The notes below the pieces were generated by a model. It searched no databases. It worked only from the letters and a program-made list of their open reading frames with translations, and was not told the origin of the DNA. A DNA stretch of 64,000 nt, from the IMG/VR virus record IMGVR_UViG_3300025418_000011; one strand, 5' to 3'. Positions 1 through 64,000 of the stretch are shown here, piece after piece. Within the stretch, counting starts at the first letter, position 1. Each line of letters starts with the position of its first letter. The position numbers and the translations under genes are program-made. This DNA is from a virus.

Positions 1-424
1 TGGTTGCCTTTGTGATTTCATTGGGACTTCCAACGTGTTCAATATAATTATTTTCTTGCCCCTCGCGGCATTGATTACGTCCGCAAATGCATTTTTGGGT
101 TTTGTTCTTTTCTGCTTCAATCTCTGAGGCTCTGGTCTTCCAAACAAGATACTTAACACGCTCTGTGATATACGCAAAAGGAGCTCCTTCATTCTTGAGG
201 TTTTCGACTTCATTCTTGATAAATTGATAGTTCGCTCCTTCGGGAATGATCAATTCCAGATTTGCTTGCTCTACCGCGGTATCAGCAGAAATCTGCTCTT
301 TCTGCTTTGCCATCACTTCCTTGGCCTCTTTAATATTTTTGAATCCCGCTTCTTTCACTGCACGAGATACCAGCTTTTGGTTTTTTGCTTTTACTCTAGG
401 TTTGTTATTTGTTGGTTTCTTCAT
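1..424 (-). CDS. hypothetical protein, truncated by left window edge (>=141 aa)
   Basis: Hand-translated open frame from ATG at 424 (MKKPTNNKPRVKAKNQKLVSRAVKEAGF...) with no stop before position 1; absent from ORF track because it is truncated. Confidence 0.8.
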   Translation of the reverse strand, partial: MKKPTNNKPRVKAKNQKLVSRAVKEAGFKNIKEAKEVMAKQKEQISADTAVEQANLELIIPEGANYQFIKNEVENLKNEGAPFAYITERVKYLVWKTRASEIEAEKNKTQKCICGRNQCREGQENNYIEHVGSPNEITKAT

Positions 425-432
425 ATATGTGT

Positions 433-660
433 TTATTGCTTAGGGATAAATTCTCCGCACCATTCGTGGTCCACAATCATGGGGAATCCTGTATAAGTAG
501 TATCATCCTTTTGTACAAAAAGGGGAGGATTTCTTTTGCACCTTCCAAAAATTAAAGCACCTTCTGTCTCAGCTGCTTCATTTTGAACTTTAAACCAGTA
601 CTTGCAATTTTTACAAGTATCAGTCTCTTGTGTCGTCTCTGTGTTCGTAGTATTCGTCAT
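433..660 (-). CDS. small Cys-rich, putative zinc-binding phage protein
   Basis: CKNCKYW...GRCKRNPP...FP...WCGEF pattern typical of small phage metal-binding proteins. Confidence 0.75.
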   Translation of the reverse strand: MTNTTNTETTQETDTCKNCKYWFKVQNEAAETEGALIFGRCKRNPPLFVQKDDTTYTGFPMIVDHEWCGEFIPKQ

Positions 661-790
661 ATTCGTCAGGTTCTATAGATTTTTGATATTTTCTTATTTT
701 TTTAACAAACTCACTTTTTTTATTCCCCCCATCATTTTCTTTTTTGTGAGAGGGGTTATAAAACTCATCATCACTATCTTTCGGCTTCAT
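620..790 (-). CDS. small charged hypothetical protein (56 aa)
   Basis: Hand-translated MKPKDSDDEFYNPSHKKENDGG...EHRDDTRD; fills the gap in a minus-strand block; overlaps next gene by 41 nt. Confidence 0.45.
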   Translation of the reverse strand: MKPKDSDDEFYNPSHKKENDGGNKKSEFVKKIRKYQKSIEPDEYDEYYEHRDDTRD

Positions 791-807
791 AGTATTGTCA
801 ACAAGAT

Positions 808-1251
808 TTAAAAAATTATTTGTGGGTTAAATGGAAAGTGTTGTATAGCTATACCAAATACATCAGCAATTTCAAAGCAAGATTTATCTCTGTCGTAAAT
901 TTCTGAGAAGAAAATTCTTTTAATACCGAATGCTCCTATTGTTTTAATACAGTCTGAGCAAGGGGACAGTGTGGTGTAGATAGTATGTACTTCTGAAGGC
1001 TTTGTGTATCTTAAACAATTCAATTCTGCGTGACACACATATTTTCTGCGCTCTTCTCTATCTTCCCAGGAAATATCCACCCCTTTCGGTACTCCATTAT
1101 AACCAGTACCTGCAACACTATAATCATTGCGCAGGGCAGCTGCTCCTACCTTTTTGTATGGATCTTCTGATCTGAGGGCTGCCGCGTATGCGAGAAGCAT
1201 ACCATACTCATCCCAAGATAATCTATTCTGTGTGTTAGTGCTTTTAGCCAT
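808..1251 (-). CDS. dCMP deaminase (cytidine/deoxycytidylate deaminase family)
   Basis: RSEDPYKKVGA, GYNG, HAELN and SPCSDC zinc-deaminase motifs. Confidence 0.93.
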   Translation of the reverse strand: MAKSTNTQNRLSWDEYGMLLAYAAALRSEDPYKKVGAAALRNDYSVAGTGYNGVPKGVDISWEDREERRKYVCHAELNCLRYTKPSEVHTIYTTLSPCSDCIKTIGAFGIKRIFFSEIYDRDKSCFEIADVFGIAIQHFPFNPQIIF

Positions 1252-1255
1252 TAGA

Positions 1256-1444
1256 CTAAGTAAGCAGACTGTATGTGTTTTTGCAAACGTTTTTTAAAAG
1301 GTCTTCTATGTCCGGGTCGTCTACTCTATCAAAGTTAACAAAAATTATTTTACCGTTTTGTTGGTATGCCCTGAGGGTTATCGAATTGTCATAAGTGATA
1401 GATATCTCCTCTGACTCAGGGTCGTAGTTGAATTCAAAATTCAT
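1256..1444 (-). CDS. hypothetical protein (62 aa)
   Basis: ORF tightly coupled to the deaminase gene. Confidence 0.7.
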   Translation of the reverse strand: MNFEFNYDPESEEISITYDNSITLRAYQQNGKIIFVNFDRVDDPDIEDLLKNVCKNTYSLLT

Positions 1445-1524
1445 ATAGTTTTATTTAGCACACTAATAATATATTAATACATATTTTACGTTCGTCAAAG
1501 AATATCTTTACTTAGCAATTCTGA

Positions 1525-1552
1525 TTGTAGGTTTTAATTTACAAGATATAAT
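1525..1552 (+). promoter_or_regulatory. sigma70-like promoter, probably leaderless
   Basis: TTGTAG-16 nt-TATAAT, 7 nt before the ATG at 1560. Confidence 0.5.
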
Positions 1553-1559
1553 AATTCAG

Positions 1560-2252
1560 ATGAATACGATGACTAAGGCCGAGAAGGCACAAAAAATAAA
1601 AGAATACTTTGGAAACATTCGACTAGACGTGGGTGTTATGGGGAAAACCCTTGGTATGTCTGTTAACCACATAAATCCCGCGGTATTACTGCAGACAACG
1701 AGTAAGCTTTTAAAGGTTTATAGCAGAGAAGTACATCCCGATGATAGAGATAACCTGGCGTATTCAAAATTTTTAGGTGCGGAGGATTATGTCAAAGAGC
1801 ACATAGAGCACGATGCGGGTAAGATACAAATGAAAGCAAAGATGAAGCTCAGACAAAAAAGAAATCTATCCTGGCTGCATAGCGGCTTTTTTACTCCTCA
1901 AATAAAGAGTGTTTTTGTGGGTAACGCCCTGAGCCAAAACATCGAGGGTGTAAATCCTATGGAGCAATATATGCTTGCCCACAAAGTCAGCAAGATGGGT
2001 GAGGGCGGCATAGGAAGCACAGAGAGCATTCCTGATAGCTCCAGAAGTGTTAATGAGAGTCAGTTTGGACTAATGGACCCTATTCAAACAGTAGAAGCCG
2101 AAACAATAGGCGTGGTAAACTTTTTTGTTAAAAACTGCAGAAAAGGAGAAGACGGTAAGCTCTATAGATTAGTAGAGGACTCTTCTGGTAAAAAAATTTG
2201 GATAGATCATCAGACTTTCTTGAACTCTGTTGTTGAGGTTCCAGAAAGCTGA
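1560..2252 (+). CDS. rpoB: RNA polymerase beta subunit, middle fragment (rifampicin-pocket/fork-loop region)
   Basis: [11 protein letters not shown] ~ [38 protein letters not shown] ~ [52 protein letters not shown] ~ [25 protein letters not shown]. Confidence 0.92.
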   Translation: [230 protein letters not shown]

Positions 2253-2256
2253 AAAT

Positions 2257-3834
2257 TTACGCAGGAGCATACCCGTTATACCAGCCACTATATATTTCGA
2301 TAGGACTACGACCGTCGTTTGGATTAGATGGCAGTAAGCAGCAAGTGGGGCCTGGGCATCGTTTATCTCCGCGGTATCCAACCACCCAAACATAAATATC
2401 CCTTGTTACTCCGAGAACGCAAACAGATATAGGTAACCAACAGCCACTAAGAACAGATGACAACTTATCTCCTAGCTTAAAGTCTGCTTTTAGTTGATAG
2501 TGAGGAGGAGTATGCGTAGCACCTGCCGCGCTTGGTACTCGCAGAACATCAACACTCCAAGGTAACCCGTGAGTCTGTACGTCGCTATCAAATAGAATTT
2601 CTGGTACCTCTATATTACCATCTAATATAAGCTGGCATTGCCCTTTATTCCCAGAGGAGGACAGTTTTACGTTTCCTTGTGCCATCCCTGATGTGGTAAC
2701 TGTTCCAAATACTTTGTAAGCTTCACAAAAGTTAGTCACAAGATCCAGTTTTAAATCCACCGAACAATTTTCTTCTTGTTGTTGAGCGTAACTAGCAGAA
2801 GATATAGAAGCTGTTGGGCCTGTGGAGCTCGTTGGACCTGTTATGGCTTTTGGTTTAACCAGGAAAGTGGATCCCGAGAAAGCCGAGGGAGGGTTGAATA
2901 TAGGATTTATTTTAATTGCTTCACAGGCATTAACATGAAGGTCTAAATCATAGCTTATTGTGCATGGAGGACCACCGCCTCCGCCTGTAGGCCCTGTTGT
3001 TGCCGTGAGTGACTGTTTGTTGTAAATATTAAACGCAGATCCCGCCATATTAGGGGGAAAATTAATATTTCCTTTTTCGACAAAAATAACCTCGCAAGCC
3101 TGAGGAACGAATATATTCCCTGTAAGCTGGGCTCCGCAGTCAGGAGCGCTAGAAACACTTCCGAATGTTAAACTTCCTTGCGCACTGCCTGTGAGCTTTA
3201 CATTAGAATCAATTTTAAAATTTTCACACGCAGTAACGTGAATATTTCCTCCCAATAAAATACCGCAATCAGGGGCGTTGCCAGAGCTAGTAACAGTTAT
3301 TTGCCCGTCTGCTGCCCCAGTCTGCACTATGTTTCCTTTTACCTGAACTGTTTGACAGGCGAGAGCAGCAATATTCGGAGCGTTATAAACAGGCGTTACA
3401 AGATTTACGTTTGGAAATGCAAAACTGCAGGCCCTATCCATAGGTGTGATAGGGCTGCCTAAGTCTAATAGAGGAGCGCTAAGTGCGGGTAATGCGCAGT
3501 TATCTGGCGGGGTTATTGTGCCCAATATAAGACTAGTGCCACTAGAAATATTATGTGTGAGATGCGCGCTAAGAGTTATGGTATTTCCATAGATCTGAGT
3601 TATTGTTGTATTGGGCTGAATGCCATAAGCCTCTACAATCTGACCAACACTTAATAAACTTGGGCTGTTTACAACTAAGTCTAATGCATTTGTTAATGCT
3701 AACTGAGTAACTACAACAGACTCATTAGAAATACTAAAATATCCTGGCTGATATTGCGCCGTGTATTGAGGAACTCCTAAAGTATCTGGTGAGCCTAGTA
3801 TTACACTAGATGTATTTATTTCTAATCCGGCCAT
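2257..3834 (-). CDS. putative virion fibre/appendage protein with Cys-paired repeats
   Basis: T/S/G/P/N-rich beta-strand composition, GPTG linkers, repeated Cys-paired units. Confidence 0.6.
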   Translation of the reverse strand: MAGLEINTSSVILGSPDTLGVPQYTAQYQPGYFSISNESVVVTQLALTNALDLVVNSPSLLSVGQIVEAYGIQPNTTITQIYGNTITLSAHLTHNISSGTSLILGTITPPDNCALPALSAPLLDLGSPITPMDRACSFAFPNVNLVTPVYNAPNIAALACQTVQVKGNIVQTGAADGQITVTSSGNAPDCGILLGGNIHVTACENFKIDSNVKLTGSAQGSLTFGSVSSAPDCGAQLTGNIFVPQACEVIFVEKGNINFPPNMAGSAFNIYNKQSLTATTGPTGGGGGPPCTISYDLDLHVNACEAIKINPIFNPPSAFSGSTFLVKPKAITGPTSSTGPTASISSASYAQQQEENCSVDLKLDLVTNFCEAYKVFGTVTTSGMAQGNVKLSSSGNKGQCQLILDGNIEVPEILFDSDVQTHGLPWSVDVLRVPSAAGATHTPPHYQLKADFKLGDKLSSVLSGCWLPISVCVLGVTRDIYVWVVGYRGDKRCPGPTCCLLPSNPNDGRSPIEIYSGWYNGYAPA

Positions 3835-3835
3835 A

Positions 3836-4189
3836 TCAAATAATTCTATTTAAACAGCCATATAAAAACAAGCCTATAGGTATAACTAAAAAGTTAATAT
3901 TAAATACCAAAGCAATATCTAAACCTAACCAAAATCCAAAACAAATAGGACATGTAACTAAACGAACCAGGAAAGAGTCGTGATAATATTCCTTTAAAAA
4001 TTGAACGTATCCATCCGGATAGCCGTTTTCTACCAATTCATAATATTTGCCTACTTTAAAATATTTAGAAAGCTTGAAAAGATTTATATACTCGGCAAAC
4101 GCATTTGTTCTAAACCAAACCAATAGAATATAAGCCAACCATGCAGAGGCTCCTAACAATATAATAAAATTATTAGGAGCCTCTGACAT
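3836..4189 (-). CDS. small membrane protein with CPIC motif (DUF1360-like pattern)
   Basis: N-terminal hydrophobic helix and LVTCPICFGFWLG followed by a second hydrophobic segment. Confidence 0.65.
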   Translation of the reverse strand: MSEAPNNFIILLGASAWLAYILLVWFRTNAFAEYINLFKLSKYFKVGKYYELVENGYPDGYVQFLKEYYHDSFLVRLVTCPICFGFWLGLDIALVFNINFLVIPIGLFLYGCLNRII

Positions 4190-4197
4190 ATAGTTAT

Positions 4198-4479
4198 TTA
4201 CTGAGCAGCCGACAACTCAGTAATCTTTTTCTGCAATTCGAATAATAGGTTTTTTTGGGCCGTAGCTGCGATCTTTCGGCTTTGTAGCATATTCATTCTT
4301 TCTGTTAGCTGCTTATTTGCTTCTGTGACTTCGGCAATTCCTGATTCTAGCCCATTGAGCTGATCTTCAACTTGAGCTAGACCGTCCTCTATCAGGAGCA
4401 TAGAGATATGCTTGTCTGTTTCTGTACTTACCACTGCGGGAAGTTCTACTGTGCCTCTTTGTTCATCTTGTGCGCTCAT
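4198..4479 (-). CDS. coiled-coil hypothetical protein
   Basis: Heptad-like L/E/Q-rich sequence. Confidence 0.75.
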   Translation of the reverse strand: MSAQDEQRGTVELPAVVSTETDKHISMLLIEDGLAQVEDQLNGLESGIAEVTEANKQLTERMNMLQSRKIAATAQKNLLFELQKKITELSAAQ

Positions 4480-4480
4480 A

Positions 4481-4627
4481 TTATTCCTTGGTTAATAATT
4501 CTTTTATCTCGGCGTTGATTCTTTTGATGTCTTCGTTATAAGCCTGCATCTCGGCTTTTTTATTTTTCCTGGTTTGTTCAAGCTCTTGAACAAGACGAAA
4601 TACTTGGGATTCTTTTGATTCTTCCAT
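4481..4627 (-). CDS. small coiled-coil protein (48 aa)
   Basis: Hand-translated MEESKESQVFRLVQELEQTRKNKKAEMQAYNEDIKRINAEIKELLTKE; 1 nt from next ATG. Confidence 0.65.
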   Translation of the reverse strand: MEESKESQVFRLVQELEQTRKNKKAEMQAYNEDIKRINAEIKELLTKE

Positions 4628-4662
4628 GTGTTTATTATTTGTTTAAGTGTTACTGACGAGAA

Positions 4663-4692
4663 TTAATATATACGATCTCTAGCTACGCGCAA
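4663..4692 (-). promoter_or_regulatory. possible sigma70-like promoter
   Basis: TTGCGC-16 nt-TATATT just downstream of the terminator. Confidence 0.3.
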
Positions 4693-4703
4693 GTGCTTTT
4701 TAT

Positions 4704-4735
4704 AAAAAAATAAGGGTGTGGATTTCTCCACACCC
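4704..4735 (-). terminator. intrinsic terminator (possibly bidirectional)
   Basis: GGGTGTGGA-GAAA-TCCACACCC hairpin followed by TTATTTTTTT on the minus strand. Confidence 0.9.
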
Positions 4736-4761
4736 CCATTCTTTTTTAACTGGTCTAAAGA

Positions 4762-5277
4762 TTAGACAGTAGGGCCTGTTTCTGTGTTAGAAACAGAATC
4801 CTTGGTAACAATTGCACTAGCGGACACGGTGACCTGAAGGAGATCACCAGCAGAACCACCAACGTTAGGATTCGTGGATCCGGCTGAACCTTGGGTGCCG
4901 TTACCGCGGATGTAATAAATTACATAGCTGAGCAAAGGACCAGGGTTGTTGTTGGAATAAGTTCCCGTTCCGCCTGTACCAGCGCCCGTGGCTCCTGTAC
5001 CAATGTTGAGCGCGAGAGGACCTGCGGTGAGATCCGTTCCAGGAACAACATCAAGAGCGATCACACCGCCACCGAGGTGGGCCGTGACGTGAGCCTCAAC
5101 GATATAACGGCTGTCAACATCATCAAAGCTGATGGTGTCGCCGCAATTGTAGCTTCCGGCAGGAATAGTGCCGAAGGCCATGCTAGCCTTCTCGTAGCGA
5201 GAAGTGATGAGTCCACCGATCTGATTGTCGGCTGTAACGCCAGAAGCGTTTTTACGAACTGAATATGTGGTAGCCAT
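4762..5277 (-). CDS. highly expressed probable virion protein (decoration/minor capsid-like)
   Basis: G/T/S-rich, C-ending codon bias like the major capsid gene, own promoter, structured leader and strong terminator. Confidence 0.6.
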   Translation of the reverse strand: MATTYSVRKNASGVTADNQIGGLITSRYEKASMAFGTIPAGSYNCGDTISFDDVDSRYIVEAHVTAHLGGGVIALDVVPGTDLTAGPLALNIGTGATGAGTGGTGTYSNNNPGPLLSYVIYYIRGNGTQGSAGSTNPNVGGSAGDLLQVTVSASAIVTKDSVSNTETGPTV

Positions 5278-5306
5278 AATTTTTAATTGTTGTTTGTTTT
5301 TGGTTG

Positions 5307-5390
5307 AACTATCAACAATGGATTATGCCCTTGCAACAGACTAGGATTACTAATCCAGAGAAACATAAGGTTTCTCCATTGCTGATAGTT
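5307..5390 (-). ncRNA. candidate structured RNA (four-way junction) in the leader of 4762..5277
   Basis: 16-bp closing stem AACTATCAGCAATGGA/TCCATTGTTGATAGTT (one G-U, which pairs only on the minus strand) enclosing GAAAC/GTTTC, GGATT/AATCC and a weak GCAA-loop hairpin. Confidence 0.55.
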
Positions 5391-5419
5391 ATTATTACTT
5401 ATTGTTTGTTAGTATGCAA
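5391..5419 (-). promoter_or_regulatory. putative promoter
   Basis: TTGCAT-17 nt-AATAAT within GTAATAAT; the same -10 octamer precedes the capsid operon. Confidence 0.45.
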
Positions 5420-5423
5420 TATT

Positions 5424-5657
5424 TTATTTGTGGCTGCCTCCCACAAACTCATAAAACATTTCTGCAGTGCTGATGATTTCCTTTTTTGATGGATATAGCT
5501 TTTCAATTGCTTCTGGTGAAACAACCTTATTGTCTTTCTCAGCTGCCGCCATAAACGCAGAGGCTTTGTGCTGAAATAATTCAGTACAATACCTGTGAGC
5601 GTCCATAAGAATGTCTAATCTGATTTCGTATGCGTTTTTATTCATGTGTGTGTTCAC
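5424..5657 (-). CDS. small conserved phage protein
   Basis: NAYEIRLDIL...YPSKKEIISTAEMFYEFV pattern recalled from myoviruses; strong SD (GAGGAGGTG). Confidence 0.8.
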   Translation of the reverse strand: MNTHMNKNAYEIRLDILMDAHRYCTELFQHKASAFMAAAEKDNKVVSPEAIEKLYPSKKEIISTAEMFYEFVGGSHK

Positions 5658-5667
5658 CTCCTCTTAA

Positions 5668-5696
5668 TATATACCTCTGACACGGTAGGGTTGCAA
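5668..5696 (-). promoter_or_regulatory. sigma70-like promoter
   Basis: TTGCAA-17 nt-TATATA. Confidence 0.5.
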
Positions 5697-5699
5697 ATT

Positions 5700-6353
5700 T
5701 TAACTTAAAAATATTTTATTGTACAACTTGTCTATTTCGTCGCCTGTGTACATTTTCTTATTGGCTAAATAAATCTCATTTCCCCAGGCGGCTTGCATTT
5801 GGCTATCAGACACGCCGAGATCTCTCATCACACCATAAAGCTTTATTTGCGTGTTCTGAAGCATCAAAACAAAAAGTTGTTTGTCTGGATAAAATAATAT
5901 TCTTCCGCCCATTCCTGTTCTAGGGGCCGGATTGATGTGAGCTTCTGCTTCTCCGCTTTGGCGAATCCTGGAGTAAACCCCAGGAAGCAATCTCTGCTGA
6001 TGAATAGGCTCATACTCACTGCCGTTATACACAACCGTATTCCTGTCTGTGACAAAAGGAATATTCGCAATGGTAATATGTTTGGATTCTACCCGCTGAC
6101 CTGTGCGTTTATCCACCAAGTGCACATCTCCCTTTATTGGGTAAGTAAGATCACGCTTTTCTAAGATAGCCTTTTTCTGGTCCTCTATAGAGAATGGCTT
6201 TGGGTGTATCTCTATGTTCTCTACCTCTAACTTGTGGTCGTTTGTTTCTATCTGCCCTAACTTAGACTTAAAACCTTCTAGCACATGTTTCTGAATAAGC
6301 TTATTCAGTGCATGCGGATCAAAAAAATCTCTGGTATTTTTAGGAAACTCCAT
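5700..6353 (-). CDS. rpoB: RNA polymerase beta subunit, N-terminal fragment
   Basis: [11 protein letters not shown] ~ [43 protein letters not shown] ~ [44 protein letters not shown] ~ LPATIILRALN. Confidence 0.9.
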   Translation of the reverse strand: [217 protein letters not shown]

Positions 6354-6552
6354 TTGAAAGCTTTTTTTGCACTGCTCTTGTTATTATTATCCAGGCACTG
6401 TGATAATCTTCTTCTGATAAGAAATCTTCTGCTGTTAACTCTACCTCTATAGGCTTACCAGGGTAGGTCACTTTTTCTTTTTCTCCGCCGATTTCTTCTA
6501 GGTATGTTCCTTTTATTTTTAAAGACGGAATATAGATTTGTTTAGCTTGCAT
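6340..6552 (-). CDS. hypothetical protein (70 aa)
   Basis: Coupled ORF in minus-strand operon. Confidence 0.7.
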   Translation of the reverse strand: MQAKQIYIPSLKIKGTYLEEIGGEKEKVTYPGKPIEVELTAEDFLSEEDYHSAWIIITRAVQKKLSNGVS

Positions 6553-7030
6553 TGTTCAAATCCTCTGTGAGTAAGGATTCAAGATATGCTTTAGTCTTCT
6601 CATCTTCAAGAAGTTTTTTCATTTCAGGATATTTAGTTTCTAAAATAACCTTTTTTTCAGGTACCTCAGAAGTTTCTGGTGCGTCTGGACCCGCAATGGT
6701 ATTTACCGCACCTTTAACGGCTTTTGCTGTTAATACACTTCTAAGCACATGAGGATCTATGAGTCCTGCTAACTTTTCTTGCCCTTTAACAGGAGAGCCT
6801 ATGCTGTGCACTTCGTTAGCTGGAGTATTAAAAATGGTTTTTTCAGGGCCTAAGTTTAAATTCAACTTTCCCTGCATTTGTGGAAGCAGTGGAGCTATTC
6901 CTGGATTAGGTCTGGGTGCAATATTATCTAATATTTTACTCACACGGGAGGTTAAGAGGTTGGTTAAAAAACCTCCCTCTTTTTCCATATCGGAAAATCC
7001 TCTTTCAAATTCGCTCCAGTCTATTTTCAT
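6542..7030 (-). CDS. putative internal head protein with KxA-type motif
   Basis: FERGFSDMEKEG-GF and EKLAG motifs. Confidence 0.6.
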   Translation of the reverse strand: MKIDWSEFERGFSDMEKEGGFLTNLLTSRVSKILDNIAPRPNPGIAPLLPQMQGKLNLNLGPEKTIFNTPANEVHSIGSPVKGQEKLAGLIDPHVLRSVLTAKAVKGAVNTIAGPDAPETSEVPEKKVILETKYPEMKKLLEDEKTKAYLESLLTEDLNNAS

Positions 7031-7761
7031 CCTATGTTGTAAGGTTCTAATTCTACTCTGGTAGGAATGTTAGAGATATAATCCTCAGCGTGATTTTTCT
7101 CTCTAAGCTTCTTCTTAATAACATAAGTAAGATAAGCACTACCTGCGCCTGTACCTATTAATCCTGTGGCACCTAAATCAATAACAGGGTCAACAGGCTT
7201 TTTCAAGATACCTAGGCCTTTACCAAGAAGTCTCTTTAGGCTGTGATCGCTTATTTCTACATCTTCTGCAGTATTACCTGCAGTTTTAGGAAGAATTTCA
7301 CTGATGGTCGCTTCTGCAGCCAATCCATTGCAGAATGCATCCACGTTAGGGGTTTCTAATTCACCCTGCTTAATCTTTTGAAGTGTTTGGAGATATTCTT
7401 TTTGCGCATCCTGAAGTTCACGCTGTATCTGCATCTTCTGTTGCTGAAAGTATTCTCTCCTGGCTTCGTGAAAGCCTGCCTCACCACCAAACACAGAGCG
7501 AATTGGGTTTCTGTTGAATCTGATTGCTCTTCCTATCAACCCAGGAGAAGCCTCGCCCTCTTCACTGGTTTTGTGCAAAGTATTTACAGGAATAGGAATT
7601 CTCAAGGTGTCTCCTCCACCAAGACCTTCCATTCTGCGGGTGGCCTCTTCCTGTTCTTTTGCAAGTTGTATAGCACTGAACAAGCTTCTGCCAAAAAGCT
7701 TAGAAGCAAGATAAGCCTCTTCTGGAGATAGAGGTATTTTTGTTTGGTTGTTATTATTCAT
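7027..7761 (-). CDS. putative internal head protein
   Basis: HKTSE and PKTAG motifs, coiled coil, C-terminal Gly-rich hydrophobic segment. Confidence 0.6.
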   Translation of the reverse strand: MNNNNQTKIPLSPEEAYLASKLFGRSLFSAIQLAKEQEEATRRMEGLGGGDTLRIPIPVNTLHKTSEEGEASPGLIGRAIRFNRNPIRSVFGGEAGFHEARREYFQQQKMQIQRELQDAQKEYLQTLQKIKQGELETPNVDAFCNGLAAEATISEILPKTAGNTAEDVEISDHSLKRLLGKGLGILKKPVDPVIDLGATGLIGTGAGSAYLTYVIKKKLREKNHAEDYISNIPTRVELEPYNIG

Positions 7762-8122
7762 TAGAGGTTTCCTTCTTTTTTCCGTAAATCACAAAGACTC
7801 TATAACTTCCTTGAGGAGTCCAATTATCCTTGTAGTAGCTGATCACATATTTCTCGTCGTTCAAGAGCCTGGACAGCATTTCACCATCATGCTGCTTTTC
7901 TGGGTCTAATACGATGTTGTGAAACTCATATATAGAGAGATCCATCTTTGGCTTTTTAGCCCAGCCCTTGGCCTGCTCAAAGGCATCTACTGTTTTTTGC
8001 TGATCTAGGATCTCTCCTTTTAATTCTCTCTGGATGCTGCGCTTGGGCTGAGGCCTGAAGTCAGGACTAGCTGTTCCAAAGTCAAAATGTTCTGTTGCTT
8101 TTTCTGTGTTAGTGTAGGCCAT
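7754..8122 (-). CDS. hypothetical protein (122 aa)
   Basis: Coupled ORF. Confidence 0.75.
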   Translation of the reverse strand: MAYTNTEKATEHFDFGTASPDFRPQPKRSIQRELKGEILDQQKTVDAFEQAKGWAKKPKMDLSIYEFHNIVLDPEKQHDGEMLSRLLNDEKYVISYYKDNWTPQGSYRVFVIYGKKKETSNE

Positions 8123-8480
8123 GTTCTTGTTTTAGTTTGTGGGTTAAATTTCTAATCATATGTACCTTCTGCCTCTCTCTGGCTAGGGCTTGATTTAATT
8201 CTGAAACATTATTTTCCATCTCGTCAAAAGCCATGCCGCCAGCAGCTCCTGCTGCGGCGCTTGTGTTCATGGCCCAATGAGGAAGACCTCCTGCAATACC
8301 TGCAGCAGGACGAATGAGAAAGTCATTCATTACATTAAGATCAGACGCAACCTTCATGGCTCCTTCTGCCGTATTGATATTAGCCAGGGCATGCTCGAAT
8401 TCCTCCAACGAGCTTCCGATCTTCTGAAGATCATCGGCTAATACTTCTTTTATTGTTTTTGCGTAAGATGTTAAGTTCAT
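8109..8480 (-). CDS. putative internal head protein, Gly/Ala-rich
   Basis: MKVAS motif followed by AAGIAGG...AAAGAAGG. Confidence 0.6.
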   Translation of the reverse strand: MNLTSYAKTIKEVLADDLQKIGSSLEEFEHALANINTAEGAMKVASDLNVMNDFLIRPAAGIAGGLPHWAMNTSAAAGAAGGMAFDEMENNVSELNQALARERQKVHMIRNLTHKLKQEHGLH

Positions 8481-8860
8481 AGTACTGTGACTGTTCCTGT
8501 ATCAGGGTCCCAACGTGTAAATTTCGAGGGACCCATCAATTTGTTTAATATTATATTTCCTAATCCAAAACCTGCCAAGCTCATAAGTACCTGGCTAGTG
8601 CCGCTCATCTTTTTCCACCTAGCCACAGCCAGAGCCAAGGCTGCCCCTGCTGTTCCGGCGAGCAAATGACTGGCTACATCTGGTGAGTTGAGCATTCTCA
8701 ATATGTGGGTCTTTTGATCCTGAGAAAGAGCATGGTCTGCTTTTATATATTTTGCAAGATCCGCAGGAAGCATTGTTTCTCCTGGACCTATCAAACTAGA
8801 GAAATCCAGCGCACCTCCTAGCTCCAACCCTTCCATGCCTGTTGAGATAGCTTCGTTCAT
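8477..8860 (-). CDS. glycine-zipper membrane-type protein
   Basis: LAGTAGAALALAV and LAGFGLGNIIL hydrophobic hairpin. Confidence 0.6.
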   Translation of the reverse strand: MNEAISTGMEGLELGGALDFSSLIGPGETMLPADLAKYIKADHALSQDQKTHILRMLNSPDVASHLLAGTAGAALALAVARWKKMSGTSQVLMSLAGFGLGNIILNKLMGPSKFTRWDPDTGTVTVL

Positions 8861-9657
8861 TTTAAAGCCCCTCCTAACCCCACAAGAGCTCCACCAGCGA
8901 GCAATGGAAGTCCAACAGATCTATTGAACTCTTGCCCTGGGTTTGCCTGCATTTGCTGATTATATTCAGGGCTAAGTTTCTTTCTAAGATGATTCAAGAG
9001 CAACCCTCCAAGAATTGTTCCACCTATGGTGAGTAGAGGGTGTGAAGCCATTGCGCCCATAGCTCCTCTCACATTGTTGATTCCTCCGAACATGAGATGA
9101 GCCGCATTTTCAGGAGAGCCTAGAAGTCCGTTGAATTCTGCAGTTTTAATTTCTTCTTCTCCTCCTCTCAAGAGTGCTTCTGGATCAACTTTAGGAATGA
9201 CTTGCGATTCTTGATTTTTAATAGCCTCTAACCTCTTCATCATCTTTTTAGATGGCAGATATTTCCAGTTTCTGCCTTCACTGTGCTCTAACACAAATGT
9301 AGGATTTTCTCTGCCTGTGGCTAGGGTCATATAGATGCTGTGCGGGCTACTTCTGTGGATTTGGGCCGTGCCTCCGTGCAGTTTGTCTTTCTCAAAGTCT
9401 AATATATTTATATCTTTGAGTTTTTCAACAGGTTTGAGTTCTCCTCCGAACTCACTCAATCCAAAGCCGTAAACATGGTTACCATCAGATAGCCTCAACC
9501 CTTCAGGAGTAACCACATATTTCCAGTTCTTCTGCCCTGAGAAAGATGGAAGTATATTCTCGTTAGCCAGGTGGTCTACATAGCTATTGAAATCTCCCTT
9601 CTTCTCGTTGAGGAGGTCATTAAAGCCCAAGCTAAAAGCCGTGAGGTCTAAATCCAT
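8857..9657 (-). CDS. putative internal head protein: globular N-domain plus glycine-zipper C-terminus
   Basis: IKTAE precedes GGTILGGLLL and LLAGGALVGLGG; start moved from TTG 9696 to ATG 9657, 2 nt after the upstream stop. Confidence 0.6.
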   Translation of the reverse strand: MDLDLTAFSLGFNDLLNEKKGDFNSYVDHLANENILPSFSGQKNWKYVVTPEGLRLSDGNHVYGFGLSEFGGELKPVEKLKDINILDFEKDKLHGGTAQIHRSSPHSIYMTLATGRENPTFVLEHSEGRNWKYLPSKKMMKRLEAIKNQESQVIPKVDPEALLRGGEEEIKTAEFNGLLGSPENAAHLMFGGINNVRGAMGAMASHPLLTIGGTILGGLLLNHLRKKLSPEYNQQMQANPGQEFNRSVGLPLLAGGALVGLGGALK

Positions 9658-9659
9658 AT

Positions 9660-10760
9660 TTATCTGATAGAGGAAGGCATCGCGTCTCTGCTCCAACCAT
9701 AACCATAGCTAGCTAACGGGTTGCCCCCTCCCATAGCAGAGTTCATCATGCCTGGTAAGAACTTATGGCCTAGAAACCCGCCTAAAAGTAAAGGAGTCAC
9801 TGTGCCTAGAGGAAGCCCCAATTCTTTGCTGAGCATCAATGCACCTAATGCGCCTCCTGCCGTACCAGCCAGCTCGTTAGAAATTCCTGGAATCATTTGG
9901 TGTTGGTTCCAGGGCGGCTGACCATATTTGAAGTCTCCCCCATCTCCTGAGATAGACCTACCCAGTAAAGCTCCTCCTCCTAATGCACCGGCACCAACGC
10001 CAGCAACTCCTGCTCTACCTAATAGTCCGGCAGCCCCTCCTAGCGCGGCTCCTCCTAAAGCTCCTGGTAAACCTCCCAGTGCACCTATTCCACCGCCGTA
10101 GAGGGCCCCCTTGCCTGCTTTGTTCCATCTACGTGCCCAGAATCCTGGACCCATGAATCCAGGGTCTCCTGACTGTGGAGTTGCTTGAGGGGTGGAAGTT
10201 GTGGGTTCTGCTGCAGGTGTAATAGGCTCCGCAGCTGGATGCGCTGCTTCTGATGCAGGAACTCCTCCAGCCCCTTCTGAAGCACTGAAGCCAGGACGAA
10301 TCTTATTTGCCTCTTCTCCGACACCCATAAATGTATTTTTCAATCCTTGCAGCATACCCTCACCCTTTCCTGCTTCTCTCCAGGTGTCTCCTACTCCCTT
10401 GAAAACTCTACCCAAGCCCTCACCTATACCACCTAGTCCCCTGAGGAGTGAAGCTTCTCCTCCTGCGGTCTTCTCGTTGAACTCTCCTGCAATCTTCTCT
10501 AGTTCAACCTCGCTCTCTTTGAAGAATCCCTCTATGAATGCTTCGTCCTTTCCTTCTTCTAGCAAAGCCTCTTTCACGCCCTTTCTGAACTCTAGACTCT
10601 CTTCTCTCACTTGATTCAACAGAGCTGAAGTCTTCTCCAGGAACTCCATAGTCTCTTTGTTCGAGAGTATTGTATCCACTATTCCCAGCGAGGCTTCTTT
10701 GGATATTCCCTCCTGAGATAATACTTCTAACATTCCTGACTTCAGTGCTTCTGGATTCAT
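9660..10760 (-). CDS. putative internal head/ejection protein with long glycine zipper
   Basis: Acidic N-terminus with KEAS, KTSA, KESE, KIAG, KTAG, then GGGIGALGGLPGALGGAALGGAAG... Confidence 0.65.
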   Translation of the reverse strand: MNPEALKSGMLEVLSQEGISKEASLGIVDTILSNKETMEFLEKTSALLNQVREESLEFRKGVKEALLEEGKDEAFIEGFFKESEVELEKIAGEFNEKTAGGEASLLRGLGGIGEGLGRVFKGVGDTWREAGKGEGMLQGLKNTFMGVGEEANKIRPGFSASEGAGGVPASEAAHPAAEPITPAAEPTTSTPQATPQSGDPGFMGPGFWARRWNKAGKGALYGGGIGALGGLPGALGGAALGGAAGLLGRAGVAGVGAGALGGGALLGRSISGDGGDFKYGQPPWNQHQMIPGISNELAGTAGGALGALMLSKELGLPLGTVTPLLLGGFLGHKFLPGMMNSAMGGGNPLASYGYGWSRDAMPSSIR

Positions 10761-11871
10761 ATTCTGGGTTTGCGCAAGATTTAGTTCTATCGATTTTATC
10801 TTTAGAATGCTTTTTTTGCAAGTCAGGATTCTTCTCTAATCCTCCGCACCCTGTTTTGTGTGTATGTAGGAAGAAATAAGCCACAGAGTATGCCATCTCA
10901 CGAGCATTTCTAACCAGCTCGGCACCATCATCAGGATTCCACTCAGTGGACAGTCTATCACTCCAATCATACACACCAGTTATGTATCCTAGATAGTTCT
11001 CAAACTCAGAGGTTCTGCTCTTCCAGGTTATATATTTGTTATCTCCAGCCATTCCCATAGAAATAGCTTTGTCTAACTTAAGTTTAGATCTCATATCCTC
11101 TTCTGACCAACCTTTATCCGCCCAGAACACCACATGAGTATGAGGATGAATCACACGGCTAGAGATAGAAGTAGCACTGCACTCATGACTGTAGAAGTAG
11201 TCAGAGATAACGCCAGAGCGCTTCAATGCCATCAACCTACCTCTGGTTTTCTTGAAGTCACCGTCCAAACTAGATATCCATTCTTCACCGTGATCTGGAA
11301 TGTGAACATCATCTTCATGAATAACAAAGGTCATAGCACGTTTACCAGACCTGAAGAGATCAGAGATAGAGAGCGAACGCTGATTCAACCACTTTGTACT
11401 ATCATTCCTAGTAGTATATGGGTTGAGAGTCTTGCTTTTGAGATTCTTACCACAAACTCCTTTCTTATATGAGAGCATACTGTTTAAGAGAGAACCAGAG
11501 CTCAACAGGCTATCACCAGTAAGAGCAACAAATGAGCACCAACGAGTAAATTGGTTCTTACGCTTCATACCCCATGCAGGATAGTAAATGATTCCATGAT
11601 TACCAGATCTACCTTCACCCTGAACTTCTTTCTCTAGTATTCTAAGTATGTTCCAACTTTCACCAGGAGTGAGATAATCCCAACCAGCAATTATAGAGCG
11701 CATATTTGTAGGGTCTACTTCAGCTCTAGAGGTGGGAGAATAGTCTAGGGGTTTGTTCATACACCTGTTCGCCCCTAAAGCCAACCATTCGTTAATTACC
11801 CTATCCCTTGGGCGGTTAGGTTTCATGTCCACCCCACACAATTGTCCGGCTAACTCTTCTTCTGAAAGCAT
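10504..11871 (-). CDS. diverged HUH endonuclease, Rep_1/pC194-like rolling-circle initiator fold
   Basis: MTFVI (motif 1-like), YFYSHEC...HPHTHVVFW (motif 2), ENYLGY (motif 3-like), KTGCGGL ~ RLISYGGL. Confidence 0.65.
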   Translation of the reverse strand: MLSEEELAGQLCGVDMKPNRPRDRVINEWLALGANRCMNKPLDYSPTSRAEVDPTNMRSIIAGWDYLTPGESWNILRILEKEVQGEGRSGNHGIIYYPAWGMKRKNQFTRWCSFVALTGDSLLSSGSLLNSMLSYKKGVCGKNLKSKTLNPYTTRNDSTKWLNQRSLSISDLFRSGKRAMTFVIHEDDVHIPDHGEEWISSLDGDFKKTRGRLMALKRSGVISDYFYSHECSATSISSRVIHPHTHVVFWADKGWSEEDMRSKLKLDKAISMGMAGDNKYITWKSRTSEFENYLGYITGVYDWSDRLSTEWNPDDGAELVRNAREMAYSVAYFFLHTHKTGCGGLEKNPDLQKKHSKDKIDRTKSCANPEYESRSTEVRNVRSIISGGNIQRSLAGNSGYNTLEQRDYGVPGEDFSSVESSERRESRVQKGRERGFARRRKGRSIHRGILQRERG

Positions 11872-12051
11872 GGGCTCAAATTATCCACAGAAAGCACGGT
11901 TGTCAAATTCTCTGTACTGGAATCTTTTGGATGATGGAATGTGTAGGAGAGAGATGTTAAAAAGAGGGATCTATCTAATAGACTAGGTGGCCCTTGAAAT
12001 CCTCGCTTCCAATATAGGGGTTTATAGAGTATCCTAGTCTGCAAATACATT

Positions 12052-12363
12052 ATGAAACAGCTAGAGAATATTCATTCTATCACAGTAAGAGGCAGAAGGT
12101 ATAAATTCCTATTGCTACCTAATCTGATTAATGAAACCAAGAACAGAGGGCGCACGGATAACCCAGAAGCCAAAGGTAAAACTGTGGTTGTAGATCCAGA
12201 TCAATCACCTAAGGAGATGCTGGCTACTCTTTTGGATGAGTTGATACATTGTGCTGTTTGGGAATTAGACAATGACATCGTGGATGAAATCAGTGATGAC
12301 ATAGCGCATGTACTCTGGAGATGCGGATTAAGATTTGTGGATAACCCAGAAGAGGTGGACTAA
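12052..12363 (+). CDS. small zincin-like protein with degenerate HExxH
   Basis: TLLDELIHC where TLLHELIHA would be canonical. Confidence 0.5.
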   Translation: MKQLENIHSITVRGRRYKFLLLPNLINETKNRGRTDNPEAKGKTVVVDPDQSPKEMLATLLDELIHCAVWELDNDIVDEISDDIAHVLWRCGLRFVDNPEEVD

Positions 12364-12413
12364 CTTCTTTAAAAAGGTTAAAATATTCTAGTATAACCAA
12401 CATATCTAATATT

Positions 12414-13205
12414 ATGAGCATAACCGGAAAAACATTTCAGGGAGGAAGGCAGCCAAGAAGTCATAATCCCAAGATTCCCTTCATGCGCACACTGCTGGCG
12501 GGCAAACCAATTCCCGCTTTTCCGGAAGAAGTTGATTATACCGTAGGAATGCCCAGCAATCTGGGAGTGATGATGAATGACCAACTGGGCGACTGTACCT
12601 GCGCGGCGTTCTATCACGCACTACAGGTTTGGAGTTATAATACAACAGGGCAGTTATTAACAGAAGACGACGCTGAAGTTGAAATCCTGTATGAGCGCGC
12701 TTGCGGATATATACCAGGTAATCCTGCCACAGATAACGGTGGTAATGAGCAGCAAGTTCTCACCTATCTTCTCAATGAGGGGGCACCTGTAGGGTCGGGA
12801 GACGCAGAGAGACATAAGTTGACTGCTTTTTATGAAATTCATGTTAATCACATTGACGCCATAAAATCTGCTATCAATGCATGTGGTGTGTTGTATATGG
12901 GTATAGACGTTCCTCAATATATTACTCCTCCAGAAGGCAACCCTCCCGCTGTTTGGACACTCGAACCTTCAGCAGACAATACTATAGTAGGAGGGCATGC
13001 CATTATTGCTGCCGGATATAATAATGTTGGATTAAAAGTTATTTCATGGGGGCAATATTACACAATGACTTGGGATTTCTTTAGTAAGTTTACAGATGAG
13101 GCATATGCTCTTGTGGACGTTGAATGGGTTAAATCTAACAATTCTACTCCTGCGGGTTTAACCCTAGACCAGTTAGAGCAGGCAATGGCAGAGCTCAGGA
13201 ATTAA
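12414..13205 (+). CDS. papain-like (C1 family) cysteine peptidase
   Basis: NDQLGDCTCAA (catalytic Cys), GGHAIIAAGY (His), VISWG; no signal peptide. Confidence 0.88.
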   Translation: MSITGKTFQGGRQPRSHNPKIPFMRTLLAGKPIPAFPEEVDYTVGMPSNLGVMMNDQLGDCTCAAFYHALQVWSYNTTGQLLTEDDAEVEILYERACGYIPGNPATDNGGNEQQVLTYLLNEGAPVGSGDAERHKLTAFYEIHVNHIDAIKSAINACGVLYMGIDVPQYITPPEGNPPAVWTLEPSADNTIVGGHAIIAAGYNNVGLKVISWGQYYTMTWDFFSKFTDEAYALVDVEWVKSNNSTPAGLTLDQLEQAMAELRN

Positions 13206-13268
13206 CTACATAACGCGGCTATTAACAAATCAGTAGCCTTTTAAACAGGCTGTTGATAGAATGTTTGG

Positions 13269-16256
13269 ATGAAAGAGTACAAATTCGTGTTGGACCACGG
13301 AAAACTCAAAAAAGTCCCAAGATCAACTAAAGTAGATTATAAGATTCCGAGCACCACGGATTTCTTCTCTCCTGTTACAAATCTCATACCTAGCCTGAGC
13401 AGCGTTTCCGGTGCTCGTGTGCTTATCGGAGACAAGAGTTCGCTGCAGGCCATGACTCTGGTTAACAGAGAAGCCCCGTTGGTTCAATCTAGCGAAAGTC
13501 AGGAACACAAGAGCTTTGTTGAACAGTTTGGACACAAGCTTGTTAGTATACGCAGCAATATTTCAGGAAAAGTCACTTCAGTAGACAACGACAAGATTGT
13601 TATAAAAGACAACTCTGGTAAAGAGCACGAACATCCGCTTTATCAAAATTATTTAGTAGGTAGAGAAAGTTATATGCACCATACACCTACTGTTAAAGTA
13701 GGTGATTCTGTTAAACCTGAAAGTTTATTAGCTACCTCTAACTACTCAGACAGTCATGGCAATATGGCCTTGGGTATGAATCTCAAAACGGCCGTGATGC
13801 CGTATAGATCGTATAACTTTGAGGACGCACTTGTTATTAGCGAAGATGCTGCAAAAAAATTAGAAGCAGAGCAACTTGTTCCAGTTAGATTGGAGATAGC
13901 TAGAGGTATAGAAACAGAAAAAGATAAATATGTTTCTCTGTTTCCTAATAAATACTTTAATGACCAGTTAGGTAAATTAGATAGCTCTGGTGTTGTGAAA
14001 AGGGGAAGTGTAGTAAAGCACGGAGATCCATTGATTCTTGCCTATCAGCCTAAAACATTAAAGTCATTAGAGATTCAATTAGGTAAACTTTCCAGAGCAT
14101 TAAAAAACGCGTATTCAGATATCACAGAGACCTGGACTTACGAGCACGATGGTGAAGTTGTGGATGTTAGCAACACAGGTAAATTAATCACAGTAACTAT
14201 AAAGACTCGTAGGCCTATGGCCACAGCTGACAAACTATCTAATCCTTTCGGAGCAAAGGGGGTGGTTAGAATTGTTAGCAATAGTGAAATGCCTCAAGGA
14301 GAAGACGGTAAACCTATAGATGTATTGCTCAATTCGATGAGTGTTACTAGCCGTGTTGCTCCGGGGCTCATCACGACCATGGCAATGGGCAAGGTTGCTC
14401 AAAAATTAGGACATAGTCTAAAAATCACACCATTCTCTGATGGTAGCGTTGTTGAAAAAACAATAAAAGAATTAGAGAAACACGGCATAAAAGACACAGA
14501 GAAATTATACGATCCTGTTTCTGGTAAACACATAGAAGTATTCACCGGACCATCTTACTACACTCGACTCCATCATATAGCTGAAGATAAAATTTCGTCC
14601 AGATCGTCAGGAACTACCTACGATATCAATATGCAACCCTCTAAGGCGGGCACAGAAGAAAAGAGTAAGCGTTTGGGAAATCTTGCAACCACGGTGGCAC
14701 TTTCTAACGACGCTAAAGAAGTTTTAAAAGATGTTGCCGTTGTTAGAGGAACAAAAAACGACGAGTTCTGGAATGCAATAAAATTAGGTTATGCTCCACC
14801 TCCACCAAAAGTTCCATTTATATTTAACAAGTTTATCTCTCACCTAGAAGGTTCTGGTGTGCACGTTAATCAAGAGGGAACTAAGTTTAATATTCTTCCC
14901 CAAACAGATAAGGATATAGAAAAAATTAGTCACGGTGAAATTCATGAACCTCTAACCTACAAATTAAAAAATGGTGAATTAGTCGCTGAGAATAACGGAC
15001 TTTTTGACCCTGTAAATGTAGGTATTTATGGAGATAACTATAATCATATCAATCTTTCATTTAAAGTCCCCAATCCTGTTAGTGAAGAACCACTTCGTAA
15101 ACTTTTAGGAGTTACTAAAAATAAGTTTGAAGAGATGCTTGCTGATGGATCGTTAGAGAAAGCTTTAAATGGTATAAAGCTAGACGATAAAATAAACGAG
15201 CTGAAGGGTTACATTAAGTCTAACAGAAAAACAGAGAGAGACTCAGCTGTTAAAGTTTTGTCTTTCTTAACCATGTTGAAGAGGCAGGATTTACATCCTA
15301 AAGATTTATTAATTTCTAAAATTCCGGTTATCCCTGCCCAATATAGACCTATTACTGCTCAAGGTAATCAAATCATGAGCGCTGATGTTAACGAGCTATA
15401 TAAAGATTTGATGCTGGTTAATAAATCTTTTAATGGTATAGACGAGCATACTCCAGTGGAATTAAAAGGAGAGGCTCGCAAAAAATTATACGAGGGCGTT
15501 AGAGCTGTGTATGGTTTAGGCGAACCAATCAGCACCAGGAGCAAAGAAAAAAACTTTAAAGGTTTGTTAGCCACAACACTGGGCACACAAGGAGGTAGTG
15601 CAAAAAGCTCAATGTTCCAGGCAAAGGTTGTGAATAAACCAATAGACCTCGTGGGTAGAGGGGTACTTGTGCCGGATGGAAATCTTCAATTGAACGAAGC
15701 GGCAATTCCTCAGGCTATTTTGTGGAATATATACACTCCTTTTGTTATTCGGAGATTAGTAAGGCAGGGAGTACCAGCCACAAAGGCAAGAGACTATGTT
15801 AAGTCTAAACACCCTTTAGCCTCCTTGGCTTTACAAGAAGAACTCAAGGATCGCCCAGGAATTGTTACCAGAGACCCGCAGTTATCCAAATATAACTTTC
15901 AAGGATTCTACCTTAGGCCTAACCCGGATCCTAAAGACTTCTCTATAAAGCTCAACCCCTTGGTGTTTAAAGGTTATGGTGCTGATTCTGACGGAGACCA
16001 ATTGAATGTGCAAGTTCCGGCAGGAGACGCAGCTAAAGAAGAAGTTAAAGAAAAGTTATTCCCTGAGAAAAACTTAATTTATCATAGAACTTTTAGCCCT
16101 ATATATACCCCATCAAATGAGGCGGCTGTGGGATTATTTGCGGCTAGCTACGAGAATAAACATAATAAACCTATGCACTACTCTAGCGAAGCCCAGGTAG
16201 TTGCCGATTTTATGGCCGGAAAGCTAGACATAGGAGATAATATTGACTTATCTTAA
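13269..16256 (+). CDS. rpoBC: RNA polymerase beta C-terminal / beta' N-terminal fusion with the catalytic DxDGD motif
   Basis: beta: YNFEDALVISE, ADKLSNPFGAKGVV, PIDVLLNSMSVTSR, RLHHIAEDKISSR; beta': IPVIPAQYRP, KPIDLVGRGVL, TRDPQL, LNPLVFKGYGADSDGDQLNVQVP. Confidence 0.95.
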   Translation: MKEYKFVLDHGKLKKVPRSTKVDYKIPSTTDFFSPVTNLIPSLSSVSGARVLIGDKSSLQAMTLVNREAPLVQSSESQEHKSFVEQFGHKLVSIRSNISGKVTSVDNDKIVIKDNSGKEHEHPLYQNYLVGRESYMHHTPTVKVGDSVKPESLLATSNYSDSHGNMALGMNLKTAVMPYRSYNFEDALVISEDAAKKLEAEQLVPVRLEIARGIETEKDKYVSLFPNKYFNDQLGKLDSSGVVKRGSVVKHGDPLILAYQPKTLKSLEIQLGKLSRALKNAYSDITETWTYEHDGEVVDVSNTGKLITVTIKTRRPMATADKLSNPFGAKGVVRIVSNSEMPQGEDGKPIDVLLNSMSVTSRVAPGLITTMAMGKVAQKLGHSLKITPFSDGSVVEKTIKELEKHGIKDTEKLYDPVSGKHIEVFTGPSYYTRLHHIAEDKISSRSSGTTYDINMQPSKAGTEEKSKRLGNLATTVALSNDAKEVLKDVAVVRGTKNDEFWNAIKLGYAPPPPKVPFIFNKFISHLEGSGVHVNQEGTKFNILPQTDKDIEKISHGEIHEPLTYKLKNGELVAENNGLFDPVNVGIYGDNYNHINLSFKVPNPVSEEPLRKLLGVTKNKFEEMLADGSLEKALNGIKLDDKINELKGYIKSNRKTERDSAVKVLSFLTMLKRQDLHPKDLLISKIPVIPAQYRPITAQGNQIMSADVNELYKDLMLVNKSFNGIDEHTPVELKGEARKKLYEGVRAVYGLGEPISTRSKEKNFKGLLATTLGTQGGSAKSSMFQAKVVNKPIDLVGRGVLVPDGNLQLNEAAIPQAILWNIYTPFVIRRLVRQGVPATKARDYVKSKHPLASLALQEELKDRPGIVTRDPQLSKYNFQGFYLRPNPDPKDFSIKLNPLVFKGYGADSDGDQLNVQVPAGDAAKEEVKEKLFPEKNLIYHRTFSPIYTPSNEAAVGLFAASYENKHNKPMHYSSEAQVVADFMAGKLDIGDNIDLS

Positions 16257-16286
16257 AGCTTTATTAAACTTTAAGTATCACATACA

Positions 16287-16487
16287 ATGATAGATGAAGA
16301 AATTTGGTTTAAGCTAACTGATGAAGAAAAGTTGGCGGAGCTAGAACACTATCTAGATGAACTCCGCAGGCTTGATTCCGGAGAGCATGAACTAAGGGGT
16401 ACCCATCAACAGGGTAAAATTAAGACTTTAAAAAAAGAAATAAAGAAGAAAATAAATAAAATAATAGACCTGGAGTATATCAAATGA
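16287..16487 (+). CDS. small charged helical protein
   Basis: ORF between RNAP genes; acidic N-half, basic C-half. Confidence 0.7.
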   Translation: MIDEEIWFKLTDEEKLAELEHYLDELRRLDSGEHELRGTHQQGKIKTLKKEIKKKINKIIDLEYIK

Positions 16488-17080
16488 ATATTCAATCCCT
16501 TATAGAATCTTATGATGGCCTAGTTAAAGAGGCGTTCATCCCAAATCCCCAGGCGCAACAAGATCAGGGACAGTTGCAACAAGCTCAGCAACAGCTTATG
16601 GGTATGATCTCTCAACTCCCTCCCGAACTTCAGCAGCAGATTTCCCCGGCGTTGCAGCAACTTCAACAGCTTCCGCCCGACCAGCAGCTCCAGGCCATGC
16701 AACAGCTTGCCCAGCAGATCCAGCAGGTAGGTCAACAACAAGCGCAGCCTCAGCAACCACAGGAAGGCCAACCGGCAGAACAAGCCGAGCAGGAACCTCA
16801 GCAAGCCGCAGGAAATGTTAATGCGGAGAACAGCCTCGATAACACAAAGGTAACACTTTCTGTCAGAGAACTCTTAGATCTTTCGAGTGGCGGCAAGGCT
16901 ACCCATAGCTTGCTTAAGGTTAAACAACTTGCGGACACCCATAATAAAAAAATGGAAGCTATGCAGAAGCAGCAGCAGCAAGCAGAAGATCAGGCTCAGC
17001 AAGAGCAAGCCCAGCAATCCGCTATGGGGCAAGGTGGTATTTATACAGCTCCCATGGGATCAGGAAAACCACAACAATGA
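16484..17080 (+). CDS. glutamine-rich low-complexity protein with N-terminal KEAF motif
   Basis: LPPELQQQ/LPPDQQLQ repeats and poly-Q runs. Confidence 0.8.
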   Translation: MNIQSLIESYDGLVKEAFIPNPQAQQDQGQLQQAQQQLMGMISQLPPELQQQISPALQQLQQLPPDQQLQAMQQLAQQIQQVGQQQAQPQQPQEGQPAEQAEQEPQQAAGNVNAENSLDNTKVTLSVRELLDLSSGGKATHSLLKVKQLADTHNKKMEAMQKQQQQAEDQAQQEQAQQSAMGQGGIYTAPMGSGKPQQ

Positions 17081-17403
17081 GCTCCTTAGAAAAAGTTAGC
17101 AATTATTTGGACAGCTTCACTCCAGAAGATGCAAATTTTGACTATGCTTGTTATATTCGAGAAAAACTTGCGGATATGCAGGCAGTGCAATCAGCAGGAG
17201 TCATTAACTCAGAAGAAAGTACGGACGAGCATACTGGAGATTTAGATACATCAGAACAAGATAAGGCCCATGATAATTTAGAGGGAAAATTAATGCATGG
17301 AGCTTTTCAGGACTTAGAGGCATTAAATCAAATAGATAAGGATAAATTAAAAGTAGCCTCTCCTGTAAAAGATTTGTTAGATAAAATAACCAGCAAAAAA
17401 TAA
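17077..17403 (+). CDS. acidic protein with KxA motifs
   Basis: EKVSN, EKLAD, LKVAS. Confidence 0.75.
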   Translation: MSSLEKVSNYLDSFTPEDANFDYACYIREKLADMQAVQSAGVINSEESTDEHTGDLDTSEQDKAHDNLEGKLMHGAFQDLEALNQIDKDKLKVASPVKDLLDKITSKK

Positions 17404-17404
17404 T

Positions 17405-19267
17405 ATGCCTGTTACCACGGTAGGGAGAATACTTTTAAAGGAGTATACTCCTAGACACTTACACCACATGATAGATGGGCAGATTCTCGATAAAAAGGGA
17501 ATCTCTAACCTTTTTAGTGAGCTGGTAAAGCAGGAGCCGGAGAATTATAGTAAAATTGCTTCAGATCTTACTAGGCTTGGATTTGAAGTAGCCACTAGGC
17601 AAGGAACATCCATCACTCTTAAAGATCTTGTTTCTCCTGTTAATACTAAAGAAATTTATGATAAGTTCGATGAGTTCCAGGAAAAGGTAAAAAGCTCTAA
17701 AGACCCAGAGCACATCAAGAATCAAAGAATTTTTGATAAATATAATTCTTTGATGGAAGAAACCAACAAAACTATTCTTGATGAGGGACTTAAGAATAAT
17801 AAGTCTTTGGCTAAGATTATTTTAGCAGGGTCTAGAGGATCTCCTGCACAATATAGATCAACTATCGCAACTCAGGGAATTGTAGTGGATGCGGAAGGTA
17901 ACCCTAAGATGGATATCCCCGTTAAGAGCTCTTTTGCCGAAGGATTATCTCTTCCAGAATATTTAGTCACATCTTTTGGTACTCGTTCTGGTGAGGTTGT
18001 TAAAAAGATTGGTGTGGCTCAGGGTGGATACAGCTCTAAGCAGTTCTCCAGAGCCCTGATGAATCTACAAGTTACAGAACATGATTGCGGAACCACAAGC
18101 GGAATAAGTGTACCTACCTCAGATAAAGATTCTGTTGGTGCTTATCTTGCACAACCCGCAGGAGAGTATAAGCGTAATAATGAAGTTACTGCTAAGATGT
18201 TAAATGACTTGAAAAGTCATGGAATTGATAAAATTTTGATACGCTCGCCCATGACTTGCAAGGCAAGTAACAACAGTCACTTTGGAGCCGTTTGCCAATT
18301 ATGTGTAGGCAGAAGAGAAAAGGGGCTGGCGGCCCCTGATAGTTATATTGGTTTAGTGGCGGGTACCGCAGTCAGCGAACCCTTGACCGAGTACGCGATG
18401 AAACTGAGACACGGAGGAGGAGCCGCCACATCTTTAGGTGGGGTCACAGGGTTCAAGATGATTAATCAGCTAGCCAATATTCCAAAGACATTTTTAAACA
18501 AGGCTCCACTCGCTCAAGAAGATGGAATTGTTACAAATGTTCAACATGCTGCCGCCGGTGGATATTTTATAAAAATAAATGATACAGAGTATTATATAGG
18601 TGTAGGGCAAGAGCCTTATGTTAAGGTTGGAGATAAAGTTGAACAAGGGGATGTGCTAAGTTCGGGACTAGTTGATCCTAGCGAGGTTGTAAGATACAAA
18701 GGTATAGGTGAGGGAAGAAGCTATTATGCTCAAGCAATGAAAAAGGCTTTTGATGAGGGTAACCTGGGAGTAAATAGAAGAAACTTTGAATTGATCGCCA
18801 GGTCCGCCATAGATCACGTAAAAATAAATGATAATGACGGGCTTGGTGACTTTCTACCCGATCAAATTGTTTCATACGCCGCACTTGAGAAGAATTATGT
18901 ACCTAGACCTAACAGTAAAATTTTAAGATCAGACTTAGCCTACGGTAAATATTTGGAAAAGCCTGCTTTACATTATACAATAGGTACAAGAATATCTTCG
19001 TCGGTTATTAAAAATTTAACAGAGCATGGAATAGAATCTGTTGAGGTTAATGACGATCCCCCCAATTTTGAACCTCACATGGTTAGACTATTAGACGTAC
19101 CTGAGCACGTAGATGACTTTATGCATGTGCTCTATAGTACAAATCTAGCAAAGCGTTTTAGTAATGCCGTGAACGAAGGAGCTTCTTCTGACATTAGAGG
19201 ACCTAGCCCTATTCCTGGCATTGCTCATGGTGTAGGATTTGGCGAACACACAAATTTCAAAGAGTAG
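17405..19267 (+). CDS. rpoC: RNA polymerase beta' subunit, C-terminal fragment (bridge helix, trigger loop, jaw)
   Basis: TTVGRILL, GSRGSPAQ, SSFAEGLSLPEY, VTEHDCGT, IRSPMTC...VCQLC zinc site, VSEPLTEYAMKLRHGG ~ IGEPGTQLTMRTFHIGG. Confidence 0.95.
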   Translation: MPVTTVGRILLKEYTPRHLHHMIDGQILDKKGISNLFSELVKQEPENYSKIASDLTRLGFEVATRQGTSITLKDLVSPVNTKEIYDKFDEFQEKVKSSKDPEHIKNQRIFDKYNSLMEETNKTILDEGLKNNKSLAKIILAGSRGSPAQYRSTIATQGIVVDAEGNPKMDIPVKSSFAEGLSLPEYLVTSFGTRSGEVVKKIGVAQGGYSSKQFSRALMNLQVTEHDCGTTSGISVPTSDKDSVGAYLAQPAGEYKRNNEVTAKMLNDLKSHGIDKILIRSPMTCKASNNSHFGAVCQLCVGRREKGLAAPDSYIGLVAGTAVSEPLTEYAMKLRHGGGAATSLGGVTGFKMINQLANIPKTFLNKAPLAQEDGIVTNVQHAAAGGYFIKINDTEYYIGVGQEPYVKVGDKVEQGDVLSSGLVDPSEVVRYKGIGEGRSYYAQAMKKAFDEGNLGVNRRNFELIARSAIDHVKINDNDGLGDFLPDQIVSYAALEKNYVPRPNSKILRSDLAYGKYLEKPALHYTIGTRISSSVIKNLTEHGIESVEVNDDPPNFEPHMVRLLDVPEHVDDFMHVLYSTNLAKRFSNAVNEGASSDIRGPSPIPGIAHGVGFGEHTNFKE

Positions 19268-19284
19268 TTAAGCTATTTAGAAGC

Positions 19285-19313
19285 TTGCATGTAGGTTAAA
19301 AAATACGTAATAT
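19285..19313 (+). promoter_or_regulatory. putative promoter
   Basis: TTGCAT-17 nt-TAATAT. Confidence 0.4.
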
Positions 19314-19341
19314 TGTTTATAAATTCTGGGATTATATAATT

Positions 19342-21633
19342 ATGGCAAATTTTTCTAAAACAAAAAAGGCGGGCGACGATTCATTAGAGCAGTCATTTTT
19401 TCAGCTTGCCTATAACAAGCTTCAGGACAGTTTGAAGAATCTTCTTCCGTTTTTAATAGGCTTTGAGATCGTAAAAAAGAACGAGGACAACACCAAGGCT
19501 CTTGGTGTTTTTGGATTTCGCTCTCATGGAGGACAAATCCTTTATGTACCTGCTTTCTTCGTGGACGGTAAAGTAAAGAATCTCGATCTTCTTTATTCTA
19601 AAAATAACGAGCAGTTTTATCCTCTGGATGAAGACTTTGCTGAGTTATTCTTAAAAGACGAAACCACTAATTTGGGTGCCGTAGCAAAAGAACCAAGACA
19701 GAAGGTTCTACAGGATATGACTCAAGGCGACTATCGCCAGATGACTATTCCTCCTCGTACAGGTAAGTACACCATAGCCTCTTGCATAGATTACGTAAAG
19801 GATTCTGATAATAAAACAAAGAGAGCATTCACAGAGCTTTTAGAGAAGGACGCAGACTTTTGCGAGTCTGTACTACGCTTCTATCCTATAGAGAAAGTTG
19901 CAGAAGCTGTTGTAGAAACAGAAGATGGTGACAAATATAGAGAGGGAAATGATGTTAAGGTGGTGATGAAAGACCAAAAACCTGAGGTCTTGAAGCTTGA
20001 TGAAAAGCAAAGAAAAGACGTTATGACTCAGGGATTTATAATAATTGACAAACGTCCTGTAGATAAAAAATCTAAGTTTGGCGCTGTTGATTATGTAAAG
20101 ACATTCCAAAATCCTGTAGAGTCTGGCTTTTATCCATATATCACAACAACAGGAAATATTAACTACGGTTTAATCCTTGTTCGTCCTAAGCAGCTTCAAC
20201 AAGATTTTGCCACGGATGATGCGATAATTATCAACCTTGATGCTGAAGACAAAGGAACCGCTTATGTGGCAGACACTAAGATGGTTTTTGTTAAAGATCA
20301 ACTCAAAGTCGCAGACTATTCTTTAGTCCACAAGATGATGGTGGATCCCGCTGAAGCTCGTCCTAGCTATACTTCGGTTTATGTTCTTATTAACGAGCAA
20401 ATGCAGGCTACTCAGCCATTTAGAATTAATGCTAACTTTAAAGATGCGCAAGGGATCAGAAGAATTAGTGTAGAGCCGTTTTCTATTCACGAGGATCCTA
20501 AGACCGGTTATGAGTATCAAGATCATAATCATGGAATGACAGATAGGCCCGGCAGTGTTCATAATCTTCCTCGTGGAAACTATTATAGACATCCCAGAAA
20601 AGCCAAAGAGATATTGCTCGTAATGACCAAGAAACCTAATGGTGGGCTTGATTATCATGGGCACACGGTATATGTACCTTCAGGTTATAAGCTTTTAGAG
20701 GTGAAGTTCCACCCAATGAATGAATATGGTTATTGTGGTGTTGAAGCTCCATATGTTTCTTTAGATGCCTCAAATAAAGATAAAAGTGAAGCAGATAAAG
20801 CTCAAGCCGAGAGAGCCAAAGCTCACGAAAAGTATTTAGAGAATAGGCCGGGCGGTGTATGGGCATTAAATTCGTTTCTTACTAGGAATAATATTTTCCC
20901 GATGACTGTAAGAACAAACGGCAGTGAGTACTTTAGCGATATTGCCGGAGCGAAGAAAAAGTATGACAATCCAATGAAGGCCAAGATTGCCATGGTTACT
21001 GAAGTTGGATTAGACTTCAAGCAGGCTTGTGAAGTTATTGATAATCTCACTCCCTCCAAGGCAATTTCAGGACATGTAAAAATTGCTTATACAGGAGACT
21101 ATTATCCCATCCCTTACGAGGAAGCGCCGTACACCAACCAGGTGGGACAGCCGACATATGTTGGAGTTGGTCAAGAGAGTCGACTCCCTGCAGACATTCG
21201 CTACACAGGAGATCCTACAGCCTTAGGTTTAACGGTGATGCCGGAAGTTGAAGGAGTGGACCCGTCCAGCCCTAAGAACAAGATTGATCCTAAATATGTA
21301 AACCAGGCCGCCCAGATGGCTCAGAACGGACAGAAAGAAATATTCGACGTTCAGACCATGGCCACATTGGCTAAATATGTAGGTGTCAGCGACAAGATCA
21401 CAGAATACATTCCGTCGTTAATAGAAGGTATGGATAGACTGGGCAGAATTATTTTCCTTCTTAACTGGGATACTGATAAATTTGTGGAGATGTACGGAAG
21501 AAATGACCTCCCCCAGCTCTCAGAGTTGGTCACTAATGTATTTAAAAATCTTGGAGAATTAGTCATCTTCCTTAAGCGTAAATCCCCAGAATTAAACATC
21601 AACATGGGTAAGGAAGATGCCCTCGAATTCTAA
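19342..21633 (+). CDS. large head-module protein, function unassigned
   Basis: KKAG, EKVAE and KIAY motifs; first gene of head operon; no portal signature recognised. Confidence 0.6.
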   Translation: MANFSKTKKAGDDSLEQSFFQLAYNKLQDSLKNLLPFLIGFEIVKKNEDNTKALGVFGFRSHGGQILYVPAFFVDGKVKNLDLLYSKNNEQFYPLDEDFAELFLKDETTNLGAVAKEPRQKVLQDMTQGDYRQMTIPPRTGKYTIASCIDYVKDSDNKTKRAFTELLEKDADFCESVLRFYPIEKVAEAVVETEDGDKYREGNDVKVVMKDQKPEVLKLDEKQRKDVMTQGFIIIDKRPVDKKSKFGAVDYVKTFQNPVESGFYPYITTTGNINYGLILVRPKQLQQDFATDDAIIINLDAEDKGTAYVADTKMVFVKDQLKVADYSLVHKMMVDPAEARPSYTSVYVLINEQMQATQPFRINANFKDAQGIRRISVEPFSIHEDPKTGYEYQDHNHGMTDRPGSVHNLPRGNYYRHPRKAKEILLVMTKKPNGGLDYHGHTVYVPSGYKLLEVKFHPMNEYGYCGVEAPYVSLDASNKDKSEADKAQAERAKAHEKYLENRPGGVWALNSFLTRNNIFPMTVRTNGSEYFSDIAGAKKKYDNPMKAKIAMVTEVGLDFKQACEVIDNLTPSKAISGHVKIAYTGDYYPIPYEEAPYTNQVGQPTYVGVGQESRLPADIRYTGDPTALGLTVMPEVEGVDPSSPKNKIDPKYVNQAAQMAQNGQKEIFDVQTMATLAKYVGVSDKITEYIPSLIEGMDRLGRIIFLLNWDTDKFVEMYGRNDLPQLSELVTNVFKNLGELVIFLKRKSPELNINMGKEDALEF

Positions 21634-22585
21634 TACATCCCCTGAAAAGGATAGTCTGCTTAAAAAATATTTAGCCCTAAAAGTACTTAGGGATAATATT
21701 TATTATCAGCAGCCTGGTAAATATAGCTTTACTGATGTGGCAGAGGATCTTCCCTCAAGTATGCAGGGAGCTGTGCCTTACTTAAAAGAGCTAGCTCCTA
21801 GTTTAGCTACAATCTCTCCTGACCCTAATACCAGAGCGAATCAAATATCTGCTGCGGTTGAAAGAATAAAACATTCGCAGGGAAATAAGAAAAACGTAGC
21901 TAGGCAGGCAGTTGAAAATGCGCTTAAGTTAGGTTTGGTGGGTCTTCCTGCAGGTTTTTTAGTTGGGGCAGGTGCTAGAATATTGGGACCTAGACTACCT
22001 ATCAATAGATGGGGAGAATTACGCAGTCCCTTTCAATTAGGTAGAAATTTAGATAGAGCTATAAATAATCCAGCCTACCGTAATAGACTTGTTTCGCATG
22101 CCTGGGGAGATGCAAAAACCAATGCATTACTGGCAGGAGCTGCAGGAGCAGCTACACCAATAATTTCTAGTGAATCTAAGCCAAACGATATGGAGCTGTC
22201 TTCTGCTTCAGCTATTTTACAAAACCATCCTTACGCTACCGCACTGCCCGGAGGAGAACTATCTGCACTAGTAAGTTCAAATAGTAATAACAATTATGCT
22301 GGACCGGCATTAGCTGGTGTTGTGGGAGCGGGAGCCGGAGGAGCTGCAACATTCTTAGGGCCTGCAAGAGAGGCAATAAAAAGAATATTAGGTACTAGGA
22401 TACAGCAGGTAGAACCTGGACTTGTTGGAATAAATTACCCTAACTGGCGAAAGCTTTCATATCCTTTTATCCGTGCAGCTAGAACAGGGCTTTTAAGAAA
22501 CAGTTTAATTGGTACTGGTATTGGTTTAGGTGCAGGCTATCTATCTTCACGAAATAACGATTCACAGTCAACACAGCCATCTTGA
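21617..22585 (+). CDS. glycine-zipper-rich putative ejection protein
   Basis: Four Gly/Ala hydrophobic stretches (LGLVGLPAGFLVGAG, LLAGAAGAA, LAGVVGAGAGGAA, LIGTGIGLGAG). Confidence 0.6.
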   Translation: MPSNSNTSPEKDSLLKKYLALKVLRDNIYYQQPGKYSFTDVAEDLPSSMQGAVPYLKELAPSLATISPDPNTRANQISAAVERIKHSQGNKKNVARQAVENALKLGLVGLPAGFLVGAGARILGPRLPINRWGELRSPFQLGRNLDRAINNPAYRNRLVSHAWGDAKTNALLAGAAGAATPIISSESKPNDMELSSASAILQNHPYATALPGGELSALVSSNSNNNYAGPALAGVVGAGAGGAATFLGPAREAIKRILGTRIQQVEPGLVGINYPNWRKLSYPFIRAARTGLLRNSLIGTGIGLGAGYLSSRNNDSQSTQPS

Positions 22586-22598
22586 GATCCCACACAAC

Positions 22599-23684
22599 AT
22601 GAAGCGTAAAGGAATTATTCCAATAAATAGAATAGGTTCTTTTTATAACTTTCCCAACTGGAGGTATCAAATATACTTAAATCCAGGAAAGGCGAATCTT
22701 ATATGGTGCTGTCGCAAACCTGCGGATGGAGCTAACGCACTGAGAAGATATGCGAATTATCCCGGAGTTAAAGATAATGTAGAAGTTAATTATTCTTTTC
22801 CTACACGTTTTCAAAATGTAATAAACAAATTAAGTTGGAAAAATAGAGAAACATTTTATAAACTTTTTAACTCTAAATTAAAAAAGGGAGGAGATAAAAA
22901 GATTTTTTGCAGGACTTACGAGGGCAAAAATCCAATATGGAACATTAAGTACGTAGACAGCATTTCTGATGTTTTTTTAAAAAAGCTATTGTATCACATA
23001 TCAAATATTAAATTTGATCACTATATTCAGTTTGCGGTGGGCTTAAAAATGTCCCCAGAGCATGAACATATTTTTAGGGCCATAGGGTATCATATTTTTG
23101 CTAATATTTCAGATCACGAAATCGCCAAAAGATTTAAAATGTATCCTAAGCAAATAGAAGCAATAAGGAACTTATTTTTCGATTTTACTTCGGCACCTAG
23201 AGAGGTAACAGCGCAATCAGCTTATTTTACCCAACTGGTTGACAATGACATTATTTCTGATTTAGATAAAAGATATTATAAACTTATATCTGAGTTAGGA
23301 GAGGTAGGCTTAAAGGCTCAGGCAAATTATCATACTCTTGACGAGGAACAAAAACGTAAGGTTGAAAATTATTTGGGTGATTCTATGCTAGAGAACGTAT
23401 TAAACCTTAATTTTGCTGTTACTGATATGAAAGATGCCATTAATTTCAATGGAGTTATTAATAACTTAGCTTCATTCTATATAAAGAAAGAAGAAGTCAA
23501 TTACTACAGAGCTAAGGTTAGAAATCTGGATGCTAGTACTGTTAGAATTGTTAATGATAATAGCCAAGATGCAGGAATGATTGACTCTACAGACCAAGAA
23601 GCGTTAAAGTTAATAGGTACTTTGGCGTTAAAGGAAAATTCACTTCCAGAATATAAGCCAATTACGGAATTGAATTCTTTTTAA
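22599..23684 (+). CDS. hypothetical protein with HTH-like segment and C-terminal coiled coil
   Basis: SDHEIAKRFKMYPKQIEAIRNLFFD; ATG at 22599 preferred over GTG 22530. Confidence 0.6.
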   Translation: MKRKGIIPINRIGSFYNFPNWRYQIYLNPGKANLIWCCRKPADGANALRRYANYPGVKDNVEVNYSFPTRFQNVINKLSWKNRETFYKLFNSKLKKGGDKKIFCRTYEGKNPIWNIKYVDSISDVFLKKLLYHISNIKFDHYIQFAVGLKMSPEHEHIFRAIGYHIFANISDHEIAKRFKMYPKQIEAIRNLFFDFTSAPREVTAQSAYFTQLVDNDIISDLDKRYYKLISELGEVGLKAQANYHTLDEEQKRKVENYLGDSMLENVLNLNFAVTDMKDAINFNGVINNLASFYIKKEEVNYYRAKVRNLDASTVRIVNDNSQDAGMIDSTDQEALKLIGTLALKENSLPEYKPITELNSF

Positions 23685-23712
23685 AAACCTGTTATAAATT
23701 AAGGATAAAGCT

Positions 23713-25143
23713 ATGGAACAACCCAACTCTCTCGTAAAAATTGCATTAGCCGAAGTGGTACAACAAGTAAACACTGGCGTAAATCCTACACAAGCCCTTA
23801 AGAAGGTGGCTACTGACTTGGATTTAAATCCAAACTATATTCATAGAGTAGGAGAGGCTCTTAATGTGGCATTGCACTACAATCATTTCAAAAAGGCTTC
23901 CGACAGGTCTTCTCAATTTCCTATTGCGGACATTCCAGGCACGATTAAAGAAATTTTTTCTACATCAGAAAAAACGGCAAACGAATATATTTCCGAACAT
24001 TTTCCTGCTTCTGAAACTAACGAAGAAGTGTTTAATTTCAACAGAGCTTTAAACAATCCAAGGTATAAACAAGCATATCTTGAAATTGTTAATGCCGAGG
24101 CCTCTAACGAGCCCTACAGCCTGACCATGCGCGGAGCTTTTCAGAAAGCTGCAAATCTTTTGAAGGACTTAGAACAAGACCTCGATAATCAAAAAACAGA
24201 AAAAGTAGGGGCAGAGATTTCACTCAACCAGCAATTTTCGAAGCTGGCAGATCATTTCCGTAAGGATAGCGGGTACAGATTACCTTTTGAGGAATTTGAA
24301 TCTCAGGTATTTAGTAAGCATGGAGAAAATGCGTTACCTTACCTAGATTTGATCTACAAGACCGCAGGAATTTCAGAGGAAAGAGGTGTGCATGATGCAA
24401 AATATCAAATGTTTGAGCCTTCTCGTGAATTAGGCATGTTTGATTCTTTTATGAAGGCTGCCACTTATTTAGGAGAGGTGGAGCAAAACCTCAAGACAGC
24501 TGAAGAGAATTATAGTTTTGAAAAAGAATATTATTCTGAGATAGGCAAGCTTGTGGCGGGTAATGGAACTCTCGCAAAACAAAGCGAAGAGTCTCCTGAA
24601 GTTAAAGTTAAAAAAAAAAATAAGCCGACTTCAGAAGATAAGAAGGATGAGGAGAGAGATCCTGTTTTAGATAGAATTAAAAAACAGGCTGAACTTAAAA
24701 AGGAAGCCTTTACCGGTGGACTTAATCTTTTTTCTTTAGCTAATTTAGTGGGTGGTGCGAAGGCCTTAGAAGAGCACAACCTTCATCATGAATTGGCTGG
24801 GCATGTAAATAAAAGACGCTCTTCTGTAGGTAATGCTGGAAATGTTACTCTTGAAAATATGGAGAGGCAGCTTATTTTCCAGGAATTGCTATTAACTGAT
24901 CCCATATTGTCCAGAGCAAATCCACAAAAAGTGGCAAGAGCCTATGAACAGATTTTAAGGCTTTCTCCGCAAGTCTCCAAAGAGAAAGAAGTTTTACGTG
25001 CAATGCTAAGGCAGGCGGTGGCTTCTCAGGCGATCGCTCCCCATGATGCAGACCAGTTAACAAAACTGGACATGGATCTCATGAAAAGAAAAATCGTGTC
25101 TGAGAACTATTTACGTGGTAATCTAGATAGCACAAAGTTTTAA
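23713..25143 (+). CDS. putative internal head (core) protein, KxA-rich
   Basis: About 12 K-x-(A/S) motifs (KIAL, KVAT, KTAN, KAAN, KLAD, KTAG, KAAT, KTAE, KQSE, KQAE, KEAF). Confidence 0.65.
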   Translation: MEQPNSLVKIALAEVVQQVNTGVNPTQALKKVATDLDLNPNYIHRVGEALNVALHYNHFKKASDRSSQFPIADIPGTIKEIFSTSEKTANEYISEHFPASETNEEVFNFNRALNNPRYKQAYLEIVNAEASNEPYSLTMRGAFQKAANLLKDLEQDLDNQKTEKVGAEISLNQQFSKLADHFRKDSGYRLPFEEFESQVFSKHGENALPYLDLIYKTAGISEERGVHDAKYQMFEPSRELGMFDSFMKAATYLGEVEQNLKTAEENYSFEKEYYSEIGKLVAGNGTLAKQSEESPEVKVKKKNKPTSEDKKDEERDPVLDRIKKQAELKKEAFTGGLNLFSLANLVGGAKALEEHNLHHELAGHVNKRRSSVGNAGNVTLENMERQLIFQELLLTDPILSRANPQKVARAYEQILRLSPQVSKEKEVLRAMLRQAVASQAIAPHDADQLTKLDMDLMKRKIVSENYLRGNLDSTKF

Positions 25144-25155
25144 AATATAAATCAT

Positions 25156-25527
25156 ATGAGCTTAATTCTTCAAGTTACCAGGGCTATCGAGAACGACGTT
25201 TGGAGTCTCACATTTTCTGTGGACAAGTCAAAAATATCTCAAAGCGATCTAGACTTAATTTCTAAATTTGGCGAACCCACAATAAACGTAGGCGGAACTT
25301 TCGGAACTTCACCGGATCAATATACCCTACCCAATCAGTATATCGGCATTATCTCTGGTTTACCTTACACTCAAACATTTGACTCTACCTCTGCTCCATT
25401 TAATACTGACACCCAGATTAAGGCCGTGGCATATCAAACTGCGATTGTTGCTAATTATACAGCTGCATTAAGCTCACTAAGAAGCAACACAGACAATTTT
25501 ACCGGAGAATATCTTTTTAATTTATGA
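25156..25527 (+). CDS. small structural protein
   Basis: T/S-rich globular ORF in head operon. Confidence 0.6.
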   Translation: MSLILQVTRAIENDVWSLTFSVDKSKISQSDLDLISKFGEPTINVGGTFGTSPDQYTLPNQYIGIISGLPYTQTFDSTSAPFNTDTQIKAVAYQTAIVANYTAALSSLRSNTDNFTGEYLFNL

Positions 25528-26003
25528 ATTTAGAAGATCCTAGAATTAAGGCGGCCTTTGCTCGCGGTTATATGAATAAACGCGCTGAATATGATTTAGA
25601 GAAAGGCGCATTTTTATTGCCATTGCTTGGAACCCTCTATGGAGGTTTAAGGGGTGCAACACTGGCAGGTAAATATCTAGCTCCAGCCATAGGTTCTTGG
25701 GCCGAAAGAGCACTGGCTAAAAGGTTAGCCGCTAGGGCAATAGTACCCGGAGAATTAGGCACAATTCCAAAACCTCCAGGTTGGGCAACGAACAAAATAG
25801 ACTCTGTATTACGTTCTTTATCCACAAAAGTAAATCCCGCTGAACTAGCAGGCCACCAGTATTATTATCCTGTTGCCCCCGCCGGTGAGCTAGCCTCTCA
25901 ATTAGGACAACTTGGTGGTAGCGTACTGGGTGGAGGTATAGGTGCTGGAGTAGAGGGTCTTCTAACTCCGCAACAAACACAGCAGCCCAGCATTAACCAA
26001 TAA
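25524..26003 (+). CDS. glycine-zipper protein with N-terminal KxA segment
   Basis: AFARGYMNKRAEYDLEKGA-FLLPLLG; LGGSVLGGGIGAG. Confidence 0.65.
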   Translation: MNLEDPRIKAAFARGYMNKRAEYDLEKGAFLLPLLGTLYGGLRGATLAGKYLAPAIGSWAERALAKRLAARAIVPGELGTIPKPPGWATNKIDSVLRSLSTKVNPAELAGHQYYYPVAPAGELASQLGQLGGSVLGGGIGAGVEGLLTPQQTQQPSINQ

Positions 26004-26010
26004 GGATATA

Positions 26011-26571
26011 ATGAATACCAATAGCTTTATCTCTGGATTTATAAAGGCAGCAAATTCTTCAGGACTTCCCGAAGAAAATATAGTCGATTTTATTAAGTCT
26101 GCTTATGCAGATAACTTAAGTGAGCAAGATTTAGCCAAGATAAGAATTGCCCTCAGAAGGGCGGGTTACTCTCCTGGGTACAATGATCCTTCTGGATTCA
26201 CTTCATCAAATTACAACCAAGCAATTTTAAATGCTAGAGACGCGAGCCTTGGGCAAGAGCCCCACAACCAGGGGATATTGTCGGGAATTTCTCACTCCAT
26301 ACCCGGAGCACTTCTCGGTGGCACAGCAGGACATTTAACGGGCGGTTTTTTAAACCGCCCAGGTAAATCCACAATTTTAAATGCACTACGTAGAAAATTA
26401 CCGGTATCTTTAGGATTGGGTGGAGCTATCGCAGGGGGGCTTCTCACAGGCTTACCCGCCTACGAGGCAAAAAAACAAAACGTTTCCAGCTTTCAAAAAT
26501 TGAACGACCCAGAGAATATAGAAAGAATCTCAAGAGCATTACAAGCAGATAAAACCCTTTTAGCCAGCTAA
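26011..26571 (+). CDS. glycine-zipper protein with N-terminal KxA segment
   Basis: FISGFIKAAN...FIKSAY; GALLGGTAG and GLGGAIAGG. Confidence 0.65.
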   Translation: MNTNSFISGFIKAANSSGLPEENIVDFIKSAYADNLSEQDLAKIRIALRRAGYSPGYNDPSGFTSSNYNQAILNARDASLGQEPHNQGILSGISHSIPGALLGGTAGHLTGGFLNRPGKSTILNALRRKLPVSLGLGGAIAGGLLTGLPAYEAKKQNVSSFQKLNDPENIERISRALQADKTLLAS

Positions 26572-26575
26572 AACC

Positions 26576-27772
26576 ATGCCCAACGAACTCACAAATTTTC
26601 AACAAGAATTAAATAATCCCGCTACTGACGGAAATTCGGAGCTATATAGGGCGGTATCCCCTCTTTTAAATTTACAGAATATTCCAGAAGCTAAGAATAA
26701 GTTTGATGCCGAAAGAATCAACAAGTTAAAAGATGATGTGCGTAGAGGCATGGTAGGCCTTGAGTACCTCACAGGACTTAAAAGCAATAAGGCAGAGACT
26801 TTTTATGACAAACATCCAGCGCAGGCAACTATTTCTGATTTATTAGCTAGTTCTGGAGCATTAGGTACTGCCACCGCTTTAGGCGTACCGGCAGCAAATG
26901 GGATTAACCAGGCCCGCCAGCTTAAAAAATTAATCAGCGCGTATGACAGCCGTCGCTCTGACCCCGCGCAGAGCATGCTTAACAAACTTAGCCCGATGGA
27001 AGGAAAGCATCCGGGTAGAGTTACGGACCCTCACGTTTTGCAGATGTTTGGTTCGTTAAATCCAGAAGATGTGATCTCTGCAGGAGCCGGAGAACATGAT
27101 CCTATAACAAAAAGACTTAAGTTTATGGACATGGTTTCTGGAGGAAAGTCAGGTTATGAGGCGCAATACAATGCATTAACCTCTCCTGAAGAAAAAAAGA
27201 ACTTTTTAAAAAACTTAGTAGGTACAAAAGAGCACAATATTTTGGGAGAGTACGCCGAAATTCATAAAGGGCTCAGGGATGGAGGAAAAAATCTCAAAGC
27301 CCCTATCTTTTCTGGAGTTGGTGATAAGCTTAGAGAGAGGGTACTCACATCAGAACTAGCAAACAAGAATAAGCATGTTTACAATTTTTTAAATGAGTTA
27401 TTGCCCTCAAAACACCAACCTATTAGAGATTTTGTTAATTCCGTGATTGGCAATCTTCCCGAAGAACACAAAAGCCCGGCACTTATAAACGCCATATTTG
27501 AGGATGCCTTGAATAAACAGCAAGGTGAGGCAGGTTTACTTGGAGAGGACTTAGTTAGGAATCAATTCGGACGCTCCAGAGCAGCTAAATTAATCCGTAG
27601 ACTTGGTCCCGGTGCTGTTGTTGGAGGTGGAATAGCTGCTGGCGGTCTTGGTTTACATGCCGCACTTAAAGGTCTACAGAACCAAGTTTACGGTAAAGAG
27701 AAAATCAAAGAGTGGAAAAGGAACCTGCTTCGCTCTAAGGGACAATTCGAAGAGGCTAACCGCATAAAATAA
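26576..27772 (+). CDS. glycine-zipper-containing putative internal protein
   Basis: SGALGTATALG and GAVVGGGIAAGGLG segments. Confidence 0.6.
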   Translation: MPNELTNFQQELNNPATDGNSELYRAVSPLLNLQNIPEAKNKFDAERINKLKDDVRRGMVGLEYLTGLKSNKAETFYDKHPAQATISDLLASSGALGTATALGVPAANGINQARQLKKLISAYDSRRSDPAQSMLNKLSPMEGKHPGRVTDPHVLQMFGSLNPEDVISAGAGEHDPITKRLKFMDMVSGGKSGYEAQYNALTSPEEKKNFLKNLVGTKEHNILGEYAEIHKGLRDGGKNLKAPIFSGVGDKLRERVLTSELANKNKHVYNFLNELLPSKHQPIRDFVNSVIGNLPEEHKSPALINAIFEDALNKQQGEAGLLGEDLVRNQFGRSRAAKLIRRLGPGAVVGGGIAAGGLGLHAALKGLQNQVYGKEKIKEWKRNLLRSKGQFEEANRIK

Positions 27773-29202
27773 TGATTAAATTTAATTCTACTTCTGATTG
27801 GAACTTTGATGTTCCTCCTGTAAATATTGTTAATGAATCTGCTGATTTAAAAAAATTAGCAGCTGTTCAGGATGAACTTAAAGTTGAAAAAACGGCCAAT
27901 CAGACAGATGTGCATGTTATTGCTCTGGGAGCTTATGAAGGCATAGGGCAAAACAGAAATGGAGATCTTTTTAAAGAGGCTGAGTGCTTAAAGCATTATA
28001 GAACATTTATTAAATCCGGCAGTAAGGATAAGGATGGTAAATATGACGGAAGGGCTATAAATCGCCACCATAAAAATAAGCCCCACGATCCTAAATACGG
28101 AAATATAAAAGCCGCAGCATATAATCCTGACATGAAAAGGATTGAGCTTATTGTGGGGCTGGACAACGATAAGTGCGCTGAAGAAATTCAAAAACTTTCA
28201 GAGGGGCAGCAAATCAATGTGTCTATGGCGGCTAAAGTAGCTAGTGATATTTGCACTTGGTGCGGACATGAAGCCAAAGATGATCGTGGGCGTTGTGAGC
28301 ATATCCCTAGACAAATAGGCGAGCTTAACAAACGTGGTGAAATGTGCGGAATGGACAACGTTAATCCCCATTGGTTTGAATTATCCATTGTAGGGAGACC
28401 CGCGGACAGAATAGGTATGTCTCTTAAATTAGCCTCTGAGTATGCTCCTAAGCTTACCGCAGATTATTTAAAGATATATACAGATTTTTCAATACCTTCT
28501 GACGCTCAAGATTTCCTTATATCTAAAAAGGCAAGTGATAAACGTCATCTTGTTGGTAAGTTAGCCGAGATGGAGAAACATATAGAAGGAATTGCCACAA
28601 AGGGCCCAAAGGATTCTTCTGAAAAATACATTGCTCATGAGGCGTCAAAAATAAATCATGCTGATGGAATTTCTGACGAAACGATAGATGAGCTTCGTAA
28701 GCAAGAACCAGGTAAACTACTAAAGGTACTCGCAGAGCACGGGATAATTTTTTCGCCCACTGACTTTGTAAAGTATCTTTTTGGAGATCATCTTAAAGAC
28801 AGCAAAATCATAGATAAGATGAAAAAGCGTCTTCCTTCTGGTTTTTCTGCTATGGAGAAAGATGACGATGTTGAAAACAAGATAGTTAATAATGAAAAAT
28901 TTGACCCCCAGGAAATGGGGATTATTCCAAGAGAAATAAAAGATCTTGTCAGCGGTCTTTTCAACGGGCATTCTTTATTCGATCAGCCTGCACACGGAAG
29001 AGTGATGCGCATCACAATCATCAAGAGAATTCCTGGTGATTTAAAGCCCTCGCCTCATTCTGAAGAGGTTGAAAAAAATGCAGCTGCTGACGAATTAGCT
29101 CATCAATACTTGAGCTATAAATTAGCGGCATTGCGTTATATGGATGAGTGCGGTAAATTAGACGATCAAACGATTTTAAATGCACTCATTCAAAATCGTT
29201 AA
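27772..29202 (+). CDS. prohead maturation serine protease (HK97/assemblin-like) with Zn-ribbon insertion
   Basis: NRNGD, RAINRHH, NVSM (Ser), CTWCGH...RCEH insert, FELSIVGRPAD; upstream of scaffold and MCP genes. Confidence 0.85.
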   Translation: MIKFNSTSDWNFDVPPVNIVNESADLKKLAAVQDELKVEKTANQTDVHVIALGAYEGIGQNRNGDLFKEAECLKHYRTFIKSGSKDKDGKYDGRAINRHHKNKPHDPKYGNIKAAAYNPDMKRIELIVGLDNDKCAEEIQKLSEGQQINVSMAAKVASDICTWCGHEAKDDRGRCEHIPRQIGELNKRGEMCGMDNVNPHWFELSIVGRPADRIGMSLKLASEYAPKLTADYLKIYTDFSIPSDAQDFLISKKASDKRHLVGKLAEMEKHIEGIATKGPKDSSEKYIAHEASKINHADGISDETIDELRKQEPGKLLKVLAEHGIIFSPTDFVKYLFGDHLKDSKIIDKMKKRLPSGFSAMEKDDDVENKIVNNEKFDPQEMGIIPREIKDLVSGLFNGHSLFDQPAHGRVMRITIIKRIPGDLKPSPHSEEVEKNAAADELAHQYLSYKLAALRYMDECGKLDDQTILNALIQNR

Positions 29203-29209
29203 AAAAAAC

Positions 29210-29238
29210 TTGGAACATAAATAAATATCAGATAGTAT
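29210..29238 (+). promoter_or_regulatory. putative promoter
   Basis: TTGGAA-17 nt-TAGTAT. Confidence 0.4.
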
Positions 29239-29264
29239 ATAAAACAATCCTTACAGAAAAACAT

Positions 29265-30269
29265 ATGAACGAAAATTTTTTAATTGGCTTTGTTAAGGCC
29301 GCTAAAGACGCAGGAATGGACGACGCTAAAATTCAAGAATTGCTTGCTCAGCATGGCGGAGAAGAGGCGCATGAAGCTGCTCCCCATCATGAAGGTGGAA
29401 TTCCTCACGAGGAAGAACTTGAAGAGATGCTTTCCCAACTCTCTCCTGAAGAGTTAGAACATCTCCTTGCTGAAGTCGCGCAAGAACAGCAGGGCACTGG
29501 TCATTCTGAAGAGGCCGAACAAATTCCTAATGTTGCTGCAGGGATCGAACAGCAGCTTTCTCAGCACCCAGAAGTTGCTGAGCAATTAGCCCCGCATCCA
29601 GGAGCTGATGAAGCCACGCTCGGCAAGCAGAGCGCTATTAATTTTATCAAGTCCGCCAGCTACGTTGAGGGATTTTTAACACAAGCCGTTGGTCGTGGTA
29701 TTGGGCTGAAGGAAGCTGTAGAGCTCTATGACTCAGCTTTCACCACCACATTCAATCAACTGAAGCAAAGTGAGCTCGTCGGCGGTCAGAAGAAGCTTGA
29801 CGTAAATCATAATGGTAAGATTGATGCAGAGGACCTCAAAAAGCTCCGCGAGCACAAGGCTTCTCCCGCGGGTGAAAATAAGTCTATGGATTCGGAAGAA
29901 AAGAAGGCCGAAAAAGAGTGTGAATGTGGCGGAACTTGCGATGAATGCAAATCCAAGAAGGAAAAAGAAAAGCAAGAAGAAAAGACCGCCGCTTATTATG
30001 AAGGAGTTTTAGAACGTGCTCGCGAATACGGTTTATCCGACGCCGAGGCACTTCAGGTTGTAAAAGAAGCTATGGAAAAAGAGAGCGGTTTAGCTGAGAC
30101 CGCGGGTTCGGCTGTTACAAATACCCTGAGACGCGGAGCCACTGCTCTCAAAGATGTATACAGCGATACTAAAGACCTTGTGAAGAAACACCCCAAGAAA
30201 GCTATCGGCTTAGGTGCTGCTAGTGTTGGCGGGGCGGGAATCGTTGCAGGTAGAGAAAGTAAGGAATAA
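29265..30269 (+). CDS. acidic scaffold/core-like head protein
   Basis: Very E-rich, many KxA/KxS motifs, C-terminal Gly-rich tail. Confidence 0.65.
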   Translation: MNENFLIGFVKAAKDAGMDDAKIQELLAQHGGEEAHEAAPHHEGGIPHEEELEEMLSQLSPEELEHLLAEVAQEQQGTGHSEEAEQIPNVAAGIEQQLSQHPEVAEQLAPHPGADEATLGKQSAINFIKSASYVEGFLTQAVGRGIGLKEAVELYDSAFTTTFNQLKQSELVGGQKKLDVNHNGKIDAEDLKKLREHKASPAGENKSMDSEEKKAEKECECGGTCDECKSKKEKEKQEEKTAAYYEGVLERAREYGLSDAEALQVVKEAMEKESGLAETAGSAVTNTLRRGATALKDVYSDTKDLVKKHPKKAIGLGAASVGGAGIVAGRESKE

Positions 30270-30332
30270 TTAGCTATTTACAAACAACTAAAACTAAACT
30301 AAAATAAAAAAACAATAGGAGAACATAACATT

Positions 30333-31238
30333 ATGGGCAAATTAACAAAACACGCCGAAGTATTAACCCAGCTCCACTCGCTGGTTAAGAAGCAAGCCGA
30401 GGAAGCACAGAAGTCTGTTACTGGCGAACCCGCCTCCCAGAATCCTCATTCCGTTAAAGAAGAGCACGAGACCGTTAACAAAAACAACGTGGGTCCCGAA
30501 AATCTTCCTCAGAGCTATCATCAGGCTCCTAGCCAAGACGAGTCCAAGCCCACCGCCAAGACCGCTGAAACTCTCGGCACTGAAATTTTAAATCTCATCC
30601 GTAAGCATGCTGATGCTCAGGACACCGTTGTTGGTGAGCCGGGCAAGGACACGCATCCTGAGTCCGTTGAGGAGAAGCACGAGACAGAGAACAAGAACGA
30701 AGTGGGAGCAGACAAGCTCGAGCAGACCACTGCCAAGCAGGAGGAAAGCTCCGATAAGGCCGAGCCCGCTGCTGAAGTCAAGAAGGCCTCTGAAGAGGTC
30801 GAGACCCTTGCTAGCAAGGTAGCTTCTTATGAACTCGGTCGCCAGTTCTGCGCCGCTCTTCTTAAAACAGCCTCCACCACCGTAAAGGCTGATGGTGAGC
30901 TCATGAAAGAAGCTGGTCGCAGAGATTTTGATCTTCTTATCGCTCAGGCTGCGCAGGAACTCGAGACCGAGACTGCCGCAGATAGCGAGAAGCAGGCTGA
31001 GGCTGCTGGTGCCGCTTATTTTGAAGAAATCTTAAAGCAGGCTGCTCTCGAAGAGGCCACCAAGGAGAACGAGGCCCTCAAGGCCAAGGTCGCTGAGCTT
31101 TCTCAGTTTGCCGAGACTGTTCTCAGCAAGGAAGCCCAAGAGAAGCAAGCCGCTGAGTCTATCGAATTCCAGACCAAGCTCGCTGAGACGGTTGCTAACA
31201 TCGTTCTCGAGCGTCTTAAGTCTGAGGCCGCTAAGTAA
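30333..31238 (+). CDS. head scaffolding-like protein, highly expressed
   Basis: Helical E/A/K-rich, nine KxA motifs, internal duplication (EEHETVNKNNVG / EKHETENKNEVG), optimal codons, SD AGGAG. Confidence 0.7.
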   Translation: MGKLTKHAEVLTQLHSLVKKQAEEAQKSVTGEPASQNPHSVKEEHETVNKNNVGPENLPQSYHQAPSQDESKPTAKTAETLGTEILNLIRKHADAQDTVVGEPGKDTHPESVEEKHETENKNEVGADKLEQTTAKQEESSDKAEPAAEVKKASEEVETLASKVASYELGRQFCAALLKTASTTVKADGELMKEAGRRDFDLLIAQAAQELETETAADSEKQAEAAGAAYFEEILKQAALEEATKENEALKAKVAELSQFAETVLSKEAQEKQAAESIEFQTKLAETVANIVLERLKSEAAK

Positions 31239-31249
31239 TTAATCCTTTA

Positions 31250-31417
31250 ATGGAAAGCTCTACAGGAGTTCAATCCCCCTTAGAGCTAGAGGCCTTAAAA
31301 GCCTTGACTAAAATTACCGACGCAGACAAAAGAAAAGTTTTAGAATATATTGAAAGTTTAATCCTCCTAGAGAGAACTACCAAAAACAATGGACAAGGAA
31401 ACGCTCAACAAAATTGA
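31250..31417 (+). CDS. small hypothetical protein (55 aa)
   Basis: Hand-translated MESSTGVQSPLELEALKALTKITDADKRKVLEYIESLILLER... Confidence 0.45.
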   Translation: MESSTGVQSPLELEALKALTKITDADKRKVLEYIESLILLERTTKNNGQGNAQQN

Positions 31418-31781
31418 AGAATTTGTTAAAATAGCGCAAGCCGAAATTAGTGAGCTTAAGGCAGAGCTGTCCAAGGTAAACGAAAAAATCGCTTCTGAGA
31501 CCACGCAGTGTGATGAAGAGTTTAATCACGCCCTCAAACTTGCAGCTAATGCTCTTTATGAGTCTGACTTTATCAACGACGAATATGATAAGCGTCGTTT
31601 TGTTAAGAAGGCCAAAGAAGATCATAAGTATCTCGCCACGATCATTCAAAAGATTTGTGAAGCTTCTGATGTCTCCTCGTTTGGAGAAGTAGCTTCTGTT
31701 AAAACCGCAGGAGATAGCGTTGACCCTGTGATGCGTAAAGCTTTCGGTTATGATTCAAATTATAACCTTCTTGATGAGTAA
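31389..31781 (+). CDS. coiled-coil scaffold-like protein
   Basis: KIAQ, KIAS, KLAA, KTAG; C-terminal DPVMRKAFG. Confidence 0.7.
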   Translation: MDKETLNKIEEFVKIAQAEISELKAELSKVNEKIASETTQCDEEFNHALKLAANALYESDFINDEYDKRRFVKKAKEDHKYLATIIQKICEASDVSSFGEVASVKTAGDSVDPVMRKAFGYDSNYNLLDE

Positions 31782-31789
31782 AAATATAT

Positions 31790-31818
31790 TTGACTCTGTA
31801 ATAAAATTTTGTAATAAT
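31790..31818 (+). promoter_or_regulatory. promoter of capsid operon
   Basis: TTGACT-17 nt-AATAAT within GTAATAAT. Confidence 0.55.
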
Positions 31819-31831
31819 TAAATATACAAAA

Positions 31832-31886
31832 CTTCGGCAATGCGACTTGTGATACCCTGATCGGTACCAGTATGAGGTAGCAGAAG
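31832..31886 (+). promoter_or_regulatory. candidate structured 5' leader
   Basis: Irregular hairpin: CTTC/GAAG, TGC/GCA, ACTT/AGGT, ATAC/GTAT, TG/CA. Confidence 0.35.
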
Positions 31887-31929
31887 CGAAAACCAAAATT
31901 AAACAACAACAAACCAAAATCAAAAAATT

Positions 31930-32427
31930 ATGGCTATTAACTTCAAAAAAGGACCAGCTCTTAGCTTGGGACAAGCCGACAAGGTTGTCACGCTCGGAAC
32001 TAGTCAGACAGTAACCGCAGGCCAAGTAGTTCGCGTGGATCCCTCCACAGGCACCGCTCTTTTAGGTGTTTCTGGAACCCCCGCTAATGATCTCGTTGGC
32101 TTTTCATTAAACACGCTTAACAACAACGTAACTCCCAACACTGGTGATGGCGACGCCATCAATACCGGATCGATCGGAATTTATCTCCTCGATGGCGGCA
32201 CAGTGGTTGAGGTAGACAGCTCTGTAGCTGCCCTCACAATCAACAACTCAAACTATGCTGTTGGTGTACCCGTTTATGCTAACGCATCAGGATTAATCAC
32301 GACTTCTTCTTCCAGCGCCAAGCAGGTCGGAGTTGTTGAGGGTATCCGCAACCTCCCTAACACTGCTGCTGGTTCCGCTATCGGAACAACCACAGCGTTC
32401 CTCGGAATCAAATTAATCGCAGCCTAA
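31930..32427 (+). CDS. capsid decoration/cement protein
   Basis: Directly upstream of MCP; G/T/V-rich with YAVGVPVYANASGLIT and QVGVV pattern typical of beta-tulip cement proteins. Confidence 0.75.
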   Translation: MAINFKKGPALSLGQADKVVTLGTSQTVTAGQVVRVDPSTGTALLGVSGTPANDLVGFSLNTLNNNVTPNTGDGDAINTGSIGIYLLDGGTVVEVDSSVAALTINNSNYAVGVPVYANASGLITTSSSSAKQVGVVEGIRNLPNTAAGSAIGTTTAFLGIKLIAA

Positions 32428-32446
32428 TCAAGGAGTATATAATATT

Positions 32447-33403
32447 ATGGAAAAAATCGCTGATGTAAAAGTGTTCAACGACACATTCGTTGAGATGGTG
32501 AAGTCCGGACAGGAGAAGCAGGCTGCTGTTTCTGCTCAACAGTTCACCCGCAACAAGCTTCGTGAAGAAAGCTTCGCTGAAAAGATCCTCACCCCTATCG
32601 ATCTCAGCAATGATGAGCTCGATAAGGCCCAGGATCCCGAGCTCCTTGTTAAGTGGAACGATCGCGAGCCTGATACAGCCCCTGCTGTTTCCGTCCCGCT
32701 TGGTGTTGTTCCTGATGCCTTCCAGTTCAAGGGTACCCGTTATCCTTCGTACTTCAGCCGCATCCTCTCGCCTAAGTTCAGCAAGGACATCGATAAGCTT
32801 CGTACATACGACTACGACATCCGTGCTATCATGCTTGAGCTCAGCACCAAGGATATCGCTACGCAGATTGACACGAGCTTCATCAACACTATCAACAGCT
32901 CTGTTGGTACCCTCAACACAGCTAACTCACTGAACGGTCTCGGCCTTCCTCAGAACGTTAGCATCTCCGGCGGTATCACTCGTGAGTCTGTGGCTGAAGC
33001 CTTCAAGGTTATCAAGCGCCTCCAGGTTCCCTTTGGTGCCTCGCAGCCTGATGGTGGAGAGAGCAAGGGCGTTATGCTCATGAACACCGTTACTGCGGAC
33101 GACTTCGTTAAGATGGGTCGTTCTGAAGTTGGTGGTGACCTCGCCCAGGAAACGTTTATCAATGGTCTTCCCTCCAAGACTCTTCTTGGCGTGAAGCCCA
33201 TCTACACGATCAAGCGTGACTTGGTTCCTGATGGTACTATCTATCTCTTCTCTTCTGAGGAGTTCCTCGGTAAGTACTACAGACTCCAGCCGCTCACCGT
33301 GTTCATGAGAAACGAAGCCTACTTCCTCGAGTACTTCCAGTACATGAACATCTCGCTCGCCATTGGCAACGTCAAGGGCGCTGTTAAGATTCAGTTCTCC
33401 TGA
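32447..33403 (+). CDS. major capsid protein (HK97 fold)
   Basis: 318 aa, strongest codon bias, SD AAGGAG, strong terminator, position after protease/scaffold/cement genes. Confidence 0.88.
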   Translation: MEKIADVKVFNDTFVEMVKSGQEKQAAVSAQQFTRNKLREESFAEKILTPIDLSNDELDKAQDPELLVKWNDREPDTAPAVSVPLGVVPDAFQFKGTRYPSYFSRILSPKFSKDIDKLRTYDYDIRAIMLELSTKDIATQIDTSFINTINSSVGTLNTANSLNGLGLPQNVSISGGITRESVAEAFKVIKRLQVPFGASQPDGGESKGVMLMNTVTADDFVKMGRSEVGGDLAQETFINGLPSKTLLGVKPIYTIKRDLVPDGTIYLFSSEEFLGKYYRLQPLTVFMRNEAYFLEYFQYMNISLAIGNVKGAVKIQFS

Positions 33404-33428
33404 GCTTAATCTTAGAGTTGTAAATATG

Positions 33429-33460
33429 TTAGGGGGAGCTTCGGCTCCCCCTAATTTTTT
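33429..33460 (+). terminator. intrinsic terminator
   Basis: TTAGGGGGAGC-TTCG-GCTCCCCCTAA then TTTTTT. Confidence 0.95.
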
Positions 33461-33463
33461 GTA

Positions 33464-33492
33464 TTCACAACCTCAAACTATAAAGATATAAT
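33464..33492 (+). promoter_or_regulatory. sigma70-like promoter, probably leaderless
   Basis: TTCACA-17 nt-TATAAT, 6 nt before ATG 33499. Confidence 0.55.
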
Positions 33493-33498
33493 GTAACC

Positions 33499-33732
33499 AT
33501 GAGGGCAATAGATATTCTAGACAGTTTTTTAAAGTATGCTGAAACAGCTACTCCGGCAGGAACTCAAATGAGCGCCCCACAAAACAATTTAGTCACCCCA
33601 AATATAAATAATGGTCAGCCGTTTAAAAGAGCTCCTATCACTTCAGCTCCTGTTAATCCAGGCGGTAATACCACAATGTCTGGATCTGTGCCCAAACCAG
33701 CCACAAACTTGAATAACCCTAAAATTAAATAA
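33499..33732 (+). CDS. small disordered protein with N-terminal LKYAE motif
   Basis: Short helix then P/N/T-rich tail. Confidence 0.65.
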   Translation: MRAIDILDSFLKYAETATPAGTQMSAPQNNLVTPNINNGQPFKRAPITSAPVNPGGNTTMSGSVPKPATNLNNPKIK

Positions 33733-33737
33733 ATCAA

Positions 33738-34184
33738 ATGGCTAACCCGCTAATCACACCAGAAGAAATACGTTTGTTCATGATGGACAGAGCGGAACTA
33801 AATCCATTGCTTTTAGGTATTCGTTGGACTCAGGAAATGATCAATCAAGCAATGATTAATACAGTTGATTATTTCAATTTAATGCTTCCACCTATAGGAG
33901 TTTATTACACAATAGAAAAGTTTCCATTCAGAGGTTTATTGCTGTTAGGTACATCAGGTTATTTATTGAGGAGTGCAGCTATAAACGAGGCAGGTAATCA
34001 ATTCAGTTATGCTGCTGACGGTGTGCAAATTAACGACAAAGACAAGGCGCAAATATTTTTAGAGCTTGGAAATCAATTATGGACGGAGTTTAAGGAGTTA
34101 GCGCAAAACATAAGGATAAGCCAAAATATCGCTCAAGTTTACGGCACAAAGAACTCTGAATATATTTACAGGGATATAGGGTAA
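33738..34184 (+). CDS. head-tail adaptor (neck) protein
   Basis: Position after MCP; LITPEEIRLF...EMINQAMINTVDYFN helical pattern. Confidence 0.7.
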   Translation: MANPLITPEEIRLFMMDRAELNPLLLGIRWTQEMINQAMINTVDYFNLMLPPIGVYYTIEKFPFRGLLLLGTSGYLLRSAAINEAGNQFSYAADGVQINDKDKAQIFLELGNQLWTEFKELAQNIRISQNIAQVYGTKNSEYIYRDIG

Positions 34185-34186
34185 AT

Positions 34187-34426
34187 ATGAACGGCGACAA
34201 TAAATTTGCAGATGGCTTAAATAAGCTTGGAGAAGCTTTGGATGGTATAAATAACGGCAGACAGCCAGGAGCTTTAACAAGAGCAATATACGCAGCTGCA
34301 GCTAAAAAAAACCCAGCTATGGTTATTTTAAATGACTCTAGCTATTTAAATAATTTGACTTCGCCGGTAGGGATAATTGCTAGAGCTATTATGAGTAATG
34401 TATTTCCCATCAATAAAAACAAATGA
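34187..34426 (+). CDS. hypothetical protein (79 aa)
   Basis: Coupled ORF. Confidence 0.65.
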   Translation: MNGDNKFADGLNKLGEALDGINNGRQPGALTRAIYAAAAKKNPAMVILNDSSYLNNLTSPVGIIARAIMSNVFPINKNK

Positions 34427-35232
34427 ACGGCACTGAAGTTTTTTCTAAGATTTTCATGATTCCTGATTTTGTCAGAGGTCATTTTATTCAATGGGAACTT
34501 GATCCTTTTTTTAATGCTCCTCTGCCTTATAATTTTACACTGCAAGTAAGTCAGGCTTTAGATTTTAGTGAAATAGAATATCAAATTTCTGTAGGAGATA
34601 ATTTTTTTGCTGTTGATAATTCTAATCAAAAGCAGTCTTGGTCTTTAAATTATAATTATAGAATCTTATTAGTCACAGGAGACAATAAACAGTATTATTC
34701 AAATTCTATTATTTTTGGTCATACGAGTACAGAGCAGCGCAGATATGCGATGGCTAGTGAGATATTAAGGAAAGAATTTTTATTATCTCGTTTTGCCGGT
34801 CACGAGGCCTGGCTACTAAAGAAAAAGACTTACGGAGCAGTTTCTACTCCAACCGTAGACCCTGTTTCTGGTGTACCCATCGCGGACGAAAGAAATCAAG
34901 ATCTGGGTATAGGTATAGCTGGAGGATATTTTTCACCAGTTCCATGCACATACGTTATAGATACCGCCCAGCTAGATAAACAAATGGATCCTAGTGGTCT
35001 TGGCGTTAAGGAAACAGCAGATACCATAGCAAGATTTCCTGGATATCCTTCACTAGATGTAAGAGATGTGATATGTACGAACATAGACGGATTTAGATAC
35101 GATGTACTTTCAAAAGGTATTACTTATTTTCCAGGCACGGGTATTCCAGTTAGTCAGAAAGTAACATTGCGCCTTATCCCACCCACTGATACTATATATC
35201 AAATTCAAGTGCCTGTTGACCTATATGAGTAA
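34423..35232 (+). CDS. head-closure/neck protein
   Basis: Synteny in neck region; GGYFSP and RFPGYPSLDVRDVI beta-barrel-like pattern. Confidence 0.65.
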   Translation: MNGTEVFSKIFMIPDFVRGHFIQWELDPFFNAPLPYNFTLQVSQALDFSEIEYQISVGDNFFAVDNSNQKQSWSLNYNYRILLVTGDNKQYYSNSIIFGHTSTEQRRYAMASEILRKEFLLSRFAGHEAWLLKKKTYGAVSTPTVDPVSGVPIADERNQDLGIGIAGGYFSPVPCTYVIDTAQLDKQMDPSGLGVKETADTIARFPGYPSLDVRDVICTNIDGFRYDVLSKGITYFPGTGIPVSQKVTLRLIPPTDTIYQIQVPVDLYE

Positions 35233-35920
35233 CGAAGATAATTTAGTTTGCCCCCCATTGGTAGGCTACACCTCTCCTTTTTTGAGAGAAATGCCTCAAC
35301 CGTACACTAATAAAAATTTAGTTTTAAATCCGTGGACGGTGCAGAATATTTGTTATGAAATGGCAGCTAATTACATGCTCTCTAATACCCCACAAAGTCA
35401 GGGGTTTGTATTTTCTCAAAAATTTGATAGAGACCCTAAAAAATCAGAAATATTTTTAGATATTGCATACAATTATAGAGATGACGTGGTACAAAAAAGA
35501 CCAGCTGTTTTTATAAGTAGAGGGGACGCAAGATACGATCATCCCACATTTAATCAGCAAATAGGCGGAAATTCAAAAGAGTCACAAAAAGAAAAATTAG
35601 CTATATTGCAAATGCCTGTACAAGTAACAGTGGTGGCCACTAATATAGGTTTTGCAGAGCAGTTCGCCCAGTATTTATCTAGGGTTTATTTAGATCATGC
35701 AGAAGAAATAAGGAGAGATTTCTTTTTAAGAAAATTTAGAATCGACTCTATGTCTAGCCCTTCTTTGTACTTAGAATCTAAAGAACACTATGCCGTAACA
35801 TTAAATTTATTCACGGCGTTCGATATGGGCTTTACAATTACGGGAGATCATTTAAAATTGAAAACAGTGAGCTTTACCGTGTTTACAAATTGTGCAGAAT
35901 CTCCACTTCTAAATCAATAA
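35225..35920 (+). CDS. tail terminator/completion protein
   Basis: Immediately upstream of sheath; QKRPAVFISRG motif; ATG 35225 preferred over TTG 35216. Confidence 0.65.
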   Translation: MSNEDNLVCPPLVGYTSPFLREMPQPYTNKNLVLNPWTVQNICYEMAANYMLSNTPQSQGFVFSQKFDRDPKKSEIFLDIAYNYRDDVVQKRPAVFISRGDARYDHPTFNQQIGGNSKESQKEKLAILQMPVQVTVVATNIGFAEQFAQYLSRVYLDHAEEIRRDFFLRKFRIDSMSSPSLYLESKEHYAVTLNLFTAFDMGFTITGDHLKLKTVSFTVFTNCAESPLLNQ

Positions 35921-35934
35921 GTGGGAAAATAATA

Positions 35935-35963
35935 TTGCAAGCAGTAGAAGATTAATCTAAAAT
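35935..35963 (+). promoter_or_regulatory. putative promoter
   Basis: TTGCAA-17 nt-TAAAAT. Confidence 0.5.
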
Positions 35964-35989
35964 TATAAATAACAATCCAGGAGAAAAAT

Positions 35990-38900
35990 ATGGCATACAT
36001 CGTACCAAAAGTATTAATTCAGCAGGAGTTCACCCAGATCCCTGTTTATACAACAAATCCGTTAGCGGCCTTCATTATCGGTCCTCAGTTCAATTTGGCT
36101 AGATATAACGTAGCCTCTGAGAAGCCGAATACCGAAGTTGTTCACCCCACAACACCTAGCTTAGGTAATGCATATCAGCCTGCTTCTACGGTGCTCTACG
36201 CCGTTCCTGGTGTGGTTGCTGGCACTTTTGTTGACTCTTCATATACCAAGGTATTTTTCGAAAACGTTGTAGCTACATATTTCCCGCTCGCAGCATTTAA
36301 TGTAGCGCCTCAGAGCAATCAAACAAAGGTGGGCCTTGTCACTGCCCCCTCCAGCAATAAATACCCAAACAGACTTAAGTGGAACCCACAGAATTCATAC
36401 TACAGCTCTTCCGCTCTTCAGTCCCAGTATGGATATACCCGCTCAACATATTTTTCAAACCGTGACGTACAGGTTGGGGACGTTGTCAGCATTATCGATG
36501 ACTCTGGAAATTCTTTAACTTCCCAAATCACTGGACTTATTCGCGACACATATAGAGAGAACTCCTCTCTTTCTGCCTCTGTAGGTTCTCCTGTTTTTTC
36601 GAGCACTTCAGGGTCTGTCGCTAATCCGGCTACAAACATATTCACAGACTCTACCGTTGTTTTCACTCAAGCGAATGTTGGCCAGTTTTTAACTGTGACC
36701 GCAGCTACCGCTCCTAGCGGTGAAACAGCGGCTATTGCTGGTACTACCTACCGAATAGTGGGCATCCAGAGTGTACACTCTGTTGTTCTTGACCGCGTCT
36801 TTGGAGAGCCTATCCCAGGAATCACCACAGGTTCTGGCATAACGTACCATATCAACGGTAATTTCGAAGATCCGTCTAATATCGGTATCAATAATATCCT
36901 CAACCCATCTAGCGCAACCTATGCCTGGGCAGGGGCAACCACAGCTCCATCGGCTCCCAACTTTACTGTTGCTGCTACATATTCAGCCACCTGGGTCGGC
37001 CATAAGGCACTCAGAATAATGGGTGACACCATTAAGGTGACTGTTGCCAGCGGTACTAATGTTTCCAACGCTACATTTAACGTTGTATCTTCCAATGGAG
37101 CTTTTGTGCCTGTTTCTGGTGTTGCCGCCACTGGCGTCGGCTCCGGAGGTACAGAGACCTGGACATTAGTGATCGATACTGATGATGCGGGCAATACAAT
37201 CACATTAACTTTCCCAAACAGCGCTTCGATTTCAAACGCTTTCTCGGTAGGCATGAGCTGGTCATTAACTTTCCAGGCTCCTACTGTGAATGCTGCCTAT
37301 ACAACCGCAGGAACATACACGGGTGTAAATAACACCGTGTATAAAATCACCGTTATTCGCGGCGGTAACTTCTACGATCCTTCACTCAATGGGGGAGCCG
37401 GTAACGCAAATACTTGCGCCCAGGTGGCTATCACAGCAGACAACGGTGACTCTAGCCCCGCCGTACTTGTTCCGCTTAACTCAGCCATCACAGTGGGTAA
37501 CTATGGTGTAGCTGCAACGTTTACCGCTGGTACCACTTCCGGTGCTGCCGGTTTAGTTGCTGGTGATATATACTACATCACCGCACAAGCCGCGTCGCTC
37601 GGAGCTGTTAACGTTATCCAAATTGCTGACAACTTACCTAGTGCAATTCTTAATGCCAGCAATCCAAATATCTACTTAACGCTCTCGTTAAATCAAGCGT
37701 CCACTCAGATTCCTCCAATTAAAAACTTAACTACCGGTACTCACAACTGGCAGTCTTTGGGAGGTAATGAGATTCAGATCAACAGTGGAGTGGTTACAAC
37801 TGATCCTGGTATCATTTTTGGCGGAGTTCCTCTCCCGCTTACAATCACTTCGGCCAATATTTATGTAGAACACAGAGACCTCACCACAGTGAACTCTGTT
37901 TCTATCGGTTCTGTAAATAACGAGGCGGACGTTACTAAGTATTTAGGTACAGTGCACCCCGACAATCCTCTCGCGCAGGGTGTTTATAACGCAGTGTTAA
38001 ACTCGAATGATGCTTCTGTTTACTATATCGGGCTTATATCTAATGACTTAGCCGGGTATAATTACGCTATCGGAGTGGCCCAGAAGAGTGATAAGGTTTA
38101 TGGATTCGTACCACTTACCTTTGATGAGGCTGTACAAGAAGCTGTAGTTTCCCACGTAAACGCCTATAGTACCCCTCAGGTGGGTCTCTGGCGCGTAGCC
38201 TGGTTGTCCATTCAAGACAAACACACCGCTGTACTGTACGGTCCCGGATCCATTCTGGATCAAGCCACAAACATGGCCAATCCTTCGTCGCCTACTGCTT
38301 GGGTAGGTACCATTACCGCGGACCCATTAGCTGCAAATACTCAAAATACGTTATTAACGGTATCTGGAGCTACATTCATCACCGACGGAATTCGCCCCGG
38401 CGATTCTATCCGCATGAATTTCTCCACGGATTCACAAGGAAATCAAACATATCAAGAATACGCCGTGGCCCAAGTCAGGAGCCAGACTACTCTCGTGATT
38501 GCTACACAATTACCGGCTCCTCTTGTTGCTCCTGTGTTGATAGAGATTATCCGCAATTACACTCTCGACGAGAGAGCTCAAAACCTCGCGGATATCGGAG
38601 GCAGCTACATGAATCGAAGAGTTCGTGTTGTTTTCCCTGACACTTATGGATTTAATGGTCAGCAGTATGATGGGTATTTCCTCGCGGCAGCCTTAGCCGG
38701 ATTACGCTCGGGTGTTGTACCTCACCAAGGGTTAACGAATACGCAGATCCTCGGTGCAGACGATCTCAGCAAGGTGGTCAACGTATATACTCAAGATCAG
38801 CTTAATGTGATGGCTGAAAGAGGCATCTGGTTGGTTACCCAGGAAATTGTTGGAGCTGTTCCTTATGTTCGTCATCAGCTCACCACAGATAGCACAAACT

Positions 38901-39223
38901 TAAACACCTCTGAAGATTCTATCACAACTAACGTGGATAGCATCAGCTATGGTCTTAAGTCCAGGCTCTCTCCATATATCGGTACGTACAATATCAATCC
39001 CGCAAACATCCAGGTCATCAGAGATGCAATCATCAATCAGATGAACTTCTACGCCACTCAGACCTACACGGTCAGGGCAGGAAATCAGCTCGTGAGCTTT
39101 ACACCCGCCACAGATATTCTTGAGATCCAGCAAGATCCTACATATCTCGACCGCATCGATGTGAAGCTTCAGCTCCATGTACCTTACCCACTCAATTACA
39201 TCAACTTAACACTCGTAGTATAA
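35990..39223 (+). CDS. contractile tail sheath protein with large inserted domains
   Basis: MAYIVPKVLIQQEF N-terminus; C-terminal AAALAGLRSG...HQGLTN, VRHQLTTD, IDVKLQLHVPYPLNYINLTLVV. Confidence 0.92.
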   Translation: MAYIVPKVLIQQEFTQIPVYTTNPLAAFIIGPQFNLARYNVASEKPNTEVVHPTTPSLGNAYQPASTVLYAVPGVVAGTFVDSSYTKVFFENVVATYFPLAAFNVAPQSNQTKVGLVTAPSSNKYPNRLKWNPQNSYYSSSALQSQYGYTRSTYFSNRDVQVGDVVSIIDDSGNSLTSQITGLIRDTYRENSSLSASVGSPVFSSTSGSVANPATNIFTDSTVVFTQANVGQFLTVTAATAPSGETAAIAGTTYRIVGIQSVHSVVLDRVFGEPIPGITTGSGITYHINGNFEDPSNIGINNILNPSSATYAWAGATTAPSAPNFTVAATYSATWVGHKALRIMGDTIKVTVASGTNVSNATFNVVSSNGAFVPVSGVAATGVGSGGTETWTLVIDTDDAGNTITLTFPNSASISNAFSVGMSWSLTFQAPTVNAAYTTAGTYTGVNNTVYKITVIRGGNFYDPSLNGGAGNANTCAQVAITADNGDSSPAVLVPLNSAITVGNYGVAATFTAGTTSGAAGLVAGDIYYITAQAASLGAVNVIQIADNLPSAILNASNPNIYLTLSLNQASTQIPPIKNLTTGTHNWQSLGGNEIQINSGVVTTDPGIIFGGVPLPLTITSANIYVEHRDLTTVNSVSIGSVNNEADVTKYLGTVHPDNPLAQGVYNAVLNSNDASVYYIGLISNDLAGYNYAIGVAQKSDKVYGFVPLTFDEAVQEAVVSHVNAYSTPQVGLWRVAWLSIQDKHTAVLYGPGSILDQATNMANPSSPTAWVGTITADPLAANTQNTLLTVSGATFITDGIRPGDSIRMNFSTDSQGNQTYQEYAVAQVRSQTTLVIATQLPAPLVAPVLIEIIRNYTLDERAQNLADIGGSYMNRRVRVVFPDTYGFNGQQYDGYFLAAALAGLRSGVVPHQGLTNTQILGADDLSKVVNVYTQDQLNVMAERGIWLVTQEIVGAVPYVRHQLTTDSTNLNTSEDSITTNVDSISYGLKSRLSPYIGTYNINPANIQVIRDAIINQMNFYATQTYTVRAGNQLVSFTPATDILEIQQDPTYLDRIDVKLQLHVPYPLNYINLTLVV

Positions 39224-39462
39224 TGGAGTTGGTTAAACAGGGATTTTTTGATCAAGCTCTAGAGATAGGTCTGTCTCAAGAAGAGGCAGACCATCTTTGG
39301 AAAAGAGCAAATACTTATCCTGGAACCTCCGAAGTATTTAAGAAATTAGACATATCTGGAAACGAAGAATCTCCAGCACATATAGCAGAAATTGCTAAAT
39401 TGATGGAGCAGGAGAAAATTCAACACCAAATACAAAAAACCAAATCACTACTAGGAATATAA
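39223..39462 (+). CDS. small protein with GF/KxA motifs
   Basis: VKQGFFDQALEIG...WKRAN. Confidence 0.65.
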   Translation: MELVKQGFFDQALEIGLSQEEADHLWKRANTYPGTSEVFKKLDISGNEESPAHIAEIAKLMEQEKIQHQIQKTKSLLGI

Positions 39463-39671
39463 TGAGAGTTGTAGTTACTGGCGATTTTAGAGAACCTCTA
39501 TTATTAGATACAGATAAAGCTACAGGGCTATTAATATATTCTGATGATGGAACTCCTAACGTTATATATAGAATTATAGGAGACGGCAAAGCTTGGATCA
39601 GATACACTAAGGGAGAAGATAAAAATTTTAACGATGTAGCTAGACAATTAGGATTAATTAATTTAAAATAA
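39462..39671 (+). CDS. hypothetical protein (69 aa)
   Basis: Coupled ORF. Confidence 0.65.
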   Translation: MRVVVTGDFREPLLLDTDKATGLLIYSDDGTPNVIYRIIGDGKAWIRYTKGEDKNFNDVARQLGLINLK

Positions 39672-39698
39672 TATAAACAATAAAGGGAGAAAACTACT

Positions 39699-40139
39699 AT
39701 GGCCGATTTATTTCAACGTCAAGATACAACAATCAAAACCCCAGTAACAGCAGATAATTGTATAATTACATGGGGTGGTGTAGTTGCCGCTGCTACTCAA
39801 GTACAAATCACGTATCAGCAGCAGATTCAGCGCCGCAGAACAATTGGAAATCAAAGCGCTATCATTTACGCCACTTACCCAGTGGGGCAAGTAACCATCG
39901 CCAGACTTATTGCAGACGGAGCCTCAGATATATTCAGTAGCGAGGGTTGGTCGGCCTGTACTCCGGGTACTTTAACTTTCGCGATGTCTGGAGGAAAGGG
40001 AAGTAATTGCGCCGCTGGTGGCTATAGCCTCACAGCTAAGGGAGCAATTGTTTCTAGCTACAATCTCACGGCTGAGGCAGAGGGACTTACAGTATTAGAT
40101 AATATCACGATTGAGTTCTTAGAGCTTTCTCAAGGTTAA
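39699..40139 (+). CDS. tail tube protein
   Basis: 146 aa after sheath, SD GGGAG, followed by terminator; beta-rich tube pattern. Confidence 0.85.
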   Translation: MADLFQRQDTTIKTPVTADNCIITWGGVVAAATQVQITYQQQIQRRRTIGNQSAIIYATYPVGQVTIARLIADGASDIFSSEGWSACTPGTLTFAMSGGKGSNCAAGGYSLTAKGAIVSSYNLTAEAEGLTVLDNITIEFLELSQG

Positions 40140-40156
40140 TAAAAATAATAAATCAT

Positions 40157-40201
40157 AATAAAAAGGCCTCACTGGTTAATTCTGGTGAGGCCTTTTTATT
40201 T
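40157..40201 (+). terminator. intrinsic terminator (bidirectional form)
   Basis: AATAAAAAGGCCTCAC...GTGAGGCCTTTTTATT. Confidence 0.9.
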
Positions 40202-40202
40202 C

Positions 40203-40230
40203 TTGCAATATAGAACAAGCAATCTATATT
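40203..40230 (+). promoter_or_regulatory. putative promoter
   Basis: TTGCAA-16 nt-TATATT. Confidence 0.5.
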
Positions 40231-40243
40231 AAATTAATCACAT

Positions 40244-42661
40244 ATGGATCTTAATACTCTTTTTTCAGATTTTAAACGCCAGCTACATACTGTACACAAC
40301 ACTAAAGGAAGCGAGATGTCGCTATTTACTGCCGTTGTAGTTACATCCACTGCAGCAACTTACACGGTGTCTGTTGTGCGCGAAAATAACATAACCCCAT
40401 TTTCTGATGGAGGAAACACAATTCAAGGTATAGCCATATCTTCTCACCTAGCTTCTTTCTTTGGTTTTAAAGATTGCGGTATACCACAACCAGGCAGTCG
40501 TGTGTTGTGTGCAGGCAGCGGATCTAATACTTGCTATATTATTGGAGTTATTCCACAAAATAATTTAAGCTCTGGATTTATACCTGGTAGGGTATCCGCA
40601 GGAGTTGGTTGCGCTAGTAATGATGATGCCAACAGAATAGGACACAAAGATAAACACCCCGTTATTCCTAATAATAGAAGACCTGCCGATGTTGTGGATG
40701 GTGAGTATGTTATTTCTAACGAATTTGGGGTTTTGTTGGGTTTATTTCAAACTCTAGCCACATTAAAAGCATCAGAGTTAGCTCAGGTACAATGTCACTT
40801 ATTAGATGACTTGGTAAGAATAGTTAGCCACAATTTCCAGCATTATACCGCCCTAGGAGAATATAATATTTGGCATGATGGAAAATCATTAATGGCAGAA
40901 TTCGGAGCAACCCATATACCAGCAGAATCATTGGGCAGGCCTTCTGTTTTATCCGACGCAGCAGGAGCTCCGGTTTTTTCAGAAACTTCTTCGAATACTC
41001 CAGACGATAAAGAAGATTTTTACAAGATTACAGAAAATGAAAGAATCAAGGCCATCGAGCGATTTAAGGTCTTTTTAGGAAGACTTGGTGACTTTTTACA
41101 TATATTTTTAGTAAAACCCGACGATGACGAAGTTAGATGTTTAGACCCAGAAAAAACACCACAAAAACCAGATACTGGATTATTTGATTTACATCTAGGT
41201 ACAGACGGAGGAGTACATATAAGAAGCTTAAAAGAGGTATTCATAGAAAAAACAAATTGGATACGTGTACCCCTGAGATATAGCGCCCCCGAAGACCAAA
41301 AAGGGGATGATGCCACAGGCATAGATTACGATAAAAAAGAAACTTTTGACTGGGATACTTCTCATATATACAAAGAAAATCCTTTGTCTTATTTTTTACA
41401 GATAAGAGACTACTTAGCTTATGTTAACGAAAAAACCTCTTATCAAAATTTCAAAAAGCACAAAAAAGACTTTTATGTTAATGACGATATTGCTAAAGAG
41501 AAAAGTTTATCAGAGATAACTAATGTAGACGAATCTACTGAATTAGACTTAAACGAATATAAATTACGGACTGCAGGCATATATTTAATGCCTAATGGGG
41601 GAATAACCATAAGAGATGCCTGGAATAGCGCCATTGTTTTAGAGGGAGGAAATGTTTATATTCAACCAGCCAAAGATTTAGTTTTACAGCCCTTGCGTAA
41701 TTTCATAGCAAAAGTAGGAGGATGGACAAGTATAGCAGGAAAAGAGGATATAGATATTTCCTCTACGGATAAAGGCTTTAGATTAAAAACAGAAAAATCA
41801 CAGTATTTTTATAGCGATAAGAGCGGAATAGTGGTTGAATCTAATTCTTCAACTCCTACCACTGGATCGCCAGACCCGGCAACAAAGGCAATCACTGATA
41901 TTGGAGGAATTGTACTTAAATCTAAGTTAGGTATTTATAATTATGCCGAAACAGAAATTTTAAATTACTCCAAAGATAGGATTCTTTTTCAGGCCGTAAA
42001 AGATTTCTTGATCCAGGGAGACGAATTGATTTCTATAAAATCTAAAAATAGTCAGATTATGCTGCAAGGGAAAACCATTGTGGCTGACGGTAAGGACTCC
42101 GCCTTATTTCTATCTTCAGCAGGCCTCGCGGCGTTTGCTGGAGATAGTGGTTCTGTTTTTGGTAAAAAGGACGAATATATTGGTGTTACTTATGATAAGA
42201 AGAGTTTCGTTGTGGATATTTTAAAGGGAGCATTAGATTTAAAAACAGTTAGTACACAAACTAATAAAGACTTTGATCAAATAAAGGAACCGATAAAATA
42301 TTCCATCTTTCAAGAAAATAAAAAGTTTACTGATCTTAAATTTAGATTTTTAGACTCAAAAGATTATTATGGTCTTCAAAAAGAGATAGATGCTATTCCT
42401 ACCACGATGGCGCAACAAGATGCAAAGTTGACGGAACTATATAATTTGACACCCTGGAAAGAAAAAGATGTAAATGATACAAAACCGTTTCCTGGAAAAG
42501 ATGATTATGATACTTTTTATCTTTCCGCCGAAGTATTTAAAAATCTAAAGAAGTCCCAATCCGGAGAAAAAGATAGTTATAGCTCAGCAACAGCGAAAAA
42601 AACCCCAGCTACGTTAAAATTATCTTCACTCGACGAATATAAAATACAATCCTATCAATAA
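40244..42661 (+). CDS. baseplate central spike-like protein (gp5/VgrG OB-fold N-terminus)
   Basis: PQPGSRVLC...YIIGVIP OB-fold pattern followed by beta-helix-like repeats. Confidence 0.6.
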   Translation: MDLNTLFSDFKRQLHTVHNTKGSEMSLFTAVVVTSTAATYTVSVVRENNITPFSDGGNTIQGIAISSHLASFFGFKDCGIPQPGSRVLCAGSGSNTCYIIGVIPQNNLSSGFIPGRVSAGVGCASNDDANRIGHKDKHPVIPNNRRPADVVDGEYVISNEFGVLLGLFQTLATLKASELAQVQCHLLDDLVRIVSHNFQHYTALGEYNIWHDGKSLMAEFGATHIPAESLGRPSVLSDAAGAPVFSETSSNTPDDKEDFYKITENERIKAIERFKVFLGRLGDFLHIFLVKPDDDEVRCLDPEKTPQKPDTGLFDLHLGTDGGVHIRSLKEVFIEKTNWIRVPLRYSAPEDQKGDDATGIDYDKKETFDWDTSHIYKENPLSYFLQIRDYLAYVNEKTSYQNFKKHKKDFYVNDDIAKEKSLSEITNVDESTELDLNEYKLRTAGIYLMPNGGITIRDAWNSAIVLEGGNVYIQPAKDLVLQPLRNFIAKVGGWTSIAGKEDIDISSTDKGFRLKTEKSQYFYSDKSGIVVESNSSTPTTGSPDPATKAITDIGGIVLKSKLGIYNYAETEILNYSKDRILFQAVKDFLIQGDELISIKSKNSQIMLQGKTIVADGKDSALFLSSAGLAAFAGDSGSVFGKKDEYIGVTYDKKSFVVDILKGALDLKTVSTQTNKDFDQIKEPIKYSIFQENKKFTDLKFRFLDSKDYYGLQKEIDAIPTTMAQQDAKLTELYNLTPWKEKDVNDTKPFPGKDDYDTFYLSAEVFKNLKKSQSGEKDSYSSATAKKTPATLKLSSLDEYKIQSYQ

Positions 42662-42664
42662 ACT

Positions 42665-43207
42665 ATGAACTCACAAGAAAACGAACAACCACAACAAGTC
42701 GAAACTTCCTCAATATTGGAAAACCCTACTAGCCCACAGAAAAATAAAGTCATGATTATATCAGACGAAGACAAAGAGGCTTTTTTTAAATCAGTACTAT
42801 CGGATCAACCATTTCAAGAAAAAATCAGTCTTTTTGACGACAGAATGACAATTACTTTAAGGACTATGACCGTTGAAGAAAACAATGATGTTATAGCCCA
42901 AATAAATAAAGATAAGGAGAATGAAATAGCCGAAAATAATGACGCTTATTTTATCACAATCTCTACGTATAGATTAGGTTTATGTTTAGTAGCTATAGAT
43001 GGTGAACCGTATAAAGCTATAGATAAAAATACATTTAAAGAAACCGAGAAGGGTGTTACATATATCAGAGCAAGAGCCAATGATATGCAAAAATGGCCTA
43101 CTTTCAAACTTTCTGCCTTTTTATCGGCCTTTAATGATTTTGAAGAAAAAGTGGTGAAGCTCACAAACGAGGTAAAGACTGAAAATTTTTGGACGGCCAG
43201 CGCGTAA
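42665..43207 (+). CDS. tail assembly chaperone (gpG-like)
   Basis: Upstream of tape measure gene; ends just after a slippery heptamer. Confidence 0.75.
   Translation: MNSQENEQPQQVETSSILENPTSPQKNKVMIISDEDKEAFFKSVLSDQPFQEKISLFDDRMTITLRTMTVEENNDVIAQINKDKENEIAENNDAYFITISTYRLGLCLVAIDGEPYKAIDKNTFKETEKGVTYIRARANDMQKWPTFKLSAFLSAFNDFEEKVVKLTNEVKTENFWTASA
43183..43189 (+). other. -1 programmed ribosomal frameshift site A-AAT-TTT
   Basis: X XXY YYZ heptamer in the correct frame; the -1 frame opens immediately after TGA 43180-43182. Confidence 0.8.
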
Positions 43208-43581
43208 AGTTTTTAACTACTGGTTATTTACGTGGCTGGCTTGATTTTAAATACCCGCAACGCCTATCAAGACTTAGGGAGGAAATAATTCTTCGCAACT
43301 TAGAGGAAGAGGTATATTTGGACCTTTTTAAAGAGAGATTGCAAAAGGATTACACTATCTTTGCGGGATTGTCCAGCAAGCCAGAAAAGTTGTTTAAGAG
43401 CCTAGACGAAGCCCACACAAAGTATATTGGATTGAAATTGCCAGAACTGGCTAAGGAGTTTAAAATTGAGGAGAAAAAAACCCTGCCGCCGCAAACACTT
43501 GTAGAAATGCGTAGTATTTTAGAGGCGGCTAAAAAGCAAATTTCAACTCAACCCCCGCCTGGCTCTTCTCCAGATAAATAA
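43189..43581 (+). CDS. tail assembly chaperone extension (gpT-like), probably made by frameshift
   Basis: -1 frame relative to 42665..43207, only a TTG start without SD. Confidence 0.75.
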   Translation: MDGQRVKFLTTGYLRGWLDFKYPQRLSRLREEIILRNLEEEVYLDLFKERLQKDYTIFAGLSSKPEKLFKSLDEAHTKYIGLKLPELAKEFKIEEKKTLPPQTLVEMRSILEAAKKQISTQPPPGSSPDK

Positions 43582-43583
43582 AA

Positions 43584-46500
43584 ATGCCTGTAGATGTAAC
43601 ACCTTTTGAAGGATATCCAAATTATAGTAGTTATAGGCCGTTAGGCAATAACTACGGAAATCCTGTATTAAATCTATTAGCTTACAGTGCTTTTGGAGGT
43701 AATTATGCCCCCAGACCCGAAGGTGATCAGGATATTTATGATGTATACCAGCAGAGAGAGCGAACTAGGGGATTTATGGGACTGCAGGCTCAGCAGTTTT
43801 CACAAAATATGCTTTTTAAAGCAGCAGGTTTAGATCCTAATAATGAAGTATTGAATACTCTTGGACATACTCTTGCAGGTCCAGATAGTCCCATGGCTCG
43901 CCTTTTATCTCCTCTTATCGGGGGAAACCCTATGGCTGCGTCTCAAGAAGCCTTCGCCGGCTTCCAGGGAGCTAATATAATGGGTGCCTTTGGTCGTCAG
44001 ACTGGTGTTAGTTCTGGGGAGGTAGCTAAATTGATGAGCACTCTAGAGAAAAGCTTTTATAAAAAAGAAGATTTGACTACCACAGGAAACAAGCTAAATA
44101 AAGAGTTTACAGACCGGCTCATAACGGATCCTGAGTTAGCTAGACAGGCAGGTATAGGAGTTCAAGACGAAGCCTCCGCCGAGAAAACTAAAAAAATAGG
44201 AAAGAGCAGAAGAGAAACTGCAGAAGCCCTTGATAGCGACGTAGACACATTAGTTGCTAATGAGCTAAAAAAAGACACCACAGACTATAAAAAAGAATTA
44301 TCTAAAAATATAAGCGACCACCTCAAGAAGACTCTTTTAAATTCTAAAAAGCTCACAGAAGAAGAATTGAAGAAAGCTACGGATCCTAACGGTATAATAA
44401 ATCCTGAGGTTGTAAGAAATTTAACAAGAGCTCAAAAGCAAAGAGCAGCTATTGAGGAAGCCGGCCTAGACTACAACAAAATAAAGGGCACAAAATTAAC
44501 AGATGTTGCGGAAAATATTACAAAAAATAGAGAAGCTAAAGATATTAGGTTAAATACTATAAATAGCCTCAGAGCAGAGTATGATAGTGCAACAAGTCCT
44601 GCAGATAAAAAAGAAATAGAGAAAAAAATAAAACAGGAGCTTATATCTAGTGGTATAAAAGAATCCGACATCAAAACAACCGGCGGAGGCATACTTGGCT
44701 TTAATTCAGCGAATAAACATATAGATATCGACTATCTAAATGAAGTTGAAAATAAGATGAAGGCCAAAACATACTCTGAGTATATGGCTCAGCAATACCA
44801 GCAGTATAAGAAAGCTGGAGGTAGATATGCTGGTATAAATTTTGAAAACACAAGAGGATTTAATATAGAAGACTTTACCTCTGCGTATAAAACGTCAGCT
44901 GAGTTAGGTATGCTTGGTAGTAAGGGCACTTTTACAGGCAAGTTTGATCAATTCATGCAAAATGCAGGGGGAACGCTAAGTGCGGCCAGATCCGTGTTTG
45001 GCAATAAGTCCGGAGCAGAACTCACCAGCAAAATAAGCAATTTGATGGGATCCGACGCGGTAGATATGTCCTCTAAATCAGGCTCTCAAGATATAGAGAA
45101 ATATTTGAGAGATATGAAAGCTACCGCAAGGGTTGCTGGGGTTAGCATAAATGCAATGCTAGATACTATAGACGCGGCAAAACAATTAGCTAACAATAAC
45201 CCGAGGTTAAAATATTTAAGCTCCGCCGCTACCACAGACATGACCGTAAAAGCATTCCAAACAGCATCTGCATTATCTAGTGCTATGAGTAGTAGCGAAA
45301 TTAGAAAAGCGGGAGGAACACAAGGAATAGTTGCGCAGCAAATATCAGAAAGACAAAGAATAGGTAGCTCAGACCAAAACCTGAGACTTGTTGCGCTGCA
45401 GCAGGCCTATGCAGGAGATCCTCAAAAGCTAGCCGCAGTGCAAGCGGCTATGCAAAAGTTCAAGGAGGGAGGAATTTCACAGCAGCAATTACCTGAATTT
45501 ATTTCAGAGATAAAGAAACAGAAGGGTATGGAGAATGTGAGTACTGCCGAGCTCATGCGTAATATGACTGACAAATATTACATGGAGCAGGGCAAGAAAA
45601 ATAGCAAGTTTTTCAATACAGCCACAGATCTATCAACACAAGCCGTAAAGAAGGAATTTCTACTTAACGCTTACTACAGTGGTGTTTCTGAGGTGGATAG
45701 AGCGGGAGGTGAAAAAGCTTTTGAAGAGGCGAAGAAGAAAAACCCCAGTTTAAACAAATCTGACTTTTTAGCAGACTATACTAAAAAGCAATTAGTTAGT
45801 GGTTATGACGAATATCTTAAACAGAATCCCCAGGGTAGTCTCTCTGACTTTGTGGGTAGTAAGCTCAAAGGTGCGCCTGGAGCAACTGCCCTAATGCGAG
45901 ATGACTTGGTAGGCGGGACAATCATGTCTAGCTTATACGAAGCCACAAATCCACAGGTTTTTGAAAACGTAAAAAAAATTAGAGAAAATCAAGTAGCTGT
46001 GGACACAGCTTTGGATAAAAAATACGCCAGCAGGTATGCCCCAGTAATAACACAAGCAATTTCAAAATTAGCAGAGGGCGGTAAATTTGACGAGGGTACC
46101 GCAGCTCAAATAATGGGAATATTCGGGGACACAGCTAAGGGTGAAAAATTAAAACCAGGACTTCAGCAGGCCGTGGTAAGCGCCGGAGCAGATGATATCT
46201 CCCACAACTACAGGGACACGATTAAAGGACTCAACGCAGCTACAGGAGCAGGACTAACCGAGGAGGCATTAAAGAATATTCAAGATGCCGGGTTCATGGA
46301 CAAAGATGTAGGAGACGCGAAGGGGAGACTAGAGACACTGAGGAAAAACAAAAATAAACTCGGGGAGGCAGAAAGAAAACAATTATCTGCTTTAGAATCC
46401 CTGGATAAGCTAGGTATATTATCTAGTCAAAAGGCATATTCTACGGCCAAGAAAGGTGCAGAAGGGGGGCATCTTGCGGGCGGCATAACCGCAGCCACAA

Positions 46501-46967
46501 TCACAGGGCAAGAGGCAGCGATAGCTAGAGCAGACTTTGAAAAACAAGAAGGAAAAACTATTTTAGGTGGGGTAGATACACTATTGGCCAGTGCTGCAAA
46601 AGGAAACAAAGACCAAGAAATTCAAAAAGATATAAGCGCAATAAAAGATTATTATCGTGGAGATAATAAGAAGCTCCTCACAGACATGGAAAAAAGTGAG
46701 GGGCTATTTAATAAAGCTTCGAAAGAAGCTAAAAAATACGGGGTAGACCTCGAATCCGAAAAATTTAAAGGTGTAGTTAGCGGGTTAAAAGAAGTTAAAA
46801 ATAACTTTGAAGAAGCTTCTGAAAAAGCCATGGGTGGAAAAGATATGGATGACTCAGGCGCAAGCTCACCACAAGACGAAGCATCCAAACATTTAGCAGA
46901 TCTTACAAAAGCATTAAATGACAGTAAATTAGCAAATGCTGTTGTAGCTTTGGCAGGTAAAGTATAA
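43584..46967 (+). CDS. tape measure protein
   Basis: 1127 aa, helical A/K/G/E-rich, after chaperone pair. Confidence 0.85.
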   Translation: MPVDVTPFEGYPNYSSYRPLGNNYGNPVLNLLAYSAFGGNYAPRPEGDQDIYDVYQQRERTRGFMGLQAQQFSQNMLFKAAGLDPNNEVLNTLGHTLAGPDSPMARLLSPLIGGNPMAASQEAFAGFQGANIMGAFGRQTGVSSGEVAKLMSTLEKSFYKKEDLTTTGNKLNKEFTDRLITDPELARQAGIGVQDEASAEKTKKIGKSRRETAEALDSDVDTLVANELKKDTTDYKKELSKNISDHLKKTLLNSKKLTEEELKKATDPNGIINPEVVRNLTRAQKQRAAIEEAGLDYNKIKGTKLTDVAENITKNREAKDIRLNTINSLRAEYDSATSPADKKEIEKKIKQELISSGIKESDIKTTGGGILGFNSANKHIDIDYLNEVENKMKAKTYSEYMAQQYQQYKKAGGRYAGINFENTRGFNIEDFTSAYKTSAELGMLGSKGTFTGKFDQFMQNAGGTLSAARSVFGNKSGAELTSKISNLMGSDAVDMSSKSGSQDIEKYLRDMKATARVAGVSINAMLDTIDAAKQLANNNPRLKYLSSAATTDMTVKAFQTASALSSAMSSSEIRKAGGTQGIVAQQISERQRIGSSDQNLRLVALQQAYAGDPQKLAAVQAAMQKFKEGGISQQQLPEFISEIKKQKGMENVSTAELMRNMTDKYYMEQGKKNSKFFNTATDLSTQAVKKEFLLNAYYSGVSEVDRAGGEKAFEEAKKKNPSLNKSDFLADYTKKQLVSGYDEYLKQNPQGSLSDFVGSKLKGAPGATALMRDDLVGGTIMSSLYEATNPQVFENVKKIRENQVAVDTALDKKYASRYAPVITQAISKLAEGGKFDEGTAAQIMGIFGDTAKGEKLKPGLQQAVVSAGADDISHNYRDTIKGLNAATGAGLTEEALKNIQDAGFMDKDVGDAKGRLETLRKNKNKLGEAERKQLSALESLDKLGILSSQKAYSTAKKGAEGGHLAGGITAATITGQEAAIARADFEKQEGKTILGGVDTLLASAAKGNKDQEIQKDISAIKDYYRGDNKKLLTDMEKSEGLFNKASKEAKKYGVDLESEKFKGVVSGLKEVKNNFEEASEKAMGGKDMDDSGASSPQDEASKHLADLTKALNDSKLANAVVALAGKV

Positions 46968-46978
46968 TATAAAAATAT

Positions 46979-47422
46979 ATGGCTGCTACTTTTTACCAAG
47001 GATCCGGAGATGTTTTTAAACGCGGAACAGGCGGGGCATCTTCTATTTTAACGATTCCCTCACTAGACGCTATAATAGGACAATCAGGTTTAGCAGTATA
47101 TTCCGACGTAACTCTTCAACTCGGAGAAACAATACAATATTTTTTAACGTTTGACGACGTTATCAAGTATATTCATTTTGGTAAGGGTGTTGGAAATATC
47201 ACGGCAAATGGAACTTTATTTTCTGATTGTTCCCAAAATTTACCAGGAGCCTCCCAATATCTCTCAGCTTTTTCTTCATTGAGAGGCACAACACAGCAAA
47301 TAACCATGGGCGGGCAAACCTTTACTGTTGTGGTCACTAATGCAAATTTAACAATGCTTTCAGAACCCGACTTTATGGGCAATTTTCAAATGTCTTTTTC
47401 CGTAGTAGACCATCATCTTTAA
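46979..47422 (+). CDS. tube-initiator-like baseplate protein
   Basis: Follows TMP; YIHFGKGVGNITANG pattern; tube-like size. Confidence 0.6.
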   Translation: MAATFYQGSGDVFKRGTGGASSILTIPSLDAIIGQSGLAVYSDVTLQLGETIQYFLTFDDVIKYIHFGKGVGNITANGTLFSDCSQNLPGASQYLSAFSSLRGTTQQITMGGQTFTVVVTNANLTMLSEPDFMGNFQMSFSVVDHHL

Positions 47423-47427
47423 TTCAT

Positions 47428-48261
47428 ATGGTTAATCATTACGCCACTTTATTAATGAATCTTCCCGGGGTCAAAAATGGGGGAACTCCTTCTTATTTTA
47501 TAGATAGAAACTATTCTCCCGTGACACTACCAAAGGCCCTGCAGGATTTTTACAATATAATTTTTCCGCCTGCAACAACAGCATATCAAAAGCAATTTTT
47601 ATGTTATTCTTACCTAAGGTTGATACATTCAACAGGGCTAGTTGACCTATTAACATCGTTTGATAATAGAATTACATATGATTTAGATAAATTAACTGAA
47701 TATTTTAGAACTTATCAAATCTCTCCGCCTGTAAGTAATAATCCAAATTACTCATTGTTAGTTACAGGTAAATACAAAAACAATAAAAATAATTATTATT
47801 ATAATTCATATACTGTTTCTCAGCTGGGCTCTACAAATACCATTTCAGTCTTTTCAAATATAGATAAGCTTTTTTTAAATGGTAACCAATTTGGGCAAAC
47901 CTTAACAGGAGATCTAACCATACCATTAACAATATCCCAAAACTCTCCTACCTCTTCTACATCGATGCAAATAGGGGGCTCAAACCTTTCTTTCATTATT
48001 ACTGGTCCACTTAATAACTTTAACCTATCTTCAAACAAACAGTGGACTTTTATTGCAGAGGCTCCTTTACGTTTTTCTTTTCAAGATACATTAAAGGCTT
48101 TAGAGTTAGCCAACAGCAAGGTGGATAATATGATTAACTATGGTTTAGACACAGATGAAAAAACAAACGAAAATATATGGAATTTACACTTTAATTCTGT
48201 ATATAGATTTGCTGGGCTTTTAAATTGCTATATCACTAGGGTAAACAAACTCATTAAATAA
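47428..48261 (+). CDS. baseplate-region structural protein
   Basis: Synteny; N/S/T-rich. Confidence 0.55.
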   Translation: MVNHYATLLMNLPGVKNGGTPSYFIDRNYSPVTLPKALQDFYNIIFPPATTAYQKQFLCYSYLRLIHSTGLVDLLTSFDNRITYDLDKLTEYFRTYQISPPVSNNPNYSLLVTGKYKNNKNNYYYNSYTVSQLGSTNTISVFSNIDKLFLNGNQFGQTLTGDLTIPLTISQNSPTSSTSMQIGGSNLSFIITGPLNNFNLSSNKQWTFIAEAPLRFSFQDTLKALELANSKVDNMINYGLDTDEKTNENIWNLHFNSVYRFAGLLNCYITRVNKLIK

Positions 48262-48270
48262 TTTAAATAA

Positions 48271-49974
48271 ATGCCATCAGACGTACAGCTCTCCGTATCT
48301 CCCTTACCTGGTGTGACAGTTACCGGAGTTACTTTAAATTTTACTGCTGGAGCTATCCCGGTGTGTACGGTAGATTTTGCGCCAGCGGAACCGGGACCTC
48401 CGGCAAGAATATCAGGAAATACCAGCGGAATCCTTGCATCTCCCGACACGTTTAAAAGACAAACTCTTATAAATGTTAACATAAGTACAAAAGAATCCTC
48501 AGGAGTTGGCGGTAGTAGGTCACACAATTTATCCTGGAAAGGATTTTTAGACGGTGTTAGTTCAAGCAACAATGTAGGAGATATCAGATACCAAGCAGTG
48601 CTTAAGGGTAAAGCTCAAACATTATTGGAATTAACCACAATGACTCCTGGTTTAACTCCGGATTCTGTGGACATATATAAAAATCCATATTATTCAATTT
48701 TATCAAATTCTGATAATCCCGATGATCAAAGCGATGAAGCGATGATTAATAAGGCTTTTTCGTCTGGGTTAGACCCAACTGAAAATCCATTAAAGTTTTA
48801 TATTAAATTAATAAAAACAATATTAAATATTCAAAAATCAGATTTTAGTACATTTATAGGTAAAGAACAAGACACTCAAAATCAGCAAGCATTAGTACAG
48901 ATATATAGCGAAGAACGATATCAGAAAGCCATAACTAAGGCATTAGATATAATCGAAGCTATTGACATTTCTTCAGTTGATGGAGGAGTGCTTACAGATA
49001 TTAAATCTTCTCTACCTAATGCGATGAGCGTAATAAAGCATTTTTTCTTTAAAGGGTCTAATGTAATTTTAGAGAATTTTTTGAACTTTTTAAGCTTTTT
49101 AGGTTTAACTATAGTATTTGGCTCAGAAAGAGGATTTGTTATACCTGAAAGATCTTTTATTACACAAACGCACTCAAGACCAGGACCCAAACAACAGTCT
49201 TCAGAAATAAATAAAGCATATCCTGCGGACTATGGAGGTTATTCCTACAATGACAATGGATACAAAGATGTTTTTGCCGTGCTATTGGCTAACCGAGTTA
49301 TAGTTACCGGACAGAATCTAAACGATTTGCCCCTTAATTGTAACATGATAGGGTATTATAAAGATGAAAATGAATTAACTAATGCTTCGGGTGTTTTAAT
49401 TATAGAAGAACATCCATTTTCATTTTTAACGCAGGATAGTGAAAATTACGCTGGCGATGCAAAATCTTTAAAAACCAAAGCAGACGCCGGACCGTCTCAA
49501 TCTTATTATGGTGATAAGCAAGAGTACGGCTCAAACGATAGCCAGGAAAATCAAAAAGATAGGGCGCAAAGCAAGCAGGACATTTACAAAGGACAACTAG
49601 CCAACCCTGATAAATTAAAAAATTACGCTCAAATTAAATTTTATCAGGCTAGATATGGAGAAAGAAAAGGAAGTATAACTATGTCATTTAACGCCAAATG
49701 GGCTCCAGGAGCAGGAGGAACCATATTTGTTAAGTCTGGAGAAAATAACTCTGGGGCATTTTTAGACTTTTGGGTAGAAAGCGTAACTCATCGAGTAGAT
49801 ATGACCCCTCCAGCAGGTGGGGCAGCTATAACAATTGTAAATTTTTGTTGTGGTAGATGGGGCGGAGTTCCCCCGGAACCCGTGGGAGTAAAAGAGGATG
49901 CCTTTACTGGATACAACCAAGGTAAAGAAGATTCATTTAAAAGCAATTTTACAGGAGACATAGGAGCCTCTTAA
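48271..49974 (+). CDS. baseplate hub protein (gp27-like)
   Basis: C-terminal RKGSITMSFNAKWAPG...WVESVTHRVD pattern of hub proteins. Confidence 0.6.
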   Translation: MPSDVQLSVSPLPGVTVTGVTLNFTAGAIPVCTVDFAPAEPGPPARISGNTSGILASPDTFKRQTLINVNISTKESSGVGGSRSHNLSWKGFLDGVSSSNNVGDIRYQAVLKGKAQTLLELTTMTPGLTPDSVDIYKNPYYSILSNSDNPDDQSDEAMINKAFSSGLDPTENPLKFYIKLIKTILNIQKSDFSTFIGKEQDTQNQQALVQIYSEERYQKAITKALDIIEAIDISSVDGGVLTDIKSSLPNAMSVIKHFFFKGSNVILENFLNFLSFLGLTIVFGSERGFVIPERSFITQTHSRPGPKQQSSEINKAYPADYGGYSYNDNGYKDVFAVLLANRVIVTGQNLNDLPLNCNMIGYYKDENELTNASGVLIIEEHPFSFLTQDSENYAGDAKSLKTKADAGPSQSYYGDKQEYGSNDSQENQKDRAQSKQDIYKGQLANPDKLKNYAQIKFYQARYGERKGSITMSFNAKWAPGAGGTIFVKSGENNSGAFLDFWVESVTHRVDMTPPAGGAAITIVNFCCGRWGGVPPEPVGVKEDAFTGYNQGKEDSFKSNFTGDIGAS

Positions 49975-49975
49975 T

Positions 49976-50614
49976 ATGCAAAATATCACTGAAATAAATA
50001 AACTGCTGACTGAGCATAAAAAACTCATAGATTCAGAAGCAAAAAAATATTCAACAAATATTCCTTTTATTACTGCACAGATAGAGGCACATAGATTGGC
50101 CAGAGGTGCGGCAGAAAGTTATTCTCCAAGCATGGGTAAATTTAGCACACATCTTGTTAATAGCTTAAAAAAATTATCTAGACTTTCTACGCAATACGGC
50201 AGCTCTGTGAGACTTCCAGAAAATACACAATTTGCAATAAACAAACTCAATAATATAGAAAAGCAACTAGATAGTGAGCTAGGGCGCAATCCCACCGTAG
50301 AAGAGCTATCCGACTATTCAGGAATGAATATAAAAACAATTAATAATTTGCTTAAAAACAAAAAATCCATAATTTCTTTTAATAACATGTTAAATACTCC
50401 CACAATCATGGATAGCTCTAATGATGAATGGGTTGCATTTGTTTATCACGATTTAACCCCTAAAGATAAATTAATATTTGAACACATGACAGGTTTCGGA
50501 GGGAGACCTACTTTACCTATAAAAAACATAGCAAAGAAATTAAATATTTCAGAAGCGCAAGCAAATCAAAGGATAAAATTGATAAGCGATAAAATTAACG
50601 AAGGATGGAAATAA
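49976..50614 (+). CDS. sigma70-family RNA polymerase sigma factor (regions 2-4, no region 1)
   Basis: YSPSMGKFSTHL (2.3), SSVRLPE, LDSELGRNPTVEELSD (3), LTPKDKLIF...IKNIAKKLNISEAQANQR (4.2 HTH). Confidence 0.88.
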   Translation: MQNITEINKLLTEHKKLIDSEAKKYSTNIPFITAQIEAHRLARGAAESYSPSMGKFSTHLVNSLKKLSRLSTQYGSSVRLPENTQFAINKLNNIEKQLDSELGRNPTVEELSDYSGMNIKTINNLLKNKKSIISFNNMLNTPTIMDSSNDEWVAFVYHDLTPKDKLIFEHMTGFGGRPTLPIKNIAKKLNISEAQANQRIKLISDKINEGWK

Positions 50615-50615
50615 T

Positions 50616-51029
50616 ATGATAGCAAATCTTTTACCAAAATTAACTCAGTTAATGAATGTGTTCTTTTCTAAAGAACTCCCGTTATCAATGACCACGCCAG
50701 GAATGGCTAGAAAATGGTTTCTAGACTCTGTTAACTGGGAAGGCACCCTCAAAATGGAAGATCTCCAAAAGGCCACAGATAGGACTAACTTAAACTCAGA
50801 TTATACAGAGCGTTTTAAAGTAGAGGATGCTAAGTCCAGAAAAGGAATTTCTGCTATTAAGTTAGAGATAAGTCAACTATACTCATTTAATAAATCATTC
50901 GTTCTAAGACATCAGTCAAGACTGCAATATTATAGAGGAGACTTGTCCCAAAAGGGAGGAAGAACTATGTATAATGTTTGGCAGTCTATAGCTATATTTA
51001 ATACATTTAAAACAAAACTAGACGTATAA
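50616..51029 (+). CDS. hypothetical protein (137 aa)
   Basis: Coupled ORF. Confidence 0.7.
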   Translation: MIANLLPKLTQLMNVFFSKELPLSMTTPGMARKWFLDSVNWEGTLKMEDLQKATDRTNLNSDYTERFKVEDAKSRKGISAIKLEISQLYSFNKSFVLRHQSRLQYYRGDLSQKGGRTMYNVWQSIAIFNTFKTKLDV

Positions 51030-51030
51030 A

Positions 51031-51510
51031 ATGCCTATTTCAGGAACATCTACAAATTATACTGGTAGAAAGGTAGACGTAAGTATTTTACGCACACCGT
51101 CACCTAACGTTGCTACGCCTGTAGCAGTTTCTCCGTCTTTTGGCAATCCTTCTCAGTTGTGCTCAGGTGTTCAAAAATTGGTACAAAGATATGCGATTAT
51201 TTTATTAACTAATGCAGGATCTCAAGAAAATTATAGTTCTTTTGGTACATCTTTTTTACAAACTTTACAGCAAGGTTTGTCGCCGGTAGATAATATAAGA
51301 GCTGGCCAGATATTTTCTCTTGCAGATTATCTTGCTGTTAATATTATTAAAAATTATCAAATCAACAATTCAGATATGCCTGCAGACGAACAATTAAGTA
51401 GTACTAAGCTATTAGGGATTATATTGACTCCTGGTTCTGTAAGTTTTTCTGTACAAATAACAACATTAGCTGGTGATGTTGTTAGCTTTCTGGTACCTTT
51501 ACCTATATAA
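51031..51510 (+). CDS. baseplate wedge protein (gp25-like)
   Basis: GVQKLVQRYAIILLT...GS...FGT pattern; precedes baseplate J. Confidence 0.7.
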   Translation: MPISGTSTNYTGRKVDVSILRTPSPNVATPVAVSPSFGNPSQLCSGVQKLVQRYAIILLTNAGSQENYSSFGTSFLQTLQQGLSPVDNIRAGQIFSLADYLAVNIIKNYQINNSDMPADEQLSSTKLLGIILTPGSVSFSVQITTLAGDVVSFLVPLPI

Positions 51511-51513
51511 TTT

Positions 51514-53130
51514 ATGAGTGAATCAGTGCAAGATACAGCCACCAGGCTAACAACATTTATAAGCCAAAATTTCGCTAATGCGGATACTGCTCCAGGATCT
51601 GTAATAAGCGAACTTGTGATAAAATTGGCTGCGTCTCTTCAAAATGTTCAATATAACAATATTTCCTCTCTATCTCAGGGGCAGGCCATAAGCCAGGCAC
51701 TAGCCAGCACCACCGGCACATATACTTCAACTATAGATTTAATTGCCTCTAACTATAATACCATTAGAAATCAAGGAGCCTATTCTACCGGAAATATACA
51801 AGTTTATGTTAGTTCTCCTGGCAATTATACAGTCTCTAACACACTTCAATTCATTCAACCTACTCTTCAGTTAGTTTATCAGGTAAACAGCGCTTACAGA
51901 ATATCTTTAACTCCAAATATATCCGCCGGAGAGTTACAACTATACACAGAGGGAAATAAATATTATTTTATTCTTCCTGTAACTGCAACTGCGGTGGGCT
52001 ATGCATCTCAAGTGTCTTCAGGTACAGTATTTTCTACGGTTATTACTGGAGTAATATCCAACTTTGTTTCCGCCAATGCTTATGGTAATTTTACCTCGGG
52101 TCTTCCAGAACAAACCGACCAGCAACTAATTTCTACATTTAAAAATAAGCTGGGTAGTTCGAGATTTGAATCTCCGGCAGGTATAGCGAATAGACTTTCG
52201 AATATATATCCAACTTTTCAAACCTTGTCTGTTTGTGGAGCTAATGATGTTGAAATGACCAGGTCTAAACAAAACTCTTTTGGCATTTCTACATTTGGTA
52301 TGGCGGATGTTTATTTACGCAATTGTGTGGGAGTGGAGACATACACAGCTATAGTTACAGGTAAAAAAATAGCTGCAAGTACCTGGCAGTTTAATTTAGA
52401 TAATTCTTATTGCGCGGGGTTTTATACAGTTTTTTCAATAATACCTAATTCCACGCAGCTCCTAGGGGGTACTTTACCTATAACCAACATTACTTATGGG
52501 TATCGAACATTTGAATCAACCATTAATAATGTTTTAAATAACTATAAGGATGCTAGATTTACAAAGTATCAAACAGCTACGATAACGTTTACATATGATG
52601 AAAATCCATTACTGGCTGTGGGGAGCACCGCAGATTTTGTGGTTTCTTCATACTATCAACCGCATATAGGGGATATTCAGGATTTAGTCACGTCTAGTGA
52701 TGAACGTCTCGCTTGTGCGGATTATTTGGTTAAAGCCGCCCTACCCTGCTTTGTTTCTTTAAACCTTTCATTGGTATTGAACAACCCCAATGACACATAT
52801 GACTCCTTGAAGTTAAACCAATTGAAGCAGGATATTTTTACATATATAAATACGATACCGTTCGGTGGATCTGTACATGCGTCGAATATAGTAAAAATTT
52901 GCCATAATTATAATATATCTAGAGTTGAACTTCCTATAAGCATGACAGGAAAGATTCTATGTAACGATGGCACAACAATAACTATAACCGGAAGCGATAG
53001 TCTAGAAATACCAACTAATATTCCTCTGGGGGTTTCTCCAAAAACCGTACAATTTTTTATAAATTATTTTGACACCTCTATTGGTGGTGCAGGTGTAATT
53101 GACAATATTGGAATTACTCTGGTGTCATGA
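51514..53130 (+). CDS. baseplate J-like wedge protein (gp6)
   Basis: DTAPGSVISEL, VTATAVG, FTSGLPEQTDQQL, GMADVYL motifs. Confidence 0.85.
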   Translation: MSESVQDTATRLTTFISQNFANADTAPGSVISELVIKLAASLQNVQYNNISSLSQGQAISQALASTTGTYTSTIDLIASNYNTIRNQGAYSTGNIQVYVSSPGNYTVSNTLQFIQPTLQLVYQVNSAYRISLTPNISAGELQLYTEGNKYYFILPVTATAVGYASQVSSGTVFSTVITGVISNFVSANAYGNFTSGLPEQTDQQLISTFKNKLGSSRFESPAGIANRLSNIYPTFQTLSVCGANDVEMTRSKQNSFGISTFGMADVYLRNCVGVETYTAIVTGKKIAASTWQFNLDNSYCAGFYTVFSIIPNSTQLLGGTLPITNITYGYRTFESTINNVLNNYKDARFTKYQTATITFTYDENPLLAVGSTADFVVSSYYQPHIGDIQDLVTSSDERLACADYLVKAALPCFVSLNLSLVLNNPNDTYDSLKLNQLKQDIFTYINTIPFGGSVHASNIVKICHNYNISRVELPISMTGKILCNDGTTITITGSDSLEIPTNIPLGVSPKTVQFFINYFDTSIGGAGVIDNIGITLVS

Positions 53131-54926
53131 ATTTAGGATTTTTATCTTCAAAATATCCATCAAGCGATTATACAAACAGTAATAATCTCTATATGTCTTT
53201 GGGTTCTTTTTGGACCCAAGTATTCCAGGAAACAGACACGCTAAAAGGCTATACTTTAGCCATGGCTGAAGAATTAATACAGAGTTATTATTCTCTCATA
53301 GATATATTGAATTCATATTCAGTAAAACAAATTCCTATCTTTAATAAGGTAAAATGGCAGCCAATAGTAATTCAAAAATCGAAATTTAATTATACTCCTA
53401 TTGAATTTGCTCCTAAGACTGTTGTTTTTGGCGCGCAGCCCGCCAATGATACGTATTACGCAGGTCAAACATTCTTGTTTGGTAAGTCAAAGAGCGCATC
53501 AAATGGAGTTTTTAATTTTTCTCCAACTTTTGATCTTAGAAAGTTTTCAGTAATTGCTGACAGAGTAATAGCTCCTTCTAATTTGTATGTTAACGGTGTG
53601 GATGTAGTCGTAGATGCGTCCAATGTACTTTATTTTAACGTAGATATTTTCAAAGACCCTGGTTTACCTAAAACAAATTTAATAAACACCAACGGCACTC
53701 CCGCCACCTTCGTAGATCAAGACGGTGTGACTCAAAATGACCAGTTGATTATTCTTTGGGGATATAATGCTCAGGTTGACAACAAAGAATTATATAATAA
53801 TTTTGGTTCTTTGTTTGACCTAAGGTTAAATTCTTCTGAAGCATATAAGGCCATACTGGAGGGGGTGTTTAATCTTTTTGTTTCTGGCCCTACAATTAAC
53901 GCTATTAAGTCCATAATGGCGGCATTTAACGGGGTAACTCCTGTGATTGAGGCAGAAGAAACTATTCAAGATATATACTCTGATAATTTGTTTAATTATG
54001 TGATTACAGATAAGAGAGTTTACAAATTTGAAATATATCAAACAATTTTAGAAAAGTTTAAAGCGGGCAGCGTTGTGTATGCCGGAGATATCTTGGTAGA
54101 TACTGTACAGTTTTATGATCAATTACTGGATAACCATTGGTGGAAAACGGTGGTTAATACACCAAAAATAGGTCTATCTCCACATATTTTTATAGGTAAT
54201 TATAAACATCAGCTGTTTTTTTCAACATCCCCAGAATTAGTAACCAGAGATATAAACGGAGATATAAATTTTCCCGTACTTGGAAATGCTTCAGATGTGG
54301 CACAATTTAATGCTTTTTTAAACGCACAAGAAAACGTACAAAGTAATTTAAAGGCACTAGGGCTTAATAATCCTGGAAATACTGCAGTTATAGTTCCGGC
54401 TGATTTTATATTTAACAATTTCATTAAAAGCAATACCGCATTACTTAAATTTAATTTTTATACACCTGACGATGTAGCTACATTTTTTAATTATTATCCA
54501 TTACTTCAAAAGTACCTTCCTTCTCATTTATATATTTTGTTGGATGTAAATTTAAATTTATCCGCAGATGTTTATTCTGGCATGAATTCTCGTTACAGTA
54601 TCCCAGGATTTCCTGGACTTCAATTTAGTATAGACGGCTCTAACGCAGACGGAACAAGACCAAGAACAGGTGTGAGTGACCCCGCGTACTATAAAGATTA
54701 TAAAAATAGACTTTTTTGTTTAAGTAAAACCCCACATGCCTATGATGGAAACCCTTTGTTTTACTCCGAAAATTTAGATAATCTAACACTAGCCAATTCT
54801 TCGGCAGCTAGAGGTGGTACGGGCCCTAGAGCTCTTGACGGTAAAGTATTCACTAATATACCAATAACAAACCCACCAAAAACAAATGGAGACATTCCTA
54901 CTGTGTTATTGATAGACTTTTCTTAA
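53127..54926 (+). CDS. baseplate wedge protein (gp7/gpI-like)
   Basis: LGSFW N-terminus, SEAYKAILEGVFNLFVSGPT; follows baseplate J. Confidence 0.65.
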   Translation: MNLGFLSSKYPSSDYTNSNNLYMSLGSFWTQVFQETDTLKGYTLAMAEELIQSYYSLIDILNSYSVKQIPIFNKVKWQPIVIQKSKFNYTPIEFAPKTVVFGAQPANDTYYAGQTFLFGKSKSASNGVFNFSPTFDLRKFSVIADRVIAPSNLYVNGVDVVVDASNVLYFNVDIFKDPGLPKTNLINTNGTPATFVDQDGVTQNDQLIILWGYNAQVDNKELYNNFGSLFDLRLNSSEAYKAILEGVFNLFVSGPTINAIKSIMAAFNGVTPVIEAEETIQDIYSDNLFNYVITDKRVYKFEIYQTILEKFKAGSVVYAGDILVDTVQFYDQLLDNHWWKTVVNTPKIGLSPHIFIGNYKHQLFFSTSPELVTRDINGDINFPVLGNASDVAQFNAFLNAQENVQSNLKALGLNNPGNTAVIVPADFIFNNFIKSNTALLKFNFYTPDDVATFFNYYPLLQKYLPSHLYILLDVNLNLSADVYSGMNSRYSIPGFPGLQFSIDGSNADGTRPRTGVSDPAYYKDYKNRLFCLSKTPHAYDGNPLFYSENLDNLTLANSSAARGGTGPRALDGKVFTNIPITNPPKTNGDIPTVLLIDFS

Positions 54927-54951
54927 CCTTAAAGTATAATAAGAAAAATAT

Positions 54952-55521
54952 ATGGGCGCTTTAGAAAAAAACAATTTGAATAAATCTATTTCTGGGTTTG
55001 TTAAGATCTGGAAATCCTCACCTATCACGGGAGAATCACAACTTGTGGTGGACCAACCTAACTTGGTACTTTATGGAGGAGCTACGGTAATGAGCCAAGC
55101 CTTAGCCGGGGTACCTAATGGAGGTATTTGGGGAATGTATATAGGTTATAATAATAATTCCTCTTTTAGTCCTCCTACCATAGATGTGAGTTATTCACAA
55201 CCTTTCAGCAATTTTAATGCTTCTGCGGGTTTTGGTTATCTTAGAGAACCGCTAACGTTCACACCTAGTTATTTATCTGACCCCAACTATACAAACAATA
55301 CAGTTTTATTCAGCACTCTGATAACATATTCCACAGCGTTCGGGGGAGCCGCCTTTCAAGGAGGGAGCAGCAATATCTATGAAGTGGCACTTGTTTCTGC
55401 TCCTAATCCAAATAACAGCGCGCAAGATATCGTATTTTCAAGAACTTCGTTTAACCCAGTTAACTACGACTCTACTTTTAACTTTACAATAACCTGGGGA
55501 ATTAAATTCCTCGTAACCTAA
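54952..55521 (+). CDS. tail fibre attachment/collar-like protein
   Basis: NLVLYGG, IYEVALV...FSRT, FTITWGI pattern. Confidence 0.55.
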   Translation: MGALEKNNLNKSISGFVKIWKSSPITGESQLVVDQPNLVLYGGATVMSQALAGVPNGGIWGMYIGYNNNSSFSPPTIDVSYSQPFSNFNASAGFGYLREPLTFTPSYLSDPNYTNNTVLFSTLITYSTAFGGAAFQGGSSNIYEVALVSAPNPNNSAQDIVFSRTSFNPVNYDSTFNFTITWGIKFLVT

Positions 55522-55527
55522 AAAAAT

Positions 55528-58113
55528 ATGTCAGTAACTCCCTGGGTACCCACGGTAAAACTAATTCAAGACGGTCAAGATGTTTCTCAGCAGGTAGTTA
55601 ATGTACCTCTAGAGCAGTTGATTCAACGCGACCAGCATTTATACGATGAGTTTAATGAACTTCAAAATAAGTCTGCGTTAACTAGTTTTAATCAACCTAT
55701 ATACCCTGGAGATTTAACAGGAGCAAATCCAATTACCGTAGGACAGCTTGCGGTTGTATATTTTAGAAGTGATGAAGGTGGAGAAGGAATATCAAAGGCA
55801 TCTACGGGTTTCTCTACAGACCATACCACAAGCATGTTCCAGCCCAATGCTTCTAATTATGTTTTTGGAATTATTAGAGATGTAAATCCTGGAAATGTCG
55901 CAGACTGCTATATTCAGGGCATGTGCGAATTTTCTGTGCCTATAGATGATCCATACAACGGATTAATAGAGTACTCTCTAGATAACTATGGAAACCGCGT
56001 TGTTCAACCATTCAGTGTTGGGCCATACTATCTATCTAGAAAATTACCAGGAAAGATCACACAAAACCCGGACGGTATTCCTGTTTATGTTGGGTATGCC
56101 TTGTCTCCTACAGAGTTCATACTTCAGCCTTCTGTGGATGAATTTACACAGTTTTTTATTAACTATCGTTATAATATATTAGATCGTCCTGTATATCCTC
56201 CGGTTTTAGACTCCGGTAGCCATACTTGGACAATTCCAACGCCTTACGGCTCTCCTAATAACCCAGATAGACTTGGGTGGATCGCTGCCACAGCACAAAA
56301 TCTTCCTGGTTATGTCATCCCAACAAACCCTGCAGGGCAAGTTGCAAAATTTTTCTACTATATACCCTCTGATTTATCATCAGGACCAGACTCTACGGTG
56401 TTAAATAGTTATGAGATAGCTGAGGCAAATCAATTAGGGGCAAACCTGCCTCCAGTACCATCTAACTTTGTTCAAATTTTACAAAATGGCGTAACTCAAA
56501 GATATAGTGATGTATATGCTCCAGATGGGATATATTCTATAGATGATTATGGGATTTGGTGGTATTCTAATGTTGACGGTACACAGCCTTGGGCTTCAGA
56601 TATTTTAACTACCTACGCCCCCGTAACATTAACATTATCGGCTGCAGCTAGTGCCACAGGAGCCACAGCATTGCATGTTTCTTCTGTTTCCGGTATTTCT
56701 CAGGAGTCATTACTCACAGCGTCTTTTTTAAATACTGGTACATATATATCTAATGTATTTTCCACAACAGGAGCATCCGGTCCAACAGGGCCATATACAT
56801 TAATATTAAATAAGCCAACAATACACCCCGCCGCAACAGGAGCTACATTTACAGCTAACGCCGGATGGGACCCAACACAATGGGAAACATTTAAAGGAAC
56901 CAATAGAAACAGAGCAAGACTGTTTATAAACTTCGCTAAATTCAACCCAGCACTGAGAACACAGCTTGTAAGCTCCCTGAAGCCTTATAACATAACCACT
57001 AATCCTCCCACAGGGGTAGCACCTAATAACAGTAGTAATTTTATCTCGTTTGACTTGAAGAGTGACCCAGGAGAACTTTCAGCCACAGGGGATTTGTTAG
57101 TGAATATTACTCCTCAGTTTAATACCGTAGGATATTCTGATTTACCAAAAATAGTGTCGGCCACATGGGTATCAGGTACATTGGGGGCTATAACTTTCTC
57201 AAGCCCGCACGGACTAACAACAGGTCAACAAGTCGTGACGACCGGTTTTTATGATTCAAATAATTCCTGGAACGGTACATTTACGGTTACTGTTATAGAT
57301 ACCTCTAATATATCTATATCTGGCCCCACAGCCGCACCTATAACTGTAGGAACCATATCAATAGCAGGAGACAGCACGAATGTACCATCAACAACAGGCA
57401 CAGGAGGTACGTATACTGCTGGAAGCGCTGTGGCAGATCTATCATGGGACGCCATTTCAGGCAAGTTTAAAAAAACTGTTACGCCTGTGGTCGCTAGTCT
57501 GCAGGGATCCGGAGGAATAAATGTTACTCCAGTTAGCGGCAGTCCAGGCACATACAATATCGCATATATGTCTCAGGGTATATATGGACTGGTAGACTCT
57601 ATAGAGCCAGTTAACTCTAGATTAGAATTTAGGGGATTAAATTCATATATAAAATTACCATATTATAATCCAGTAACTGTACCGTACGGATTAATAGGTA
57701 AAATTGTTCTCACAAAAGATTCTTTTAATAACGTCCCATTGAATTTAATACTTCAAGTTTTTGGAAATAGTACTTATGGAAGCAACACGAATAACACCGC
57801 GGTTGCTTTGAATTTCGAATATTCGGCAACATCAGCACAAAACGGAGCAGCTAGCTCAGTCACACTTAATTTAAATAATTCAGTAAGCCTGACTAGTGCA
57901 GCGTCATCTTTAGTGACTCTAAGCTTACCTAGCGCAGGATACACTGCGTATACCCCAATTAATATTTCAGGGGGATTAGTTATTCCAGAAAATTACGTAG
58001 GCGAAGATACGGTGATAAACTTTAAAATCACAAGAAACCTCACCGGGTCTAATAATGACTACGTAGGGGATATTGGAATTCTTGGAATTTATTGGGGAAC
58101 AACTAGTAACTAA
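55528..58113 (+). CDS. tail fibre/distal baseplate protein
   Basis: VNVPLEQLIQRDQHL N-terminus typical of fibre anchors; T/S/G-rich body. Confidence 0.65.
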   Translation: MSVTPWVPTVKLIQDGQDVSQQVVNVPLEQLIQRDQHLYDEFNELQNKSALTSFNQPIYPGDLTGANPITVGQLAVVYFRSDEGGEGISKASTGFSTDHTTSMFQPNASNYVFGIIRDVNPGNVADCYIQGMCEFSVPIDDPYNGLIEYSLDNYGNRVVQPFSVGPYYLSRKLPGKITQNPDGIPVYVGYALSPTEFILQPSVDEFTQFFINYRYNILDRPVYPPVLDSGSHTWTIPTPYGSPNNPDRLGWIAATAQNLPGYVIPTNPAGQVAKFFYYIPSDLSSGPDSTVLNSYEIAEANQLGANLPPVPSNFVQILQNGVTQRYSDVYAPDGIYSIDDYGIWWYSNVDGTQPWASDILTTYAPVTLTLSAAASATGATALHVSSVSGISQESLLTASFLNTGTYISNVFSTTGASGPTGPYTLILNKPTIHPAATGATFTANAGWDPTQWETFKGTNRNRARLFINFAKFNPALRTQLVSSLKPYNITTNPPTGVAPNNSSNFISFDLKSDPGELSATGDLLVNITPQFNTVGYSDLPKIVSATWVSGTLGAITFSSPHGLTTGQQVVTTGFYDSNNSWNGTFTVTVIDTSNISISGPTAAPITVGTISIAGDSTNVPSTTGTGGTYTAGSAVADLSWDAISGKFKKTVTPVVASLQGSGGINVTPVSGSPGTYNIAYMSQGIYGLVDSIEPVNSRLEFRGLNSYIKLPYYNPVTVPYGLIGKIVLTKDSFNNVPLNLILQVFGNSTYGSNTNNTAVALNFEYSATSAQNGAASSVTLNLNNSVSLTSAASSLVTLSLPSAGYTAYTPINISGGLVIPENYVGEDTVINFKITRNLTGSNNDYVGDIGILGIYWGTTSN

Positions 58114-58115
58114 AA

Positions 58116-59012
58116 ATGCCCTGGATTGACTCATTAGACTATCTAGATTTAAACTCATTACGCAGATATCCTATAAGAGAAGGAACTAGCGCAACGAGTA
58201 CAGATGGGCTTTTTCAAATTCCAAACACGTTAATAGTTGATATTTCATTATCCGCAAGTGGAGACCCATCAGCGAGATTTTATATCTCTTCTTTTTTTAA
58301 TAACCTTTTTTCCTGCACTATTCAGCTGGCTGAATATTACACAGGTACAGTAGTGGGTAGCTTTTTTATAGATTTCAATAGTCATAAGCTCAACGATACT
58401 TATTATTTAACCCCTATCGGCAGTTATGCAGGAGCCTCCGGCAAAATCACCATAGGGCTGCCTGATGATTTACAACTACAACCCGCAGGACAATTTTCTT
58501 TTACAAACACAGATACAGAATTAGAGCCAAGAACTATAATTCCAGGTCTTGCAGGAGTTACATCAATTACATATGTAGACGCAGACGCAAGCACAGCCAC
58601 GTTTACCGGCGATATCACAATGAACGCCAGAAACAATGTTATTTTCACATACAATAGTATTTCTAATAGCGTAACTATGGATGTTGGGGACGGGTTAGGT
58701 TTAAACAAAACCTGTAATTATACGAACTGTGTAAAAACAATAAATGGTGTTACACCAGACCCGTCGAATGGAAATATAACAATGGTAGGTATAGACTGTA
58801 TGCAAATTTCTAGTACTTCTCCATACACGTTACAATTTAACGACACCTGCTGTACTCCTTGCTCCGGGTGCTCGGATTTATCTACGTTAACTACAAGATT
58901 GACTAGCCTTGAAAATAATTTTATAACTATTAAAAATTATTATAATACCCTCAATGGGCAGCTCACAAATTATTTATCCACCGTTAATTCTAGCTGTTCG
59001 TGTGGAAGTTAA
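58116..59012 (+). CDS. tail fibre-associated protein with Cys-rich C-terminus
   Basis: NSLRRYP N-terminus, VKTINGVTPD, DTCCTPCSGC then coiled coil, SCSC end. Confidence 0.65.
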   Translation: MPWIDSLDYLDLNSLRRYPIREGTSATSTDGLFQIPNTLIVDISLSASGDPSARFYISSFFNNLFSCTIQLAEYYTGTVVGSFFIDFNSHKLNDTYYLTPIGSYAGASGKITIGLPDDLQLQPAGQFSFTNTDTELEPRTIIPGLAGVTSITYVDADASTATFTGDITMNARNNVIFTYNSISNSVTMDVGDGLGLNKTCNYTNCVKTINGVTPDPSNGNITMVGIDCMQISSTSPYTLQFNDTCCTPCSGCSDLSTLTTRLTSLENNFITIKNYYNTLNGQLTNYLSTVNSSCSCGS

Positions 59013-59024
59013 AATTACCGGTAT

Positions 59025-62000
59025 ATGCCCGCGTTAGAATATTTAAGTTCAAATAGCCTGATCAGCTATCCTTTTAAAGATAGTGTTGCCCCCAATCAGT
59101 CTTTAGATATTCCTAAAGGGGCTTTTTTAGACGCGCTGTTTGTAACTAACGATAAAAATATAAAAAGAGTATATATCTCTAGTATCTCTAACATTGATGG
59201 AGATATAAATATAGCCTTATCAGAAGTTAATAATGGTGATATAGGCTCTTTAAGTTTTCCTTTAAGTTCTGCGATTAGTCATTTAGCAAATACGCAAACA
59301 AGCTTTTTTAGCTATTCTGGTGATGGCTGGGTGATCAAATTAATATTTGGCGATGAGATAAATTTTTTATCTAGCTTTTCCGGTACAGTAGAATATACAG
59401 CAGATCAAACAGAATTTTTATCTTCCTTGATAGTGTGGTATCCCAGAAAAGTAACTTCGCTTAGCTTTGATACATATGCCCATGACGGATACACCGCCAG
59501 CCATATATTACAAAACATAAAAACTTACGGGGCTGGAGAAGCTGTCATTTTAGACAATGGAACAAATAATGAATTTACCACTGATAGCACACATCAATTA
59601 TATATAGATGTAGCTAAAGGATTAGGTACGGGATTATGGAACCCCTGCCCTGACGGAGACATAGTAGACATATATACAGTTAATAACAGCTCCCCTAATT
59701 CTTCCGGGGCTTTGTTTATAGCTCCATCCGACTGCTATTCGTTAGACCTTTTGAGTGCCAACACCCTTAATGAGATCACATCAGGAGAGCTAAAAACAAA
59801 GACTGATTATTCAAATTTCTCCACACCTATCCCTGCTAGAAATGGTGTAGCAGCACACACCAATACCTTCAATGCCATATCCTCTGATATGGGAGGGCAC
59901 GGACTTGTATTTAACAATCACTGCAGTCCCAAATGCTCTCCTGAAAATATAAGTGGTTTTGCAAATTATCTCAATAGATCCACAGATGCCTTAGCAGAAC
60001 TTTACAAGGTAGTTAATAATCCCCAACAGACTTATGGAATAGGAAAAATAAATGGATCTGCCTTCGCGGAAAATAATTCTACTGGATTAATAAATAGCGC
60101 ACATTTTGTAGTAACCAGTTTTTGCGCGTATAGAAATGGCAAACCTACACCAGTTGGACCTACGTGTTCAGGAGGGTTTAAAAAGTATTTCCATGAGGGA
60201 AGAGAATTAACAATAACCTCTGGGGCCATTAATTATGTTTTTCAAATAAAAGAAGTTATTTCCACCCATGAAGTTATACTTGGGGTTACCACGCAATCAA
60301 ATATAGCTTTTAATGATATATGCGCAGCCCTATCTGGAAACTTAAATAACTTTATCGTTAACGACTACGGTATAAAAAACGCACTGAATGACGCAATTAC
60401 TAGAAGTAACGCCGCCGCCGCTAATAAAAATCAGCCATACGCAACTTTAAACTACGGCACACTAGAAGCCTATAATGCTGACAAGCAGTATGGTACATTC
60501 ATAACTTCGGTAATTGTTATATACAATCCGTCACCAGCAGCTATTTCATATTCTGTATCCGCATTCACCTCAGACCAAGCCACACTCGTTCCTTCTTCTG
60601 TAAAGATAAAAAATAGTATAGGCGATATTAGCTATGGGGCAAGTGTAGGAACAATCGCCTGCAAGGATTACAATATATTTGAATCCATATATTTCATTCC
60701 TTGCTCACAGGATATAGATCATTTGAATACAGGGAAAGTTACATTTGAAATAACAAACACATCTACTCCAAGTAACACACCTATAAATTACTATTCAAAT
60801 GGCGTTCTTATTGATGCGGTTCAAACGCCAATGACTATACCAGAGCCAGGAGCAACCATAACGGCAGCATATTGTGTTTCTGTCAATAATACTCAAGATG
60901 TAATTTCTGTGAACTACGGTGTACCGTTTAGCTACCCTATAAACATGCCGGAGGCTACAGAATTTACAGTTACAGGTACTCCACCAAGCTGGATAACAAT
61001 AGATACATCCTCAAATTCTCCTAGAATTTATTCTTCAAATCCGAACGGAAATACTTCAGAAGTATATTCTTTTACAGTTTTTGGAAAATCCGGATCACTT
61101 TATTACTTCCTTCAGTTAACCATAGACTATTTTGCTCCTCCGGTAATTAATTATCCAACACAAAACGAGGTTATAAATATTTATCCTCCTGACGGAGGCC
61201 CTCAGGTTTTAACCACTAGAACTTTTACAAAGAGTGCCCCCCTCATTCCCATAGCTGCATCGAATTATCCTACCAGTTATAGTATAACTTTAGACAATAA
61301 TTTAAGTGGTGTAAGTATAGGGCCTACAGGTACAAACAATCTTCCTCCAGGATTATCCGTGGGGGGCAACGGGCTGATAGGTAAGCTCAAGATGCCTAGC
61401 AATACCGTATACCCTGCTTTTTATCCTTTGACTTTGGTAGCCCACAATTCCGCCGGCAGCTCTTCTCCTGTACATGTATTATTAGAGATAAACGAGACTG
61501 GCATAGCTACATCGTATGCAAAACAGGGAGAACAGTTTAATTACAGTATAATCGTTGGCCCTGAAGTAATATCGCAAACAGTAGAACAAATTTTACCAGA
61601 CTGGTTACTTTTTGATCCTACCCTCAATCACTCTTCTGCGGGAGCTGTACCTAATTTTTATGGTACGAATTATGACACCACCTCAACGGAAATAAATATT
61701 GTTGTTAAGCAACAGCTTTATGGTGGAAGTTACAGGCTTGTGTCATATACGATACCTTATATCGTTACACCTATAATAAATTACCCCACTAATTCCACTG
61801 TTATTAATCTATATCCGCCGGACTTTAAAAACCCGATAGGTAGCAATACACAATTTACTTCAGTAAATCCACTATTTACAGTTTCTGCGTTAGGGGCAAC
61901 TTCATTTAATGACAATAACGGAACACTTCCCCTAGGGTTAAGCATAGATAACAATGGAAATATTACTGGGCAGATTTCAGATGATGCAAGTCTAGGTCTC

Positions 62001-64000
62001 CATGTAGTTACAATAAACGCAGTTAATGCTGTAGGTACTACGTCAGTTACTTTTAATATCAACCTATCTCAAGAAATATCTGAAATCATTGCGGATTATG
62101 GAACAGGATTTTGCTACACTTTTAGTGATTTAAGCTCCTTAGGTGCTAGTTTAAATGTGTCTTTCTCCATATTAAATTTACCTTCATTTTTAAATATTTC
62201 TAGTCAGGCAAATAGCTCTTGCCACATCTATTCTTCAGGAATTCTTAATCAGACTAATGAAATTCAACAATATATCACATTATCCATAAATAATGCCGGT
62301 TTAATAACCAATAGATTTTTTAATTTTATATATTCTCCGTCACTACAAATAACTTATCCAGCTCAAGATCAATTATTTTATATAGTCTATTCTGGTGGCT
62401 ATAGCACGATAACTTTTAATGCTGACGCACCACTATTACAAATACTCACAGCTAGACCTATAAGCTTTTATTTAGCCTCTGGATTACCTAGGGGCTTGAG
62501 TATAACACAAGACGGAAAAGTTATAGGTGCAGCTAACGATGTTGAGGGTACGTATAATGTGCAGGTTATCGCAGGTACTTCCTCAGGAGCTAGATATATA
62601 TCTTCGTTTAAAATATATATTTCTTCTTCTCCGTTGAATGGTGGTGTGTTTTTAAATACCCCCTACTGTTATAAGATATCAGGATTAGGACAAGCCGACA
62701 GTTATGGTTATACTGGCCCATTACCTCCTGGACTTCATTTTACTGGGGCTACAGGAGCAACCTGCAATATTTATGGTACCGTTAGTGGATTAACCCATGC
62801 GGCAAATTACCCATTAACTTTGTTTGCAAATAAAGGAAGCACACAAATGCCCCTTTCTTTAAACTTAAATTATTTACCTAATTCACCCACACCCCAAATA
62901 ACTACACCATTAAGCCAAAATATTTACTATATTAATCCTCCAGACTACAACAATAGAGAATACACCACAGACTCCCCATTGTTTAGTGTTTATGCTACTC
63001 AAAATCCGATACTATTTTCTGCTGTAGGGTTACCTCCTTCTTTAAGTATAGTTCCAGAGTCGGGACAAATTGTGGGAGGACCGGTTAGCCAAACAGGAAC
63101 ATACAATGTGACCATTTCGGTAGAATCTGAATATGGCTACTATGGTACAGGTACTTGCTCAATAGTGGTTTCTGATACTGCAGATCAATCTATTGTGATG
63201 CTTGAGAATCATACAGTCTGTAAAAAAATAACCTCCGCAGATAACGCCATATTCTACAATATTAGCGGTACATGGCCCGACGGTGTTTCTTACAATGGTT
63301 TTCCTGGATTTAACTGCAATTTCACAGGCACTCCCGCAAGCACTAATTCTTCAGGTGTATTTTCTGTTGTGATTGAAAATCAATATTTAGGAGGCGCTTC
63401 TAATAATCAATACGATATTCAATATTGGGGACTGCCCAGCATAACAGGAATTTCAACAAATCAAACATACGAATCTTATACAGGAGCCACAGGGAATACG
63501 GGACCATCTTATAATTTCCTACCTTCTGTTTATCTGGGGCCGGGAGAGTATACTGATGATAATCCTTTGTTAAGTTTATCTGTAACAAACGATCCAACAA
63601 GTATTGAGATAACGAGCATTACACCCAGACACTTTACTAGTCTGCACTTTAATCCCAACGGAAATTTAGTGGGCTATCCTTCGTACGATGATATAAATTT
63701 ACATTACACCATATCCGCGAGAGTTTCGAACCCTGCAGGTAGCTCTAATATATTTACTTTCGTATTATCTTTTAGTGCCGTACATGCGACGATAGATTGG
63801 CCCACACCAGACACAATGGTTTATGGTCAGCGACTTAATGAGTTTCAGTTAAATGCGACCACCCAAGCTTCTGGGAATATAACATATTCTCCCCCGGCGG
63901 GATACCTACCTCCAATAGGTGTTGACACACTAACCGCCTATTACAATCCTACAAGTTTAGATTATCTACCCACACAAAAAACAAATCAAGTTACTGTATT
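59025..64000 (+). CDS. very large fibre/adhesin with tandem Ig-like domains, truncated by right edge (>=1658 aa)
   Basis: ATG 59025 (MPALEYLSSNSLISYPF); frame spot-checked open at 61320, 61920 and 63780-64000; repeats LPPGLSVGG, LPLGLSIDNNGNITG, LPRGLSIT, LPPGLHF, LPPSLSIV. Confidence 0.85.
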   Translation, partial: MPALEYLSSNSLISYPFKDSVAPNQSLDIPKGAFLDALFVTNDKNIKRVYISSISNIDGDINIALSEVNNGDIGSLSFPLSSAISHLANTQTSFFSYSGDGWVIKLIFGDEINFLSSFSGTVEYTADQTEFLSSLIVWYPRKVTSLSFDTYAHDGYTASHILQNIKTYGAGEAVILDNGTNNEFTTDSTHQLYIDVAKGLGTGLWNPCPDGDIVDIYTVNNSSPNSSGALFIAPSDCYSLDLLSANTLNEITSGELKTKTDYSNFSTPIPARNGVAAHTNTFNAISSDMGGHGLVFNNHCSPKCSPENISGFANYLNRSTDALAELYKVVNNPQQTYGIGKINGSAFAENNSTGLINSAHFVVTSFCAYRNGKPTPVGPTCSGGFKKYFHEGRELTITSGAINYVFQIKEVISTHEVILGVTTQSNIAFNDICAALSGNLNNFIVNDYGIKNALNDAITRSNAAAANKNQPYATLNYGTLEAYNADKQYGTFITSVIVIYNPSPAAISYSVSAFTSDQATLVPSSVKIKNSIGDISYGASVGTIACKDYNIFESIYFIPCSQDIDHLNTGKVTFEITNTSTPSNTPINYYSNGVLIDAVQTPMTIPEPGATITAAYCVSVNNTQDVISVNYGVPFSYPINMPEATEFTVTGTPPSWITIDTSSNSPRIYSSNPNGNTSEVYSFTVFGKSGSLYYFLQLTIDYFAPPVINYPTQNEVINIYPPDGGPQVLTTRTFTKSAPLIPIAASNYPTSYSITLDNNLSGVSIGPTGTNNLPPGLSVGGNGLIGKLKMPSNTVYPAFYPLTLVAHNSAGSSSPVHVLLEINETGIATSYAKQGEQFNYSIIVGPEVISQTVEQILPDWLLFDPTLNHSSAGAVPNFYGTNYDTTSTEINIVVKQQLYGGSYRLVSYTIPYIVTPIINYPTNSTVINLYPPDFKNPIGSNTQFTSVNPLFTVSALGATSFNDNNGTLPLGLSIDNNGNITGQISDDASLGLHVVTINAVNAVGTTSVTFNINLSQEISEIIADYGTGFCYTFSDLSSLGASLNVSFSILNLPSFLNISSQANSSCHIYSSGILNQTNEIQQYITLSINNAGLITNRFFNFIYSPSLQITYPAQDQLFYIVYSGGYSTITFNADAPLLQILTARPISFYLASGLPRGLSITQDGKVIGAANDVEGTYNVQVIAGTSSGARYISSFKIYISSSPLNGGVFLNTPYCYKISGLGQADSYGYTGPLPPGLHFTGATGATCNIYGTVSGLTHAANYPLTLFANKGSTQMPLSLNLNYLPNSPTPQITTPLSQNIYYINPPDYNNREYTTDSPLFSVYATQNPILFSAVGLPPSLSIVPESGQIVGGPVSQTGTYNVTISVESEYGYYGTGTCSIVVSDTADQSIVMLENHTVCKKITSADNAIFYNISGTWPDGVSYNGFPGFNCNFTGTPASTNSSGVFSVVIENQYLGGASNNQYDIQYWGLPSITGISTNQTYESYTGATGNTGPSYNFLPSVYLGPGEYTDDNPLLSLSVTNDPTSIEITSITPRHFTSLHFNPNGNLVGYPSYDDINLHYTISARVSNPAGSSNIFTFVLSFSAVHATIDWPTPDTMVYGQRLNEFQLNATTQASGNITYSPPAGYLPPIGVDTLTAYYNPTSLDYLPTQKTNQVTV

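Follow-up and report, generated by a model that had tools for sequence, protein, structure and literature searches.

A bacterial-type RNA polymerase (RNAP) whose beta and beta' subunits are covered in order, without gap or overlap, by four ORFs was found in an uncultured freshwater phage with a genome of ~200 kb. The phage is represented by the 131-kb record IMGVR_UViG_3300025418_000011, which was searched; the window, to which all coordinates refer, is a 64,000-nucleotide stretch of this phage's DNA. The four-gene layout, conserved and under selection, is one variant within a large phage polymerase family that has hardly been studied and is referred to here as Arash-type after Salmonella phage Arash. 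We consider it quite probable that the four genes, derived from an Arash-type enzyme, make one working minimal bacterial-type core, which would assemble without alpha, use the phage's own sigma factor, and be packaged in the virion.

Four Genes Covering Beta and Beta'

The ORFs, which encode 2062 aa in total, are located, as first listed, at positions 5700..6353 on the minus strand (beta-N, 217 aa) and, on the plus strand, at 1560..2252 (beta-mid, 230 aa), 13269..16256 (beta-C/beta'-N fusion, 995 aa), and 17405..19267 (beta'-C, 620 aa). They belong to three transcription units of differing orientation, with beta-N lying ~7 kb and beta-mid ~11 kb from the fusion gene.

Beta-N, located within a conserved minus-strand operon, corresponds to approximately E. 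coli beta 1–250, which includes the N part of the protrusion and the first part of the lobe. A Pfam and PHROG search with it gave no match; its assignment comes from solved RNAP beta chains (residues ~70–220, best E 2.9e-7), residues 12–210 of Arash gp206 (E 5e-24), and positions 6–217 of a profile of the N-terminal half built from unsplit relatives (E 2.7e-69). In 10 relatives, this protein is kept with the same ends at 54–88% identity. An extension past the stop codon, to position 5613, appeared in a tblastn comparison with Arash and was rejected as spurious, being absent with Vibrio phage D69 and in the ORF-based comparison. Beta-mid corresponds to approximately E. coli beta 383–616 (the rest of the lobe, the fork, and the rifampicin-pocket region). 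It matches Rpb2 domain 3 in Pfam (Rpb2_3, 3e-6), beta chains in the PDB, and positions 224–450 of the N-half profile, and it is a separate open frame of 232–270 aa in five relatives that are 86–100% complete, the identity among relatives being 71–93%.

The 995-aa fusion carries both catalytic barrels on one chain. Rpb2 domain 6 (Rpb2_6, 3e-54) and Rpb1 domains 1 and 2 (Rpb1_2, 7e-12) were identified in it by Pfam, and its PDB alignment runs through beta 648 to the end and then beta' ~150–627. The beta part, extending to approximately residue 550, contains YNFED at 182, Lys322, Lys330, and RLHH at 433, both catalytic lysines being within the ADK...GAKG segment; the beta' part runs through GADSDGD at residues 904–910 (nt 15978–15998; D906/D908/D910). 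Beta passes directly into beta' with no zinc ribbon between them, and the entire 995-aa chain is devoid of Cys, including those of the beta' N-terminal zinc ribbon. Several neighbours of the active-site residues deviate from the canon, which counts against an active enzyme: GADSDGD is present instead of NADFDGD, and NPFGAKG instead of the GRHGNKG of E. coli.

Beta'-C, in which Pfam found Rpb1 domains 3 and 5 (Rpb1_3, Rpb1_5), covers E. coli beta' from approximately residue 568 onward to its C terminus, SI3 being absent. In the PDB alignments, its residues 4–354 correspond to E. coli beta' 572–954 and residues 26–342 to cyanobacterial RpoC2 13–349. The bridge helix, the trigger loop AMKLRHGGG (M332/H336), and the second Zn site (C228/C285/C297/C300) are located here and, with the catalytic lysines and the Asp triad of the fusion, make up the features of a two-barrel RNAP core.

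On Arash gp206 the pieces lie in the order beta-N (12–210), beta-mid (240–469), and fusion (483–1517), while beta'-C aligns to Arash gp216 5–603; the D69 proteins are covered in the same colinear, gap-free manner. On the N-half profile beta-N and beta-mid adjoin, at positions 217 and 224. In E. coli beta numbering, according to the PDB alignments, beta-N ends at ~250, beta-mid runs from ~383 to ~616, and the fusion starts at ~628, so the first break coincides with the site of the beta-i4 insertion in E. coli beta. The beta' break is at ~568; the cyanobacterial break lies ~13 residues further downstream. The sequence-only reading had assigned the four ORFs to beta plus beta', placed breaks near beta-i4 and beta' residue ~560, and listed YNFED, both beta lysines, RLHH, the Asp triad, and the trigger-loop Met and His as retained. 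Pfam domains (for the three pieces other than beta-N), the PDB chains, the colinearity with Arash, and the N-half profile bear all this out; when a gap in an essential domain was looked for against Arash and the N-half profile, none was found, and the catalytic domains are complete.

Conservation of the Layout and the Arash-Type Family

At least 11 related IMG/VR contigs, drawn from different metagenomes and including four that are 94–100% complete, share the four-piece layout and the ends of the proteins, at about 55–92% identity. Against the closest relative, pN is 0.054–0.095 and pS 0.72–0.82 (saturated) for all four pieces, values by which all of them are judged to be under strong purifying selection. 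Contigs from other samples match at 100% identity and have no joints. The public runs containing the phage sequence are all freshwater DNA metagenomes; RNA runs are not listed among them. One might suppose an RNAP gene in decay, of which the dispersed pieces are the remains, or an artefact of assembly, given that the genes are fragmented and beta-N escapes both Pfam and PHROG. Open frames with identical ends in so many independent, colinear contigs and the strength of the selection refute this supposition, and we assign it practically no probability.

On the phylogenetic tree, the window clade is an all-split group with 100% support within a mostly unsplit family. A census of this family was limited to the best representatives; the family is widespread, its best hits alone forming over 150 clusters when grouped at 50% identity. 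Beta-C and beta'-N are on one chain in all 150 best representative clusters, beta'-C is on that chain in none of them, and in ~125 the whole beta is on the fusion chain as well. Both beta lysines are invariant in 150 family members, the three aspartates of the triad are present in 150, 145, and 133 of the 150, respectively, and the zinc-ribbon region is Cys-free in 146 of 150 relatives, which indicates that the ribbon is missing family-wide. The contig P0117, considered as another representative of the window's type, was discarded, its apparent split being a gene cut by the contig end; for this reason, any "split" type seen in a single census member is uncertain.

The cultured members are Arash and Vibrio phages D69, D148, and D181. 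Arash gp206 and gp216 (OQ632216; PMC10585845) and the proteins of the Vibrio phages have the same beta-C/beta'-N chain and the same beta' cut as the window phage, to which these phages are colinear at 26–32% identity; they also have a sigma-70-like gene among the virion genes, and their RNAP genes precede the head module. In contrast, their whole beta is on the fusion chain (1525–1527 aa) and they use two genes, whereas the window phage has two additional cuts in beta and its pieces are dispersed over both strands. The Arash publication names the two proteins as the beta and beta-prime subunits and lists them in virions, leaving the architecture undiscussed (PMC10585845), and a literature search found no published description of the Arash-type RNAP architecture. 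Judging from these sequences, the family has both the beta/beta' fusion and the beta' break by default, and cultured phages with this arrangement had already been sequenced, their genes carrying the plain annotations "beta" and "beta-prime". Thus, of the partition described as unusual by the sequence-only reading, the two extra beta cuts and the dispersal of the genes are, on the same comparison, specific to the clade, and the fusion and the beta' break are not.

The ancestor would have been a two-gene Arash-type enzyme with a beta plus beta'-N chain of ~1450–1525 aa and a beta'-C of ~600 aa. In the ancestor of the freshwater clade, beta would have been cut twice more, at the lobe surface (the beta-i4 site) and at approximately E. 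coli beta 616–628, after which beta-N and beta-mid would have relocated to other transcription units. The pieces presumably reassemble non-covalently, like the split beta/beta' of cyanobacteria, archaea, and phiKZ/AR9 phages. If so, the clade offers natural, selected beta split sites, which show the connections that the enzyme can spare and could serve as a guide when split polymerases are engineered.

Inteins are common in the family: LAGLIDADG domains are found within insertions at recurring sites, beside the catalytic motifs of relatives, and such inteins may explain the origin of the gene cuts. Their abundance and recurring insertion sites could also suggest that split inteins rejoin the beta pieces after translation into a continuous mature beta. 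That is scarcely credible here, since beta-N occupies profile positions 6–217 with 217 aa, beta-mid fills 224–450 with its 230 aa, and the fusion begins at profile position 1–3, leaving no spare sequence for intein halves; inteins are also absent from the window's own RNAP genes.

Comparison with Other Multisubunit RNA Polymerases

The split phage RNAPs of phiKZ and AR9 are models for a two-barrel polymerase that works without alpha and sigma. The window phage resembles them in having a beta/beta' enzyme of several polypeptides without alpha or omega and in the site of the beta' cut, which in phiKZ/AR9 follows the catalytic barrel and has been equated with the cyanobacterial split (PMC7598289); a virion-packaged form also exists in that type. 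However, the phiKZ/AR9 pieces of beta and beta' are never fused, occur as two paralogous sets (virion and non-virion), and are accompanied by no sigma (PMC7824862), whereas the window phage has the fusion, one Rpb2_6 domain per genome, and a sigma-70-like factor. PHROG matches to phiKZ/AR9 families range from 1e-6 to 1e-20 vs. 1e-33 to 1e-45 for bacterial-like full-length profiles. The window enzyme is thus not of the phiKZ/AR9 type. The contrast gives the Arash-type enzymes their interest: the catalytic subunits are tethered, a sigma-like factor is kept, the zinc ribbon is lost, and there is a single gene set.

The mReC group (Weinheimer and Aylward 2020) was defined by separate beta (920–1563 aa) and beta' (902–1303 aa) and the NADxDGD motif (PMC7481178); we applied separate subunits of at least 800 aa each and NADxDGD as the membership criterion. 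Like the window phage, mReC are tailed phages known from aquatic metagenomes rather than from culture, and their RNAP subunits align readily with bacterial ones. Compared with their published description, the window phage differs in GADSDGD, in beta being in three pieces, in the fusion, and in the 620-aa beta'-C; the motif, the fusion, and the short beta'-C would make its clade fail an mReC screen. The clade was also considered as a member of the mReC set itself and rejected: two sample numbers match, but these belong to unrelated capsid reference rows.

Among cellular enzymes, the natural RpoBC fusions of Helicobacter and Wolbachia have the beta end joined directly to the beta' start, as in the window phage, and the cyanobacterial and plastid rpoC1/rpoC2 split is close to its beta' break. 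In cellular RNAPs, beta is uninterrupted and alpha2, omega, and the zinc ribbon are retained; a cellular enzyme with both a beta/beta' fusion and a beta' split is not known.

Assembly, Initiation, and Possible Packaging

As the sequence-only reading had noted, no alpha or omega gene is visible. The alpha profile (PF01000) had no match in the 131-kb record or in five relatives, four of them 94–100% complete, and the omega profile (PF01192) had none in the window's own 131-kb record, the sole genome covered; control profiles were positive in 14 of 14 genomes, although very divergent forms could escape. A second RNAP set was not found in the record, and each complete relative has a single Rpb2_6 domain, i.e., one set, which may therefore transcribe the whole genome. 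A search for a T7-like RNAP gave no match, but its control also matched nowhere, so it shows little.

The covalent beta-C/beta'-N link would keep the two catalytic barrels together and, given that the phage has no alpha, probably stands in for the alpha dimer as an assembly aid. The enzyme might instead need host alpha, and perhaps omega, and so not be alpha-independent. The absence of a phage-encoded alpha, and of omega from the window's own record, is compatible with this, and Helicobacter, with its natural RpoBC fusion, has alpha as well; on the other hand, a virion-delivered enzyme would need host alpha carried along, and the non-virion RNAPs of phiKZ and AR9 are active without it (PMC7598289). 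We regard dependence on host alpha as rather improbable and favour alpha-free assembly.

A sigma-70-like gene is present once per genome in five genomes, the complete relatives having one each. In the window, it sits among the virion-module genes and encodes a protein of 212 aa (49976..50614, plus strand; phrog_351, 1e-15; Pfam Sigma70_r3, 7.7e-11), homologous to Arash gp10, which is found in virions. This factor is the presumed initiation factor of the phage RNAP and probably directs initiation by it. A crude k-mer pass for a shared promoter motif was negative (TATATATTAA, 18 matches vs. 14 expected, not enriched).

By analogy with Arash, the core and sigma are probably packed in the virion and start early transcription. 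In Arash virions, mass spectrometry gave gp206 the highest spectral count (3516), above the major capsid protein, with 1210 for gp216 and 100% coverage for gp10, so that both RNAP proteins rank with the most abundant ones; the authors caution that abundant enzymes may be present in such preparations as contaminants, and ribonucleotide reductases and helicases are also on their list (PMC10585845). At 26–32% identity, packaging may not carry over to the window clade. The position among head genes, previously taken to hint at packaging, stands for the two large genes, which, as in Arash, are upstream of the head protease/capsid module, but not for beta-N, whose minus-strand neighbours have no assigned function. 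A functional but unpackaged enzyme is a less likely alternative: the host RNAP, perhaps with the phage sigma, would read early genes, including those of the RNAP, and the phage enzyme would serve middle or late ones. Three transcription units of differing orientation, adjoining typically late morphogenesis genes, would suit such a course, as would the possible carry-over allowed for by the Arash authors; the spectra of gp206, the coverage of gp10, and the single RNAP set, unlike the virion/non-virion pairs of phiKZ, argue for packaging.

More tentatively, packaging taken together with the family's other features might define a third major class of phage multisubunit RNAP, namely, a virion-delivered holoenzyme with its own sigma and no alpha, omega, or zinc ribbon, these being dispensable because the covalent tether assembles the core. 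The window clade would then demonstrate that such a core works with two more beta cuts and separate operons, and its assembly could follow the timing of each piece. Experiments are possible, since cultured members exist (Arash on Salmonella, D69 on Vibrio).

Three small conserved plus-strand ORFs lie next to the RNAP genes and may encode subunits that have escaped recognition. As candidates for a hidden alpha or omega, they were rejected. The 103-aa ORF (12052..12363), found a short way upstream of the fusion gene in every relative and with invariant DE..HC..W and LWRCGLRF, gave a low-confidence model (pLDDT 59) with no meaningful PDB match and no BLASTP similarity to the small ORFs that precede the RNAP genes in Arash and D69; it is a possible accessory factor. 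The acidic 108-aa ORF (17077..17403), whose end is separated by one base from the start codon of beta'-C, had no omega-like match, and its model, also of low confidence (pLDDT 65), had no meaningful PDB match. The third, a Q/P-rich low-complexity ORF of 198 aa (16484..17080), lies between the fusion gene and beta'-C and reaches ~290–310 aa in more distant relatives.

Four pieces of one RNA polymerase

The window corresponds to the minus strand of positions 55497–119496 of a 131,625-bp IMG/VR virus record, which is rated as about 67% complete. The four ORFs that the sequence-only reading had assigned to a split polymerase are present exactly where it placed them. Beta-mid (1560–2252, +) carries Rpb2 domain 3, the fusion (13269–16256, +) carries Rpb2 domain 6 (3e-54) and, after it, Rpb1 domains 1 and 2, and beta'-C (17405–19267, +) carries Rpb1 domains 3 and 5. 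Beta-N (5700–6353, −) has no match in Pfam or PHROG; it matches solved beta chains (residues ~70–220, best E 2.9e-7) and, on an N-terminal-half profile derived from unsplit relatives, occupies positions 6–217 (E 2.7e-69).

Alignment of the pieces to known polymerases bore out the proposed break points. Residues 85–184 of beta-N correspond to E. coli beta 114–218, residues 110–201 of beta-mid to beta 497–587, and residues 20–278 of the fusion to beta 648–905, with beta continuing to its end near fusion residue 550; fusion residues 603–961 then correspond to B. subtilis beta' 149–504. Beta'-C aligns with E. coli beta' 572–954 (residues 4–354) and with cyanobacterial RpoC2 13–349 (residues 26–342); therefore, the beta' break lies at most ~13 residues from the cyanobacterial split, which, according to the Sokolova review, is also the site of the phiKZ/AR9 beta' split (PMC7598289).

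The expected catalytic motifs, namely YNFED, both catalytic Lys residues, RLHH, and the trigger-loop Met and His, were all found, and the Asp triad is intact within GADSDGD in the fusion. The second zinc site is present. Cysteine is entirely lacking from the fusion protein, which means that the zinc ribbon at the N terminus of beta' has been deleted. The four pieces total 2062 aa; E. coli beta and beta' together comprise 2749 aa.

Cultured relatives and conservation of the four-gene layout

The fusion protein aligns as one piece, over 98% of its length, to a single 1525-aa gene, gp206, of Salmonella phage Arash, and likewise to 1527-aa genes of Vibrio phages D69, D148, and D181. The order on gp206 is beta-N (12–210), beta-mid (240–469), and the fusion (483–1517), and beta'-C maps to Arash gp216 (606 aa). 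Thus, the enzyme of the cultured relatives is encoded by two genes, one for all of beta with beta'-N and one for beta'-C; the whole beta is located on their fusion chain, whereas beta-N and beta-mid are separate genes in the window. The major capsid protein (32447–33403, ~30% identity) is common to the window phage and these phages, as are the structural protein adjoining beta'-C, the head protease region, and the sigma factor, which makes them distant kin.

The 995-aa form of the fusion was found in 14 IMG/VR loci from ~12 contigs (67–92% identity). Wherever the contig reaches far enough, the fusion gene is preceded at 7–9 kb by beta-N, on the opposite strand, and followed at 1.2–3 kb by beta'-C. 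In five relatives that are 86–100% complete, one of them with terminal repeats, beta-mid is an open frame of its own (232–270 aa), ~14–17 kb upstream of the fusion gene. The protein ends of beta-N and beta-mid are identical throughout the relatives compared, and the surrounding gene order is constant. Against the closest relative, all four pieces alike show 0.054–0.095 nonsynonymous differences per site versus 0.72–0.82 (saturated) synonymous ones. These data show the four-gene layout to be conserved and under selection and exclude decaying gene remnants. Misassembly is also excluded, since contigs from other freshwater samples are colinear at 100% identity, without rearrangement.

In reviews of jumbo phages, only the phiKZ/AR9 type is covered, in which the subunits are never fused, two sets occur, and sigma is absent (PMC7598289, PMC7824862); in contrast, the window phage has a fused chain, one Rpb2_6 domain per genome (as in its near-complete relatives), and a sigma-70-like gene. 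The mReC study admitted only separate beta and beta' proteins, each 800 aa or longer, with an NADxDGD motif, and the genes in its table are separate, at 920–1563 aa and 902–1303 aa (PMC7481178), whereas the window has GADSDGD and beta-C joined to beta'-N. Full-text searches, which covered a minority of subscription journals, revealed no account of a phage beta/beta'-N fusion with a separate beta'-C.

Breaks and insertions across the family

Both barrels are present on every one of the best 150 matches (all E < 1e-171) among the 1.8 billion representative proteins searched, and none of these includes beta'-C. Classified by N-terminal offset, ~125 have a single chain comprising beta-N, beta-mid, and the fusion region, 22 begin at the start point of the window fusion, and four begin within the N half. 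On a quick, unrooted FastTree phylogeny of the fusion region, the window clade consists of ten clusters, all split, and is nested among unsplit proteins with 100% support. In the same tree, the window-type start calls for six or more changes on well-supported branches. As this start occurs in separate lineages, the break at ~beta 616–628 is recurrent. Some singleton split cases are artefacts, and singleton architectures may result from gene calling; P0117, a putative window-type representative, is truncated at the end of its contig. At least two other split lineages are real. In the group of representative protein P0096, an 806-aa gene directly adjoining the fusion gene encodes the entire N half; in the P0108 group, the N half was not found within 16 kb of it. 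At locus L029, from a distant lineage, the N-half gene (5450–7870, 806 aa) has an insertion of ~270 aa at the window's beta cut site and abuts the fusion gene (7870–11007). The open frame of this fusion gene continues upstream for another 294 nt and there overlaps the N-half gene's end in a different frame, which marks an adjacent split or possibly a site of frameshifting.

The beta-N/beta-mid break (profile positions 217/224), which corresponds to the E. coli beta-i4 position, is a permissive surface site: three unsplit relatives have insertions of 183–483 aa there, and the N-half gene of the P0096 group has one of ~270 aa. Large insertions next to catalytic motifs, at recurring positions, bring many relatives to 1800–2900 aa; among the 150 representatives, these directly follow the Asp triad (~43) or lie at the first catalytic Lys (~20), near RLHH (~16), or at YNFED (8). 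Those examined carry LAGLIDADG domains and are therefore inteins, in which the family is unusually rich; the window's RNAP genes contain none. Relatives with such insertions include P0002 (residues ~910–1347), P0007, and P0013.

Accompanying genes, packaging, and proposed assembly

Alpha, not visible to the sequence-only reading, also lacked a match in the window record and near-complete relatives, and omega lacked one in the window's own record, the sole record searched for it. Each genome encodes one sigma-70-like protein (49976–50614 in the window; phrog_351; Sigma70_r3 7.7e-11), homologous to Arash gp10.

In the mass spectrometry of Arash virions, gp206 ranked first among all proteins in spectral count (3516), gp216 reached 1210, and the coverage of sigma gp10 was 100%; its authors considered that abundant enzymes were possibly carried over (PMC10585845). 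In both Arash and the window phage, the RNAP genes are located directly upstream of the head module, which in the window includes the head protease (27772–29202) and the capsid protein (32447–33403). Given these virion proteins and the common position, packaging in the window phage is a reasonable inference.

Judging by homology and by known split and fused RNAPs, a single polypeptide, the fusion chain, most likely supplies both barrels together with the interface between beta and beta', and beta'-C would contribute the bridge helix, trigger loop, and jaw. Because the cut falls inside the lobe, beta-N and beta-mid would interleave and jointly rebuild the protrusion and lobe. Sigma would confer promoter specificity, and the beta/beta' tether plausibly dispenses with alpha.

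The large RNAP genes are always accompanied by ORFs 12052–12363, 16484–17080, and 17077–17403. The first (+) encodes a strongly conserved 103-aa protein without a family or structural match, with a mean column identity of 64%, invariant D62, E63, H66, C67, W70, and C-terminal LWRCGLRF, and a predicted topology of three strands and then two helices. ORF 16484–17080 (+), conserved between both large RNAP genes, encodes a Gln/Pro-rich, probably disordered protein of 198 aa here and ~290–310 aa in more distant relatives. In the window, a 263-aa ORF (12414–13205, +; phrog_19005) separates the 103-aa ORF from the fusion gene. By tblastn it matched none of the related loci, and in loci L008 and L012 the fusion gene follows the 103-aa ORF almost directly; the 263-aa ORF looks recently inserted and may be a mobile gene. 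Two long ORFs, 9660–10760 (−) and 10504–11871 (−), overlap by 257 nt, as they also do in the closest relative, L006; the start assigned to the downstream ORF may be wrong, or reading may pass from one ORF to the other via a frameshift. A dCMP deaminase gene (808–1251, −; phrog_174, 1.4e-38) lies ~300 nt upstream of beta-mid on the opposite strand, and the two are therefore transcribed divergently.
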